In this document: piece by piece, positions 1 to 64,000 of the stretch | How positions within the stretch are numbered: position 1 is the stretch's first letter | How the letters are laid out: each line of letters starts with the position of its first letter | DNA from: Selaginella moellendorffii | Taxonomy: Eukaryota; Plantae; Lycopodiophyta | DNA length: 64,000 nt | Assembly: GCF_000143415.4 (NCBI RefSeq) | Contig: NW_003314319.1 | Span: 335,181-399,180 of the forward strand | Reading direction: 5' to 3' | Position numbers and translations under genes: made by a program | The notes under the pieces: generated by a model | What the model saw: the letters and a program-made list of their open reading frames with translations, nothing else | Told to the model about the DNA's origin: nothing | Database searches by the model: none

Positions 1-1490
1 CTCCGTCTCGAATTTGGTCTCGGGTCTTGGAAAGGATCTCAAATTTGATCTCGGACTCAGTCTCAAACTCTATTTCAGAGTGAGTCTCGTACTCAATTTC
101 AAATTCTGTCTCATCCGATGAACTCTTTATTGTTCTAATCATGTTTTCGGGGATCCTTTAGTCTACAACACTTTGGGGAGTTGGTTCTTTACACAAATAT
201 AATAAAGCTATACTCAACAAATGATCACTAATAATCCTCTATGAATCTATCTTCTATAGTAAGATATAATGCACTTCATAATAAGCACAAGAAGAATCAT
301 TAATAATCAATATATCCTTAATTGAAATCCAATAAAGAACAAAAATTTTAACTCTTCTTCTCTTAAAACTAACATAGTCCATGACTAAATCATGTTTCAA
401 GGAAAAACCAAAACTTACTAAACAATCACAACTTGTCATTTAGCTCATTTGAATGCTAATATAGTTGTTAATAAAGCTACAACTAAACCATCAACACTAT
501 TTGCATTTGACTAATGAAACTCAATATCTAAAGAGACATTTTATCTTATTTGAATCTCAATGTCAACAATAGAGCATCACTTTAATGCCATCAACATCAA
601 AACAAAACTAATATAAAGCAAGAGTGAACCACCACTCAAACACTCTTTAGCAACCAAGTTAACCAAAGTCAAAGATACTTTACTCAGTATCCAAGACTAA
701 ATTTTCAATAATACTCAATTTAAATAACACTTCATTAAAGAGTGAATCACCATATCCAAGACTCAATACAATTCAATACACAAACTAAATACAACTAAAT
801 GCTATAAACAACAATATGCTAACATGGAAAAAACTATGTATATTTAACGACATGATCCTTTGCAACACTATCTGGTAAAGCAAGCCCATCACCACTAAAT
901 CATATTAAGTGAAGGTTAACATTCCTTGATGAAGTCTACAACAACCATTAATCACAAAGTAACCAACAATATATAGAAATATAGATAAGTATGGACAAAA
1001 TGACCCCTTGAATCAAATTGTATAGTAATAAGCTCGCTAATATGTATAGCCAATAACTTTGAACATGCCTTGAAGAGGCTAGTTATGCATGATTAACACT
1101 TACCTGAAACTAAAGGGAAGACCATAAGATGGACTTATACAGGTATACAACTTCCTAATAAACAAGGCTATAATATATATATTATTCATGTCTATTGTAT
1201 TAGCTCTTATTTGGTCCTTTTTGGCTTTAGCTACTCACTGTATGAGTAACAAAGTGTTAGCCATCCATCCATAGATTTCCAAATTCTATTCCAAATGCTA
1301 ATCCCAACCTTAAGTTGGTTTAGAAGCCTTGGACCTCAGACTTGACCTCGAACTCGGTCTTAGACTCAATCTTAGACTTGGTCTCGAACTTAATCTCAGA
1401 TTTTGGACTTAGTCTTGAACTCGATCTCAGACTTGGTCTCATTTTATGAAACTTTAGTTTATGACACCTCGGGGAGTTTGTTCCTTACAC
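1..1490 (-). mobile_element. Degenerate LTR fragments with GAGACC/GAGTCC-type hexamer repeats (1-192 and ~1330-1490)
   Basis: Both pieces end in ggggagttggttc(c/t)ttaca, the reverse complement of the LTR start tgtaaggaaccaattcccc seen at ~36404, and carry the same degenerate hexamer repeats. Confidence 0.5.
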
Positions 1491-2399
1491 TCAACTATAT
1501 ACCTTTCCCATCCAGCAATCTACTTGAAGTGTCAATAGATTCACCAATAAACTATAACAAATGAATGCTACAATTTTTCTGTAACCTCAATGGGCAACTC
1601 TAAAGGAACCAAGGTACTAACTTAAGCTTAGCATAATGAATCACTATCGAGAACCAAGTCAAAGCTATATTAATGTTATTATTTGTAAGTAGACTATTGA
1701 CCACTTTGGGGTTGATCATTGTTTAAATGAACAACTTTATAAACATATTACTTACAACCACATGGATATGATATAAGTATCACAATAACTTGATTATCAA
1801 TTGAGTAAAACCGTAACTAATGCCTATGTCACTACTATGTAAATATCAAATGCCAACTCTATTAAAAAAAATGCAATATAATGCCACATCCCACCAATAG
1901 ATTTACAACACCTAACACCACTAACTTTTTTTCATAACATGAACAAACTCATGCTACTTTCTATCTAATCAAACTTAAAGCTAGTCTAACACCAAGCTAT
2001 TCAAGGAGCAATAATAAGGATTTCCTAGAAAAGAATTACGTATTACAACCTAAGTTTATAAATAACAAGCTTAGACAAAATTATTAATGCTTCAGTACCA
2101 TCCATCCCATGACTCATCACTTGTAAGGCCATCATAACAAATATGCATCAAAGTAAGGACTTTTGATTGCATGATGTGAACATGAGTAATGAGTCATATT
2201 TCATTACAAATCATCTCTTGAAGAAAAGATAATTTATGTGTTCGATACTTTGTCCCTAATGATTATCTTTTTAGACTCAACTTTGACCAAATCTTAAACT
2301 TGCATTTGCCCTACCTTCAGTCCAATTCAGAAAAGGTTTATGAGAGAGCATAGCAATGACTACTTCAATCAATAGACTAATCCCCACAATCTTAATTGA

Positions 2400-2960
2400 T
2401 TCACTCATAATCATGCCTAGTAAAGTTCTACAAGTGCTATGTTAAACAACTATAGACTAGCATATTTGCCACTCTTTGAAAACCCAAGAGAGGTTTACTT
2501 TACTTATGGTATATGGAATAACTCATAATAACCACTGATAGGCTAACTTTAGTCCTGTCAACTCAAAATGTAACCTTAAATTATTAATATGCCTTACTCA
2601 CTTGCCCAAGGGCAAACTCATGCAAATGATACATCTTAGTCTAAAGCTCAAGCTTATATAATATCAAAAAGGTAATTACTAGTTGTTCAATCTCATTGGA
2701 TAGTTCTCACTAAGACTCATTCTTTAATACTAAATTTAGCACATGTGGTTTTCACTTTTTATTTTATGATAATTTACCATAAGATAACCATGAAGCAAAA
2801 CCTAAACCCTCTATATCCCACGTGGTACATGCCATATGCCATATACCACATGTCCAATAACAATGGAGCAAAACCCAAATTTCAGGGCATTGGGCCACTA
2901 AATGAAAGGATAAAGCTAAACTCCTAAGTATGGAGCCAAGGAGCAAAGGAAGTAGAGTAT
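2400..2960. repeat. Dispersed repeat (probable retroelement part) with an inverted homologue at ~19240-19880
   Basis: Direct reverse-complement similarity; spurious ORFs read IIYHKITMKQNLNPLY versus VIYHRITMKWNLNPPY. Confidence 0.6.
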
Positions 2961-3269
2961 AAAACTACTTTCGAGCTTATAGCCCAATGAGCGAAGAAAC
3001 AGAAGCACAGAGCGATATAAGAACAATCCTAGAGCATCTAGCATCTTAATGCTAGGATCAACACGCAAAATAAAGCTAAATAGAGTCTGGCACTATTTCA
3101 ATATACTGGTGGTTTAGCGTGAGAATATAGGTCCACCAGTTGACATGGTATAAAATTTAGGTTTATATCCAAGTTGGATGCAGAGCAATAGCTAAACTAT
3201 ACCTCAAGATGGTTGGCCATGCCTTATTGGTAGTAAGGAAAGAATATTTAAAAATACTAGTTAATAGGT

Positions 3270-4650
3270 AACTTTCAATACCTACAATCACATTCATAAC
3301 AATCAGCTATTTTGAGCCAAGTTTGTCTAAGAAGTACTTTATAGAAACAGTGTTCTTTAGCTATCATGAGTATGATGAGAGTCATTTTGAACTCTTGATC
3401 TTTGATTTTGATTGGGATGTTGCAAATGATTCCAGATGGTTGTATACTTTTATTATCAGCCATCTTGATGTTGAAGGGTGCTGGTTGAATTGGTCTAAGT
3501 CCCATTGCTTTGCATGCTAAGTAATATTAACACTTGCACTATCATTGATAATTGTTTAAGGAATTTTGTTCTTTCCTATCTAAATTGGTATGCATGACAC
3601 ATCTTCGTCAAAGTCACCAAGTTGGATGATAGATTTGTCAAGTACAGAGTGATCTGCAAAAGGTCTTGAAGGGTAAATGTGATACTTTGTTGGAGAATTT
3701 TGTTTATAAGTTATGGTTTCTTTTCAAATGTGGTGGAAGTGGTGGAAGATAAATTTGGGGTTATTTATTTGTAGCAAGTCTTCTACCCTCAAGAGTTTTT
3801 GTTAGTGTAGGTTGATAGTCTTTAGTTTTATTGATGCACATTGTTATGCTTTATTGTTGTTTGAAGTGTATTGTTGATTGGCAAAACCGTGGCATACCGT
3901 GGTTGGCCCTAGTATAATCTCAATTGCAATTAACACTTGGGAAAGTTTGCTATTAAAAGCTAATATGATTGATATAAAATTTTCTTGTTTATGTATTCCT
4001 AAAAGATTAATGAAAGTGTGGAAAAAAATATAACCTCGATAAATCAAAGTTAAGTTTTGAGTTCTTGTAAAATAGTCAAACCAAATGTTGTAATTTTTTG
4101 TGTATATTCCCATTGTTTTTAATTTTTCTTGTTAAGTTTTTTTATTAGTCTCTTCTTCATCTTTAATCTTCAAAGCATTCTTCTTTGCAATGCAATAATT
4201 ACTCTATTTCTTTAGGTAGCACTTAGTATAGGGTTTAGTATAGTTTTGAAACCTGTTGAGGAGATAATTTTTATATCTTGTATATATTTGATTTTTGAAG
4301 GGATAGTTGTGCTACTTCATCAATCTTTTACAATTTTTGAAGTCTTTGTTTAGTGTTAGAGAAATTGTTTTAGAGTTTGTATAGTTTTGAGTATCAAAAA
4401 ATTATTCTATTTGTCAAAACCTTGAATCTTCGTCCCGAATCAATTATAATTGCTTCAAGTTTGAAGAAGAGTTGTGGAGTAGATTTTCACCATATTTAAT
4501 CAAATTAAGTAGTTTGTTTTTGTCAAAATTCTTTATGGCTTTCAAAATTTCTTCATTTTTCTTGTTTTTCTTGTTTATCTTTGCTTTTCTTGAAATCTCT
4601 TACCAACAATCTATTTCATCTTATAATGCCTCATATCCCACCATAGTTGC
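3270..4650 (-). mobile_element. Decayed Ty3/Gypsy (Tat/Athila-like) gag-protease relic
   Basis: Minus-strand retropepsin-like peptide (NDSASVNI...FNIKMADNKSIQPSGIICNIPIKI...YKVLL) and a PBS-like tggcaactatggtggg near 4637-4652. Confidence 0.5.
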
Positions 4651-5049
4651 CAATGAAAACTTGTGGAAGGTTTACATGCTAGAAACTTGTACTAGAAAAA
4701 AAAGAAAGAGAAAAAGAATAAAAGTGACAGAGAAAATAAGGGAAGAGTTGCACTTGCTTGACCTAATCTTGTACTCTATTTTAGCTAAACATAAATAATC
4801 ACACAAAAAATAAAAGGGAAGAGTGACTTGAGTCCTTCAATCTCTAAAAAAGCTTTTGTCAAGGTCATGAGCAAGGATAAACTTAGCATCGCTTAAATAT
4901 TTTAGATTTTGAGTATGTGGACGTGCATTAAAGAAGTACAAAAGAGATAAATATAGGGTTTATGTGTTAACTCACCCCTTTAATTAATCATATATAGTGG
5001 CAACTACCACTTTTCTTATTCTTGAGAGCAACCTTAAGGGAAATTAATT

Positions 5050-6276
5050 TTACAAGTCCTATGTTATACAACCTAAGCCAATTGGGTAAAAGAATGATCA
5101 CTTGATTATAGAACCTTTTTTTTTATCCTATTATCCTGACTTAGTGCCTAATAATCCTCCCCTCATCAGAGAATGATTGTCTATGATCATATTGTAAGCA
5201 ACTAAATTTTCCATTCTACTTTAGTCACTTAACCACACCTTCGACCACTTGAAGGAGTCTCACTCACAACCTCCATAAGTCCTATTCTAGACTTAAGGAC
5301 TTGCTAGCCCCAAGGATGGCATCCATTCCACTCAGCCATTGCACTTGATCCAAGTGCTCCACATATCCGATCCCATGACTAACACCCCAAGGTACCACTG
5401 ACATACCAGCCCGTTACACTAAGGCCATGCCCATTCACCTCAGTCACACAAGTGGTCCAACACCACCTGCATCGCAGTCCCATCTTTCAAAGATTGGGCC
5501 ATCCGTCCATGAGTGACTATCCTAGGTCCACTCCTTAGCATCCTTAAGATGCCAATAGACATGGGGAACAACTTTTCCCAATATCCATTTTATAGTCCCT
5601 ACCAAGTCCTTTTTCTATCTATAACCGTGTTCGCCATCACTGCCACTGGGATAAGGCCCATAGGCCCGACTACTAAGTCCCACTGTCCTCTGGGACTTCC
5701 TTACCACATTACTGTATCATTGGTCATTACACTAGAGGACCACCCCTCTTCCTTTCCATAGTCTAGGATTTTAAGACAACATTTCAGAACACTATGGCCC
5801 TACATAAGCCTCATGGGTACTCTCCCCACCTTCCACCTTTAGGTGCTCTAGCCATAGGCTTAGAGCGAAGTTCCATTGAGCCATGCCAGGTATCCAAGTA
5901 GATAGTGCCACCCACACTTGGACTGGGAGCATCAACCATTCGATTTCCCGGGGGAACTAGAGCCGGCTCTTGAACACTTCACCAAATTACCCCACTTGTC
6001 AGTCCATATTCACTCTAGCCTTAGACATCCCAGTGGTTATCCCATCACCCAACACCTGGGTACAGCCTTTCTAGGCCAAACTAGCCTTTCCTGGCCAAAT
6101 TGGCTCCACTAGAGTCCTACCCCTACTATACTTTTGGTGCTCACCAAACCCCCTAGGATTTGGGAGACGACCACTTTGGGCTTTCACCCTCTCAGACTCG
6201 AACTCAACCTCGGACTTAGACTCGGACTCGAGCTTGGGCTCGGTCTCAGCCTCAGCCTCGGTCTCGGTCTCGGTTC

Positions 6277-6307
<31 letters not shown>

Positions 6308-7005
6308 AATCTCAATCTCGGTCCCGGTCTTAGTCCCGGTCTTGGTCTTGGTCTCGACTTCGGACTCCATCTCGGGTCCTTCTCGGACTCCATTTCAGAT
6401 TCCATCTCGAGTCCATCTCAGACTCCATCTCGGGTCCATCTCAGACTCCATCTCAGACTCCATCTTGGTCCATCTCGGACTCCATCTCGGGTCCACCTCG
6501 GACTCCATCTTGGACTCCTTCTCGGTCCATCTCGGACTCCATCTCGAGTCCATCTGGGACTCCATTTCGAGTTTATCTCGGACTCCATCTCAGGTCCATC
6601 TCGGACTAGAGCTTTTAGTCCAAACGTGTTATGCTCGTTTGGCTTTCGCTTCGGCCACTACCACGCGGCACTTTTTCGGCTCCACTTTGGGGCATAGGAA
6701 TTTGTGTCTCACAATTCCACCGCCCATAGACGAAGTTCGATGTCCTCATTAAACAATAAACCATTTTATAAAGTAACACTAGCATGTATTACCTTTCCCA
6801 TCCTTGGCACCTAACCCACATTTGTCAATGGTTTGACATTGAAGGCTCGCCATGCCTTGTTCAACCTCTAAGGAGCATAGTGTCTCCAACATAGAGACCA
6901 ATGCTAGGAATCTATCCCTTGTATTCCTGGCCAACTGGCTAAAAGGGTAATCACTTTATTGTATAGCCCTTTCTTTATCCTATTATCCGAACTTGGTGCC
7001 TAACA
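5050..7005 (-). mobile_element. Disrupted TRIM (LTRs ~5050-5153 and 6902-7005) with a LARD-family 3' LTR inserted inside
   Basis: LTRs match the 104-bp TRIM LTR at 57640/57926; PPT atcctcccct follows 5153; PBS relic gagacca precedes 6902. Confidence 0.7.
5193..6713 (-). mobile_element. LARD-family LTR (~1.5 kb) followed by ~180 bp of internal 3' sequence
   Basis: Reverse complement of the 11688-13327 LTR (tgtaagc...gtctcaca) with the same 6/11/12-bp repeat core; 6714-6890 matches ~17210-17388. Confidence 0.85.
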
Positions 7006-7009
7006 ATAA

Positions 7010-7172
7010 TGTTATGATTTAGCACAAAAAGACAAAGATCTAGTCTCTCTAGACTACATTATATCTCCTTTTGAAGGTCCTCACCACCCAACCATCCCCG
7101 AGCTACCTCAAAAGTTCCACTATAAGCCCTAAGGTAGGTTAAGTTCCTTACCCAAACATGCCTTAATATACC
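7010..7172 (-). mobile_element. Older Gypsy family-A LTR split by a younger copy; it continues at 11052-11190 with an integrase tail
   Basis: Diverged copy of the 7173-7405 LTR; the sequence resumes after the ATACC duplication at 11052. Confidence 0.7.
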
Positions 7173-7478
7173 TGTTATGATCCGGTGCAAAAAGACAGAG
7201 ATTTAGTTGCCCTAGATTATGCTATGCCACCTCTTGAGGTTCCTCACCACCCAACCACCCCCGAGCTACCTCAAAAGCTCCACTGTGCCGCCGCTCCACC
7301 GTGAGCCCTAGGGTAGGTTAAGTCCCCTACCCTAACATGCCTTAATATACCCTTGAGCCTCCCTTTGACCGACGTTGACCACGTAGTCAAAGCTGGCACC
7401 TAACAATTCTTCCCCCCAACAAAGTCCTTGTCCCAAGGACAAGTTGTATTGGTGATCACCCTTTCTGGGGAATCCTGC

Positions 7479-8711
7479 TCAAGCTCCTGGTCCATCTTCC
7501 ACAGCCGTATACATCAAGGAGGCATTGGGCCCGTCACTCCGAGATAGTACACCTTTCAACTGGCTGACATAAAATACCAGATGAATTTTCACCCCAGCTG
7601 GCAGCCGCACCCGATAAGCCGCTTTACCAATGCGCTCCAGCACTTCATATGGACCAGCATATCGATGGGAGAGTTTATCACTCTTCCCTGTCCGTAAAGG
7701 CACCAAGGTGTTCCGCCGCTCACTTGACGGAAAGATCACTCGCACAAAGACGAGATCACCCACCTTATATTCCCGGAATTGACGATGCTCATTGGCAAAC
7801 TTCTCCGCTCTATCCTGAGCTGCTTGCAAATTCTGTTTGCACACCACCAGAATCTCATCAAGTTCTGTGGCCAGATTAGTTGCCTCGGAATCAAGCTTAT
7901 CTTGAACGTCCTTACTCAAATGCAATCCCAACTCCACCGCTATTCGAGGATGCCTTCCAAACATGGCAAAGTAAGGACTTAGCTTGGTTCCACTGTGTTG
8001 GCTATTGTTGTAAGCAAATTGCACCAACGAAAGATATAGATCCCACTGTCCTTGCCTTTGACCAATGCTACAACGTAGCATATCCTCCACCACCTGATTC
8101 ACACGCTCGGTTTGCCCATCTGTCTGAGGATGATCTCCACTTGAGAGTTTCAAAGTCACTTGCATAGCCTTTGCAAAGCTTTTCCAAAATCCACTGGTGA
8201 ACTTTGAATCTCGATCACTAATGATGTCCTCTGGCAAACCAAAATCAGGAAAAACCTTCTCCAAGTAAACCGCAGCCAAGTCTGAGGCAGTGACAGTCTT
8301 CCGAAGAGCCAACAACCGCACATACTTCGTCAACCAATCCACTATGACCCATACTTGCTCCTTTTGCCTCTGTGTTCGTGGCAAACAAGTGATGAAGTCC
8401 ATAAAGATACTACACCAACAGCTCTGAGGAATAGGTAAAGGTTGCAAAAGTCCCCCCGACTTCTCCTGTGGCACCTTAACCCGCTGACAAAGCTCACATG
8501 ATTTACAATACTTGAGGATATCAGCCTTCATATTCCTCCAATAAAAGTTGCACTTAATCAATTCATATGTCTTCTTCCCCCCAAAATGACCGGCCTCTGG
8601 ACGATCATGATAGTGGAATAAAACTTGAGTAATTAACGCATCCACCCGTGGCAAATATACATGGCCATTGTAGTAGAGAATCCCATCCACCAATGAGAAA
8701 GGAGCTTCCAT
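7479..8711 (-). CDS. Retrotransposon integrase (separated from upstream pol by in-frame stops)
   Basis: HD..AGH...CELC zinc finger; DDE core MDFITCLP, IISDRD, HPQTDGQTERVN; GPY motif. Confidence 0.92.
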   Translation of the reverse strand: MEAPFSLVDGILYYNGHVYLPRVDALITQVLFHYHDRPEAGHFGGKKTYELIKCNFYWRNMKADILKYCKSCELCQRVKVPQEKSGGLLQPLPIPQSCWCSIFMDFITCLPRTQRQKEQVWVIVDWLTKYVRLLALRKTVTASDLAAVYLEKVFPDFGLPEDIISDRDSKFTSGFWKSFAKAMQVTLKLSSGDHPQTDGQTERVNQVVEDMLRCSIGQRQGQWDLYLSLVQFAYNNSQHSGTKLSPYFAMFGRHPRIAVELGLHLSKDVQDKLDSEATNLATELDEILVVCKQNLQAAQDRAEKFANEHRQFREYKVGDLVFVRVIFPSSERRNTLVPLRTGKSDKLSHRYAGPYEVLERIGKAAYRVRLPAGVKIHLVFYVSQLKGVLSRSDGPNASLMYTAVEDGPGA

Positions 8712-8807
8712 CTAGTCTCGCAAAGAGGCCACCTCAGCATCCTGAGCCTGAGCATGCTCAACCAATTGCCCAAACTCGCTGACCACCTTACTCAAATGAT
8801 GACAAAA

Positions 8808-9050
8808 TCATGTTCGTAACGTCGTCACATGACGAACACGAGATAAAGCATCTGCCACCACATTTGATTTTCTCGGACGATGCTCAATAGGAAACTCCCC
8901 AAACTCCATGAGTTTGACCATCCAACGAGCTTGCCTAGTGTTCAACTCCTTTTGTGTGAAAAAATACACAAGTGGTTTGTGATCTGTCAACACCACGAAC
9001 ACTGCACCATAAAGATAGTGTCGCCACGTCCGCAAAGCATGAACAATAGA
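8808..9050 (-). pseudogene. C-terminal RNase H fragment of Gypsy pol
   Basis: SIVHALRTWRHYLYG...TDHKPL...RQARW...NVVADALSR. Confidence 0.88.
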
Positions 9051-9068
9051 GGCTGAATAAATCCAAAC

Positions 9069-10937
9069 TCAAGTAACTCCTTGACTTGTCGTTGAACTTC
9101 TTGCTCCTCCGTATAACTTAACCAAAATGGATGCCAGTAAATTGGCCGCATCCTCGGCTCCAATGTAATCCATGCTCAGTGTCGTAACGGAGGTAACCAT
9201 GAGGAAGTCAGATAGATTAACATCAGAAAACTCGTCAAGTACATCCCATACTGCTACTTCTCCCCCACACGTGCCTTGGTCCCCCAAGTCACGAACAAAC
9301 AGCAAGTAACTCGAAAGTGTTTTTCCATTACGACAAGCCCGCTTCAAAGATGTAGCAGAGAGCATAACAACTGGTGGTTGAACGCCCTCGCCAAACCACA
9401 CATCTTTAATGCCACTATACTCCAGCGAGATACGCTTAATACTCCACTTTATCTCTGGATCCACCTTCACCAACCATGGCATCCCAAGAATGAGATCCAC
9501 AAGATGAATATCCGCGAGATAAAAAGTCTCCACAAGTGTGGTTTTGCCAACCAACACTTCCAGCCCCTCGACACAAGCATCGAAATGTTGAGTAAAGGTG
9601 GCTGCACCTTCCACTGTGTATGGAAGAACTCCGCGTGTGACCAGGCTATGCTCCGCAACAAACTTTGCCGAAACAAAGTTGTCATCACTCCCACTATCCA
9701 GTAAAATCCGCACTGGATCGCCACGGAACACGCCCTCCAGCATTAAAGCTGATTCACGTGTATCCTCGAGCTCCATCTTGTTCCACACACAGTTGAGCTG
9801 ACGAGCAACAATCGAAAGTCGCTTCCTCCGACCAAAATGGTCGTTCTCCTCATCCTCACGCTGCAAAGTTTGCAACTTTTTAGTATCGGACTTACCATGA
9901 GAAGAAGATTGGCCATTCTTCTTGTCCTGCTGCTTGTTCTTCAACTGCGGACAATCAGCCTTATAGTGTCCAAGTTCGCCGCAATGATGACAACCCTGTC
10001 TATAATTCTTTACAAAGAACTTCTGCTTCTTGGACCCCTTTACATCTGAAGTAGTCACCACCGACTTCAACTTGTGATGCTTGTTCCCATCCTTGTGTCC
10101 ACGGCGATCATCACGACGATTCTCGATAGAAGGACTCCGCGAACACTTGCGAGACTTGTGCTTGTCATTGTCAAGTCGACGAGCTGCATCAAAGAGCTCC
10201 TCCAAACTCTTTGTAGGCTGAGAATGATGCAAGTGTTGCCGCATGCTCTCACTATGTAGGCCATCAATAAAGTAGGACTTGTTCTGATCTAGATCCTTCG
10301 TTGGAACACGACTAATCAAGCGAGTAAGCTTCTCAATATGGTCCCCAAGCGTCATTTTCCCTTGCTGGAAATGTCGAAGTTCTGTATGAGCATTCTCCAC
10401 GTTGTAATGAGGGGCAAAACGTAAATGGAAAGCAGCCTCAAACTCATCCATGGTAGACACTGGTGGTTTCTTATCCGCAACACGGGACTCCTCAAGCCAA
10501 TTCCACCATTGAAGACCCGCATCACGCAAAACTATTGGAATAGCCACTAAAGCCTCTACATTCGGAGTTCCCCTAGCAGCCAAGAACTTCTTCACATTGG
10601 CTAGCCAAGCAAGACACTCATCCACACCACCATCACCGGAAAAAGTTGGAATCTTGAGTCGATCTACCAAAGAAGGCTTACTTGGAGCGCTACCCCATCC
10701 AACCGCGAGTGCCTCAACACACCCACGCATGGTATCCATCATGCCATGCATCTCGTCTTGCATCTCTTGCTGATTTTTATTAAGGGCTCGCAGCTCATGA
10801 ACCACATCTTGAATGGTCCAAATTTCCGCAGCTTCGTCGGCACCATCGTCGGCACCACCATCGACAATAGGATTCCAGCGTTCAGCTTGGTCGGCCATCA
10901 CAACCAATTCTCTGATACCAATGTTATGATCCGGCAC
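9069..10937 (-). CDS. Gag (CCHC zinc knuckle) plus aspartic protease, fused to a non-retroviral tail
   Basis: CHHCGELGHYKADC, LLDSGSDDNFV and DLILGMPWL; retroelement homology ends at EFSDV (~9219). Confidence 0.9.
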   Translation of the reverse strand: MPDHNIGIRELVVMADQAERWNPIVDGGADDGADEAAEIWTIQDVVHELRALNKNQQEMQDEMHGMMDTMRGCVEALAVGWGSAPSKPSLVDRLKIPTFSGDGGVDECLAWLANVKKFLAARGTPNVEALVAIPIVLRDAGLQWWNWLEESRVADKKPPVSTMDEFEAAFHLRFAPHYNVENAHTELRHFQQGKMTLGDHIEKLTRLISRVPTKDLDQNKSYFIDGLHSESMRQHLHHSQPTKSLEELFDAARRLDNDKHKSRKCSRSPSIENRRDDRRGHKDGNKHHKLKSVVTTSDVKGSKKQKFFVKNYRQGCHHCGELGHYKADCPQLKNKQQDKKNGQSSSHGKSDTKKLQTLQREDEENDHFGRRKRLSIVARQLNCVWNKMELEDTRESALMLEGVFRGDPVRILLDSGSDDNFVSAKFVAEHSLVTRGVLPYTVEGAATFTQHFDACVEGLEVLVGKTTLVETFYLADIHLVDLILGMPWLVKVDPEIKWSIKRISLEYSGIKDVWFGEGVQPPVVMLSATSLKRACRNGKTLSSYLLFVRDLGDQGTCGGEVAVWDVLDEFSDVNLSDFLMVTSVTTLSMDYIGAEDAANLLASILVKLYGGARSSTTSQGVT

Positions 10938-11687
10938 AAAAAGACAGAGATTTAGTCACCCTAGACTATGCTAAGAATATTCCTACCCAACTAGCTAAAG
11001 GGGTGATCACTTGATTGCAGGGCCCTTTCTTTACCCTATTGGTGCCTAACAATACCCTTAAGCTCCTTTGACCGACATTGACCATGTGGTTAAAGTTAGC
11101 ACCTAGTCCATCTTCCACAGTCATATACATCAAGGATGCATTGGGCCCTTCACTTCGAGATAATATACCTTTCAAATAGCTAATATATGAGTATTTTTCT
11201 TGCCGATCAATAATACTTTATATTCTTTAAGTTATCTTATGCAAGTTGTTTAGCATGCTATCTACACTTTTTGATAGTTAAATTTAATCATTATGTTTTT
11301 TGATGATACACTGGCTATTGAATTTTATTAGATAGTAAATCCTATTTTTTCCAATTATGATGATCTTGGTGGTTCCTGTACTCTAATATTGATTTATCAA
11401 ATAATAACTTACTTGCAATACTTTTGTGTTCTAATATAAGACTTATTTATTGATAATTAAGTCTCTAAAATATCATTGTTTGTGACTTTGATATTTACCA
11501 CCTATTGATCTTTGGGTTTGGGCCAGTATAGGCATACTGGCTTCGGCACTTCATGTGCATGGTGAAATCTTTAATCATGGGGTAACTACTATCGATTGGT
11601 CATATCACCCGCCTCTTTATTGATGTTCCTTATTTCCTTTTCAAGGGCGTAATCGTGTAAACAACTATAATTGCTTATTTACAATGG

Positions 11688-14600
11688 TGTGAGACACAAA
11701 ATCCCTAGGCCCCAAAGTGGAGCCGAAAGGGTGCCATGTGGTAGTGGCTGAAGCAAAAGCCAAATGAGCGTAACACGTTTGGACTAAAAGGCTCCGACTT
11801 GAAAGGTCGAGAGCGGGAGTGGAACTCCCAACAGAGTGCTCAAGAAACGAGCATGAAGCGAGCAATAAGCGAGGCTCCAAAAAGGGACCCAAAAGGACCA
11901 ACACATGACACGTGGAAGTGTCCAAGATGGAGTCTGAGATGGACCTGAGTTGAAGTCCGAGGTGGAGTTCGAGATGGAGTCCGAGATGGAGTCTGAGATG
12001 GACCGAGATGGAGTCCGAGATGGAGTCCGAGATGGACCCGAGATGGAGTCCAAGATGGACCGAGATGGAGTTTGATATGGAGTCCGAGATGGACCCGAGA
12101 TGGAATCTGAGATGGAGTCCGAGGTCGAGACCGAGACTGGGACAGAGACCGAGACCAAGACCGGGACAGAGACCGAGACCCAGACCGAGACCGAGACTGA
12201 GACCGAGACCGGGACCGAGACCGAGACCGAGGCCAAGCCCAAGACCGGGCCCGAGCCTGAGCCCGAGCCCGAGCCCGAGCCAGAGTCCGAGTCCGAGTCC
12301 GAGTCCGAGTCCAAGTCCGAGTCCGAGTCCGAGTCCGAGTCTGAGAGGGTGAAAGCCCAAAGCGTTCATCTCCCAGATCCTGGGGGGTTTGGTGAGCTCC
12401 AAAAGTATAGTAAGAGGGAGGACTGTAGTGGAGCCAGTTTGGCCAGGAAAGGCCAGTTTGGCCCAGGAAGGCCAAACCCAGTGTTGGGTGATGAACTGAC
12501 CACTGGAAAGTCCAAGACTAGAGTGAATACGGACCGACAAGCAGGGTAGCTTGGTAAAGTGTTCAAGAGTCGGCTCTAGTTCCCCTGGGAGATCGACTGG
12601 CCGATGCTCCCAATCCAAGTGTGGGTGGCACTACTTACTTATATACCTAGTGTGGCTCAATGGAACCTCGCTCTAAGCCCATGGCTAGAGCACCTAAAGG
12701 CAGAAGGTGGGCTCGCGTAGGGCCACGGTGTTCCGAAATGTTGTCCCGAAGTCTCAAATGGGGGAAAAGAGGAGGAGTAGTCCTCTAGTATAGTGACTAT
12801 GAATACGGTCACATGGTGAGGAAGTCCCAGAGGACAATGGGACTTAATGGCCAGGCCTACGGGTCTTGATCTAGTGGCAATGTTGGTGAACATGGCCATG
12901 GACAGGAAAAAGGACTTGGCAGGAACTGACAAAGGGATGTTGGGGAAGGCTATTCCTCATGTCTGTGGGCATCCTAAGGATGCTAAGGAGTGGATCTGGG
13001 ATGACCACTTGTGGACGGACGGCCCAGTCTTGGGGAGACGGGATTGTGATGCAAGTGGTATTGGACCACCAGTGCGGCAAAGGTGAATGGGCATGGCCTT
13101 AGTGTAACGGGCCGATATGTCAGTGGTACCTTTGGGTGTCAGTCTTAGGACTGGACACGGGGAGCACTTGGACCAAGTGCAAGGGATGAGTGGCATGGAT
13201 GCCATCCTTGGGACTAGCAAGTCCTAAGTCCTGAATTGGACTTAAGGAGGTTATGAATGAGACTCCTCCAAGTGGTCGGAGTTGTGGTTAAGTGACTAAA
13301 GTAGAATGGAAAATTTAGTCTCTTACAATTTGGTATTAAAGCTGTTCTTTAGTCCGACTTTTATTGGTGCTCAAGTATATCACCACTTGTGTTAGCATCG
13401 GAAGGTCCTAGGAGTGGACCTATCCTTGAGGAGTAGCAAGTCGGGAAGACATGGCTCTCCACTACAATTCAGGTGTGAATTTGTAAGTGAGATGGTGGAT
13501 AGAAAAGGGCCAATAATAGAACGACTTTGGGATCTTGGGAACAATATAAGGGTTTCCTTAGAGAGTTAAGGATGTGATCTAGATGAGTGTTTGACGTAAC
13601 CAACTGGCTAATGTAGTTGTGGTAAACAACTGTAGTTGGGATCATGTGAAAGATGCGGACTCCAAAAACAATAAATGAGTCACAAGATTACCCTTATATA
13701 GTTGAGGTTGGTACTCATAAATTTGAGACCGGAATTGGTGACCGTGGGAGGTCAAATACAAAAGAGGACACTAGTCCTTGAAATGGTAGCCAAGGCTACC
13801 TTTAATAAATGCTGGAAAAACCTAAGGAGTTGGGGGTGTACTTAAAGATGAGTTGTTATTCTCATCACATGGACAAGTAGTCTTAAGGGGCAAAAGTTAG
13901 CCCCAAAAAAATCATCAAGTGTCTAAGTAACACTTGCAAAGATTGTCCTTGTGAGTAGGATATGAATACAAGAAGTTGTATTCCAGCGAGTTGGCACCTT
14001 GAAAACTAAGACCTCGTAGATTGTTGGATTAGCAACATCCAAAATGCTAGATGACTCAAGTGGAGTCAGGGAATGGTCCTAAGGGATTGGTTGAAGCATT
14101 TGGACTAAGGTGTATGGTGCCCCATGAGGTATAGGGAGGATCATAAAATCCAAGTATGAGAACAATAGGTATCTCATTGATGGCAAAATGTGCCATACTA
14201 AAGTTATGGGAAAGATGTTCCCAGAAAAAAGCAACTTTGGCCCAAAGTTGGGTGCAAACACTATAGTGCGGTGCTAACGAATAGTTAGCATGAGGAACAA
14301 TATTGGTCTTGGCAAGACCTAAACACTAATAAGTAGTGTTATAAGGATAGGCTCGTGGGGCCAATAGTGTGGAGACACCAAATGTGCCAAGGTGTGATAC
14401 CTTGAAGTTATGTTGGTGGGTTCATAAGAACCCCTTGCCAAAGGGAATCCCAACGGAAATGGGAATGGCATAGCCTAAGCTGGAAGGCATGTGGTAGAGT
14501 GTGGTGACCAAAACAATGATGGAAGTGTGGAAGCATCAGCAATGAGTTATAGGACTTGACAACTATGAGGCAACAAAGCAAAAGGTGCAAGATAATTTGT

Positions 14601-17600
14601 TAAATTGGTAGAAGGTAGCTACCCAAGACTTCTTAATGGCATAAGGAAGTTAAATATACCCTTATAGAGGATAAATTTGCTTATGTTGCAATATAGTAAG
14701 TCAATGTTGAAAAGGGGAATGCTCATTGTCAAAGAGGCCATCATTGGGACATCCAAACACTCTAGAACACCCGGAGGTGGTGTTTGATGTCGCGAGGGCA
14801 ATAGATAGGGCCCAAGGGACTAAGTCCCTAGCGAATGATGGATAAAAAGTGCTATCCAAATGTCCAAAGTTGCAAAGACAGAAGAAGTCCGTCTATCCAA
14901 ATCGGATAAAGCCAAAAATGGAATTTTGGCAAAATTAGTGATGGGCATATAAAGGCCTATATGTAGCAACGTTAATCCTGGTGTGTGGGATTATAAGGTG
15001 AGCATACCTAAATTGAGGAACCACTCCCTAGGCTGTTGGGTAGGTTCATCCCCAAGAATACTTGCTAAGGCATGGTAGAAAGTGCAAAGTTATCCTCCTA
15101 ATTTGGACATGAATAACCGAAGGAAATGTATAATGCCAAAAGCAAGTAGTAAGGGGATAGAACCAAACCATAGGAATCAAGGAGCATAACCAAAGGTGGT
15201 TATGTTAGTTAGGAGTGGAGAATCAAGTGGACGCTCGAGTATATTATTACTAGCAACCGTGGTGCCATGAAGAGTCTAAAGCATGGAATTGTCCATGCTA
15301 GACTATATGGCAATTGGAAAGCTTGCAAAAGGAGAAGCCTTAGCAAGCTAAGGGACAAAGTTCCTTCAAGTTCCCAAAGACAATTCTAGGTAGCTTAGTA
15401 CCTAGAAAGGCCAAGTGTAAATGGTTCATAGAGCGCGCAAAATCAGAGTGGCACAGCAAAAGCGTGGTCTTGAAGCTAACCATGAGGCAAGGCTATCAAG
15501 GTTGGGGAAGTAATTCCAGAGTGTTCAAAAAGAGGGTTTTAAACGAAAGTCGATGGTTAAGGACTTTCACGCTTATGCATGAACCATGTTACGGTGGCCG
15601 AATGACTTGTTAAGTGAGATTGGCAAGTCAGAGGGACAAATCCCCTAGTTGAAGTTGCTAACTTCAAAATGAGTGGCCTATGGGGCCAAGTATGGAGGAG
15701 TCCATGCATGATCATAGACTTGTCAAGTGAGAGGACTTAGCAATGTGGGGGAACTAGGTTCCTAAGCTGTGATCTATAACGCACTTTGAGTATAAGTTGG
15801 TGCACCGGCATGGGGAGTCATGCCAGGCATCTAGGGTGATGTCGTCCGTAGATGCATATACAGAGGTTGGGTTCGAGTCCCAACCCTCTAGTGCTTGGGT
15901 TTGAGTCCCAAATCACTAGGGCATGGTGATGGTTTGGAATATGAGGACACTCATATTTCGGTGGTCATAGACTCTCAGTGAAGAGATTGGTTTGGGCACA
16001 CTGCTAAGCGAGGGATGCCTCGGAGTCATGATGCACAGTTAGATTGCTTAGAGTGAAAGCTCGGCATATCTAACTTGAACACTTTGGTGCAAAGGGCACC
16101 AAGGACGTGGTGAATGAGATGGGGATACCTAGTCTTAGTTGCTATGGATCCTTGGTTAGAAGGGCTGGCTTGGGCGCACTGCCAAGTGTGGGGGATGCCC
16201 CCGAGATCATAGTCAACAATTTAAAAAGGTCTAGAAGATTTAGTTCCTATTGGTAAACCTATTAAGGGGTCAATATGAGATCATCAGGTGATCTTGTGGC
16301 TAAACAAAGATAAGGTCTTTGTTTGGGTTAAGGAATATGATTCTCAGTTCAAAGTGTTGATTTGAACTATTGATAATGGTGTGGCTTGGTCGAGGTGACC
16401 AAGTGAGAAGGACACCTAAAGGGAAATCAGTTGTGCCAATACGATGGTATAGTAAGTCCAAGAAAGTAGTCTCGGGGAGAGACCCATGGGAGGGTCGCAA
16501 AGTTGGGCCGTGGACGAAGCCCATAGCAGAAATTGCTAAAGAGACCTACTAGGGGTGAGCACCCGCTGAACTTAGCAAAGTAAAGCCTTTGCCTTGAAAC
16601 CAAAAGGATATCTCGAGAATGAAGGTAGTGATCCTATGTTGCTCAGTGCAACAATCAATGGATAAAAGCAAAAGACTAGTGGCCAAGTGTGGGCCATGAA
16701 GTTCATTGAAAGGAATCCAAATGGCAAAGTTGAGCATGGAACACTAATATGTTGGATGCTAACGGATTGTGAGAAAGGAAATGTGCTTCCAAGGATGGAT
16801 TCCCAAATGCTCCAAGTTGGCAAAGGTGAAAGCTCCAAGGGAGGGAGTGGCAAAGTAGCTAAAGGATAAGGTTGTGGATAGCTCTAGCACAACTTACGAT
16901 GGCTGGAACTTGGTGCCAAAAGTGGCATACAATAGAAAAGAGGACGATGGCGCCCTCAAGTGGGAAGCTTCCTAGGATGGGAAGTGAAGTTGCACAATAT
17001 GTGTAGTGAAAGGTGTCGAAGACACCAAAGAAATTGACTTCGAGAAATCAAAATTAAAAGTTCCAAGGTGAATTTGTCATGTCAATAGAAGTTGGGACTA
17101 CTTAAGAATGAGTAGTGGAATTGAGTTAGAAAAGGTGTCTTTAACGGGTTTAACGAGAACTAAACCAATAAAAGGGAGCAAACCACCCCAAGTGGCCGAA
17201 TGAGTCTTTATGTTAGAGAGACTATGCCCCTTAGAGGATGGACAAGGCAAGGTGAGCCTTCGGGGTCAAACCATAGACAAATATTGGCTGGGTGCCAAGG
17301 ATGGAAATGGTAATACCTGCGGGTGTTACTTTATAAAAGGGTTTATTGTTCGATGAGGACATCGAACTTCATCTATGGGTGGTGGAGTTGTGAGACACAA
17401 AATCCCTAGGCCCCAAAGTGGAGCCGAAAGGGTGCCACGTGGTAGTGGCCGAAGCAAAAGCCAAACGAGCGTAACACGTTTGGACTAAAAGGCTCCAACT
17501 TGAAAGGTCGAAAGCGGGAGTGGAACTCCCAATGGAGTGCTCAAGGAATGAGCATGAAGCGAGCAATAAGCGAGGCTCCAAAAAGGGATCCAAAAGGACC

Positions 17601-17964
17601 AACACATGACACGTGGAAGTGTCTGAGATGGACCTGAGTTGAAGTCCGAGGTGGAGTTCGAGATGGAGTCCGAGATGGACCCGAAATGGAGTCCGAGATG
17701 GACCCGAGATGGAGTCCGAGATGGACCGAGATGGACCCGAGATGGAATCCGAGATGTCAGTGGTACCTTTGGGTGTCAGTCTTGGGACTGGACACGGGGA
17801 GCACTTGGACCAAGTGCAAGGGATGAGTGGCATGGATGCCATCCTTGGGACTAGCAAGTCCCAAGTCCTGAATTGGACTTAAGGAGGTTGTGAATGAGAC
17901 TCCTCCAAGTGGTCGGAGGTGTGGTTAAGTAACTAAAGTAGAATGGAAAATTTAGTCGTTTACA
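11688..17964 (+). mobile_element. Non-autonomous LARD-type LTR element, complete with TSD
   Basis: 5' LTR 11688-13327 and 3' LTR 17389-17964 (tgtgagac...ttaca); AATGG at 11683-11687 and 17965-17969; PBS relic tggtattaaagc 13331-13342; ~4 kb internal region with no long ORF. Confidence 0.9.
11925..12345. repeat. Compound minisatellite inside the LTR (GAGATGGAGTCC 12-mer, GAGATGGACC 11/12-mer, GAGACC, GAGCCC and GAGTCC hexamers)
   Basis: Directly visible; also at ~6195-6605, 17620-17755 and, degenerate, at 36480-36825. Confidence 0.9.
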
Positions 17965-17969
17965 AATGG

Positions 17970-18830
17970 TTTAGGTTTGGTTTCTTTGCTCAAGAGGGTT
18001 AATGCCTTTGGCTTCTCTCTTTATGTCCCTGCGAGTAGGGGTATATCACACTTTTGTAAGCTAGGTGATACCTAGAGCCACAAGGGTGGCTAACTCTATT
18101 GGTCATTTCTTTGCCAGCAATGGCCAGAAAATGTTTGAGTGTAACACACTTGCATTAGACAAAGAAGTTCCTTTCTAACTTATTTAAGTTGGTGCATTTC
18201 TCATAAAGTGTGAATGCCATAAACTATTTTTGGAGTTGTTTCCTTGGTAGTGTTCTAAATTAGAGTATGTATCGACGAGGACATCGATCTTCCCTAAGGG
18301 GGGAGAATGTCGCAAATATAACTGTGGGTATCAAAAGTTATCTATTAATTAGTCCTTTCAGATATTCTTTCCTTACAGCCATAATGGCAAGAGGTCAATA
18401 TTGTTATCAATTCCTACTTAAAATAGTTGAAAAACTAGTCAATGACTGTACACTTAAATCGGATAAACATAAGGTAGGAACCATATGTGTTTCTTGCTAA
18501 GCATATTCGGCTTAGTTTGAGAAACTCCTATCATTAGCTTGGACTTGATAGTATCAAGAACCTTTGTGATATTGAACTTAATCCCTCAATATTCACTAAA
18601 TGATAGCTACCGTATTTGCCAAACACCCTCACTATCATGCCTTTTATGTTAGTCTCATTCCAGTCCCAAATGCTATTTATGAAAAGTGTCTAAATTTTCT
18701 CATTTGGCATATTTACAGAATGTAAAGATTGTCCTAAACATAATGGTGTTCATCTTATGTCTAAATTCACAATCTAGGGATATTCTATATTTAGCAAATT
18801 TCAAATTTGTCCTAGAGACTAACTTCTAGT
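17970..18830 (+). mobile_element. 3' end of an older LTR element that the LARD interrupted (PPT and LTR start near 18309)
   Basis: gaggacatcg...aagggggggagaa purine tract followed by tgtcgc. Confidence 0.45.
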
Positions 18831-21009
18831 ACTAAGGGTAGCTAAAGGTGAAAGCGTAAAGCATATGTTCCTTAGAGGGCGGGGGGGGGGGGGGGGGGGG
18901 GGGGGGGTTTTAAGGGTTTTAAAAAATAAAAAGGGGGAAATTGGGCCTTTTCCCCCCACCCAAAAAAAAAAAAAAGTCCCCCTTTGATGGCCGGCCCTTT
19001 TGGGGATTTTAATTGGGGTCCAACCCCAAATTCCAACCCAATTTAGGGGGGAAAAACCCCCGTCCCCCTTTTTGGCCCCCGGAAAGTTAAAAAAACCCCA
19101 AAATTTGGGGGGGCCCCTTTTTGAAAAAAAACCCAAAAATGGGAAAATAAAAGCCTTTAAAATTTTCCCAAGCACTTTTGGGCCCTAACCCTTTCCCCCC
19201 TAAGGGGGAACCCTAAAAAAAACCTTTGGGCCCCAATGTCATTGCTTCTTGCCTCTATACTTAGGAGTGTGGCACCGTTCTTTCGTTCAATGGACCAAAG
19301 CCTTGAAACTCGGGTTCTACACTACTGTCCTTTGGACACATGGCATATAACATGTGGCATATGGAGGGTTTAAGTTCCACTTCATGGTTATCCTATGGTA
19401 AATCACCATAGAATGAAGGGTGAAAACTATATGTGTTATATTTGGTATTAGAGGATGAGTTTTAACAAATACTATCCAATGAAATTGGGCAATTAGTCTC
19501 ATTGTATACGCAAAGATGAAAACAATGATTTAAGTGGGTATATATCTAAATGCAAAAGCTTTGCATTTGTTCTTTGGGTATGGATTTTGGTTACTTTTTT
19601 ATACCATATTATGTGAGCTTGCGCTTGGGCTTATAAAATGGATTGAAATGTTTTGTTTGCATGAGTTTGCATTTGGGCTTGTAAGTAAGGCACATTAACA
19701 ACTCAAAGTTACACTTTAAGTTGGTAGGAATAATGTTAGTCTATTGGTGGTTCCATGAGTGGTTTCATGTACTATGGGTAAAAGTAAATTTTCCCTAGGT
19801 TTGCTATAAGTGGCAAATAGGCTAGTCCATAGCTGTTTAGCATAGCACTAGTGGATCCTTCCTATGCATGATTATAAGTGGGTTTTAAGTAGCCATTAAT
19901 CAATAGGAATTGAACTTATGTCATTTTCTTTGATACCACATGTAATGCACCCTATCTCTCTCCCCTTAAACCATAATGAAAAAGCCTTTAGTGGTTATTT
20001 TATCCCCATTTATCCTCTAAAGTTTTAAAGATCCATAGTGATAGTATATCCAAATCTTATTCCATGATCACATGTGCTACAAATATGTTAACATACTGGA
20101 AAGTCCAAATTTCAAAGCTTACAATTTAGCATCTAAGAAACCTTGAGTTCGACTTTATTAATTAAATACACCATATCACACCATATGTTGATATTAATAT
20201 TTAATAGTTCAATTCCCTTTAGTTAGGCTCGACCCAAGGGATAACCTTTGCTCAAGAAAACATGAATTTACATAGAAGCATAGTGGATTATAGCCAACAA
20301 AAATGACATTTGGCATTCAAAAGGTCTCAAGTATGACTTTATTAATTGGCTAGAGGAATCATACCATATCACACCACATATTGAGATTGACATTTAATAA
20401 TCTAGTTTCTTCTGGTTGGGTTTTTTTTTTTTTTTTTTTGAGGGATAACTTCCATTTATGCCTTTTGAAGCATGATGCAATGTAAGCAATTGAGAATGAC
20501 TCAAAAAAATGGTTTATAAAAGTTTAAATATAGAAGGAAATGAGCATCTATTTTCCCAAATGGTTAAAGGTCTTCAAATACTTGGAATTAAGCATATTTG
20601 GATTTAAATAGTATTAAGTATAGCGGATTGTAAGTATTAATGTTTATAGCTTTATAAATTAAGAAAAAAAATATTTAGATCTTCACTTCAGAATTTAATT
20701 CTAAATAACACTTTAACCTCTAAATTATGAATAGTTATATTTTTAGTTTTTCACTTTCTATTTTTTAATTTCTAAAACTTTAGTATCTAATAATATTATT
20801 TGTGGTGCATAATAGGGTGACAAAATAGGTGAAAGATATAAGCTCTTTTACACTTCCAACTCCACATGTCAATCACCATTCACTTTGCTATTCTTCCATT
20901 CACAATATTGAGGTTGAATCATTGTCTAAAAATAGATATTCCAATTTTTCATATTCAAAATATGGAGGACAATATCAGCTTTCACAAGTTGAAGACATCC
21001 AATTTGTGC

Positions 21010-21685
21010 ATTCCAGGTAACTCAAGGCACCTCCATCACAGGCGCCAACACAACCCCAGAATCCCCGGGAGGCCAGCGCTTCGACTCTGTCATGGGAGTA
21101 GATGGAGCCCTCTCCATCCTCGCCGATGCCATGGCCTTCGTCCAGCTTGGCTTCGAGTATATGAGCCCCGACACACCCAAGAAGGAGATTGACACCATCC
21201 ACTTCACAGTGGACGGCATGCCTGGGGTGGCCTACGCCATTGGTGTGGAGATCCATCTCAGCGCACAGTTTGTTGCTACTTTCACTGGAGACTTGGTTTT
21301 TGAGCTCCGAGGCGTCTTGTACCACGAGATGACTCACATTTGGCAGTGGTTCGGCAAGGACGGGAGCCGGGCGCCGCAGGGACTGATCGAGGGGATTGCC
21401 GACTTTATGAGGCTCAAGGCTAAGCTAGGTGTGTCGACCAATGGGTTTGTGGGGTCGGGGAGCCACTGGGACGAGGGGTATACCGTGACTGCACTGTTTC
21501 TAAACTATGTCAACGATCTCTATCCCAGCTTTGTGGCAGAGCTTAACAAGAAGCTCTATGACGGGTGGAGTGAAAACTACTTCCAGGATCTGACTGGAAA
21601 GAGTGTGGATCAGTTGTGGAGCGATTACAAACTGAACTTTGTTTATAGATTTTGTCTGAAGAATGGAACCAAATTGTCATTATGA
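21010..21685 (+). pseudogene. 5'-truncated BSP/PR-17 gene (signal peptide codons lie at 32364-32395; altered C-terminus)
   Basis: Begins at attccaggta (codon 11-12 of the intact copy); contains HEMTH; a short deletion removes the native stop. Confidence 0.85.
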
Positions 21686-22549
21686 AATATACATCAATTA
21701 AGAGTCTTAGATAATGGTAAAACTAAATAGCCCTTTAGCTATTACAACCTAAATTTATAATTAAAGAGTTTATAAAGAGTAAATTATTATAATTGAATAC
21801 TTTAGATTATTTTTTGGATTGTTTAAGCAAACCTGTAAGTTATAAATGTATTTATGATTATTGATCATTTAGATTATTCAATAATAGTAAACAGGAATGA
21901 CACTATTATAACCAAACATTGCTACATGCATAGTGCAGCTATTAAAAATGCAAAATAATGAGAATTTTAATGGTTTGTTTAATATTCAAGATAATATACT
22001 TTAAAACTAAAGCATTAGTGTTAGTAAATAGATTTTGTATTTGTCTTTGGGCAACTTGCCATGTGGCAATCTTCATTATAATTTTTTTCCTATGCTCTCT
22101 CTATTTTATAGTTAGTTAATTATTATTTACTTTTTGAGTTTCTAATCTTTCATGTAATTTATTATCATGAAGATTATTGTATACTGCTTCTAATCACTTT
22201 ATCTACCAAAAGAAGTCTTACACTGTATTTAATCTCACCAAATTAAATAGTAAATATTTGCTAATGATTGTTACAATTTTTTCCTTTTTGATCATATATA
22301 TTAATATCCATTGCATACAAGAGAATCTCATGGTCTTTCTTTTGCATGATTATCTGTCTTATTGAGAAATTATCCCATAAAACATCAACTATTGATGGGC
22401 TGGTTTGACTTTGCATTTAAAATAATAACTCAAGTGAGTAATTGCATATAATCTAAAATTTTTAGGCTAATCGGATTATGCGTAGAAGTTTACTATTCAT
22501 TTCAGCAGCTTGTAGAAGTTTTACTTTTCATTTCAGCAGCTAACATCTA

Positions 22550-24216
22550 TTAATCAATTAATCTCTTTCGAAGAGTGACACTATAAAACTTTGTTGTTCT
22601 AATGGACAAGATCAAGCTCACAATGGATGCAAACAAACACACTCCAGCCATTACGAAAAAGGTTGTTCTGTAGCAATGTGGTCCATGGCAAAGGAGCTCA
22701 TCACCATCCAAACTTCCATTGCTCGGTCCAAGCTTACTCTCGCAGTCGTATAAAACTCCTGCCACCCGGACGGACAAAACATAAGTTCCCAGAGCCTTAG
22801 CGACGTAAGTTACATTTTGGAGCGTCCCATAGAACCTGAGCCCGAAGATCTCCGCTATCATGGTGTAAAGAACCGACCACTGGCCACCGATTGACAGCCC
22901 AATCAAAACCCAGCCGTAGAAGAGCGCTCCGGGAAGCCCAAGAGCGATTATCAAGCTCCCAAGCGACAGAAGCAAGAGAACCAGGCACAGGAAGAAGGGC
23001 CTTGCGACGCCATAGCTGGCGAGGCATATGTCCGAGATGAAGCCAACGCCAACGCCACCGTTGAAGTCCCAGATGCTAAGGAGGGCGATGAAAGTGTTTG
23101 TTCCGGCCTGGGAGTAGCCAAGGGACGTTCCAATCTGGCCGAAATTGTTGGTCACGGTTAGCACAGCGCCAATGCCACAGGTTGAAGCCACGAAGATGAG
23201 AAACATGTCGATGCTACAGAGCGCCTGGAGGATTGTGAAATCGTCTCCTCGCTTGACGGGCGATCCTTTAAAGAAGAAGATCGAAATGTGCGAGGCGATG
23301 GCTGGAGCAGCGGCGTCTGCCCCATGATCCGGAGGATCTACGTCTTGATAATCTGTTTGAGGAGTTTCTATCGCTGCGTTCTCCACTAGATCAACATCAA
23401 CTTCTTCGCGAAGGCGATGCCGGAGGGTTTTGGATTCCTGTCTCAGAACCACAAGAACTGGGATGGAGAGAATGATCAGCATAATGGAAAAGAAGGCCTT
23501 GATGATCCGAGACTCTAGGCGCACGAAGTGCTGGAGGATGATATAGCCATGAGATATCCAGCCAGGATCAAAGTTACTGACAAGAAGACGAAGAGCGTTC
23601 TCGAGTCATTGTAGCGACCGTCGAGTGGGACGGATCGAATGGAAAACGCGAAGAGAAGGCACAAGAGTGATGGAAACCAGGCCAGCAAGAGAACGAATGA
23701 ATCGTCATTGCGAGAGAAAAAGGCCTGGTAAAGCAGCGTGAACATCGCAACGCTCAATCCCTGCGTACTGTCGAGAAGACTAAGAACCATGCCCTGGTTC
23801 TTGGGGAAATTCTTGGCACAGGCCACAAGAACAGCGGTGGTGGTGAAGGCTGCCGATGCGCCGATCATAAAGAGATAGAAGCACAGTTCCCAGACATGGG
23901 GTTGTGCTATTCTCTGCGTTGTAGCCAGCCATATCGTGAAGTATCCAGCAAAGTTTAGCGCGAATCCAAGGAGGAGCACGACCCAGGGCCCGGTGAGATC
24001 ATAGAGGAGGCCGGAGAGAATCCCGACGCTGGTGCCAACGTCCTTAAATAAGCTTATGGTGTTGATATTTTTTTGGTTGTAGTCGAGGGACAGCTTGAGA
24101 TGCTGCGAGAAGAGGCTGAAGTTGTTGAGTGCTCCTCCCGTGGAGATCATGAGGAAGAAACTTGCCAATGCAACCATCCATTGACTGTTGTAGAGGTGTT
24201 TGATCGTCCCAACCAT
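22550..24216 (-). pseudogene. Nodulin-like MFS transporter, frameshifted (1-bp deletion near 23543)
   Basis: ORFs of 233 and 324 aa join to match the intact 556-aa copy at 55192-56862. Confidence 0.9.
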
Positions 24217-24684
24217 GATCCTAAGCTAAACTTTAGATTGAAATAAGAGTGGAGAGCATATATATTTAAAGGAAGAAATTCAAATCGAAAGAGAACATAT
24301 TCACTGTCTTAGTTTTTCTACCCGGCTCTTTCAGAAAGAAATTGTGTCCAAGCAGCGCACAACAAGGACTGAAGACCAGGAAGATCTGCAAGATGTAGCT
24401 CTAATTTTCAATCGTGGCATTCTTGCATCCATCAGTCTCATGCTTACAACTATCTATTTATGTTATTTCGGTAATCTTGTGACTGATGGATGTAGAAAAT
24501 CGAAGCCGCGATGTCGGCTCCCTCCTTCGCTGCTGCTGCCGGCTTCGTCGCTTACTATCCAGAGTCTCGAAAAAGAAAAGACGTGATGTTTTAAGGAATT
24601 GAGGCGATGGCCAGGTGGGCTGCCACCTAGAAAGAAGGTCTTTCGCGGCCACCAACTTGGACTTTAACATCATGAAAAATCAAC

Positions 24685-24692
24685 TATATAAA
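24685..24692 (+). promoter_or_regulatory. Putative TATA box of the 2ODD gene within a ~530-bp divergent MFS/2ODD intergenic region
   Basis: TATATAAA ~55 bp upstream of ATG 24746, present in all three copies. Confidence 0.55.
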
Positions 24693-24745
24693 CCCACCAA
24701 TTCTATGCAACCTCATTCATCTTGTTTCCTCCTAATTTTGTAGCT

Positions 24746-25970
24746 ATGCCTTCCTTTGTTGCAAATGTCAATCAGCAGACTGATGTTCTTCCAAAGGGTG
24801 TCAAAGCTCTCATGGATAATGGCCTCGTTACCATTCCTGGCCGTTATATCAAACCTCCCAGCCACCGAGCTGTGAAGCATTTGATCGTTCCTGGAGTGGA
24901 GATCCCTGTGATTGACATGGCTGCATTGGAGAGTGACCGAGAGAAATTTGTTCAAACTTTGTGCAAGGCTTCGAGTGAATGGGGCATCTTTCAGGTATTT
25001 TGATGTGTACCTGCTCAAAAGGATCATTCATAATATGATGTCACATGCAGGTGATCAACCACGGGATTCCTGTTGCAACCATGCAAGGCATGGTCCATGG
25101 AGTGCTTGAGCTCTTTGATCTTCCTATTGAGGAGAAGATGAAGTATTATACGGAGGAGGTGTTTGTGCCCGTGCGGTACTGCACGAGTATGACACCTTCT
25201 CAAGAGACTCATATGGAGTGGCACGACCACTTTCAGCACTACTTTTCAAACAGAGAAAAAGAGCATCCATGGCCGGAAAAACCAGCCTGCTACAAGTAAA
25301 TGAGCTTGACTAATCTGGATTTCATGAGATTGCTTGGTTTCTTGGATATTGCAGGAGGCTCGCTTCCAGCTATGTTTCAAGCGTGAGACATCTGAGTCAG
25401 ACTCTGATGTCTGCTTTGTCTGAAGGACTCGGGCTGGATTCAAACTGCCTCGCGAAATCGTTTGGAGACTCGGAGATGATCTTGCGATCAAATTACTATC
25501 CGCTGTGCCCAAATCCCGACCTTGCTCTTGGGATGAATGGCCACACCGATAGTGGCGGTTTGACAATCCTGTTTGAAGATCAAGTTGGCGGACTCCAGGC
25601 CAGGAAAGGTGATCTCTGGTACGACTTGAAGCCTATAAAGAATGCATTCATTGTGAACATCGCTGATCAGCTTGAAGTAAGTGACTTGGATTGATTTTTA
25701 TCATGGCTTTGTTCTTTTCCATGCCAGATTTTGAGCAATGGAAAATACAAGAGCATTGAGCACCGAGTCCTTGTCCAGCCTGATCAAACTCGTCTCTCCA
25801 TCGTGGCATTTTGCAATCCATCACGGGATGCTGTGATAGGACCCCTGCCAGAACTTATTGATGAGCAAAACCCGCCACTCTACAAGTCAACCTTATACCA
25901 AGAGCACATCACAAATGTCTACACAAAATATTTGGATGGCAAGCATTCACAAAAGCTCCAAATAAACTAA
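24746..25970 (+). CDS. 2-oxoglutarate/Fe(II) dioxygenase, DOXC class (DMR6/F6'H/flavonoid-2ODD-like), 352 aa; exons 24746-24994, 25051-25295, 25355-25676, 25728-25970
   Basis: WGIFQVINHGIP, HTD...H iron ligands, RLS 2OG motif and three GT-AG introns. This copy has YYPLCP instead of the conserved YYPPCP. Confidence 0.92.
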
Positions 25971-26149
25971 ACCAACGAGCTGTTAACTAAATAAAATAAT
26001 ACAAATAATAAATCTTCTCGCCATCCCCCTGTCAAGGCAGCTCAGTTTCGCAAGATCTGATCCAGGGTCGAGCTCCTTGCCTTATTTTATAAGAGAGAAC
26101 TGTCTCCAAAGATCTCTACAAAGGCAGGATGCTCCACAGCTCCATTCTT

Positions 26150-26647
26150 GCTTCGCCGTTGCTAAGTTCATTTAGTGCTCATGTACGTGGAACTGCAGCA
26201 GGCCTGGAGATCTTCAATATCTACTAGCTTGAAAGATCTATTGTGTTCCTAAACTCTCCAGGCCGAGACACCCCATTATCACGTCGAAGACCCTTCAAGC
26301 ATCCGTGAAGCTTTGCAATCATGGATCAGTGATGCATGGAAGAGGTCCTAGCTCTAGAGGCCCTGGAAGCGCCAAAGTGAAGCAAGTCCAAGAGTGCATT
26401 GGTGGACAGGTTCACGGCCGAGGCAACCCAGCTGCGAATCAACAGTCATGGACAGTGCACTAGTCGTCTATATGAATTGCTTGGCATCATTTGGCCACCT
26501 CATCTCACTGAATCTCAGCACCAATTCACTCTCTGGCACAATCCTTAGATTGCTGGGTGATATTCCAATGCTATGGACGACCTTGAATCTTGATGCTCAA
26601 CTAAATCTGCAAGATCATTAACAAGGAGATTCCAAAATCTCTAGAGA
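26150..26647 (+). pseudogene. LRR receptor-like gene relic
   Basis: LISLNLSTNSLSGTI plant-specific LRR motif with disrupted frames. Confidence 0.65.
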
Positions 26648-27467
26648 ATCTCACAATCAAACTTGCCTAAAGCATTGGCCCACCAACCTTATTTCCCTCT
26701 TAAGTCGGGTTGTGATAACAAGTGTTTCATTGCCATATTATTCGTGTAAACTTTGAAGTGTCTCCCAAGGTAATGTCACCACTCCTTGAGTGTTTTGATC
26801 ACCGCAAATAATTTCTTCTCATGGGTAGGCCACTTTTGCTAAGCTTTCTTCAACTTCTTTGAGAAGAACATTATCTTGCTTCAAAACTGTGCCTAACGCA
26901 AAGTTTGAAGTATCCATTTCTACCTCAAAGTCTTTACCAAAGTTTAGTAATGCCAACACAGGAGCCTTCCTCAACTTCTTTTGAGATGGATAAATGCCAC
27001 CTCGCTGTCCATACCATTTTCCCTTTTCCTGTTTAGTCCATTAAAGGTAGGGGTATTTTTAAATAGTGTTTGAAAACTTTCAGTAGTAGTTACATAACCC
27101 TAACAATGCTCTTAATTTGTGTACATTCAATAGTTATTCCCATTCCTAGATCGCTTAGACCTTTTCAAGATCCACCTTGAGCCCATCTTTGCTTACCACA
27201 TGCCCAAGAAACTTTACCTCTTATTGAGAAAAGTTATATTTGTTCGTTTTAATATATAGTTGGTGTTCTTTTAATTTCTCAAACACCTTCGTCAAGTGTT
27301 CAACATGCTCTTCTAGCGTCTCGCTATAAATCAAGATATCTGTCAATGTAGATGACCACAAAATGCTTTAGGTAAAGTACAAAAATGTGGTTCATCAATG
27401 CCGAGAACGTTCCTAGTGCATTGCACAGCTTAAAGGGCATCATTAGAAACTCAAAACTTCCATTCTA
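26648..27467 (-). mobile_element. Gypsy RT/RNase H fragment at the junction of duplication blocks A and B
   Basis: Minus strand gives MPFxLCNA, VIYID and KFLGHVV; same family as the element at 34140-36000. Confidence 0.8.
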
Positions 27468-27850
27468 AATCTAAAATCGTATGTGTCAAATGATGTGTAA
27501 ACTTTCTCAAAGCTAGAGGTGCAAGTAGTAGCAGTGAAGGACCTTTCAGACAGACTCCACGTCTGGGAGCCATAGTGACGGACCATGACAGCATTGCTGG
27601 CTTAAGTGTTCCCATCAACACCATGCCCATGATGGTGTTTATCAGGTGAATCTCCCACTGTTTGTATGCGTTCTATATATGCTTTTGTTTATACAGGTCT
27701 GTGTTTCGTGCTTTGAGGGAGAGTGAGTGTGCCCGTGTACTCGGGCTGTTCCCGTACCTCCAAGTTTGGCACAACCTCAGCATGAGCCAGGCTACACCAT
27801 GTGCAATCGATGGATCTGATGAACCTCCGCGCCCAAAACCAAAACACTAA
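27468..27850 (+). pseudogene. 3' fragment of the deaminase-like gene
   Basis: Matches 49841-50214; lacks the N-terminus and the CAE motif; carries transition mutations. Confidence 0.85.
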
Positions 27851-29818
27851 TTGCGTATATGGTGTGGTATTAATTCCATAAGGAAACGTGTGAAGTTAAT
27901 AAGTATATAAGCTGTCCTAGATAAATTTCCTTGATTATTCCTTGGTCACGCTCTCTCCAAAAAATCAAATCATCAAAACGAACCTGGAAATTTGGTTGCA
28001 GATAAAAATAATGGAAACTCTGTATGTGAATCGCTGTGGAGAATTCGACAATGCAGCATGTCAGGTGGCTACGCTCAGAGCAAGCAAGTTACGGAAAATG
28101 TAGACTGCAAATGCAATGCTGGCAGCATACGAACCATGCTGGCTTGTAACCTCTTCCTAGACCATTCTCATGCTATGCCCTGGCTGAAGCTGTATTAATC
28201 TTCCAAGGGAAGGGATGCTATGGTCTTTGTGCGCCTGTTGCAGCCGCCTGAGAAACCTTCCAAAGTATGACAGCCGACATCCACATTCAACCGAATTAGT
28301 TCTGCATGGTCGATCTGTTCGGTACAACACGACTTCTGTTTGTTCCCAAAGGATATCTATGCCTGGGAGATCCTACCCGCCTCCTGTACAAACATGCTGG
28401 CCCAGCACTAATATGTACGTGATGCTCGAGAAGCAGAAGCCAAATGTGCTCACTGCTGCTGCTGTAATATCTGTCTCAGTGCATTTACAATATGAGGAAC
28501 CGTTGCCGGACCCGGCTGCACCCATGCTCGTTTTTAACTGTGCCATTTGAAGCTGAAACGCCTTCTTTCCCAACCGGGTTAAGCAATCCGGCGGTTCTAT
28601 CCGCAAAAATCTTAGGTGTGCCGCCAGCTGCAGTGCCCTGGAACAAGATCAGGAGAGAGATTTTATAGGGTATTGACATGGTTAAATGGGGAGCTGGAAC
28701 ACCATAGCCTCAATTGAGATTCTTCAGTATGGATTGACAATGCACCAGATGCTCCATTCCTTTGTTCAGCACTAGCTGTCACAGCTCTGTGGATCCGGCT
28801 GGCTCGAGAACGCCTTTCTTGGCCTTTGCCCCACGAACCGGTTCGAAATTGCTGCGAACATAGAGATGCCAAGCGACTCTCAGGCGTCTTGATCCTGGAG
28901 AAAATCGAAAGTCAAGTTACAAACATATGCAAACAATTGGATGAAATCGAACCTCAGCCCAGACGCTGCTGCATTCGGCTTTTCAAATAAACTGTATCTC
29001 TTTTAGTTCTGGCAAGGCCGAGACCAGCAGCCGGCTCTCCGGAACGAATATCCGAATGAGAACGAGAAGCCTGCCATCCCTAGGGCTTAACGAGCAGACT
29101 TGTAAATCTCGAATATGGCGGATCCAGGTAGCTGCATTTGGCTTCGTGCTGCTGGAAGCGGCTGTGCTGTGTCCAATGCTGGGTGCCTTCGTGTCCTGCC
29201 CAAAGGGTCACCGTTTCAAGATCTGCGCTTCATGCGGGCAACAAAATAAGGCTGGTCTTGTCTCCCACGAGCTCACTCTACTGGTATGTGCTTCAATTAT
29301 CTGCATTTCTCGTGGACTTGAGTGTAAAGCTCCTCAGGATTCGTCTGATTGTAGGATCTTTGCTGCTCATGGAGCTTGCTGTGCTGGTGCAACTATGGGT
29401 GACCATCAAGCAAGAAAAGAGACAGCACTTTTCAGTGAAGCTGGAATCGATGCCGCAATTCTGGTGAATGCTTCCAGCTTGCTTCCTTTGTTCTTCTTAA
29501 AAGAGCGTCCAGGGTGCATGGATGCAGAAGGACCGGACCCAGCGATCAGTCAACTGACAAGTCTCAAGGACATCCTGGTATTGAAATAGAAGACGATATG
29601 ACTTGTTTCGTCTTGTTGCACTGTGTTGAAAGATCACGCTGACTTGACGCTGTTTGCAGATCCAGCAAACTTACGGCCCCATAGCACTAAATTCAAGAGA
29701 GACCTGGATGCTCGTGCAAAAGAAGAAGAGGAACTCTTCTACGTACGTTGGAACTCAGGCGTTCTCATACCGGGTATGTCAGGATTGCTTCGCTTATCTT
29801 CTCTTTTCCGCTTGTTTT

Positions 29819-31935
29819 CTAAATCACGAGTCCGCTTAACAGCTCGGTTCCCAATCTCAACTTGCCGAGGCTTCTGCAAGCCGCCAGCACGGCCCTCCAC
29901 ACCACAGCATCGCCCTCCACTGGAGAGCTTACCACGAAACGTACCATCTCCTCAAACTTCCCGGCTCGCCCTAGAAGATCGACCATGCACACGTAGTACT
30001 TCGCAGCGGGGGCGATCCCATAGTTGCTCCTCATCGACACAAAGCTGCAGTGAGCGTCCTAGAGCCCGGCGTGGCTACACGCCGAGAGGACGCTGACGAA
30101 GTTGATGGAGTTTGGCATGGTGTCGGATCCCATTTGCATCACTCGGAAGAGCGTGAGAGCTCGCACCGCGTGGCCGTGGCGATCGTAGGCTCCCACCATT
30201 GCACTCCAGGTTATCACGTCTTCTCTTCGCAGCTGGAAGAACAGCGTCCAGGCTCCCGTATTTGCTGTAGAGATTGAGCACTGCGTTGCCGAGTAGAACG
30301 TCCAGCTCCACTCCCCTCTCGCAAATCCAGCCGTGGACTCGCTTGCCATCTTTCAAGGAGGAGATCTCCGTGCAGGCAATGATAGCGTTTACGGAAGTGT
30401 GGTTGTTCATCCGGAATCCTTCTAACTGCATGTGTGAATCGAGTACGATTTTTCCATGCTGGTACTGTACGTAGATCGTGATCAAGGCTTTCCACGACGT
30501 CGCATCCTTGTGAGAGATCTTGGCGAAGGCTTCTCGTGCATCAAGCAAGCTCCCACACTTTGCAAACATGTTGACGAGCGCGTTCCCCACGATCTTGTTA
30601 GAGGAGTCATAGCCGGACTCCACGGTGAATCTGTCGGCCCCCGCGCAGAAACGCCGGGGACGAGCACGCATTGAGCGCCGCCAGGAGAGTTACGTTGTTC
30701 GGCCTCACGCTCTCTAGCTGCATGCGCCAAAGAAACACCATCCCCTGCAGTCCTTTTCCATTGCCTTGCTCCGCGAGAGCTGCAATGATCGACGACCAGG
30801 CGACTGCGTCTGGACAATCCATGCTCTGGAAAACTCTCCTCGATTCAAATGCGCTGCCACACCTCCCGGGAATACATGGTTATCAGCGTGTTTCCTACAA
30901 ATGGGACGCTCTGGAAGCCACACTCTTCGATCAAACCGTGGACAAAACATCCAGCCTTGAGGACGCCGCAAGCCTCTAAAACCGCCACGAAAGCTCATCT
31001 GGCTCGACACCATTGAGCAGCATCAGACAAAAACACTCGAGGGAAGACCTCGTTTCCTCGTGTTCTACGTAAGCGCTGATCATGGCAGACCATGCAAACT
31101 TGTTCTTGCAGCTCATCCGCTCAAAAATCTCTCGCGCTTCCGCAAGGCTGCCACACTTTGCATACATATGAACAAGGCTCGTTCCGGCTGTGACGTCCGT
31201 CTCATGGAGAACATCCTCCGGAAGACAAGAGTGAATGAGTCTGCCGGTCTTCAGGAACATTGGGCCGCAGCAAGCCTTGAGGAGTGTAACGAATCCGATT
31301 TTTCCAATCTTGACGCCCTCGAGCTGCATGACAAAGAGCATTTTCACTGCATCCGACTGATGCCCATTTTGGGCATATGCTGAAACAATGGCGTTCCAAG
31401 ACCCTGTGTTTCGGAAATACATTCTATCTAAGAAAGCTCTGGCTTGGTCGATTTGGCTGCATTTTCCATACATGTTGATAATCTCATTTGAGATTATCAC
31501 ATTCTTCTCCAGCCCACGATCCGCTATTATTTTGTGTACCACAATGCCCCCTGCGAGAGCGCCGTGTGTGGGGCAAAGATTGAGCGCTGGCAAGAGGGCG
31601 GTTTGATCCGGGAGAATTCCCTGCTCCTCCATCTCGTTCAGCAGGCCAACAGCCCCTCCGATTGATCCACATGAGCCGTGAGCCGTGATGAGCGCGCTCC
31701 ACGAGAGAGAGCTCCTCTTACTCGCGTCAAGGCTTTGGAACACAGCCTTGGCATCGTCCAAATGCCCGCACTTGCCATACATGTCGATGAGGTGATTCGC
31801 GAGACGCCCATCCCTTTCAAGGCGGCCCAGACGGGAGATATGGGCGTGGAGCTTCCTACCACCATCGACCAATCGCAGGGATGTGCAGGTGAGGAGGAGA
31901 TGGATGAGCTCTTCCGGCTCCAGGCGATCTGGCAA
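29819..31935 (-). pseudogene. PLS-class PPR (E-subclass) pseudogene
   Basis: LIDMYGKCG, SWNAIVSAYAQNG, FVSVLSACSHAGL, YVCMVDLLGRAG and E-motif WRAVLAAC; several frameshifts. Confidence 0.9.
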
Positions 31936-32395
31936 AGATTAAGGGCATACGAAAACAAAGAAGAGAAAGAAAAGGAATGTAGAGAGTATCAATCCTAGTG
32001 CCTCTCGCATGCTAATTGAGCGCTCTAGTAGACTTGGTGGTGAGATTTTCTCTTTGTCCCGAAAGTTTTCTCTCGCATCCTTGGAATCCTTCCATCTTTG
32101 CGATTTCTCTCTCCTTTTGCGATTTGTTTCTAAAACTTTCTTTTTTGCAGGTGCCACCCTTTGTTTTTCTCATCGTTTTGATTAACAATGGGGTCTACCT
32201 TTAGGAAAGATGCCGGAAAAATAAAGTAAATAACTGTTTTATCATCTGTCTTATTGAGAAACTATCCCAGGAAACATAGACAATTATTCAATGGGCGAGT
32301 TTGACTCTACATTTGAAATAATAACTCAAATGATATAAGGAGGAAATGAAAAACATAAAGAAAATGGCAATTTTTCTCCTCATTATCCTAGCAAC

Positions 32396-33130
32396 GGAAG
32401 AAACTGTGTCAGGCAGGGAGACTTGAACAAAGAAAAGTTTTGCTTCTTTCAGTCGGCCATTTTGGTTGTAGACATTGAGCATAATGTTGCATGATCTGGT
32501 GTCAGGGTTCAGGATAGAGGCAAAGATCTCCAAGACCTGCTGCAGTTCCTTGTGAGCCCCATACCTAAGCACCAGGAAGTTGCAATGGCACAGATTGGAA
32601 ACAAGCATGGAGCTGTGGAGCCTGCTGCCCTCCTGGCACATGCCTTGAGACGGTGTCCCAGTTTCTCCACAGATCCATTGCACCATGGGCTCTTGCTGGA
32701 GCTGCCATATTGTGGTGAGAATCTTTCTGAATCCTTCAACAATCATATGATAATATATTCTGGTATATGTTCCAAGATACTAGGGTTCTCTCAGGCATGG
32801 ATTTCCAAGCAGCCATTCGTCCCAAATGCCACGAGCTCTACATTCCATGAGATGACACAGTGTTTTGGACCTGCAAGACTTGAGCGAGGTGCCCCGCTTG
32901 AGAAAACCCTGAAAGTAGTGAGTTCCATGAAAATGGATCCGCATCAAAGCATGTTCATTTCTTCAACGTATCCAAGTTGGGCATTTGCTGCAACAATAGC
33001 ATTCCAGGAGATGATATTGCAGAAAGGCATTTTCTAGAACATGATATTCACAGGATTAATGGAGCTGTTTTGTGCACCAGATGACATCAAAGCAGTCCAA
33101 GAGATCATGTTTCTTTTGATCAAACATAAA
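32396..33130 (-). pseudogene. PPR gene relic truncated at the duplication boundary
   Basis: DTRSCNIMLNVYNQNGRLKEAKLFFVQVSLPDTVS. Confidence 0.7.
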
Positions 33131-33189
33131 CTTTGTGTGATCAACACATTGTTTTGACCATAGGTTGACATTGCGATGTTCCACAACAC

Positions 33190-34135
33190 TTTAAGTGATT
33201 AATTTTTCCATTCTATTTTAGTCATTTAATTACATTTCTGACGATTTAAAGGAGTCTTATTGACAATGTCTATAAATCCAATTTAGGACTTAAGATTTGC
33301 TAGCCTTGAGAATAACATCTATGCCACTCAACTTTTGCATTTGATCCAAATGCTCCATATGTTTGATCCCATGATTAACACCCAAAGGTATCACTAATAT
33401 ATTAATCTGTTACACTAAGGCCATGCCTATTCACCTTTGCCGCATTGGTGGTCCAATACCCCTTGCATCTTAGTCCTATTTTTCCAAGATTGGTTATCCA
33501 TCCATGAGTGGTTCTCCCAAATCCACTCTTCAACATCCTTAAGATGCCCACAAATATAAGGAACAACCTTCCCCAATATCCTTTTTTAGTCCCCACCATG
33601 TCCCTTTCTGTCTATGCCCGTGTTTGCCAACATTGCCACTAAATCAAGGCTTACAAGCTTGACCATTAAGTCCCACTATCGTTTAGGACTTCCTCACCAT
33701 GTGGCCATATCTTTAGTCAGTACCCTAAAGGATTACTCCTCTTCCTTTCCACAATTTAGGACTTTATGACAACATTTTGGAATACTATGGCCCTATATGA
33801 GCCTCATAGGTACTCTCCCCACCTTTTGCATTTGGGTGCTCTAGCCATGGGTTTAAAGTGAAGTTCCGTTGAGCCATGTTAGGTATCCAAGTAAGTAGTG
33901 CCACCCATGCTTGGATTGGGAGCATCGACTATTTGATCTCTTAGGGGAACTAAAGCCAACTCTCGAACACTTCACCAAACTACCTTGCTTGTTGGTTTGT
34001 ATTCACTTTAGTCTTGAACTTCCTAGTGGTTATTTTATCACCCAACACCTAGGTACAGCCTTCTTAGGCCAAATTGACTCTACTAAGGTCCACCACTAAG
34101 GTACAACCCCCACACTCTCCCTACTATACTTTTGG
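33190..34135 (-). mobile_element. Diverged partial LARD-family LTR
   Basis: Similar to 5195-6140 (shared DWEH..FD..GELxPxLEHFTKLP translation). Confidence 0.8.
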
Positions 34136-34139
34136 TGAT

Positions 34140-36870
34140 GAGATGTTTTAAACTTTGTGTTGGGCACAATTTTGAAGCAAGATTAGCATTCTTCTCGAAG
34201 AAGTTGGACAAAACTCAGCAAAAGTGGCTTGCCCACGAGAAGGAATTGTTTGTGGTGATTAAGGCACTCAAGGAGTGGTGACGCTACCTTAAGAGACACT
34301 TCAAAATTTACACAGATAATATGGCAATGAAACACTTGTTAACACAGCCCAACATGAGAGAGAAACAAGGTCAGTGGGCTAATGCTTTGGCCGAGTTTGA
34401 TTGCAAGATTTTGTATAAATCTAGGAAAAACAACATTGTGGTAGATGCTCTAAGTTGAAAAGTGAGCTTGAAGTTAGTGATATCCAGCATGATAAAAACC
34501 TTTTGGAATGATGTGCAAACAGCGTATGAGAACGATGGTCTAGCACAAGAAGTGTTGTTGAGGAACCAAGAGGCACGGGAAGCTCACTAAAGAGGTGAGT
34601 TGCCAACGGAAGAGAAAACAGGCTATGCAAAATGCAATGGACTCATCTATTATAAACAAATGAAAATATATGTTCTAAAAGGGGAACTAAGGAAGGTAGC
34701 CTTAGAAGAATGTCATAATGGACTTCTTGTGGGACACGACAAAGTGCCCGAGACGATGGGCTTATTCAAGAGGAAGTATCACTGGCCAGATATAGCTAAG
34801 GACGTCCAAGATTAATCGTCCATGGAAATGTTTTATGATAGACTTCATCATAAGACTCTCCCCAAATTAGGGGTTTGATGCAATATTTGTGGTGGTGGAC
34901 CAATTTTCAAAGATGGCACATTTCATACCCATTACAATTGAAGTGGATGCAAAAGGTGTGGTGAAGTTGTTCTTCGAATAAGTGGTTCAAGTGTGGGGAA
35001 GGCCAAAAGAGATTATCTCAAATTGAGATAAGATCTTCACTAATAGGTTCTAAAGAACTCTCTTAGAATAACATCGCACCAAATTGAAATTTAGCACAAC
35101 TTATCACCCATAGACAGGTATTAGGTATTAAGTCAAGTTTGATGGCACTAACACTTCTTGACAGATGGACAAACAAAAAGGGTGAATAGGCAGTTGGAGG
35201 ATTATTTATGATGCTATATCTCCAGAGATTAGACTGATTAGGTAAGTCATTTAGGACTTGTGGAAATGTGCTATAAAACACACCACACTCGAGTATTAGG
35301 GTGAGTCTATAGGAAGTCATCAATGGGCGAGCTATTGAAGGTCCTGTGGAACTCAATGTGACCGAGTATCATGGGGAGTCACCCACAGTGGAGGCATTCA
35401 TGGCAGAAAGACTCAACATTTAGAATCTAGTGAAGGATTCCTTGGAACAAGCTCAACAAAGGCAAACCAAATATACAAACCAAAAGCATCGAGATGTAAA
35501 GTTCTAACTTGGGGAGAAGGTGTGATTTAACACCAAGAACTTAAGGCTACCAAGTGGGATTGATTGAAAGCTAACTCAAAGGTAAAAATGCATGTATTCC
35601 TGGAAATTAACTGATCTTGAGTTCCTTAAGCAAGTTTGTGAGACTTTACAAGATTGAGGCACAAATTGATAAGGTGGCTTACTATATTTAACTTCCTCGA
35701 GAGATGAGGAAGATGCACTCTATGTTCCATGTGAACTTACTCAAGCTGTATTTTGAGGATTTGCTTCGCAAGGACCAAATAAAACTTTTACTTAAGGTTA
35801 TCCAAGGGGAAAAGGAATACAAAATCAAAGCCATCCTCAATGCACACAAGAGCAAGTAACAAAGATGTGAGGTGAGGGAGTTCCATGTGAAGTGGAAAGG
35901 ATTTCCACATTGCAAAACAACATGGGAATTAAAGGAAAACTTAGTGAACGTGTGGGATCTAGTAAATGAATTTTTGCAAGGTAGAACTCTATATACTTAT
36001 GCAAAATTCAATTAAAGAATCTATTTAAGAAATTGAGCAATGTCATATGTTAGGACCCGAAGGGGCGCCAAAGATAAGCTAATTAGCATGGGTTAACTAG
36101 GTCAACCAAGCATAAAAAACTACGCTCAACTCCCCACGGGGATGTTAAATCCATAGACTATTCTATGGAAGTTGGGTTCAAGTCCCAACCCTCTAGTAAA
36201 GCAAAGCTAGGTTCAAGTCCCAACCCTATACTAGGGTGTAGTGAGGGGAGGGGGTATAGAGACACCTATATTCCGTTGTCATGGGCTATTGGCTGGAAAG
36301 GCTAACTTAGGCACACCAATGTCCCCGAAAACATGGTACAAGTCATAGGATTAAAAAGAGGTGTTTGATGTGGGCATTGAACTTCTTTTATGGGTGATGG
36401 AGTTGTAAGGAACCAATTCCCCAAGGTGTTGAAAGCTAAAGGATCCCTGAAAATATGACTAAAATGATAAAAAGTTTATCAAATGAGACTAAGTCTAAGA
36501 TCGAGTCCAAGACCAACTCTAAAACCGAGTTTGAGACTGAGTCCAAGATCAAGTATAAGACCGAGTCTGAGACCAAGTTTGAGACCGAGTCCAAGACCAA
36601 CTCTAAGACCAAGTTTGAGACTGTGTCCAAGATCAAGTATGAGACCGAGTCTGAGACCAAGTTTGAGACTGAGTCCAAGACTGAGTTTGAGACCGAGTCC
36701 GAGATCCGAGATCGGATCTAAGACCGAGTCCCAGATCGAGTTCGAGACACGAGATAGAGTCCAAGGTCAGGTCCAAGATTGAGTCCGAGATCGAGTCTGA
36801 GACTGAGTCTAAGACCAAGTCTAAATACTAATATAGGTCATAGGGTGAAAGCCCAAAGCATGTGTCTCCC
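34140..36870 (+). mobile_element. Decayed chromovirus-type Gypsy: RNase H, integrase, chromodomain, PPT and 3' LTR from ~36404
   Basis: [22 protein letters not shown] and EYKIKAIL...FHVKWKGFPHCKTTWE; gggtgatggagt followed by tgtaagg. Confidence 0.8.
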
Positions 36871-37639
36871 GGGGGGGGGGATAGTCTACAGGGATAGTAG
36901 GGATATAATAGGGATAGTGAGGTTTAGGAACTAGTCTTGAAGAAACTCTCTAGTGGTGCTTTCAAATTAATTTGAGGTTGAGATTAGGCTGAAGGGCTTT
37001 GGGTGGGAGTGAGCATGGACTCAAGTGGTGCCAGAGGGGCCACCCAAAGAAATGCTCAAGAGCGGCTCCTGCTCCTAAAAAGGGCATCTCTTTTACTATA
37101 AAATCACCATATCAAAGAAATTATATCCCTCTCTTCCTTCCTAAAGAATATCCTCCCCTCTACATTATGTGCAAACTCAACAACATAGTATGGTATCCAC
37201 TCAAACATAACACTTCTGCTAACTTGGCATACTAAATATCCTCGTCCATGATAAGGCATTCTATGATGGAAAGGGCCTTTGGCAAATGTAGGAATCAGGC
37301 AGTTCCATACTACTTCATTCCAATTGAGCATACTATTAAAGAATTATCTAGCCTGGAAGTAGTGTGAATGCTAGTACATCAAGTTCTAAGTGATTAGATC
37401 CCACTCGCATATACCATCAAACATTAGTTAAGACAAAATATACAAATAAACACAACCCTAGTATTGTGCTTACATGTAGACTCTTTACTCTCCTTAGATC
37501 TCAACATCCTTAGTGTCATCATACTCCATCACTCCCCCTCAACTCAAGTGCTACCTAAAGTTAGAGCTTGATGTGCAAATGTTACCTTATATTCCAACAT
37601 TCCCCCTCTACTTTTAAGGACAAACTTGAGGTGCAGATG

Positions 37640-37930
37640 TTGCTTTATACTATTGTTTTTGTAAGAAGTATTTTTTCATGAAATCCTCTATATCCATGAG
37701 ATCTTCTAATTGCCTAAGGAGATCCACTATACAGTAGTAATGATCTTTACCAAGTTTGATAATAAAATCATTGCCTATCAATTCATTGTGGCTACATTCT
37801 ATGAGGATGCTGACGAAAAATATCTCATTCAATGCTAGAATCATCAATTAGAACTTTTCCACCAACTCCTTCCCTTGCCCATAATGCACAAATGCTGCCA
37901 CTGTTACATTCCACTCTACCAAGGTAAACT
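37640..37930 (-). pseudogene. PPR relic
   Basis: ECSHNEL...HYYCIVDLL. Confidence 0.55.
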
Positions 37931-38837
37931 TACCATTGTATACTAGTAGTCTTTGGTTGCCAAACCAAAGCCAACCATAATGTTTTAATTGCTTTGGTTA
38001 TAGTTTTGTATTCTGCACAAATAGCTAAGTTAAAGAATTTAGAAACATACCTTAGAGAGAATGATATTCTATTGTCTAGATCTTCCACTTCAAAAATTTA
38101 AGTAGCTAAATACACCATCACACTAGCTAAATTCTAGTGTACAGCTCCTTTATCTCCTCTTCAGTGCAAAATCCATCAGCTTTGGAGTTTATGACTTTGC
38201 AATGCTAGAATGGAGTATAGCAATATGGACATTCATGTATGCACAAAAAACTTAAAATAATATATAAGCTTATCAAAATCTGTCATTCATTGTTCCTTAA
38301 TGCCAATGTACTAAAATCATAATCACCAAGTGAGTAGATGTAGGTGTTCCAATCAGTTTAGGCACCTTTAAAATCCAAAGCTAAAAAGAAATTAGAAGTG
38401 TTACGAGATTGGTTAGTACTACTATTCAAATAGTTAGTAATAAAGAATCAACCCCATTGTAGCCAACTAGATTATTGTGATGCAACCTTTTTGCCACTAT
38501 TCATGCATATATAACTCTTTGGATTATGCCCCTAGTTTCGCATAGTGGTTCTAAGAGCTTTCTTTTACATCATCTACAATACACAGAAGTGTTAAATTTA
38601 AATTTGAGGAATACATGAATTTCCAGTTGGTTAGCACTTAAGATACACTTGGAATAAAGAGATAGCTTAGTACTTATGTTATGTTGTGTATAGCTTCAGT
38701 TGGCACAATCTGTACAAAGCTACTCTATGTCCATTGGAGAATGTGGGAATATTCATCACTTTATATATTCCATAGTGAGCATCTCTTTCCCAATATCTTG
38801 TTTTGCCTGTGATCATATGACAAATGTTTGAAGGGAA

Positions 38838-39147
38838 ATGTCATATGATGGTTCAGAAATTTGTAAAAAGTAAACCTCCATCGACATGAAAATGTATGCC
38901 TTGAGATGTCAAGATGGTTCAAAACTTTGTAGAAAATAGTTCTAACCTCCATCAACATAAACTCGATATGTCATGATGGTTTAAAACTCTGTAGAAAGTA
39001 GCTCCCAACCTCCATCTACATGAATTCAAGATGTCACGATGGTTTGAAACTCTATAGCAAGTAATTCCTGACCTCCATCAACATGAAAATGTACCAAGTT
39101 GGTTGGAACTCTATAAAAAGTAGTTCCCAACCTCCATTGACATAAAG
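38838..39147. repeat. Degenerate tandem repeat, ~62-bp unit, ~5 copies
   Basis: Recurring atgtca..gatggtt..aaact.tgta.aaa.tag.tc..aacctccatc.acat.aa. Confidence 0.8.
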
Positions 39148-39221
39148 CGTCTACAAAGATATTTCCATCTTGTTCAATTTACTCATGAAATCTAAGAAGA
39201 AAGAAATACATATAAGTATTT

Positions 39222-39440
39222 CTCCACAAGTTCCCAGCAACTTCCCCAAGCTCAAATGGCATGAACTGCAAGAGCTCCTCAGAAGCTCTAAGCCATCAAG
39301 AATGACCAATCAGATCCACAACACAAACAAAGTGATTTTCACTTGCATGGAGATGCAAATCAGATTATCTATGTAGCCCTTGCTGCATGACTGCATATTG
39401 ACAAAAGAATGGAGAATGTTGATGAGGTTGTTGGGTGTCA
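39222..39440 (-). pseudogene. PPR relic (end of PLS tract and E motif)
   Basis: ICSHA...HFVCVVDLIGHS...EELLQFMPFE. Confidence 0.6.
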
Positions 39441-39707
39441 CATTTATTCCCAGCCACAACTATAAAACCAAAGCTTCAACGTGGGTCGTATATCATAGAC
39501 TTAGAATAAAGAACTAAGGGCTCACAGTGGAGCAGCAAATAAAGCTAAAATTCTTGCAAATATATGCCGCCCCCTTGGCAGCTGCAATATTAAATGCCCA
39601 CTGAGTTGGAGCGCTTGAAATCTCAATGGATTCATCCCACACAGCGGGATTGCTGCTCCTTTGTGAATGGGAAGGAGTGACCTCAAGGGAAGCTGATCTT
39701 ACAAGTC

Positions 39708-40270
39708 CTAAGCAAAATCTTGAGAAACAAAAAGCGACAGGCTAGTTTTGAGGAAGTAGATGGCAGTGACCTCTCCAGAGATTTTGGAATCTCCTTGTTG
39801 AAGATCTTGCAGATTTAGTTGAGCATCAAGATTCAAGGTCGTCCATAGCATTGGAATATCACCCAGCGATCCAGGGATTGTGCCAGAGAGTGAATTGGTG
39901 CTGAGATTCAGTGAGATGAGGTGGCCAAGTGATGCCAAGCAATTCATATAGACGACTAGTGCACTGTCCATGACTGTTGATTCGCGGCTGGGTTGCCTCG
40001 GCCGTGGACCTGTCCACCAATGCACTCTTGGACTTGCTTCACTTTGGCGCTTCCAGGGCCTCTAGAGCTAGGACCTCTTCCATGCATCACTGATCCATGA
40101 TTGCAAAGCTTCACGGATGCTTGAAGGGTCTTTGAAGTGATAATGGGGTGTCTCGGCCTGGAGAGTTTAGGAACACAATAGATCTTTCAAGCTAGTAGAT
40201 ATTGAAGATCTCCAGGCCTGCTGCAGTTCCACGTACATGAGCACTAAATGAACTTAGCAACGGCGAAGCA
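39708..40270 (-). pseudogene. LRR receptor-like gene relic
   Basis: LGHLISLNLSTNSLSGTIPGSLG. Confidence 0.65.
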
Positions 40271-40448
40271 AGAATGGAGCTGTGGAGCATCCTGCCTTTG
40301 TAGAGATCTTTGGAGACGGTTCTCTCTTATAAAATAAGGCAAGGAGCTCGACCCTGGATCAGATCTTGCGAAACTGAGCTGCCTTGACAGGGGGATGGCG
40401 AGAAGATTTATTATTTGTATTATTTTATTTAGTTAACAGCTCGTTGGT

Positions 40449-41673
40449 TTAGTTTATTTGGAGCTTTTGTGAATGCTTGCCATCCAAATATTTTGTGTAG
40501 ACATTTGTGATGTGCTCTTGGTATAAGGTTGACTTGTAGAGTGGCGGGTTTTGCTCATCAATAAGTTCTGGCAGGGGTCCTATCACAGCATCCCGTGATG
40601 GATTGCAAAATGCCACGATGGAGAGACGAGTTTGATCAGGCTGGACAAGGACTCGGTGCTCAATGCTCTTGTATTTTCCATTGCTCAAAATCTGGCATGG
40701 AAAAGAACAAAGCCATGATAAAAATCAATCCAAGTCACTTACTTCAAGCTGATCAGCGATGTTCACAATGAATGCATTCTTTATAGGCTTCAAGTCGTAC
40801 CAGAGATCACCTTTCCTGGCCTGGAGTCCGCCAACTTGATCTTCAAACAGGATTGTCAAACCGCCACTATCGGTGTGGCCATTCATCCCAAGAGCAAGGT
40901 CGGGATTTGGGCACGGCGGATAGTAATTTGATCGCAAGATCATCTCCGAGTCTCCAAACGATTTTGCGAGGCAGTTTGAATCCAGCCCGAGTCCTTCAGA
41001 CAAAGCAGACATCAGAGTCTGACTCAGATGTCTCACGCTTGAAACATAGCTGGAAGCGAGCCTCCTGCAATATCCAAGAAACCAAGCAATCTCATGAAAT
41101 CCAGATTAGTCAAGCTCATTTACTTGTAGCAGGCTGGTTTTTCCGGCCATGGATGCTCTTTTTCTCTGTTTGAAAAGTAGTGCTGAAAGTGGTCGTGCCA
41201 CTCCATATGAGTCTCTTGAGAAGGTGTCATACTCGTGCAGTACCGCACGGGCACAAACACCTCCTCCGTATAATACTTCATCTTCTCCTCAATAGGAAGA
41301 TCAAAGAGCTCAAGCACTCCATGGACCATGCCTTGCATGGTTGCAACAGGAATCCCGTGGTTGATCACCTGCATGTGACATCATATTATGAATGATCCTT
41401 TTGAGCAGGTACACATCAAAATACCTGAAAGATGCCCCATTCACTCGAAGCCTTGCACAAAGTTTGAACAAATTTCTCTCGGTCACTCTCCAATGCAGCC
41501 ATGTCAATCACAGGGATCTCCACTCCAGGAACGATCAAATGCTTCACAGCTCGGTGGCTGGGAGGTTTGATATAACGGCCAGGAATGGTAACGAGGCCAT
41601 TATCCATGAGAGCTTTGACACCCTTTGGAAGAACATCAGTCTGCTGATTGACATTTGCAACAAAGGAAGGCAT
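40449..41673 (-). CDS. 2OG-Fe(II) dioxygenase, DOXC class, apparently intact 4-exon copy
   Basis: Mirror of 24746-25970 but keeps NYYPPCP; HTD/H/RLS motifs intact. Confidence 0.93.
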
Positions 41674-42202
41674 AGCTACAAAATTAGGAGGAAACAAGAT
41701 GAACGAGGTTGCATAGAATTGGTGGGTTTATATAGTTGATTTTTCATGATGTTAAAGTCCAAGTTGGTGGCCGCGAAAGACCTTCTTTCTAGGTGGCAGC
41801 CCACCTGGCCATCGCCTCAATTCCTTAAAACATCACGTCTTTTCTTTTTCGAGACTCTGGATAGTAAGCGACGAAGCCGGCAGCAGCAGCGAAGGAGGGA
41901 GCCGACATCGCGGCTTCGATTTTCTACATCCATCAGTCACAAGATTACCGAAATAACATAAATAGATAGTTGTAAGCATGAGACTGATGGATGCAAGAAT
42001 GCCACGATTGAAAATTAGAGCTACATCTTGCAGATCTTCCTGGTCTTCAGTCCTTGTTGTGCGCTGCTTGGACACAATTTCTTTCTGAAAGAGCCGGGTA
42101 GAAAAACTAAGACAGTGAATATGTTCTCTTTCGATTTGAATTTCTTCCTTTAAATATATATGCTCTCCACTCTTATTTCAATCTAAAGTTTAGCTTAGGA
42201 TC

Positions 42203-43869
42203 ATGGTTGGGACGATCAAACACCTCTACAACAGTCAATGGATGGTTGCATTGGCAAGTTTCTTCCTCATGATCTCCACGGGAGGAGCACTCAACAACTT
42301 CAGCCTCTTCTCGCAGCATCTCAAGCTGTCCCTCGACTACAACCAAAAAAATATCAACACCATAAGCTTATTTAAGGACGTTGGCACCAGCGTCGGGATT
42401 CTCTCCGGCCTCCTCTATGATCTCACCGGGCCCTGGGTCGTGCTCCTCCTTGGATTCGCGCTAAACTTTGCTGGATACTTCACGATATGGCTGGCTACAA
42501 CGCAGAGAATAGCACAACCCCATGTCTGGGAACTGTGCTTCTATCTCTTTATGATCGGCGCATCGGCAGCCTTCACCACCACCGCTGTTCTTGTGGCCTG
42601 TGCCAAGAATTTCCCCAAGAACCAGGGCATGGTTCTTAGTCTTCTCGACAGTACGCAGGGATTGAGCGTTGCGATGTTCACGCTGCTTTACCAGGCCTTT
42701 TTCTCTCGCAATGACGATTCATTCGTTCTCTTGCTGGCCTGGTTTCCATCACTCTTGTGCCTTCTCTTCGCGTTTTCCATTCGATCCGTCCCACTCGACG
42801 GTCGCTACAATGACTCGAGAACGCTCTTCGTCTTCTTGTCAGTAACTTTGATCCTGGCTGGATATCTCATGGCTATATCATCCTCCAGCACTTCGTGCGC
42901 CTAGAGTCTCGGATCATCAAGGCCTTCTTTTCCATTATGCTGATCATTCTCTCCATCCCAGTTCTTGTGGTTCTGAGACAGGAATCCAAAACCCTCCGGC
43001 ATCGCCTTCGCGAAGAAGTTGATGTTGATCTAGTGGAGAACGCAGCGATAGAAACTCCTCAAACAGATTATCAAGACGTAGATCCTCCGGATCATGGGGC
43101 AGACGCCGCTGCTCCAGCCATCGCCTCGCACATTTCGATCTTCTTCTTTAAAGGATCGCCCGTCAAGCGAGGAGACGATTTCACAATCCTCCAGGCGCTC
43201 TGTAGCATCGACATGTTTCTCATCTTCGTGGCTTCAACCTGTGGCATTGGCGCTGTGCTAACCGTGACCAACAATTTCGGCCAGATTGGAACGTCCCTTG
43301 GCTACTCCCAGGCCGGAACAAACACTTTCATCGCCCTCCTTAGCATCTGGGACTTCAACGGTGGCGTTGGCGTTGGCTTCATCTCGGACATATGCCTCGC
43401 CAGCTATGGCGTCGCAAGGCCCTTCTTCCTGTGCCTGGTTCTCTTGCTTCTGTCGCTTGGGAGCTTGATAATCGCTCTTGGGCTTCCCGGAGCGCTCTTC
43501 TACGGCTGGGTTTTGATTGGGCTGTCAATCGGTGGCCAGTGGTCGGTTCTTTACACCATGATAGCGGAGATCTTCGGGCTCAGGTTCTATGGGACGCTCC
43601 AAAATGTAACTTACGTCGCTAAGGCTCTGGGAACTTATGTTTTGTCCGTCCGGGTGGCAGGAGTTTTATACGACTGCGAGAGTAAGCTTGGACCGAGCAA
43701 TGGAAGTTTGGATGGTGATGAGCTCCTTTGCCATGGACCACATTGCTACAGAACAACCTTTTTCGTAATGGCTGGAGTGTGTTTGTTTGCATCCATTGTG
43801 AGCTTGATCTTGTCCATTAGAACAACAAAGTTTTATAGTGTCACTCTTCGAAAGAGATTAATTGATTAA
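42203..43869 (+). pseudogene. Nodulin-like MFS transporter, frameshifted (1-bp deletion near 42876)
   Basis: gctatatcatc versus intact gctattatcatc; same lesion as copy 1. Confidence 0.9.
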
Positions 43870-44679
43870 TAGATGTTAGCTGCTGAAATGAAAAGTAAAA
43901 CTTCTACAAGCTGCTGAAATGAATAGTAAACTTCTACGCATAATCCGATTAGCCTAAAAATTTTAGATTATATGCAATTACTCACTTGAGTTATTATTTT
44001 AAATGCAAAGTCAAACCAGCCCATCAATAGTTGATGTTTTATGGGATAATTTCTCAATAAGACAGATATTCATACACAAGAAAGACCATGAGATAAATCA
44101 TTTCTCTTGTATGCAATGGATATTAATATATATGATCAGAAAGGAAAAAATTGTAACAATCTTAAGCTTCATGATAATAAACTACATGAAAAATTAGAAA
44201 CTCAAAGAGTAAATAATAATTTAACTACTATAAAATAGAGAGAGCATATGCCCAAAGACAAATATAAATTTTTTTTACTTACACTAATGCTTTAGTTTTA
44301 AAGTAGCAATGTTTGGTTATAGTAGTGTCATTCCTGTTTAGTATTATTGAATAATCCAATGATAAACATATTTATAAATTATAATACAAAATTAATTTTA
44401 ATTAATAACAACTGTTACATGGATCCTAGACTATCCAAGCTATCCATTACCATTATAGGTTTGCTTAAGCAATCAAAAAAATAATCTAAAGTATTCAATT
44501 ATAATAATTTACAGTTGACAATTATAACAAATTTAATGGGTGACTCTTTCATTATAAATTTAGGTTGTAATAGCTAAAGGGCTATTTAATTTTACCATTA
44601 TCTAAGACTCTTATTTGATGTATATTTCATAATGACAATTTGGTTCCATTCTTCAGACAAAATCTATAAACAAAGTTCA

Positions 44680-45348
44680 TCATTGAAATTTCTGTTTGAA
44701 ATCACTCCACAACTGATCCACACTTTTTCTAATCAGATCCTGGAAGTAGCTTTCACTCCACCCGTCATAGAGCTTCTTGTTAAGCTCTGCCACAAAGCTA
44801 GGATGGAGATCGTTGACATAGTTTAGAAACAGTGCAGTCACGGTATACCCCTCGTCCCAGTGGCTCCCCAACCCCACAAACCCATTGGTCGACACACCTA
44901 GCTTAGCCTTGAGCCTCATAAAGTCGGCAATCCCCTCGATCAGTCCCTGCGGCGCCCGGCTCCCGTCCTTGCCGAACCACTGCCAAATGTGAGTCATCTC
45001 GTGGTACAAGACGCCTCGGAGCTCAAAAACCAAGTCTCCAGTGAAAGTAGCAACAAACTGTGCGCTGAGATGGATCTCCACACCAATGGCGTAGGCCACC
45101 CCAGGCATGCCGTCCACTGTGAAGTGGATGGTGTCAATCTCCTTCTTAGGTGTGTCGGGGCTCATATACTCGAAGCCAAGCTGGACGAAGGCCATGGCGT
45201 CGGCAAGGATGGAGAGGGCTCCATCTACTCCCATGACAGAGTCGAAGCGCTGGCCTCCCGGGGATTCTGGGGTTGTGTTGGCGCCTGTGATGGAGGTGCC
45301 TTGAGTTACCTGGAATGTTGCTAGGATAATGAGGAGAAAAATTGCCAT
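44680..45348 (-). CDS. Plant basic secretory protein (BSP/PR-17 family) with HExxH metallopeptidase-like motif
   Basis: Hydrophobic N-terminal signal MAIFLLIILATF; GVLYHEMTHIWQW; GLIEGIADFMRL; WDEGYTVTALFL; GKSVDQLW-type C-terminus. Confidence 0.93.
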   Translation of the reverse strand: MAIFLLIILATFQVTQGTSITGANTTPESPGGQRFDSVMGVDGALSILADAMAFVQLGFEYMSPDTPKKEIDTIHFTVDGMPGVAYAIGVEIHLSAQFVATFTGDLVFELRGVLYHEMTHIWQWFGKDGSRAPQGLIEGIADFMRLKAKLGVSTNGFVGLGSHWDEGYTVTALFLNYVNDLHPSFVAELNKKLYDGWSESYFQDLIRKSVDQLWSDFKQKFQ

Positions 45349-45755
45349 TTTCTTTATGTTTTTCTTTTCCTCCTTATATCATTTGAGTTATTATTTCAAA
45401 TGTAGAGTCAGTCTATGTTTCCTGGGATAGTTTCTCAATAAGACAGATGATAAAACAGTTATTTACTTTATTTTTCCGGCATCTTTCCTAAAGGTAGACC
45501 CCATTGTTAATCAAAACGATGAGAAAAACAAAGGGTGGCACCTGCAAAAAAGAAAGTTTTAGAAACAAATCGCAAAAGGAGAGAGAAATCGCAAAGATGG
45601 AAGGATTCCAAGGATGCGAGAGAAACTTTCGGGACAAAGAGAAAATCTCACCACCAAGTCTACTAGAGCGCTCAATTAGCATGCGAGAGGCACTAGGATT
45701 GATACTCTCTACATTCCTTTTCTTTCTCTTCTTTGTTTTCGTATGCCCTTAATCT

Positions 45756-47872
45756 TTGCCAGATCGCCTGGAGCCGGAAGAGCTCATCCATCTCCTCCTC
45801 ACCTGCACATCCCTGCGATTGGTCGATGGTGGTAGGAAGCTCCACGCCCATATCTCCCGTCTGGGCCGCCTTGAAAGGGATGGGCGTCTCGCGAATCACC
45901 TCATCGACATGTATGGCAAGTGCGGGCATTTGGACGATGCCAAGGCTGTGTTCCAAAGCCTTGACGCGAGTAAGAGGAGCTCTCTCTCGTGGAGCGCGCT
46001 CATCACGGCTCACGGCTCATGTGGATCAATCGGAGGGGCTGTTGGCCTGCTGAACGAGATGGAGGAGCAGGGAATTCTCCCGGATCAAACCGCCCTCTTG
46101 CCAGCGCTCAATCTTTGCCCCACACACGGCGCTCTCGCAGGGGGCATTGTGGTACACAAAATAATAGCGGATCGTGGGCTGGAGAAGAATGTGATAATCT
46201 CAAATGAGATTATCAACATGTATGGAAAATGCAGCCAAATCGACCAAGCCAGAGCTTTCTTAGATAGAATGTATTTCCGAAACACAGGGTCTTGGAACGC
46301 CATTGTTTCAGCATATGCCCAAAATGGGCATCAGTCGGATGCAGTGAAAATGCTCTTTGTCATGCAGCTCGAGGGCGTCAAGATTGGAAAAATCGGATTC
46401 GTTACACTCCTCAAGGCTTGCTGCGGCCCAATGTTCCTGAAGACCGGCAGACTCATTCACTCTTGTCTTCCGGAGGATGTTCTCCATGAGACGGACGTCA
46501 CAGCCGGAACGAGCCTTGTTCATATGTATGCAAAGTGTGGCAGCCTTGCGGAAGCGCGAGAGATTTTTGAGCGGATGAGCTGCAAGAACAAGTTTGCATG
46601 GTCTGCCATGATCAGCGCTTACGTAGAACACGAGGAAACGAGGTCTTCCCTCGAGTGTTTTTGTCTGATGCTGCTCAATGGTGTCGAGCCAGATGAGCTT
46701 TCGTGGCGGTTTTAGAGGCTTGCGGCGTCCTCAAGGCTGGATGTTTTGTCCACGGTTTGATCGAAGAGTGTGGCTTCCAGAGCGTCCCATTTGTAGGAAA
46801 CACGCTGATAACCATGTATTCCCGGGAGGTGTGGCAGCGCATTTGAATCGAGGAGAGTTTTCCAGAGCATGGATTGTCCAGACGCAGTCGCCTGGTCGTC
46901 GATCATTGCAGCTCTCGCGGAGCAAGGCAATGGAAAAGGACTGCAGGGGATGGTGTTTCTTTGGCGCATGCAGCTAGAGAGCGTGAGGCCGAACAACGTA
47001 ACTCTCCTGGCGGCGCTCAATGCGTGCTCGTCCCCGGCGTTTCTGCGCGGGGGCCGACAGATTCACCGTGGAGTCCGGCTATGACTCCTCTAACAAGATC
47101 GTGGGGAACGCGCTCGTCAACATGTTTGCAAAGTGTGGGAGCTTGCTTGATGCACGAGAAGCCTTCGCCAAGATCTCTCACAAGGATGCGACGTCGTGGA
47201 AAGCCTTGATCACGATCTACGTACAGTACCAGCATGGAAAAATCGTACTCGATTCACACATGCAGTTAGAAGGATTCCGGATGAACAACCACACTTCCGT
47301 AAACGCTATCATTGCCTGCACGGAGATCTCCTCCTTGAAAGATGGCAAGCGAGTCCACGGCTGGATTTGCGAGAGGGGAGTGGAGCTGGACGTTCTACTC
47401 GGCAACGCAGTGCTCAATCTCTACAGCAAATACGGGAGCCTGGACGCTGTTCTTCCAGCTGCGAAGAGAAGACGTGATAACCTGGAGTGCAATGGTGGGA
47501 GCCTACGATCGCCACGGCCACGCGGTGCGAGCTCTCACGCTCTTCCGAGTGATGCAAATGGGATCCGACACCATGCCAAACTCCATCAACTTCGTCAGCG
47601 TCCTCTCGGCGTGTAGCCACGCCGGGCTCTAGGACGCTCACTGCAGCTTTGTGTCGATGAGGAGCAACTATGGGATCGCCCCCGCTGCGAAGTACTACGT
47701 GTGCATGGTCGATCTTCTAGGGCGAGCCGGGAAGTTTGAGGAGATGGTACGTTTCGTGGTAAGCTCTCCAGTGGAGGGCGATGCTGTGGTGTGGAGGGCC
47801 GTGCTGGCGGCTTGCAGAAGCCTCGGCAAGTTGAGATTGGGAACCGAGCTGTTAAGCGGACTCGTGATTTAG
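45756..47872 (+). pseudogene. PLS-class PPR (E-subclass, no DYW) pseudogene
   Basis: Same as 29819-31935; frame breaks near 46700, 47065, 47445 and 47630. Confidence 0.9.
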
Positions 47873-49840
47873 AAAACAAGCGGAAAAGAGAAGATAAGCG
47901 AAGCAATCCTGACATACCCGGTATGAGAACGCCTGAGTTCCAACGTACGTAGAAGAGTTCCTCTTCTTCTTTTGCACGAGCATCCAGGTCTCTCTTGAAT
48001 TTAGTGCTATGGGGCCGTAAGTTTGCTGGATCTGCAAACAGCGTCAAGTCAGCGTGATCTTTCAACACAGTGCAACAAGACGAAACAAGTCATATCGTCT
48101 TCTATTTCAATACCAGGATGTCCTTGAGACTTGTCAGTTGACTGATCGCTGGGTCCGGTCCTTCTGCATCCATGCACCCTGGACGCTCTTTTAAGAAGAA
48201 CAAAGGAAGCAAGCTGGAAGCATTCACCAGAATTGCGGCATCGATTCCAGCTTCACTGAAAAGTGCTGTCTCTTTTCTTGCTTGATGGTCACCCATAGTT
48301 GCACCAGCACAGCAAGCTCCATGAGCAGCAAAGATCCTACAATCAGACGAATCCTGAGGAGCTTTACACTCAAGTCCACGAGAAATGCAGATAATTGAAG
48401 CACATACCAGTAGAGTGAGCTCGTGGGAGACAAGACCAGCCTTATTTTGTTGCCCGCATGAAGCGCAGATCTTGAAACGGTGACCCTTTGGGCAGGACAC
48501 GAAGGCACCCAGCATTGGACACAGCACAGCCGCTTCCAGCAGCACGAAGCCAAATGCAGCTACCTGGATCCGCCATATTCGAGATTTACAAGTCTGCTCG
48601 TTAAGCCCTAGGGATGGCAGGCTTCTCGTTCTCATTCGGATATTCGTTCCGGAGAGCCGGCTGCTGGTCTCGGCCTTGCCAGAACTAAAAGAGATACAGT
48701 TTATTTGAAAAGCCGAATGCAGCAGCGTCTGGGCTGAGGTTCGATTTCATCCAATTGTTTGCATATGTTTGTAACTTGACTTTCGATTTTCTCCAGGATC
48801 AAGACGCCTGAGAGTCGCTTGGCATCTCTATGTTCGCAGCAATTTCGAACCGGTTCGTGGGGCAAAGGCCAAGAAAGGCGTTCTCGAGCCAGCCGGATCC
48901 ACAGAGCTGTGACAGCTAGTGCTGAACAAAGGAATGGAGCATCTGGTGCATTGTCAATCCATACTGAAGAATCTCAATTGAGGCTATGGTGTTCCAGCTC
49001 CCCATTTAACCATGTCAATACCCTATAAAATCTCTCTCCTGATCTTGTTCCAGGGCACTGCAGCTGGCGGCACACCTAAGATTTTTGCGGATAGAACCGC
49101 CGGATTGCTTAACCCGGTTGGGAAAGAAGGCGTTTCAGCTTCAAATGGCACAGTTAAAAACGAGCATGGGTGCAGCCGGGTCCGGCAACGGTTCCTCATA
49201 TTGTAAATGCACTGAGACAGATATTACAGCAGCAGCAGTGAGCACATTTGGCTTCTGCTTCTCGAGCATCACGTACATATTAGTGCTGGGCCAGCATGTT
49301 TGTACAGGAGGCGGGTAGGATCTCCCAGGCATAGATATCCTTTGGGAACAAACAGAAGTCGTGTTGTACCGAACAGATCGACCATGCAGAACTAATTCGG
49401 TTGAATGTGGATGTCGGCTGTCATACTTTGGAAGGTTTCTCAGGCGGCTGCAACAGGCGCACAAAGACCATAGCATCCCTTCCCTTGGAAGATTAATACA
49501 GCTTCAGCCAGGGCATAGCATGAGAATGGTCTAGGAAGAGGTTACAAGCCAGCATGGTTCGTATGCTGCCAGCATTGCATTTGCAGTCTACATTTTCCGT
49601 AACTTGCTTGCTCTGAGCGTAGCCACCTGACATGCTGCATTGTCGAATTCTCCACAGCGATTCACATACAGAGTTTCCATTATTTTTATCTGCAACCAAA
49701 TTTCCAGGTTCGTTTTGATGATTTGATTTTTTGGAGAGAGCGTGACCAAGGAATAATCAAGGAAATTTATCTAGGACAGCTTATATACTTATTAACTTCA
49801 CACGTTTCCTTATGGAATTAATACCACACCATATACGCAA

Positions 49841-50722
49841 TTAGTGTTTTGGTTTTGGGCGCGGAGGTTCATCAGATCCATCGATTGCACATGGTGTAGC
49901 CTGGCTCATGCTGAGGTCGTGCCAAACTTGGAGGTACGGGAACAGCCCGAGTACACGGGCACGCTCACTCTCCCTCAAAGCGCGAAACACAGACCTGTAT
50001 AAACAAAAGCATATATAGAACGCGTACAAACAGCACCTGATAAACACCATCACGGGCATGGTGTTGATGGGAACACTTAAGCCAGCGATGCTGTCATGGT
50101 CCGTCACTATGGCTCCCAGACGTGGAGTCTGTCCGAATGGTCCTCCACTGCTACTACTTGCACCTCCAGCTTTGAGACAGTTTACACATCGTTTGACGCA
50201 CACGACATTAGATTCGCCTTTCTTCTTCTGGTGCTTCTGCACGGCGTAAGTTGTATCAGCCGACTCATTCAATCGTGCCAGCTTCTCGAATACAACATGC
50301 TCCGCACAGTTCTCGAAGTCGCGGCCCTTACTGGGTTTGGCCTCTTTATCCTCGTCGAGAAGTGCCAAGTGGAGCCTGGAATGGGTGTCATCATCAAAAG
50401 CTGAGACTTGAACTCCCAGCCTCTTCTCCACATCCTTGATGCTTACTGGATTTGGTCTACCCCCTGCCATGTCCATCCTCAAACGAACGTTAGCACCCAC
50501 AACTCTTGTTCCTTGTTCCGTGACTCCACAGCACAGCACATCGCTCACTTGCCCCTTCTTTGCATGCTCAATAGGAGCCTGGCGAACCAACATCCCCAAG
50601 TGCAAAATGCGCAGGAAATGGATGAATGCGTCCCCATCGCTGAGACCTGGAATACCTTGCAATGCATTCCACAGCTTTTGAGCATCGGCAAGGTTCACCT
50701 GCTCAGAATCCTTTGAGGCCAT
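49841..50722 (-). CDS. Orphan protein with putative Zn-dependent cytidine-deaminase-like fold (probable start MASK at 50722; probable in-frame 42-nt intron 49995-50036)
   Basis: Uninterrupted 328-codon ORF; VLCCGVTEQGTRVVGAN, NCAEHVVFEKL and KRCVNC occur in deaminase order. Confidence 0.65.
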   Translation of the reverse strand: MASKDSEQVNLADAQKLWNALQGIPGLSDGDAFIHFLRILHLGMLVRQAPIEHAKKGQVSDVLCCGVTEQGTRVVGANVRLRMDMAGGRPNPVSIKDVEKRLGVQVSAFDDDTHSRLHLALLDEDKEAKPSKGRDFENCAEHVVFEKLARLNESADTTYAVQKHQKKKGESNVVCVKRCVNCLKAGGASSSSGGPFGQTPRLGAIVTDHDSIAGLSVPINTMPVMVFIRCCLYAFYICFCLYRSVFRALRESERARVLGLFPYLQVWHDLSMSQATPCAIDGSDEPPRPKPKH

Positions 50723-51463
50723 GGCTTTTTGAGAAACGCCGTCCTGCTGAAGGTTATTTATCACATGACTAGCCGGCGATTGTACAGGGAGGGAGAAAAA
50801 TAAAAAGAAATGTTTGACACGTTCCATCAGAAAGCTATTATGTCACGCTTGAAGTTGTGATGGCGATTGAGGCCTCCAACTTGTCAGTCTATGATCTACT
50901 TCTTTAGTTCAGCGTCTCTGACTGTCCGGAAAGGTCGCGTGCTACGATGCTCCACTCAGTTTTGTGCCAATGACAAATAAAAACTTTTAACTCATGTGCT
51001 TACCCTAGTCCTCAATGTGAGCTGTTTGACTGCAATGCTTAGCATGATCGATCTAGCTTTAAGTTCGTCAGCTGGATTTTGGAGAGGCAAAGACGGAACC
51101 TTTCTCACGTTAAACGCACCTCTAAATCTTGAAATGCTGGGCAGACCTTGAATGAGCTTCGAAAAATTTCTAGTACCTGTTTTTGCTAATGCTCACTCTT
51201 TGAAGCTTGCACTTCTCCTCTTTGTTTATCATTTCCTTTTCCTTTTGAACTTGCCGTGCATTAGTTTCCTGAAATCTGTGGTAAGTGAATAGCAAACCTT
51301 GGTTTTCTATATGCCAGGCCCTTCTTGCCCAATCTTGGTTTCTTTTTCTTTGGTGCAGAAACACCAGATCTGCTCTTTGAGTCTCCATCTTCCGCTCCCA
51401 CGAGACCAGCAACATCTCGTCAAAATCGACATAACCACAAATGTCAATTGTCACTGGCCATGT

Positions 51464-51467
<4 letters not shown>

Positions 51468-51505
<38 letters not shown>
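51468..51505. repeat. (CT)n microsatellite
   Basis: About 19 perfect CT units. Confidence 0.95.
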
Positions 51506-51506
<1 letters not shown>

Positions 51507-51769
51507 GTGTCTTCCTCTAACAACAGCAACGACCACTTTGTGAGTACCTCACTGCTACCCCAAACCTGCACGATGTGCTTGCCATCGTTGAACCCGTCCT
51601 CAACTCCACACTAGTGGTAGATAGGATGGTCTGATGCATCTTTCGTGGGTCCTCATGACATGAAATAGCTGTTATTATTATTATATGGCAACTGTAGATG
51701 TTCAACGCCCCAGGGTCAGTATAATCAATCTACGCTGTCCAGGCTATATATTGTTATTGCAGCCCTCCA

Positions 51770-52185
51770 GGGGCTTTCTATCCGGCATCTATTGAGTTCG
51801 TTGTTGCTTGTTGTCTCCAGTGTGAGTTTGTGAAGGTAATGGCTGGTTCGCCACTGTCCTCAAGGCTCTCAATGTTGGAGAGGAGCTGACTACGAATGAA
51901 GTGCTTGTGTCCCCAAACGCGCGCTACAAGGCTTGCTCTTGCTCATGAGCAATGACGGCGATGTCATAGCAAGCAGTAAGAAGGTTGGAAACGCAGTGGT
52001 GGCTATTATTTACCACTGCATGAGGACGCCACTTTTAGTATCGAAAAGAATGGTGGCAATGTTGTGCTGTGGTAGAATGGGATTAGCCAGGTGGAAGGAC
52101 CTCAATATCAGCTGGTTGTTACCAATGATCCCAAGCTCTATGTCATGGTTGGTGGCAAAACTGTGAACATCATTCTGGAATGAGT
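51770..52185 (+). pseudogene. Bulb-type (B-) lectin domain pseudogene
   Basis: LNVGEELTTNEVLVSPNARY / LLMSNDGDV / LPLHEDATFSIEKNGGNVVLW* / YQLVVTND across frameshifts. Confidence 0.6.
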
Positions 52186-53519
52186 GCCTGACTCGAATAT
52201 GTGTATGTACTTTGGGCAATGTCAAGATCTCGACATTGCAGATATCTGAATAAATTTGGACGTTTACATATATATGGTCTACCTTTTCTTTTCGTTGCTG
52301 GCCAAGATCAGCACAAAAGAGAAGAAATCTTCAGGTATGGCCTCTGCATGTACTCTTCAATATTTTGTTTATTTATTCCTTCACTACGATCTGCTCATAT
52401 CTAGGCAGCAGGGGGAACAACCACTGCTTGGATGTTGGACATTAGTTTCGGGACTGGGTTGCTCCAAGCATCACTCTAGACTATGGCGCTCGATCGAGGT
52501 TTGGACATGGCACTAGATGCAGAGCTCTAGACTATGGCGAGGAAGAGACGGACATTTTTCCATTCCATCTCAGTTAGAAACCACATGCCTATTCATCTAG
52601 AATAGAATTGGAACAACTCCTGGTCATTTCAGAAATAGAGGCAACGAGAGTCAATAGCTATCTCAATCGATTTCACCAGAGTAGCCAGACCTGGAGACCA
52701 TCCCCGTTAAGGAGATAATGCTACACTGAGACCGTTGGCCCCAAGGATAGAATTGAGTTTTGTCACCCATATCACAAATTAAGTTTCAGTGCGCCGTTTT
52801 GGATTCAGACAAACTGCCTAGAGTTTCGAGATCAAGGATCTGAGCTTGCATCACCATGCTTACATCGGAATTTAAATAGAATCAAAACACCGTGTACCTG
52901 AGAGTTCAAGGGTCGGGATGAGAAACGTTTTGACTGCCCTCCGCGCCCTCAGATGTCAGACTCCAGTTGCTTCAGAACGCACTGAATTTACGTGAAGAGC
53001 TGCATCAAACTTAAACGTTGGTTAAGTATAACCTGAAAGCTCGTCGCAATATTTGAACACGTATTAAATTAAAGAAGAGCGGGCCAAGGAGCTACCGACT
53101 GCTTGACTGGTGATCAAACATGTTGTTATAAGCTTTCAAAGGTTACTGGCCAATTGCAAGGCTATGGCGAGGAAGAGACGACGCTATTGTTCCATATCTA
53201 CAGAGGGTGTGAATCCACACACACTCACACACATACGCTGTTAATTGAAAGAGGTTGTTTCTTCTTTTTTCTTTTGGAAGCTAAGCATTAACTGACTGTA
53301 GCAATTGAAGCATTTTTTGTCATTAAAATCTTTAAGAGATATACAGTAGGTTGGCAATAAAACACAGATGTCCTTTGCCACTGGCCATGTGAAGCTTAGA
53401 TGTCTGATGTTACCTCCTTGGTTGCTTTGGTGTATGACAGTACACACTTCACCCACTGACACCGATGTTCAATATCATGTGGTTTTTTTCTTTAAAATAA
53501 TCCTCACTATCACTTGGCA

Positions 53520-54340
53520 ATACTAGGTTGATCATGTCTGATTTATCGTACAATTATTTGTCGGGGAAGATTCCATCGACCTTGGGTAACTGCCCGAGGC
53601 TACAGTCACTCGATCTCACTCCAAGGAAAGATCCCGGAGTCTGGGCCAGCCCTCCATGCTGCAAAGTCTTTCTCTTGATGTGAACTTACTTGATGGTGAG
53701 ATTCCCTCGAGCCTAGCACGGTGCTCAAGGCTTGAGAAGCTTTCCTGCTGTGGCAATCGTCTCACTGACCTTCTTGGGACAGTTCCATACCAAGGGACTT
53801 TGTGAATCTCTCAAATTCCTGGAAGAGGAATGACATCGAAGGAGAAGTTCCAACTTTTCTCTTTGCGCACGAGGGTCTTGTGGGTTTTACGCCTTGCTGC
53901 GAACAAGTTGGAATCATTTAGCTACGATTTCCAGGCCGATGGAGTCGTATGGAGGTTCTGGAACTACGCTTCAACCAGATAACAGGCAGCATTCCATCGC
54001 AAGACTTCAGCTACTTGCCAGGTTTTTGAAGCTCATCTCCTCATCCCAGGAATGAAATTTGAGCGCGTTGACAAACTTTGACGTGGCATTCAACATGCTG
54101 CATGGGAAGTTCCTGTTTCTTTGTCCTTGTGCGTCAACATGAGCCACATTGACATGGGCGTGAAAAATTTCAGTGGCCAGTTTCCGCCGGAAATTTCCAA
54201 GCTTGAGCAGCTTCAGTTCTTTCTTATTTCGACCAACAAGCTGGGAACCTTGGCACTTTGGATCTCGCGAGAAATAACCTCTGGAACCTGACGAGCATCA
54301 GCAAGTGATTTGTCCTCGAACTCAATACCATCTCGCCTTG
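53520..54340 (+). pseudogene. LRR receptor-like protein/kinase pseudogene
   Basis: LSYNYLSGKIPSTLGNCPRLQSLDL, LDVNLLDGEIPSSLARC and FNQITGSIPS; multiple frameshifts. Confidence 0.8.
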
Positions 54341-54469
54341 GAAAGCTAAACCAGTTCTCGGGAGAAATAATGTTTAACTATTATAATTTAGTTATTTAAG
54401 TAGACATAATACAAATTGACAGAAATTTAAGAGATTTGTTCTTGTTAGCTTAGTTGTAAATTTGATGTT

Positions 54470-55060
54470 TTTCAGAATGTCTGCCATCCAAATATTTTTT
54501 ATAGACATTTATGATGTGCTCCTTGTACAAGGTTCACTTGTAGATCAGTGGATTCCTTGTTAATAGGCCCTATCACAGCATCCTGGGATGGATTGAAAAA
54601 TGCCATGATGGAGAGGTGAGTTTGATCAGGCTGGACAAGGACCTGGTGCTCAATGCTCTTGTATTATTGCTCAAGATCTTGGAAGAGAACAAGAACCATG
54701 ATTAAATCCATCAAAGTATTATAAAAGTGGTTATTCAACTTACTTCAGGAGTCTGCCGACTTGATCTTCAAACAGGATTGTCAATCTGCTGCATTCATTG
54801 GGATTTGGGCATGGCGGATAATAATTCAATTGCAAGATCATTTTCGAGTCTCCAAACAATTTTGGTAGGTGGCTTGAATCTAGCTTGAGTCCTTCAAACA
54901 ATGTTGATAGCAAAGTCTTACTCAGCTGTTTCATGCTTGTTTCATGCTTGAAATATAGTTGGAGGTGAGCTTCCTGGCCAAGGCACAATATTCCATCTGT
55001 ATAATACTTCATACATGAACCATATCTTCCATGGTTGTAATAGGAATGCCAATGTTGATT
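54470..55060 (-). pseudogene. Divergent, decayed 2ODD paralogue
   Basis: LNYYPPCPNPN and ILFEDQVG present, HTD motif deleted, exon 4 homology. Confidence 0.85.
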
Positions 55061-55191
55061 TATAAATTATAAATATGTTTATAATTATCAATCAATTAAA
55101 TTATTCAACAATACTAAACATAATTATTACGTATTTACTAATGCAAAAGCTTTATAGTGAGTGGCCTTATAGACATTTCGGCAGCTAACAT

Positions 55192-56862
55192 CTATTTACC
55201 AGTTAGTCTCTTTTGAAGAGTGATGCTATAAAACTTTGTTGTTCTAATGGACAATATCAAGCTCACAACGGATGCAAACAAGCACACTCCAGCCATGACG
55301 AAGAAGGTTGTTCTGTAGCAATGTGGTCCATGGCAAAGGAGTTCATCACCATCCAAACTTCCATCGCTTGGTCCAAGCTTACTCTCGCGGTCGTATAAAA
55401 CTCCTGCCACCTGGACGGACAAAACATAAGTTCCCAGCGCCTTAGCGACGTAAGTTACGTTTTGGAGCGTCCCATAGAACCTGAGCCCGAAGATCTCCGC
55501 TATCATGGTGTAAAGAACAGACCACTGGCCACCGATTGACAGCCCAATCAAAACCGAGCCGTAGAAGAGCGCTCCGGGAAGCCCAAGAGCGATTATCAAG
55601 CTCCCAAGCGAGAGAAGCAAGAGAACCATGCACAGGAAGAAGGGCCTTGCGACGCCATAGCTGGCGAGGCATATGTCTGAGATGAAGCCAACGCCAACGC
55701 CACCGATGAAGTCCCAGATGCTAAGGAGGGCGATGAAAGTGTTTGTTCCGGCCTGGGAGTAGCCAAGGGACGTTCCAATCTGGCCGAAATTGTTGGTCAC
55801 GGTTAGCACAGCGCCAATGCCACAGGTTGAAGCCACGAAGATGAGAAACATGTCGATGCTACAGAGCGCCTGGAGGATTGTGAAATCGTCTCCTCGCTTG
55901 ACGGGCGATCCTTTAAAGAAGAAGATCGAAATGTGCGAGGCGATAGCTGGAGCAGCGGCGTCTGCTCCATGATCCGGAGGATCTACGTCTTGATAATCTA
56001 TTTGAGGAGTTTCTATCGCTGCGTTCTCCATTAGATCAACATCAACTTCTTCGCGATGGCGATGCCGGAGGGTTTTGGATTCCTGTCTCAGAACCACAAG
56101 AGCTGGGATGGAGAGAATGATCAGCATAATGGAAAAGAAGGCCTTGATGATCCGAGATTCTAGGCGCACGAAATGCTGGAGGATGATAATAGCCATGAGA
56201 TATCCAGCCAGGATCAAAGTTACTGACAAGAAGACGAAGAGCGTTCTCGAGTCATTGTAGCGGCCGTCGAGTGGGACGGATCGAATGACAAACGCGAATA
56301 GAAGGCACAAGAGTGATGGAAACCAGGCCAGCAAGAGAACGAATGAATCGTCACTGCGAGAGAAGAAGGCCTGGTAAAGCAGCGTGAACATCGCAACGCT
56401 CAATCCCTGCGTACTGTCGAGAAGACTAAGAACCATGCCCTGGTTTTTGGGGAAATTCTTGGCACAGGCCACAAGAACAGCGGTAGTGGTGAAGGCTGCC
56501 GATGCGCCGATCATAAAGAGATAGAAACAGAGTTCCCAGACATGGGGATGGGCGATTCTCTGCGTTGTAGCCAGCCATATCGTGAAGTATCCAGCAAAGT
56601 TTAGCGCGAATCCAAGGAGGAGCACGACCCAGGGCCCGGTGAGATCATAGAGGAGGCCGGAGAGAATCCCGACGCTGGTGCCAACGTCCTTAAAGAAGCT
56701 TATGGTGTTGATATTCTTTTGGTTGTAGTCGAGGGACAGCTTGAGATGCTGCGAGAAGAGGCTGAAATTGTTGAGTGATCCTCCAGAAGAGATCATGAGG
56801 AAGAAACTTGCCAATGCAACCATCCATCGACTGTTGTAGAGGTGTTTGATGGTCCCAACCAT
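55192..56862 (-). CDS. Nodulin-like / NFD4-like major facilitator superfamily transporter, intact and intronless, 556 aa
   Basis: KDVGTSVGILSG, NFPKNQG, GDDFTILQALCSID, NFGQIGTSLGY and CHGPHCY; many hydrophobic segments. Confidence 0.93.
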   Translation of the reverse strand: MVGTIKHLYNSRWMVALASFFLMISSGGSLNNFSLFSQHLKLSLDYNQKNINTISFFKDVGTSVGILSGLLYDLTGPWVVLLLGFALNFAGYFTIWLATTQRIAHPHVWELCFYLFMIGASAAFTTTAVLVACAKNFPKNQGMVLSLLDSTQGLSVAMFTLLYQAFFSRSDDSFVLLLAWFPSLLCLLFAFVIRSVPLDGRYNDSRTLFVFLSVTLILAGYLMAIIILQHFVRLESRIIKAFFSIMLIILSIPALVVLRQESKTLRHRHREEVDVDLMENAAIETPQIDYQDVDPPDHGADAAAPAIASHISIFFFKGSPVKRGDDFTILQALCSIDMFLIFVASTCGIGAVLTVTNNFGQIGTSLGYSQAGTNTFIALLSIWDFIGGVGVGFISDICLASYGVARPFFLCMVLLLLSLGSLIIALGLPGALFYGSVLIGLSIGGQWSVLYTMIAEIFGLRFYGTLQNVTYVAKALGTYVLSVQVAGVLYDRESKLGPSDGSLDGDELLCHGPHCYRTTFFVMAGVCLFASVVSLILSIRTTKFYSITLQKRLTGK

Positions 56863-57309
56863 GATCCTAAGCTAAACTTTAGATTGAAATAAGAGTGGAG
56901 AGCCTATATTTAAAGTATGGATAGTTTTTCTACCTGGCCCTTCCAGAAAGAAAATGTGTCCAAGCGGCGCACAACAACGAGGAAGGTCTCTGGCATTTCT
57001 GCATCCATCAGTCTCATGCTTGACAGCTATCTATTTAGGTTATGTCGATAATCTCGTGACTGATGGATGTAGAAAATCGAAGCCGCGATGTCTCCTTCGC
57101 TGCTGCTGCCGGCTTTGTCGCTTACTATCCAGAGTCTCGAAAAAGAAAAGACGTGACGTGTTAAGGAATTGAGGTGGTGGCCACGTGGGCTGCCACCTAG
57201 AAAGAAGATCTTTCGCGGCCACCAACTTGGACTTTAACATCATGAAAAATCAACTATATAAACCCACCAATTCTATGCAATCTCGTTCATCTTATTTCCT
57301 CTTAATTTT

Positions 57310-59157
57310 GTAGCTTCCTTTGTTGCAAATGCCAATCAGCAGACTGATGTTCTTCCAAAGGGTGTCAAAGCTCTTATGGATAATGGCCTCGTTACCATTC
57401 CTGGCCGTTATATCAAACCTCCCAGCCACCGAGCTGTGAAGCATTTGATCATTCCCGGAGTGGAGATCCCTGTGATTGACATGGCTGCATTGGAGAGTGA
57501 CCGAGAGAAATTTGTTCAAACTTTGTGCAAGGCTTCAAGTGAATGGGGCATCTTTCAGGTATTTTGATGTGTACCTGCTCAAAAGGATCATTCATAATAT
57601 GATGTCACATGCAGGCTCTTAGGCAAGGCCGACTAATTCTGTTTGAATCCTATCCCTTACACCCTAAGCCAACTGGCTAAAGGGGTGATCACTTGATTGT
57701 AGGGCTCTTTCTTTATCCTATTATCCTGACCTGGTGCCTAACAATCCTCCCCCTCGTCAAGGATCGTCCGCGATCATATTTATGCCACCATCCGGTCACC
57801 ATGGTTCTTCTCTTAGGGTCTACCAAACTTTGGTTCTCCCTCTAGATCCACTATGTTGAATATTTCTTTAGAATATTCCTGCCCCACTCGTCAGCCACGA
57901 GAATCGAACTGAGCTCCGATACCAATGTTAGGATTCTATCCCTTACACCCTAAGCCAACTGGCTAAAAGGGTGATCACTTGATTGCAGGGCCCTTTCTTT
58001 ATCCTATTATCCTGACCTGGTGCCTAACACATTTACTCTTTCTTGCTCGAGGGCCTGGGAGCGGAAGATCACTCGCAACACCACCTCAAAGTTAGGATAT
58101 GCATCACTGATGGAGATCGAAACCACAATATGTTGCCGATCAACCATGGGATTCCTGTTGCAACCATGCAAGGCATGGTCCATGGAGTGCTTGAGCTCTT
58201 TGATCTTCCTATTGAGGGAATTTATATGTTCACAATTAAGAAAAATTATATTTAAAATTTTTTATTTTTTATTTCATCAAGACTTTTGAATTTTAAAATC
58301 TTATATACATATATTTATAAAAGAGAAGATGAAGTATTATACGGAGGAGGTGTTTGTGCCTGTGCGGTACTGCATGAGTATGACACCTTCTCAAGAGACT
58401 CATATGGAGTGGCACGATCACTTTCAACACTACTTTTCAAACAGAGAAAAAGAGCATCCATGGCCGAAAAAACCAGCCTGCTACAAGTAAATGAGCTTGA
58501 CTAATCTGGATTTCATGAGATTGCTTGGTTTCTTGGATATTGCAGGAGGCTCGCTTCCAGCTATGTTTCAAGTGTGAGCCATCTGAGCCTCTGATGTCTG
58601 CTTTGTCTGAAGGACTTGGGCTGGATTCAAACCGCCTCGTGAAATCATTTGGAGACTCGGAGATGATCTTGCGATCAAATTACTATCTGCCGTGCCCAAA
58701 TCCCGACCTTGCTCTTGGGATGAATGGCCACACTGATAGTGGCGGTTTGACAATCCTGTTTGAAGATCAAGTTGGCGGACTCCAGGCCAGGAAAGGTGAT
58801 CTCTGGTACGACTTGAAGCCTATAAAAAATGCATTCATTGTGAACATTGCTGATCAGCTTGAAGTAAGTGACTTGGATTGATTTTTATCATGGCTTTGTT
58901 CTTTTCCATGCCAGATTTTGAGCAATGGAAAATACAAGAGCATTGAGCACCGAGTCCTTGTCCAGCCTGATCAAACTCGTCTCTCCATCGTGGCATTTTG
59001 CAATCCATCGCGGGATGCTGTGATAGGACCCCTGCCAGAACTTATTGATGAGCAAAACCCGCCACTCTACAAGTCAACCTTATACCAAGAGCACATCACA
59101 AATGTCTACACAAAATATTTGGATGGCAAGCATTCACAAAAGCTCCAAATAAAATAA
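57310..59157 (+). pseudogene. 2ODD copy 3, inactivated
   Basis: ATGCCT deleted at the start; insertion 57616-58137 containing a TRIM; ~105-bp AT-rich insertion near 58218-58322; small frameshifting deletion near 58588; YYLPCP. Confidence 0.9.
57640..58029 (-). mobile_element. TRIM (terminal-repeat retrotransposon in miniature), 390 bp
   Basis: 104-bp TG..CA LTRs 57640-57743 and 57926-58029; PPT 57744-57754; tRNA-Met PBS 57913-57924 (TGGTATCGGAGC); non-coding interior. Confidence 0.92.
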
Positions 59158-59289
59158 ACCGCTCTGGACAACAAGCTGTTACTAAAATAAAATAATAGAA
59201 AGAATAAATCTTCTATTTTATAAGAGAGAACTGTCTCCAAAGATCTCTACAAAGGCAGGATGCTCCACAACTCCATTCTTGCTTCCAAT

Positions 59290-59852
59290 CTTTGCTGTTG
59301 CTAGTTCATTTGGTGTTCATGTACATGGAACTACAGCAGGCTTGGAGATCTTCAATGTCTACTAGCTTGAAAGATCTATTGTGTTCCCAAACTCTCCAAG
59401 CCGAGACACCCAATTATCACATCGAAGACCCTTCAGGCATCTGTGAAGCTTTGCAATTATAGAGATTAGTGATGCATGGAAGAGATCCTATCTCCAGAGG
59501 CCCTGGAAGCGCCAAAGTGAAGCAAGTCCAAGACTGCATTGGTGGACAAGTCCACGACTGAGGCAACCCAACCATGGATCAACAGTACTAGTTGTCTATA
59601 TGAATTGTTTGGCATCACTTGGCCACCTCATCATGCTGGATCTCAGCAACAATTCACTCTTTGCCATAATCCCTGGATCACTGGGTGATATTCCAATGCT
59701 ATGGACAACCTTGATGCTCAACTAAATCTTCAAGATCTTCAACAAGGAGCTTCCAAAATTTCTGGAGAGGTCATTGCCATCCACTTCCTCAAAACTAGCT
59801 AGTTGCTTTTTGTTTTTGGTTTGCTGCTCTATCTTCCAAGATTTTGCATAGG
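59290..59852 (+). pseudogene. LRR relic, copy 3
   Basis: Homologous to 26150-26647 and 39708-40270. Confidence 0.6.
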
Positions 59853-59853
59853 A

Positions 59854-62800
59854 TGTTCGGTGCCAACTTTGACCACGTGGTCAATGTCAATTGGCATATT
59901 AGGGTAAGAAACTTAACTTAATTGGAGTGGTAGTGCATTGGAGGTAGCTTAGAGGTAATTGGGTGCTTAAGAGGAGGTATAGTGTAATTTAGGGAGATTA
60001 AATTTTTCTCTTTTAACACCAGATCATTAGTTGCAATGGTCGACCAAAATAAATGTTGGACCATTTAAAATGTTGTTCATGAGCTGCTAGTCTCAATAAA
60101 AGATGCAAGACGAGATGCATGGTATGATGGATACCATGCATGAGTGTGTTAAGGCACTCAAGGTTGGATGTGGTGGCACTCCAAGTAAGAGTTCCTTGGT
60201 AAATTAACTCAAGATTTCAACCTTTTTTAGTGATGGTGGTGTAGATGAGTGTCTAACTTGGTTGGCTAATTTGAAGAAGTTTTTAGCTGCTAAAGGAATT
60301 CTAGATGCAAAAGCTTTAGTGACTATTCTAATGGTTTTGCATGGTGTAAGTTTTTGATGGTGGAATTGGCTTGAAGAGTTTTCTGTTGCGGATAAAAGAC
60401 CACTAGTGTTCACCATAAATGAGTTTGAGGCTGTTTTTCATTCACATTTTTCCTTCACTATGACATGGAAAATGTTCATATAGAATTTTGAGATTTTCAA
60501 CAAAGGAAAATAATGTTTAAGGACTATATTGAGAAGCTTACTCATTTGATTAGCTGTGTTTTAACAAAGGATCTAGATAAAAAAAAATCTTACTTCATTG
60601 ATAGCTTTCATAGTGAGAGTAAGTGGTAACACTTACGTCATTTTCAGTTTACAAAGAGTTTGAAGAAGCTCTTTGATACAACTCATTGATTTAACAATGA
60701 CAAATATAAGTCTCGCAAGTATTTGTCAAGAATCATTATAATAATTGTTGTGGACACAAGGATAGGAACAAGAATCACAAATTAAAGTATATAGTGGCTA
60801 CTTTGGATGCAAAGGGGTTAAAAAAGTAAAAATTCTTTATAAAAAATTATAGACAAAGTTATCATCATTGTAATAAGTTTGGACATTATAAAGTTGATTG
60901 TTCATAATTGAAGAATAAATAGTAGGGCAAAAAAAATGGTCAATCTTCTACTGATAGTAAGTAAGATATTAAAAAAGTTTGTAAACTTTGCAACACGAGG
61001 ATGATGGAGTTGACCATTTTTGTCAAAGGAAGAGGTTTTTAATCATTGCTTGTTAACTCAACTATATGTGAGAAAAAATAGAGCTCAAGGACATTCATGC
61101 ATCAACTTTAATGCTGGAGGGTGTGTTTTATGGTGATCTAGTGTGGATTTTATTAGATAGTGGGAGCGATAACAATTTTGTTTCAGCAAAGTTTGTTAAG
61201 GAGTATGGCTTAGTGCCACGAGATGTTTTTCTATACATAATGGAAAATGCAACTACTTATGCTTAGCATTTTGATACTTTTGTTAAGGGTTAGAAGTGTT
61301 GGTTGGCAAAACCACACTTTAAAGATTTTTTATCTCATAAATATCCATTATATGGATCACATTTTTGGGATGCCATGGTTGGTGAAGGTGGATGCAAAGA
61401 TAAAATAAAGTATTAAGCATATCTCGCTGGAGTATAATATTATTAAAGATGTGTGGTTTGGAAAGGGAGTTCAACTTTCGGTTGTTATACTCTCTATTAC
61501 ATCTTTGAAATGGGCTTATCATAATGGAAAAACATTTTTGAGTTACTTGCTGTTTATTCATGACTTAGGGACCAAGGCATGTATTAAGGAGGGGCAGCAA
61601 TTACTCAAAGAGTTTTCTGATGTTTTTCCATTTGAACTTCCTCATGGGTTACTTCCATTATAAGGTGTGGAGTATGGGATTATGTTAGAGTTAGGGATGT
61701 GGCTAATTTACCAATGTTCATTTCGATTGAGTTATATAAAGGAGTAAAAAGTTCAATGACAAGGAATTATTTGAGTTTAGATTTATTCAGCCAAGTAAGT
61801 CTTTATTTAGTGCTTTGATTTTGTTTTTGAAGAAGGACAATTCAATGCAAATGTGTATTGATTACCATGCCTTAAACAAAAAGATAGTGAAGGATAAGAT
61901 ATCAATATTGCATGTAGATGATATCCTAAACAAGTTTAGTGAAGCATTTACCAAAATTGATTTAAAGAGTGAATATCATTAGATTGCAATGGATGATGCA
62001 TTTATCTCTAAGACAGCATTCAATATGAGTTTCAGGCATTTTACAGTTATGCCATTTAGTTTGATAAATGCACCCACCACATTTACTTAGTTGATGATAG
62101 AGGTATTTAGGCATTATCTTCATGAATTTTTGGAAATTTTCTTGGATGATATTCTTGCTTTCAACAAAAATATAGAGGAGCATAAGGTGCATTTGCACAA
62201 GGTTCTTTTGTTACTATGTGACAACAAACTTTATGTGAAGAAGAGCAAATACAAGTTTGCAAAGTTGGAGGTGGAATATCTAAGCTATATTATAACATCT
62301 AAGGGTGTTAATATAGAGCCAAGAAAGGTGGTTGTGGTGGAGAACTAATCTACACCAACTTTAGTGGCCAAGTTATATAGCTTCTTTGGTATAGTTAGTT
62401 ACTACTGACATTTCTAACACAAGTTTGTAGAGGTGATTATTCCTTTGACATGGTTGTTGCACATGATCATGCTAATCAAATGGAAAAATCCATATAAAGA
62501 TATTTTGTGGTATTGAAATGATTGTTGAGTGATGTTCTAGTGCTTTACATTTGTTGATCCATCAAAACCTTATGAGGTGATATATGATGTGAGTGGTTAT
62601 GCACTAAAAAGAGTTTTCATGCAAGAGGAATAACCTATTGCATATAAGAGTTGAATTATGCTTTATTTCGTTAAAGTGGGACTTTTCATTATCCCACTTA
62701 TGGTGTGTGGCCACATGCCATTTTTATAACAACAATAAAAAATTGAAGTTTTAACTTTATAATTTATAAATTAAAAACTTTTCATATGATTTTGTGTTAT

Positions 62801-64000
62801 AATATTGTGAAATATAAAAAAATAAATTAAAAAACTGATAGAAATATTAATAAATATTAATTAAGTACTAGGAAATGGCATGTGGACACATGCTAATTAA
62901 TGTCCCACTTTACTGAATAAGTCCCACTTTAACGAAATAAAGCATAATTTTGAATTTTGCAGAGTAACACATATGAGCAAAAGTTACTTTCCATTATTCA
63001 TGATTTACAAACGTGGCAGCATTATCTTTATGGTGCAGTGTTTGTGGTGTTGATAAATCATAAACCTTTTGTGTATCTCTTCATGTAGAAAGAGTTGAAC
63101 ATTAGGCAAATTTGTTGGATGATCAAACTTATAGAATTTGGGGAGTTTTCTATTGAGCATCATTTGAGAAAATCAAATGTGGTGATAAATGCTTTATCTT
63201 GTGTTTGTCATATGATGGCATTATAAACACAATTTTGTCATCATTTGAATAAAGTAGTCAATGAGTTTAAGCAATTGATTGAGCTTACTCAGGCTTAAGA
63301 TGTTGAGGTGGTTTTTTTGTGAGTATAGATAAAAACCCTTTTTGTATTGGTGGATGGGATTCTTTACTACAATGGTTATGTCTATTTACCATAGGTGAAT
63401 GTGTTGATTACTTAGGTTTTATTCCACTACCATAATCATCTAGAGGTTAGTCATTTTTGGGGGAAGAAAACATATGAGTTGATTAAACGCAATTTTTATT
63501 AAAGGAATATGAAGGTTGATATCCTTGAGTATTGTAAATCATGCGAGCTCACAAAATTTAATGAGATTTTAGTGGTATGTAAACGAAATTTATAGGTAAC
63601 TTAGAATAGAGTGGAGAAGTTTATTGTCGCCTTAGAATCAAACTTATTTTGAACATCTTTACTCAAATGCAATCTCAACTCCACCACTATTTTAAGATGC
63701 TTTCCAAATATGGCAAAGTAAGGATTTAACTTAGTTCCACTATTTTGTCTATTGTTGTAAGTAAATTGCACTAACAGAAGATATAAATTCTATTGTCCTT
63801 ACTTATAGCCAATGCTACAATGTAGTATATCCTCCACCATTTGATTCACACTCTTAGTTTGCCCAGCCATTTAAGGATGATCTCCACTCAAGAGTTGAAA
63901 GTCACTTATATAAACTTTGCAAAGCTCATCTAAAATCCACTAGTGAACTTTGAATCATAATTATTACTGATGTTTCTCGGAAAACCAAAATAAAAAAAAA
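59854..64000 (+). mobile_element. Heavily decayed family-A Gypsy (LTR, gag, PR, RT, RNase H, IN) with an inverted integrase piece at ~63625-64000
   Basis: Starts tgttcggtgcc (reverse complement of the family-A LTR end); colinear with 7479-10937; retains RT (FLDDIL); many stops. Confidence 0.9.
62658..62945. mobile_element. MITE, 288 bp, with 27-bp perfect TIRs and an AATT target duplication
   Basis: atgctttatttcgttaaagtgggactt...aagtcccactttaacgaaataaagcat; removing it plus one AATT restores the RNase H frame. Confidence 0.88.

What the first reader, a model, noticed from the sequence alone, without database searches (positions are those of the whole stretch)
21010..50214. Inverted, circularly permuted ~10.4-kb duplication: footprint of a reintegrated DNA circle
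Seen in sequence: the right segment 39772-50214 runs LRR-2ODD-MFS-BSP-PPR-deaminase(3'). The left copy holds the same DNA inverted but with its halves swapped: block A 21010-26647, then an 820-bp retro fragment, then block B 27468-32395. Block B ends at ...ctagcaac (32395) and block A begins at attccagg (21010). These are adjacent bases (45317/45316) of the intact BSP gene, with only a 1-bp overlap. Inference: the segment was circularised (junction carrying a Gypsy RT piece), reopened inside BSP and integrated nearby. A simple inverted duplication cannot give this order.
Basis: partly seen in the sequence, partly recalled or inferred. Interest (0 to 1): 0.8.

Follow-up and report, generated by a model that had tools for sequence, protein, structure and literature searches.

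The report
Permuted inverted gene-block duplicate, spikemoss
A 10.4-kb block of spikemoss (Selaginella moellendorffii) genes really is present a second time, upside-down and with its two halves swapped, but a re-inserted DNA circle is only one of two equally sufficient explanations, the other being an ordinary tandem duplication followed by an inversion.

Summary
Observation confirmed to the base. Window 21009-26647 is the reverse complement of 39772-45317. Window 27468-32395 is the reverse complement of 45317-50214. An 820-bp Ty3/Gypsy pol fragment lies between the two left blocks. Both outer ends of the left copy map to one point, 45316/45317, inside the signal peptide of an intact BSP gene.

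The genome is Selaginella moellendorffii. The right copy keeps the ancestral arrangement, because six other BSP protein models of the genome and angiosperm BSPs have the same uninterrupted N-terminus. This rules out a staggered-break inversion.

The order requires a head-to-tail joined intermediate. A free circle is sufficient but not necessary. A tandem duplication R-filler-R, then one inversion (one break in BSP, one at 21008|32396), then a recombinational flip between the inverted arms gives the same order and the same junctions. It also explains why the copy lies only 7.4 kb from its source, in a multi-copy cluster.

The arms show a mosaic that points to gene conversion: 4,292 bp and 3,750 bp nearly identical, with edges 4-8% diverged. 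That makes such flips plausible.

I lean to the local route (about 0.5) over circle re-integration (about 0.3). The other haplotype or long reads would decide; the tool that could have fetched them was closed. This is a new member of a known kind, of moderate interest.

The parts
39772..50214 (+). Unit R, the ancestral arrangement. It holds an LRR fragment, 2ODD, frameshifted nodulin-like MFS, intact BSP, a frameshifted PPR, unknown ORFs and the 3' part of a 328-aa ORF. R1 = 39772-45317 and R2 = 45317-50214.
21009..26647 (-). Block A' = reverse complement of R1. It holds BSP without its start, MFS, 2ODD and a truncated LRR fragment.
26648..27467 (-). 820-bp filler: a degraded Ty3/Gypsy pol fragment (RT C-terminal part plus RNase H N-terminal part). 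Its nearest relative in the window is 34147-34427, at only 82-83% identity, so that copy is not the donor.
27468..32395 (-). Block B' = reverse complement of R2. It holds the 3' part of the 328-aa ORF, unknown ORFs, PPR, and the BSP promoter with the first 10 codons.
32396..39771 (.). Spacer M between the inverted arms. It holds a PPR pseudogene (32396-33120, minus strand) cut exactly at the junction, Gypsy fragments (33192-34427) and tandem repeats (36484-36809, 38904-39137).
44680..45348 (-). Intact BSP gene (222 aa, PF04450). The breakpoint 45316/45317 lies in codon 11, inside the signal peptide.
21002..21685 (+). Left BSP copy. It has no start codon (a stop lies 6 codons upstream in the flank) and a 14-bp deletion that changes the C-terminus. 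It is annotated as the partial model P0122.
22351..26100 (.). Near-identical core of arm A'/R1: 3 substitutions in 3,750 bp.
27774..32065 (.). Identical core of arm B'/R2: 0 differences in 4,292 bp.
21456..22350 (.). Strongly diverged zone covering the BSP 3' end and downstream: 5-8% substitutions and indels of 8-88 bp. Both copies carry private changes.
26412..27773 (.). Filler together with its two flanks. The flanks (26412-26647 and 27468-27773) carry left-copy-specific, CpG-biased C>T changes: 9 and 16 substitutions.
54441..59815 (.). Older material. A 2ODD fragment in R orientation (54441-54939, 73-78%) abuts the older partial copy C (55051-59815, rc of R 39725-44393, about 96% in genes). 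C holds an intact 556-aa MFS ORF and ends at a retroelement.

Best explanation
This is a real inverted and circularly permuted segmental duplicate of a 10.4-kb gene block, in a multi-copy gene cluster of Selaginella moellendorffii. Three things are shown. The right copy R is the ancestral arrangement. The left copy has its outer ends (39772 and 50214) fused through an 820-bp Gypsy fragment. The left copy is opened at one point in the BSP signal peptide, with blunt joins or 1-bp overlap to unrelated flanks. It follows that the order needs a head-to-tail joined intermediate. My preferred route is inferred, not shown. (1) R duplicated in tandem, with the Gypsy fragment captured at the duplication junction, giving a-M-R1R2-f-R1R2-b. 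(2) Two double-strand breaks, one at a|M (21008|32396) and one inside BSP of one unit, were rejoined by end joining in inverted orientation. (3) Homologous recombination between the resulting 5-kb inverted arms flipped the spacer and gave the present isomer, the only one of the three without direct repeats and so the deletion-stable one. The same arm-to-arm recombination (gene conversion) keeps the arm cores identical. The block edges, and a zone interrupted by indels, escape that conversion. The flanks of the methylation-prone Gypsy filler decay by C>T. The consequence is structural, not a new function. The left copy adds one apparently intact 2OG-dioxygenase copy. It also adds dead copies of BSP (no start), MFS (shared frameshift), PPR, the LRR fragment and the 328-aa ORF.
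For: Geometry and junctions. R is ancestral for three reasons. The BSP ORF with ATG and signal peptide runs across 45316/45317 and aligns with angiosperm BSPs; four full-length BSP paralogues and two other gene models on three scaffolds of the same genome are uninterrupted across this point. The third copy C continues 47 bp past 39772. A 328-aa ORF is open across 50214. The symbolic test shows that tandem duplication plus one inversion plus an arm flip gives exactly the observed block order by either of two paths, while a plain inverted duplicate needs at least 3 inversions. Evidence that the arms recombine: 0 differences in 4,292 bp and 3 in 3,750 bp against 4-8% at edges, with P about 1e-14 for such a run under uniform divergence. 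Locality: the copy is 7.4 kb from its source. The same window holds an older inverted copy and a fold-back junction. The cluster has at least 5 BSP loci on this scaffold and more on two others. The joins carry no transposon signature.
Against: No tandem R-filler-R junction is seen in the window, so step 1 is hypothetical. The route needs three events, although the third is cheap. The free-circle route yields the identical sequence, so nothing in the window favours one route directly; my preference rests on prior plausibility (proximity, local tandem amplification). The a|M ancestral adjacency is not demonstrated: the PPR pseudogene at 32396 does not continue into the left flank, so either DNA was lost at the break or the pseudogene was already truncated. 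The age is uncertain. With copy C as outgroup, R shows few private changes even at the A' right edge. The 5-8% zone may therefore be a patch from another paralogue and not old divergence.
Confidence: 0.48

Rival explanations
1. Re-integrated circle. The segment 39772-50214, or a replicated copy of it, or a unit popped out of a tandem pair by recombination, was circularised with a Gypsy pol fragment ligated between its ends. The circle was broken once in BSP and inserted by end joining, in inverted orientation, into a break at 21008|32396.
For: The copy is exactly one unit long, with both outer ends at adjacent bases and a 1-bp overlap, and a fusion junction joins the source's ends. The joins are blunt or have 1-bp microhomology, with no TIR or TSD. 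This is the signature used for cattle KIT and for human segmental duplications (PMC7450558; Durkin 2012 as cited in PMC12722694). Only two events are needed.
Against: The same junction set arises without a free circle. Insertion 7.4 kb from the source would be a striking coincidence for a free molecule in a genome of about 100 Mb (genome size from my own knowledge, not checked here). [quoted passage not shown] The perspective I read cites germline re-integration only from animals (PMC12722694). No circle, empty site or intermediate could be examined.
Confidence: 0.3
2. One-step replicative rearrangement (template switching or microhomology-mediated break-induced replication). A broken fork or the two tethered ends of one break at 21008|32396 primed at the same open site in BSP. 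They copied outwards in both directions (or once round a transient circular template), switched through a Gypsy element and were joined.
For: The filler is a templated-looking 820-bp insertion. There is imperfect similarity (11 of 18 bases) between the LRR end and Gypsy-family sequence at the A'|filler junction. Left-specific mutation clusters lie next to the filler.
Against: On a linear template, starting and stopping at the same base is an unexplained coincidence. The mutation clusters are CpG-biased and not strand-coordinated, which fits methylation decay better than single-strand damage. The 5.6-kb and 4.9-kb tracts are long for template-switch inserts.
Confidence: 0.1
3. Assembly artefact. 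The two haplotypes are both present in the v1.0 assembly (PMC3680112). On this reading, haplotypes or paralogous units were mis-joined, or the assembler took the wrong path through the identical cores.
For: Exact identity runs of 2.4-4.3 kb exceed Sanger read length, so the path through the arms, meaning which isomer was printed, rests on mate pairs that I cannot see.
Against: There is no N in the window. All four novel joins lie in sequence that differs from the other copy. The left copy has its own indels and substitutions. Homology stops sharply at unrelated flanks, which is not expected for mis-joined alleles. A wrong path through the arms would only exchange one isomer for another and would leave the same junction set.
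Confidence: 0.06
4. Inversion by staggered breaks, which duplicates the sequences at both breakpoints in inverted orientation. This gives a-X-rc(Y)-rc(mid)-rc(X)-Y-b, the same geometry as here, with the R1|R2 join as the new junction.
For: The block order and the shared breakpoint follow automatically from this model.
Against: The model requires that 45316|45317 is a novel join. That join lies inside a normal BSP signal peptide that is uninterrupted in six other BSP models of the genome and aligned in angiosperm homologues. The left BSP has a stop 6 codons upstream and no start.
Confidence: 0.01

Closest known systems
Circular-intermediate segmental duplications and translocations: cattle KIT colour-sidedness (Durkin et al. 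2012, Nature 482:81, cited in PMC12722694) and human cSDPs (Chicote et al. 2020, PMC7450558)
   Same: The block order is flipped from A-B/C-D to B-A/D-C. The source's ends are fused. There is a single opening point. Joins have 0-2 bp microhomology or short indels, and a repeat element sits at a breakpoint.
   Different: Here the copy is inverted and lies 7.4 kb from its source in a multi-copy cluster, so a purely chromosomal route (tandem duplication plus inversion plus arm flip) is open. The fusion junction carries an 820-bp filler instead of a direct join. No independent allele or empty site was available.
Inverted segmental duplicates or palindromes homogenised by arm-to-arm gene conversion, with recurrent spacer inversion by non-allelic homologous recombination (general knowledge, e.g. 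sex-chromosome palindromes; not checked in a paper here)
   Same: The arms have near-zero divergence in their cores and diverged edges, with a spacer of a few kb. The structure admits flip isomers.
   Different: There are two separate arm pairs in permuted order with a filler between them, and the arms are small (5.6 and 4.9 kb).
Tandem segmental amplification of the 2OG-dioxygenase + nodulin-like MFS cassette elsewhere in this genome (earlier scan notes s1-422229 and s1-344424, unchecked)
   Same: The gene pair is the same, and local copy-number growth recurs.
   Different: Those are described as direct tandem arrays on other scaffolds. This one is inverted and permuted.

Membership tests
Circle-mediated (circularly permuted) segmental duplication | Derived copy shows the source's two halves in swapped order (A-B/C-D to B-A/D-C) | tested here: met
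Circle-mediated (circularly permuted) segmental duplication | Both outer ends of the derived copy map to one point of the source (single opening) | tested here: met
   45317 and 45316/45317, 1-bp overlap
Circle-mediated (circularly permuted) segmental duplication | Fusion junction joining the source's two outer ends | tested here: met
   39772 and 50214 joined through an 820-bp Gypsy pol fragment
Circle-mediated (circularly permuted) segmental duplication | No homology at the joins, only microhomology or short indels; no transposon ends | tested here: met
Circle-mediated (circularly permuted) segmental duplication | Location that excludes a local chromosomal route (non-tandem, distant from the source) | tested here: not met
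   The copy is 7.4 kb from the source and inverted. One search shows that a tandem plus inversion plus flip route gives the same result.
Circle-mediated (circularly permuted) segmental duplication | Independent evidence for the circle or for the empty acceptor site | not testable with these tools
No plant genome collection was at hand.
Tandem duplication + inversion + NAHR flip of inverted arms | Junction set and block order reproducible by these steps | tested here: met
   two paths
Tandem duplication + inversion + NAHR flip of inverted arms | Evidence that the inverted arms recombine | tested here: met
   mosaic of identical cores and diverged edges, P about 1e-14
Tandem duplication + inversion + NAHR flip of inverted arms | A surviving head-to-tail R-filler-R junction or alternative isomer in another haplotype or accession | not testable with these tools
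   Other BSP units exist on this and two other scaffolds, but their DNA could not be fetched.
Staggered-break inversion with duplicated breakpoints | The R1|R2 join is novel and the flank|A' and B'|flank joins are ancestral | tested here: not met
   the BSP N-terminus is contiguous across the join in paralogues and homologues
Transposon-mediated gene capture (Helitron, Pack-MULE) | Terminal inverted repeats or Helitron ends, and a target-site duplication | tested here: not met
   the best TIR score is below the shuffled mean, and there is no TSD at the joins

The most novel reading that the evidence does not exclude
A gene-carrying extrachromosomal circle (10.4 kb of host genes plus a captured Gypsy fragment) re-entered the germline genome of a lycophyte and became fixed. 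This would be a heritable, base-resolved footprint of circle-mediated gene-block duplication in a plant, later stabilised as an inverted repeat by gene conversion.
Probability: 0.3. Interest if true: 0.65.

Novelty: new member of a known kind. Interest (0 to 1): 0.4.

Why it matters
Circularly permuted duplicates are used as the diagnostic footprint of re-integrated circular DNA (cattle KIT, human segmental duplications). This locus is a clean, base-resolved plant example of that geometry. It also shows the limit of the diagnostic. When the copy lies near its source in inverted orientation and the arms can recombine, a tandem duplication plus one inversion gives the same sequence. If the circle route were proved, it would be a rare documented case of germline circle re-integration in a plant. 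If the local route holds, it is a caution for genome-wide screens that count permuted duplicates as circle footprints. Either way, the arms are a compact natural example of mosaic gene conversion, and of methylation-type decay spreading from a captured retroelement fragment.

Tried and rejected
(1) Staggered-break inversion. I derived it as a geometric rival and rejected it on BSP N-terminus continuity.

(2) Transposon capture. No TIR, TSD or Helitron ends.

(3) Filler as a recombinant of repeats flanking R. The filler has no match next to 39772 or 50214. Its only relative, 34147-34427, is 82-83% identical.

(4) Insertion into an intact PPR gene. The right flank is a PPR pseudogene ending at the join, but the left flank has no PPR continuation in any frame and none exists elsewhere in the window.

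(5) Strand-coordinated single-strand damage at the filler joins. The changes are CpG-biased and mixed in strand on the B' side.

(7) Looking up junction-spanning ORFs as exact proteins. None is in the collection, which says nothing either way.

(8) Earlier scan notes searched for a tandem array with the same junction. None was found.

(9) I ran no further search on junction-spanning ORFs, because the chance of an informative hit was low.

(10) The spliced 2ODD model was not joined. Its exons were scanned as separate ORFs by reference.
Full report
OBSERVATION. Window 21009-26647 (A') is the reverse complement of 39772-45317 (R1). Window 27468-32395 (B') is the reverse complement of 45317-50214 (R2). 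Between them lie 820 bp (26648-27467) that are absent from the right copy. A plain inverted copy would read B'-A'; the left copy reads A'-filler-B'. Junction views show that A' begins and B' ends at the same base of the right copy (C at 45317), so the derived copy is exactly one unit long with a 1-bp overlap. The filler encodes, on the minus strand, broken pieces of reverse transcriptase (RVT_1) and of the RNase H typical of Ty3/Gypsy elements. The window holds no N.

ORGANISM AND CONTENT. The BSP protein of the right copy is identical to an annotated protein on a 1,263,218-bp scaffold, and its close relatives are all Selaginella moellendorffii. Pfam scans of ORFs, each given by reference, give these features for R:
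- a short LRR fragment (39708-40025, minus strand);
- a nodulin-like MFS (42203-43869, plus strand), split by a 1-bp deletion that R and the left copy share and the older copy C lacks;
- BSP (45348-44680, minus strand);
- a PPR gene broken into several frames (45756-47632);
- unknown ORFs;
- the 3' 124 codons of a 328-aa ORF (49841-50827, minus strand).
An older partial copy C (55051-59815, same orientation as A', about 96% identical in genes) and a 2ODD fragment (54441-54939) lie to the right.

WHICH COPY IS ANCESTRAL. The breakpoint 45316|45317 falls in codon 11 of BSP, between the hydrophobic core and the cleavage region of the signal peptide. The 222-aa ORF across it has the normal family length and aligns from its N-terminus with angiosperm BSPs. 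Four other full-length BSP paralogues of the genome, on three scaffolds, start with the same uninterrupted peptide, and two further gene models are also uninterrupted across the breakpoint. In the left copy the flank supplies a stop 6 codons upstream and no start. At 39772 the older copy C continues with R for 47 bp while A' switches to the filler. At 50214 the 328-aa ORF is open in R and cut in B'. R is therefore the ancestral arrangement. The inversion-with-duplicated-breakpoints model reproduces the geometry automatically but needs the R1|R2 join to be new, so it is rejected.

JOINS. The two outer joins (21008|21009 and 32395|32396) are blunt or have a 1-bp overlap. They have no terminal inverted repeats, no target-site duplication and no Helitron ends. 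The right flank is a frameshifted PPR pseudogene on the minus strand that stops exactly at the join. The AT-rich left flank does not continue it, and no continuation exists in the window. At A'|filler the LRR end and the Gypsy family sequence share an imperfect 11 of 18 bases. The only Gypsy relative in the window (34147-34427) is 82-83% identical to the filler, so it is not the donor.

MOSAIC DIVERGENCE. The two young copies are not uniformly 99% alike:

| Left-copy stretch | Differences from R |
|---|---|
| 21009-21455 | 3 substitutions (0.67%) |
| 21456-22350 | 5-8% substitutions plus indels of 8-88 bp |
| 22351-26100 | 3 substitutions in 3,750 bp |
| 26101-26411 | 3 substitutions (0.96%) |
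| 26412-26647 | 3.8% |
| 27468-27773 | 5.4% |
| 27774-32065 | 0 in 4,292 bp |
| 32066-32395 | 1 substitution (0.32%) plus indels of 1 and 20 bp |

A run of 4,292 identical bases has P of about 1e-14 under uniform divergence. With C as outgroup, all 9 differences in 26412-26647 are changes of the left copy, and 8 of them are of the C>T type. On the B' side, 13 of 16 substitutions are of the C>T type and 9 of those 13 are at CpG. That is 26% of the CpG cytosines there, against 0 of 462 in the core. I read this as methylation-type decay next to the captured retroelement. It is not strand-coordinated, so it does not look like damage to single-stranded ends. In the 21456-22350 zone both copies carry private changes. 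R has S160L, T206I, G207R and Y217F. The left copy has H182Y and a 14-bp deletion. The simplest reading is that the arm cores have been homogenised by gene conversion while edges and an indel-ridden zone escaped. The age stays uncertain. R shows few private changes where C can polarise them, so the 5-8% zone could instead be a patch from one of the other paralogous units.

MECHANISM. The order cannot come from a plain inverted duplication; an exhaustive search shows that at least three further block inversions are needed. Copying from a linear template by template switching leaves unexplained why copying began and ended at the same base. A head-to-tail joined intermediate is therefore required, and two routes supply it.

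A circle of one unit plus filler is opened once in BSP and inserted by end joining at 21008|32396.

Route B is chromosomal. It starts with a tandem duplication a-M-R1R2-f-R1R2-b. Two breaks follow, one at a|M and one in BSP of either unit, and the ends are rejoined in inverted orientation. Recombination between the resulting inverted arms then flips the spacer. The symbolic test shows that both versions of route B give exactly the observed order.

The two routes produce the same three novel joins with the same end-joining chemistry, and both predict that 21008 and 32396 were once adjacent. The window cannot separate them.

I lean to route B for four reasons. (i) The copy lies 7.4 kb from its source, which is natural for a local inversion and a coincidence for a free molecule. 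(ii) The identical cores show that the arms do recombine, so the flip costs little. The present isomer is also the only one without direct repeats, and so the one that resists deletion. (iii) The neighbourhood is a rearranging multi-copy cluster, with copy C, a fold-back join at 54939/55051, at least five BSP loci on this scaffold and more on two others. (iv) Earlier scan notes, unchecked by me, describe direct tandem amplification of the same dioxygenase-MFS pair on other scaffolds.

Against route B, no tandem junction has been seen.

ARTEFACT. The v1.0 assembly holds both haplotypes (PMC3680112). Mis-joined alleles would share flanks and order, and these copies do not. Each novel join sits in sequence that differs from the other copy, and the left copy has its own indels. 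What the assembly cannot guarantee is the path through 2.4-4.3 kb of exact identity, meaning which flip isomer is printed. A wrong path would change the description (permuted copy versus partial tandem plus inverted fragment) but not the junction set.

COMPARISON WITH KNOWN CASES. The geometry is the one used to infer circular intermediates in cattle (Durkin 2012, cited in PMC12722694) and in 16 human duplication pairs (PMC7450558). [quoted passage not shown] It is therefore a new member of a known kind of structure, with its mode of origin unresolved.

The second haplotype, the other units and the raw reads could therefore not be examined. Junction-spanning ORFs are not in the protein collection as exact sequences, which is uninformative.

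Noticed in passing
window 42875 (R), the same site in the left copy near 23543, and 55192-56862 (C): The nodulin-like MFS gene has the same 1-bp deletion in both young copies (ORFs of 233 + 324 aa). It is an intact 556-aa ORF in the older copy C. The transporter is therefore dead in the young units while the adjacent dioxygenase looks intact.
   Followed up: partly
window 26412-26647 and 27468-27773: Left-copy-specific, CpG-biased C>T decay is confined to about 240-300 bp on each side of the captured Gypsy fragment: 21-26% of CpG cytosines changed, against 0 of 462 in the adjacent core. This looks like silencing spreading from the retro fragment.
   Followed up: partly
window 49841-50827 (minus strand): A 328-aa ORF with no Pfam match even at E<=5. 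The duplication boundary at 50214 separates the CAE part (outside the duplicate) from the CxxC part (inside it).
   Followed up: partly
window 54441-55120: An older fold-back-like join. A 2ODD fragment in R orientation (R 40440-41041, 73-78% identical) abuts copy C, which runs in the opposite orientation from about R 44393. This shows an earlier inverted rearrangement of the same unit.
   Followed up: no
window 32396-33120 (minus strand): A frameshifted PLS-type PPR pseudogene is truncated exactly at the B'|spacer join. Its missing part is not in the window.
   Followed up: partly
window 21839-22261 vs 44165-44452 vs 55051-55120: 423 bp in the left copy replace 288 bp in R. A 58-bp piece of the left version matches copy C better (83%) than R does (73%), so R may be the altered copy here.
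   Followed up: no
window 5188-17968, 33192-34427, 60051-64000: There are nested retroelement remains, mutually 77-96% alike in both orientations. A 12-bp-based tandem repeat (36484-36809) recurs at 1-193, 1328-1455, 6174-6605 and 11918-12374. A 63-bp tandem repeat lies at 38904-39137.
   Followed up: no
proteins P0121/P0007, P0125/P0124, P0126, P0127, P0123 (outside the window): At least seven BSP copies of 90% or greater identity exist in the genome, on three scaffolds. P0121/P0007 shares Gly79 with R and the left copy, so it is their closest unit, and it lacks about 90 internal residues.
   Followed up: partly

Follow-up and report, generated by a model that had tools for sequence, protein, structure and literature searches.

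The deaminase superfamily has been a repeated source of editing and mutator enzymes, including AID/APOBEC, ADAR, DYW domains and the fungal OLD proteins; among plants, RNA editing is most extreme in the lycophytes and ferns. From Selaginella, Iyer et al. 2011 list SELMODRAFT_427619 as an OTT_1508-like deaminase that is 'strongly divergent', and they place OTT_1508 in the Helix-4 division, which is typified by HxE (PMC3239186). The fungal OLD proteins are described with an HxE...CxxC catalytic motif (PMC12754623), and CxE is permitted in the clade of YwqJ-like toxin deaminases (PMC3239186). Here we describe a gene of Selaginella moellendorffii, LOC112351202, whose product is probably an active zinc deaminase of a new and very divergent clade with the CDA fold. 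Assigning clades by the synapomorphies tabulated in Iyer et al. 2011 (PMC3239186, Table 1), we find that the family appears to fit none of those described and treat it as new, the comparison with SELMODRAFT_427619 being by description only.

The gene lies in a window of 64,000 nucleotides, within an open reading frame of 328 codons (49841..50827, minus strand). Translation starts at 50722, a position chosen for its good context (AAAAAGCCATGG) and because the longest RNA contig ends at 50787, which excludes the in-frame ATG at 50827. The first coding exon (50037..50722, minus strand) supplies residues 1-229, the last of them as the first two bases of codon 229; it is followed by a phase 2 intron of 42 nt with GT..AG ends (49995..50036, minus strand) and by exon 2 (49841..49994, minus strand), which runs up to residue 279 and a TAA stop. 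Once the 42 nt are removed, the product has 279 residues and matches XP_024544391.1 of S. moellendorffii (LOC112351202, "uncharacterized") at 100%, so that the spliced length of about 279 residues given in an earlier note on this DNA was exact. The short protein is also backed by RefSeq models (279-281 aa) and by an RNA contig end ~109 nt past the stop. For the paralogous loci L001, L003 and L004, the 2010 GenBank models (SELMODRAFT_448059, 445532 and 442274) splice beyond the true stop and take in non-coding sequence downstream, with products of 338-635 aa. A (GA/TC)n microsatellite occupies 51459-51514, ~700 nt upstream of the gene, and at 7479-10937 (minus strand) there are open reading frames of a Ty3/gypsy-type LTR retrotransposon, one with gag, zinc knuckle and aspartic protease and the other an integrase with an SH3-like C-terminus.

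Contigs from four runs, each from a different study, were aligned to 48800..51800. The run type was only guessed to be RNA, and we take the contigs as transcripts because they have the spliced form and give sharp, gene-sized coverage. Every run has at least one contig over the gene, reaching at most 49732..50787, and all four skip exactly the 42 nt between GT and AG on the gene's strand. The gene is intact. The transcribed region (49732..50787, minus strand) is the extent of the longest spliced contig (run X1, record 2), with adapters at both ends, and the contigs of runs X5, X6 and X9 fall inside it. As the contigs show SNPs private to L001, L003 and L004, several copies are expressed; exon 2 in two runs is exactly that of the window copy. 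The window copy itself is likely expressed, likely rather than proven because assemblers merge near-identical paralogues. Its 5' leader contains a mini-uORF, ATG TGA (50761-50766, minus strand), which is probably not significant, as the ATG is absent from the L004 copy.

S. moellendorffii carries at least four copies of the deaminase-like gene that are ~97-99% identical, together with one paralogue of ~40% identity, SELMODRAFT_430527. The three further intact copies are on scaffolds GL377674, GL377623 (the window's own scaffold) and GL377588, and they share a block containing the deaminase-like gene, a PPR gene, a BSP gene, a Nodulin-like MFS transporter and a 2OG oxygenase. This ~14-kb segmental duplication, ~94-96% identical by blastn, is found on three scaffolds. 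In the window blastn finds the block three times, in full at 54369..40401, rearranged at 21009..32395 and in part at 55174..59768, and one of these copies is inverted and permuted. Carriage of the gene by a transposon was considered and rejected, as its copies sit in this multi-gene duplication. Within the rearranged block lies a truncated second copy of the gene (27452..27847, plus strand), covering residues 165-279 at 76% identity as read through (tblastn; the blastn block starts at 27468). It retains the 3' part with CxxC, lacks CxE and is a pseudogene fragment.

Among the copies the intron differs, being 42 nt in the window and 51 nt in L001, L003 and L004 (around 10687-10740), with a 9-nt indel beside the 5' splice site. 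Exon 2 of L003 has an in-frame insertion of 6 nt; exon indels among the copies number one, in frame, against many in the flanks. dN/dS among paralogues had been proposed as a check, and we calculated it from the exons of the four intact copies. Variable codons are split evenly between synonymous and non-synonymous (12 and 12, over 188 and 646 sites; binomial P = 0.003 for the synonymous excess), and dN/dS is ~0.3, with pairwise values of 0.16-0.58. LOC112351202 is under purifying selection.

The neighbourhood says little about function. The earlier note had placed the gene among defence-type genes, naming PR-17, lectin and LRR, and had taken most neighbours for pseudogenes. The PR-17 family gene (BSP) is indeed there, but neither a lectin nor an LRR domain was found among the larger open reading frames, the other neighbours being the PPR gene, the Nodulin-like MFS transporter and the 2OG oxygenase; the BSP and MFS genes are both intact open reading frames, which runs counter to the idea of a mostly decayed surrounding. 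The immediate downstream neighbour is the PPR gene, present as one open reading frame of 319 aa per duplicate block (45756-46715, plus strand, and 30976-31935, minus strand) with identical Pfam scores. Because this arrangement is kept only among recent duplicates, it offers no functional clue, and a defence role for LOC112351202 is not supported.

Far from being an orphan, as the gene had been called, LOC112351202 belongs to a family with two old subfamilies. An exhaustive phmmer search over 1.84 billion representatives returned nine proteins, comprising the Selaginella genes, one protein from Diphasiastrum complanatum, two from Adiantum capillus-veneris and three from transcriptomes. A protein of A. 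nelumboides belongs to the 90% cluster of one of the A. capillus-veneris proteins; this sequence (P0012, 623 aa) joins the deaminase-like domain to a C-terminal extension of ~330 residues, either as a real fusion or through a merged gene model. In the maximum-likelihood tree the two subfamilies have support of 100/98, and each includes a lycophyte and a fern, which fits an old duplication followed by vertical descent and loss in seed plants. Neither the alignment nor the divergent paralogue, used as queries in word-index protein searches, brought in further members or recovered SELMODRAFT_427619. By sequence we found no bacterial, archaeal, fungal or metagenomic relative with phmmer and pattern scans, the latter covering 185,579 genomes for bacterial and archaeal relatives and the JGI metagenome contigs for metagenomic ones. 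So far, as judged by sequence, the family appears confined to lycophytes and ferns. Horizontal acquisition, which the earlier note had raised, is not supported by these sequence comparisons, and the intron of SELMODRAFT_430527 stands at the homologous position, past the ...[F/Y]-I-R residues, so that the ~40%-identical paralogues have an intron position in common.

The candidate motifs were all found where the earlier note had put them, namely NCAE at 50311..50300, RCVNC at 50191..50177, the VLCC...GAN hairpin at residues 62-78 and TYAVQ at residues 158-162. That note had made its reading depend on homologues keeping the putative zinc-site residues, and they do: all 11 homologues, the most distant of them at 30% identity, keep C139, E141, C179 and C182, which makes the signature more than chance. 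The alignments contain 30-31 invariant columns, R178 also among them. C139, C179 and C182 are the only invariant cysteines (C64, C65, C175 and C264 vary), and five arginines are invariant as well (R47, R82, R116, R150 and R178). One presumed hallmark fared less well, as the Asn of the G-x-N strand end is limited to the near-identical S. moellendorffii copies and is replaced by Ser in the other homologues.

The AF2 model of the Selaginella protein (pLDDT 73.6, pTM 0.75) runs from a helical hairpin through a two-strand hairpin, an insert of ~55 residues, the CAE helix, a long strand with a hairpin extension, the CxxC helix and a short strand to C-terminal helices. On the minus strand, the N-terminal helical hairpin (50582..50713; residues 4-47) is modelled at pLDDT 94-97, and its second helix corresponds to helix 1 of the deaminase core (VIA alignments from residues 19-33). 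The hairpin of strands 1-2 follows (50492..50548; residues 59-77 in AF2), with V59, V67 and G76 invariant, and then the insert before helix 2 (50321..50488), which is partly helical, is modelled with low confidence and contains invariant L81, R82, A108, R116 and L117. C139-A-E141 (50300..50308), the candidate first zinc ligand and catalytic glutamate, stands at the N-terminus of helix 2 (140-150). Strand 3 and its beta-hairpin extension (50198..50260; residues 155-175), of variable length, precede R178-C179-x-x-C182 (50177..50191), where the candidate second and third ligands open helix 3 (180-186). Strand 4 (203-205) begins a conserved G..VTD ... VP stretch (50069..50116; residues 203-218) in which G203, V206, T207, D208, V217 and P218 are invariant. 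After strand 4, VTD (206-208) and [L]-x-V-P (218) are kept, with a hydrophobic residue that is not aromatic, and a helix (222-237) follows; there is no strand 5 in the model.

The modelled core thus has the order helix1-strand1-strand2-helix2-strand3-helix3-strand4 in a three-layer alpha/beta arrangement, which is that of the superfamily; its CxE opens helix 2, where the superfamily has [H/C/D]xE, and its CxxC opens helix 3, again as in the superfamily. In a second model CxE starts the helix at 152-162, and in both models CxxC begins helix 3 with strand 3 in between. We infer the zinc-site geometry solely from this canonical secondary-structure register. With the AF2 model as query, the best 50 Foldseek matches in the PDB are all cytidine or blasticidin-S deaminases, with weak E-values of 0.03-0.4, and an ESM Atlas shape search with the same model gave PF00383 for seven of the ten matches listed, the rest being an RHS-repeat cluster and two unnamed ones. 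The Atlas single-sequence model of the Diphasiastrum homologue matches YwqJ/RHS (TM 0.56 over 142 residues) and dCMP_cyt_deam_1 (TM 0.6-0.68). Among named families, YwqJ (0.85), MsddA-like and OTT_1508 deaminases (0.75-0.76) come closest in language-model features, and the nearest neighbours of one Selaginella and one Diphasiastrum member are two unnamed Ascomycota clusters (0.92-0.93; 184-192 shared features). Three prediction routes thus agree on a CDA fold for the product, in keeping with the Cys-ligand (CxE/CxxC), non-DYW signature that the earlier note had read from the gene. Its place in the superfamily is probably on the C-terminal-hairpin side, or else the fold is truncated after strand 4.

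Sequence profiles tell a different story. Pfam, NCBIfam and PADLOC, scanned both with individual proteins and with the family alignment, yielded zero deaminase matches, and a PDB sequence search and a PDB HMM profile search returned nothing relevant. Comparison by hhalign with E. coli Cdd and with a profile built from seven bacterial CDAs, taken from plasmid records, gave a probability of 0.2%, which is not significant; at a relaxed, low threshold the alignment is colinear over the hairpin, CxE and CxxC, though likewise not significant.

The mechanism we propose is taken over from the chemistry of the deaminase superfamily. Cys139, Cys179 and Cys182 would hold a zinc ion and so activate a water molecule, Glu141 would serve as proton shuttle, and hydrolysis would remove the exocyclic amino group from a base, cytosine being the likeliest. 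With its glutamate invariant, the zinc site is more likely catalytic than purely structural. As the ribose-binding N-x-E of CDAs is not conserved and five arginines are invariant, we favour a phosphate-bearing substrate, which may be a nucleic acid or a nucleotide, over a free nucleoside. The product is probably a single domain of ~280 residues in the cytosol or nucleus. Its N-terminus is acidic, and no family member has an N-terminal extension, which makes a role in organellar editing unlikely.

This last point bears on the DYW domains of PPR editing factors. Like the family, they occur in plants with extreme organellar editing, and a PPR gene adjoins the near-identical copies. That gene is DYW-less, however, no DYW deaminase domain being present in the two PPR open reading frames of the window or in the PPR gene models at the paralogous loci. 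DYW domains combine HxE(K) with a second metal site that includes C-terminal CxC/DYW, and they follow a PPR/E array, whereas in the family the motif is CxE, PPR repeats are lacking and DYW_deaminase gives no match. A trans-acting deaminase serving the adjoining PPR protein was a reading that we considered and did not adopt, as the adjacency is confined to recent duplicates and absent at the locus of the divergent paralogue, and there is no apparent organelle-targeting extension.

What such a deaminase might act on can be approached through the clades it most resembles. The same fold could belong to a small-molecule deaminase of cytidine or blasticidin type, acting on a nucleoside or antibiotic in salvage or in the detoxification of a microbial aminonucleoside, and we consider this rather unlikely. 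In structure the product is matched best by blasticidin-S deaminase and tetrameric CDAs, both of which share with the family a Cys as first ligand, and the protein is small, with one domain and nothing recognisable as a nucleic-acid-binding module. The CDD/CDA and BSD clade (PDB 3oj6, 3b8f and 3dmo) has C[H]AE in helix 2, and the family has CAE there, with CSE in one member. Elsewhere the likeness fades. Where the clade has PCxxCR the family has R-C-x-[NK]-C, without the preceding Pro and without a conserved Arg after it. All seven aligned bacterial CDAs show G-[AC]-N-[VIM]-E after strand 2, in contrast to G-[AV]-[NS]-[VS]-x-L-R in the family, and at the end of strand 5 they have L-P (7/7), preceded as E-L-L-P in 5/7, whereas the corresponding residues of the family read x-V-P, preceded by a variable position. 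The family has no detectable sequence or profile similarity to this clade and is twice the size, adding an N-terminal helix, the insert before helix 2, the hairpin before CxxC and the C-terminal helices. That the family lacks these clade signatures (PMC3239186), namely the PCxxCR motif, the Glu that ends strand 5 and the ribose contacts of N-x-E, counts against a small-molecule enzyme of this kind. In addition, the modelled pocket is capped by large inserts, and several of the invariant residues are arginines.

A tentative and likewise rather improbable elaboration of the zinc-deaminase reading is that this is an old family of nucleo-cytosolic RNA or DNA base deaminases confined to seed-free vascular plants. 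Its two subfamilies would predate the split of lycophytes and ferns, seed plants would have lost the family, Ascomycota would hold remote look-alikes of it, and its role may lie in the editing of nuclear transcripts or in mutagenic defence against viruses or transposons.

A known member of the superfamily has also been named in this very species. That the family is this published entry, SELMODRAFT_427619 (Iyer et al. 2011), is unlikely; if it were, it would be related to the OLD proteins with which fungi edit A to I in defending themselves against viruses. PMC3239186 does name a divergent OTT_1508-like deaminase in S. moellendorffii, and the OTT_1508-like group (PF14441), including fungal OLD, has a sporadic eukaryotic distribution with Selaginella in it, as the family has. 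Fungal versions carry a helical insert before helix 2. The OTT_1508-like group has Helix-4 topology, in which a long loop from strand 4 to helix 4 bears a polar residue and a-x-x-P, and the conserved x-x-P loop past strand 4 in the family may be its counterpart. Two family members have the unnamed Ascomycota clusters as their nearest language-model neighbours, and OTT_1508_deam is among the named matches. Against this, the tag differs from every tag found for the family (448059, 445532, 442274 and 430527), and a literature search by locus tag found Iyer et al. 2011 only, with these four tags uncited. PF14441 matches no family member, even at E <= 10, and the GxxK that precedes CxxC in the OTT_1508-like group is not conserved, its place before C179 being taken by the invariant R178. 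The family has CxE, in contrast to the HxE of OLD proteins (PMC12754623) and of the Helix-4 division (PMC3239186), and its nearest solved folds are enzymes of the other division, that with the C-terminal hairpin.

The nearest named cluster, both by language-model features and by the Diphasiastrum Atlas model, is that of the YwqJ-like toxin deaminases (PF14431), and it raises the question of whether an early vascular plant acquired a YwqJ-like polymorphic-toxin deaminase from a bacterium or fungus, the descendants of which are now employed against viruses or transposons. The neighbouring clusters in those comparisons are YwqJ/RHS and PAAR-linked toxin deaminases, two inserts are common to the family and this group (residues 79-134 and the hairpin at 163-175), the phyletic range is patchy and the gene family has recently expanded. 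We nevertheless regard such domestication as quite unlikely. The PF14431 model has no match in the family, and the YwqJ-like signatures are absent, since Gx[CH]xE would call for a Gly two residues before the Cys, where the family has E, Q or K and Gly in one sequence only, and no His is invariant in the family insert, unlike the conserved His of the YwqJ-like one. The family comes without toxin-delivery domains or an immunity neighbour, as a eukaryotic gene with an intron. The searches described above gave no bacterial, archaeal, metagenomic or fungal relative by sequence, both the presence of fern and lycophyte in each subfamily and the old intron position fit long vertical descent, and copy number reflects segmental duplication of many genes rather than expansion of this gene in particular.

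Very unlikely, finally, is a non-enzymatic, lineage-specific protein with a deaminase-like fold that has lost catalysis and uses its three cysteines for structural zinc or disulfides, or a fold prediction driven by the motifs, for although no statistical sequence link to deaminases exists, model confidence is modest, alignments are shallow and inactive deaminase-fold domains are common in the superfamily (PMC3239186, Table 1), structural zinc does not need Glu141, which is invariant across lycophytes and ferns, and three prediction routes concur on the fold with the motifs at canonical helix N-termini.

Reading the product as a divergent zinc deaminase has several consequences. Whichever substrate class applies, a testable annotation can take the place of 'uncharacterized protein' in RefSeq. 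The family would also represent a conserved, expressed clade that every sequence-profile method applied, HMM libraries and hhalign alike, has missed, and new deaminase clades are the raw material for base editors. If small molecules are the substrate, the protein would be a lineage-specific enzyme of salvage or detoxification, of modest interest. If the substrate is nucleic acid, it would be the first non-DYW candidate for an editing or mutator deaminase in plants, and should the reading as an old nucleo-cytosolic base deaminase family hold true, seed-free vascular plants would possess their own equivalent of AID/APOBEC or the OLD proteins of fungi, and base editors could be built on a new scaffold.
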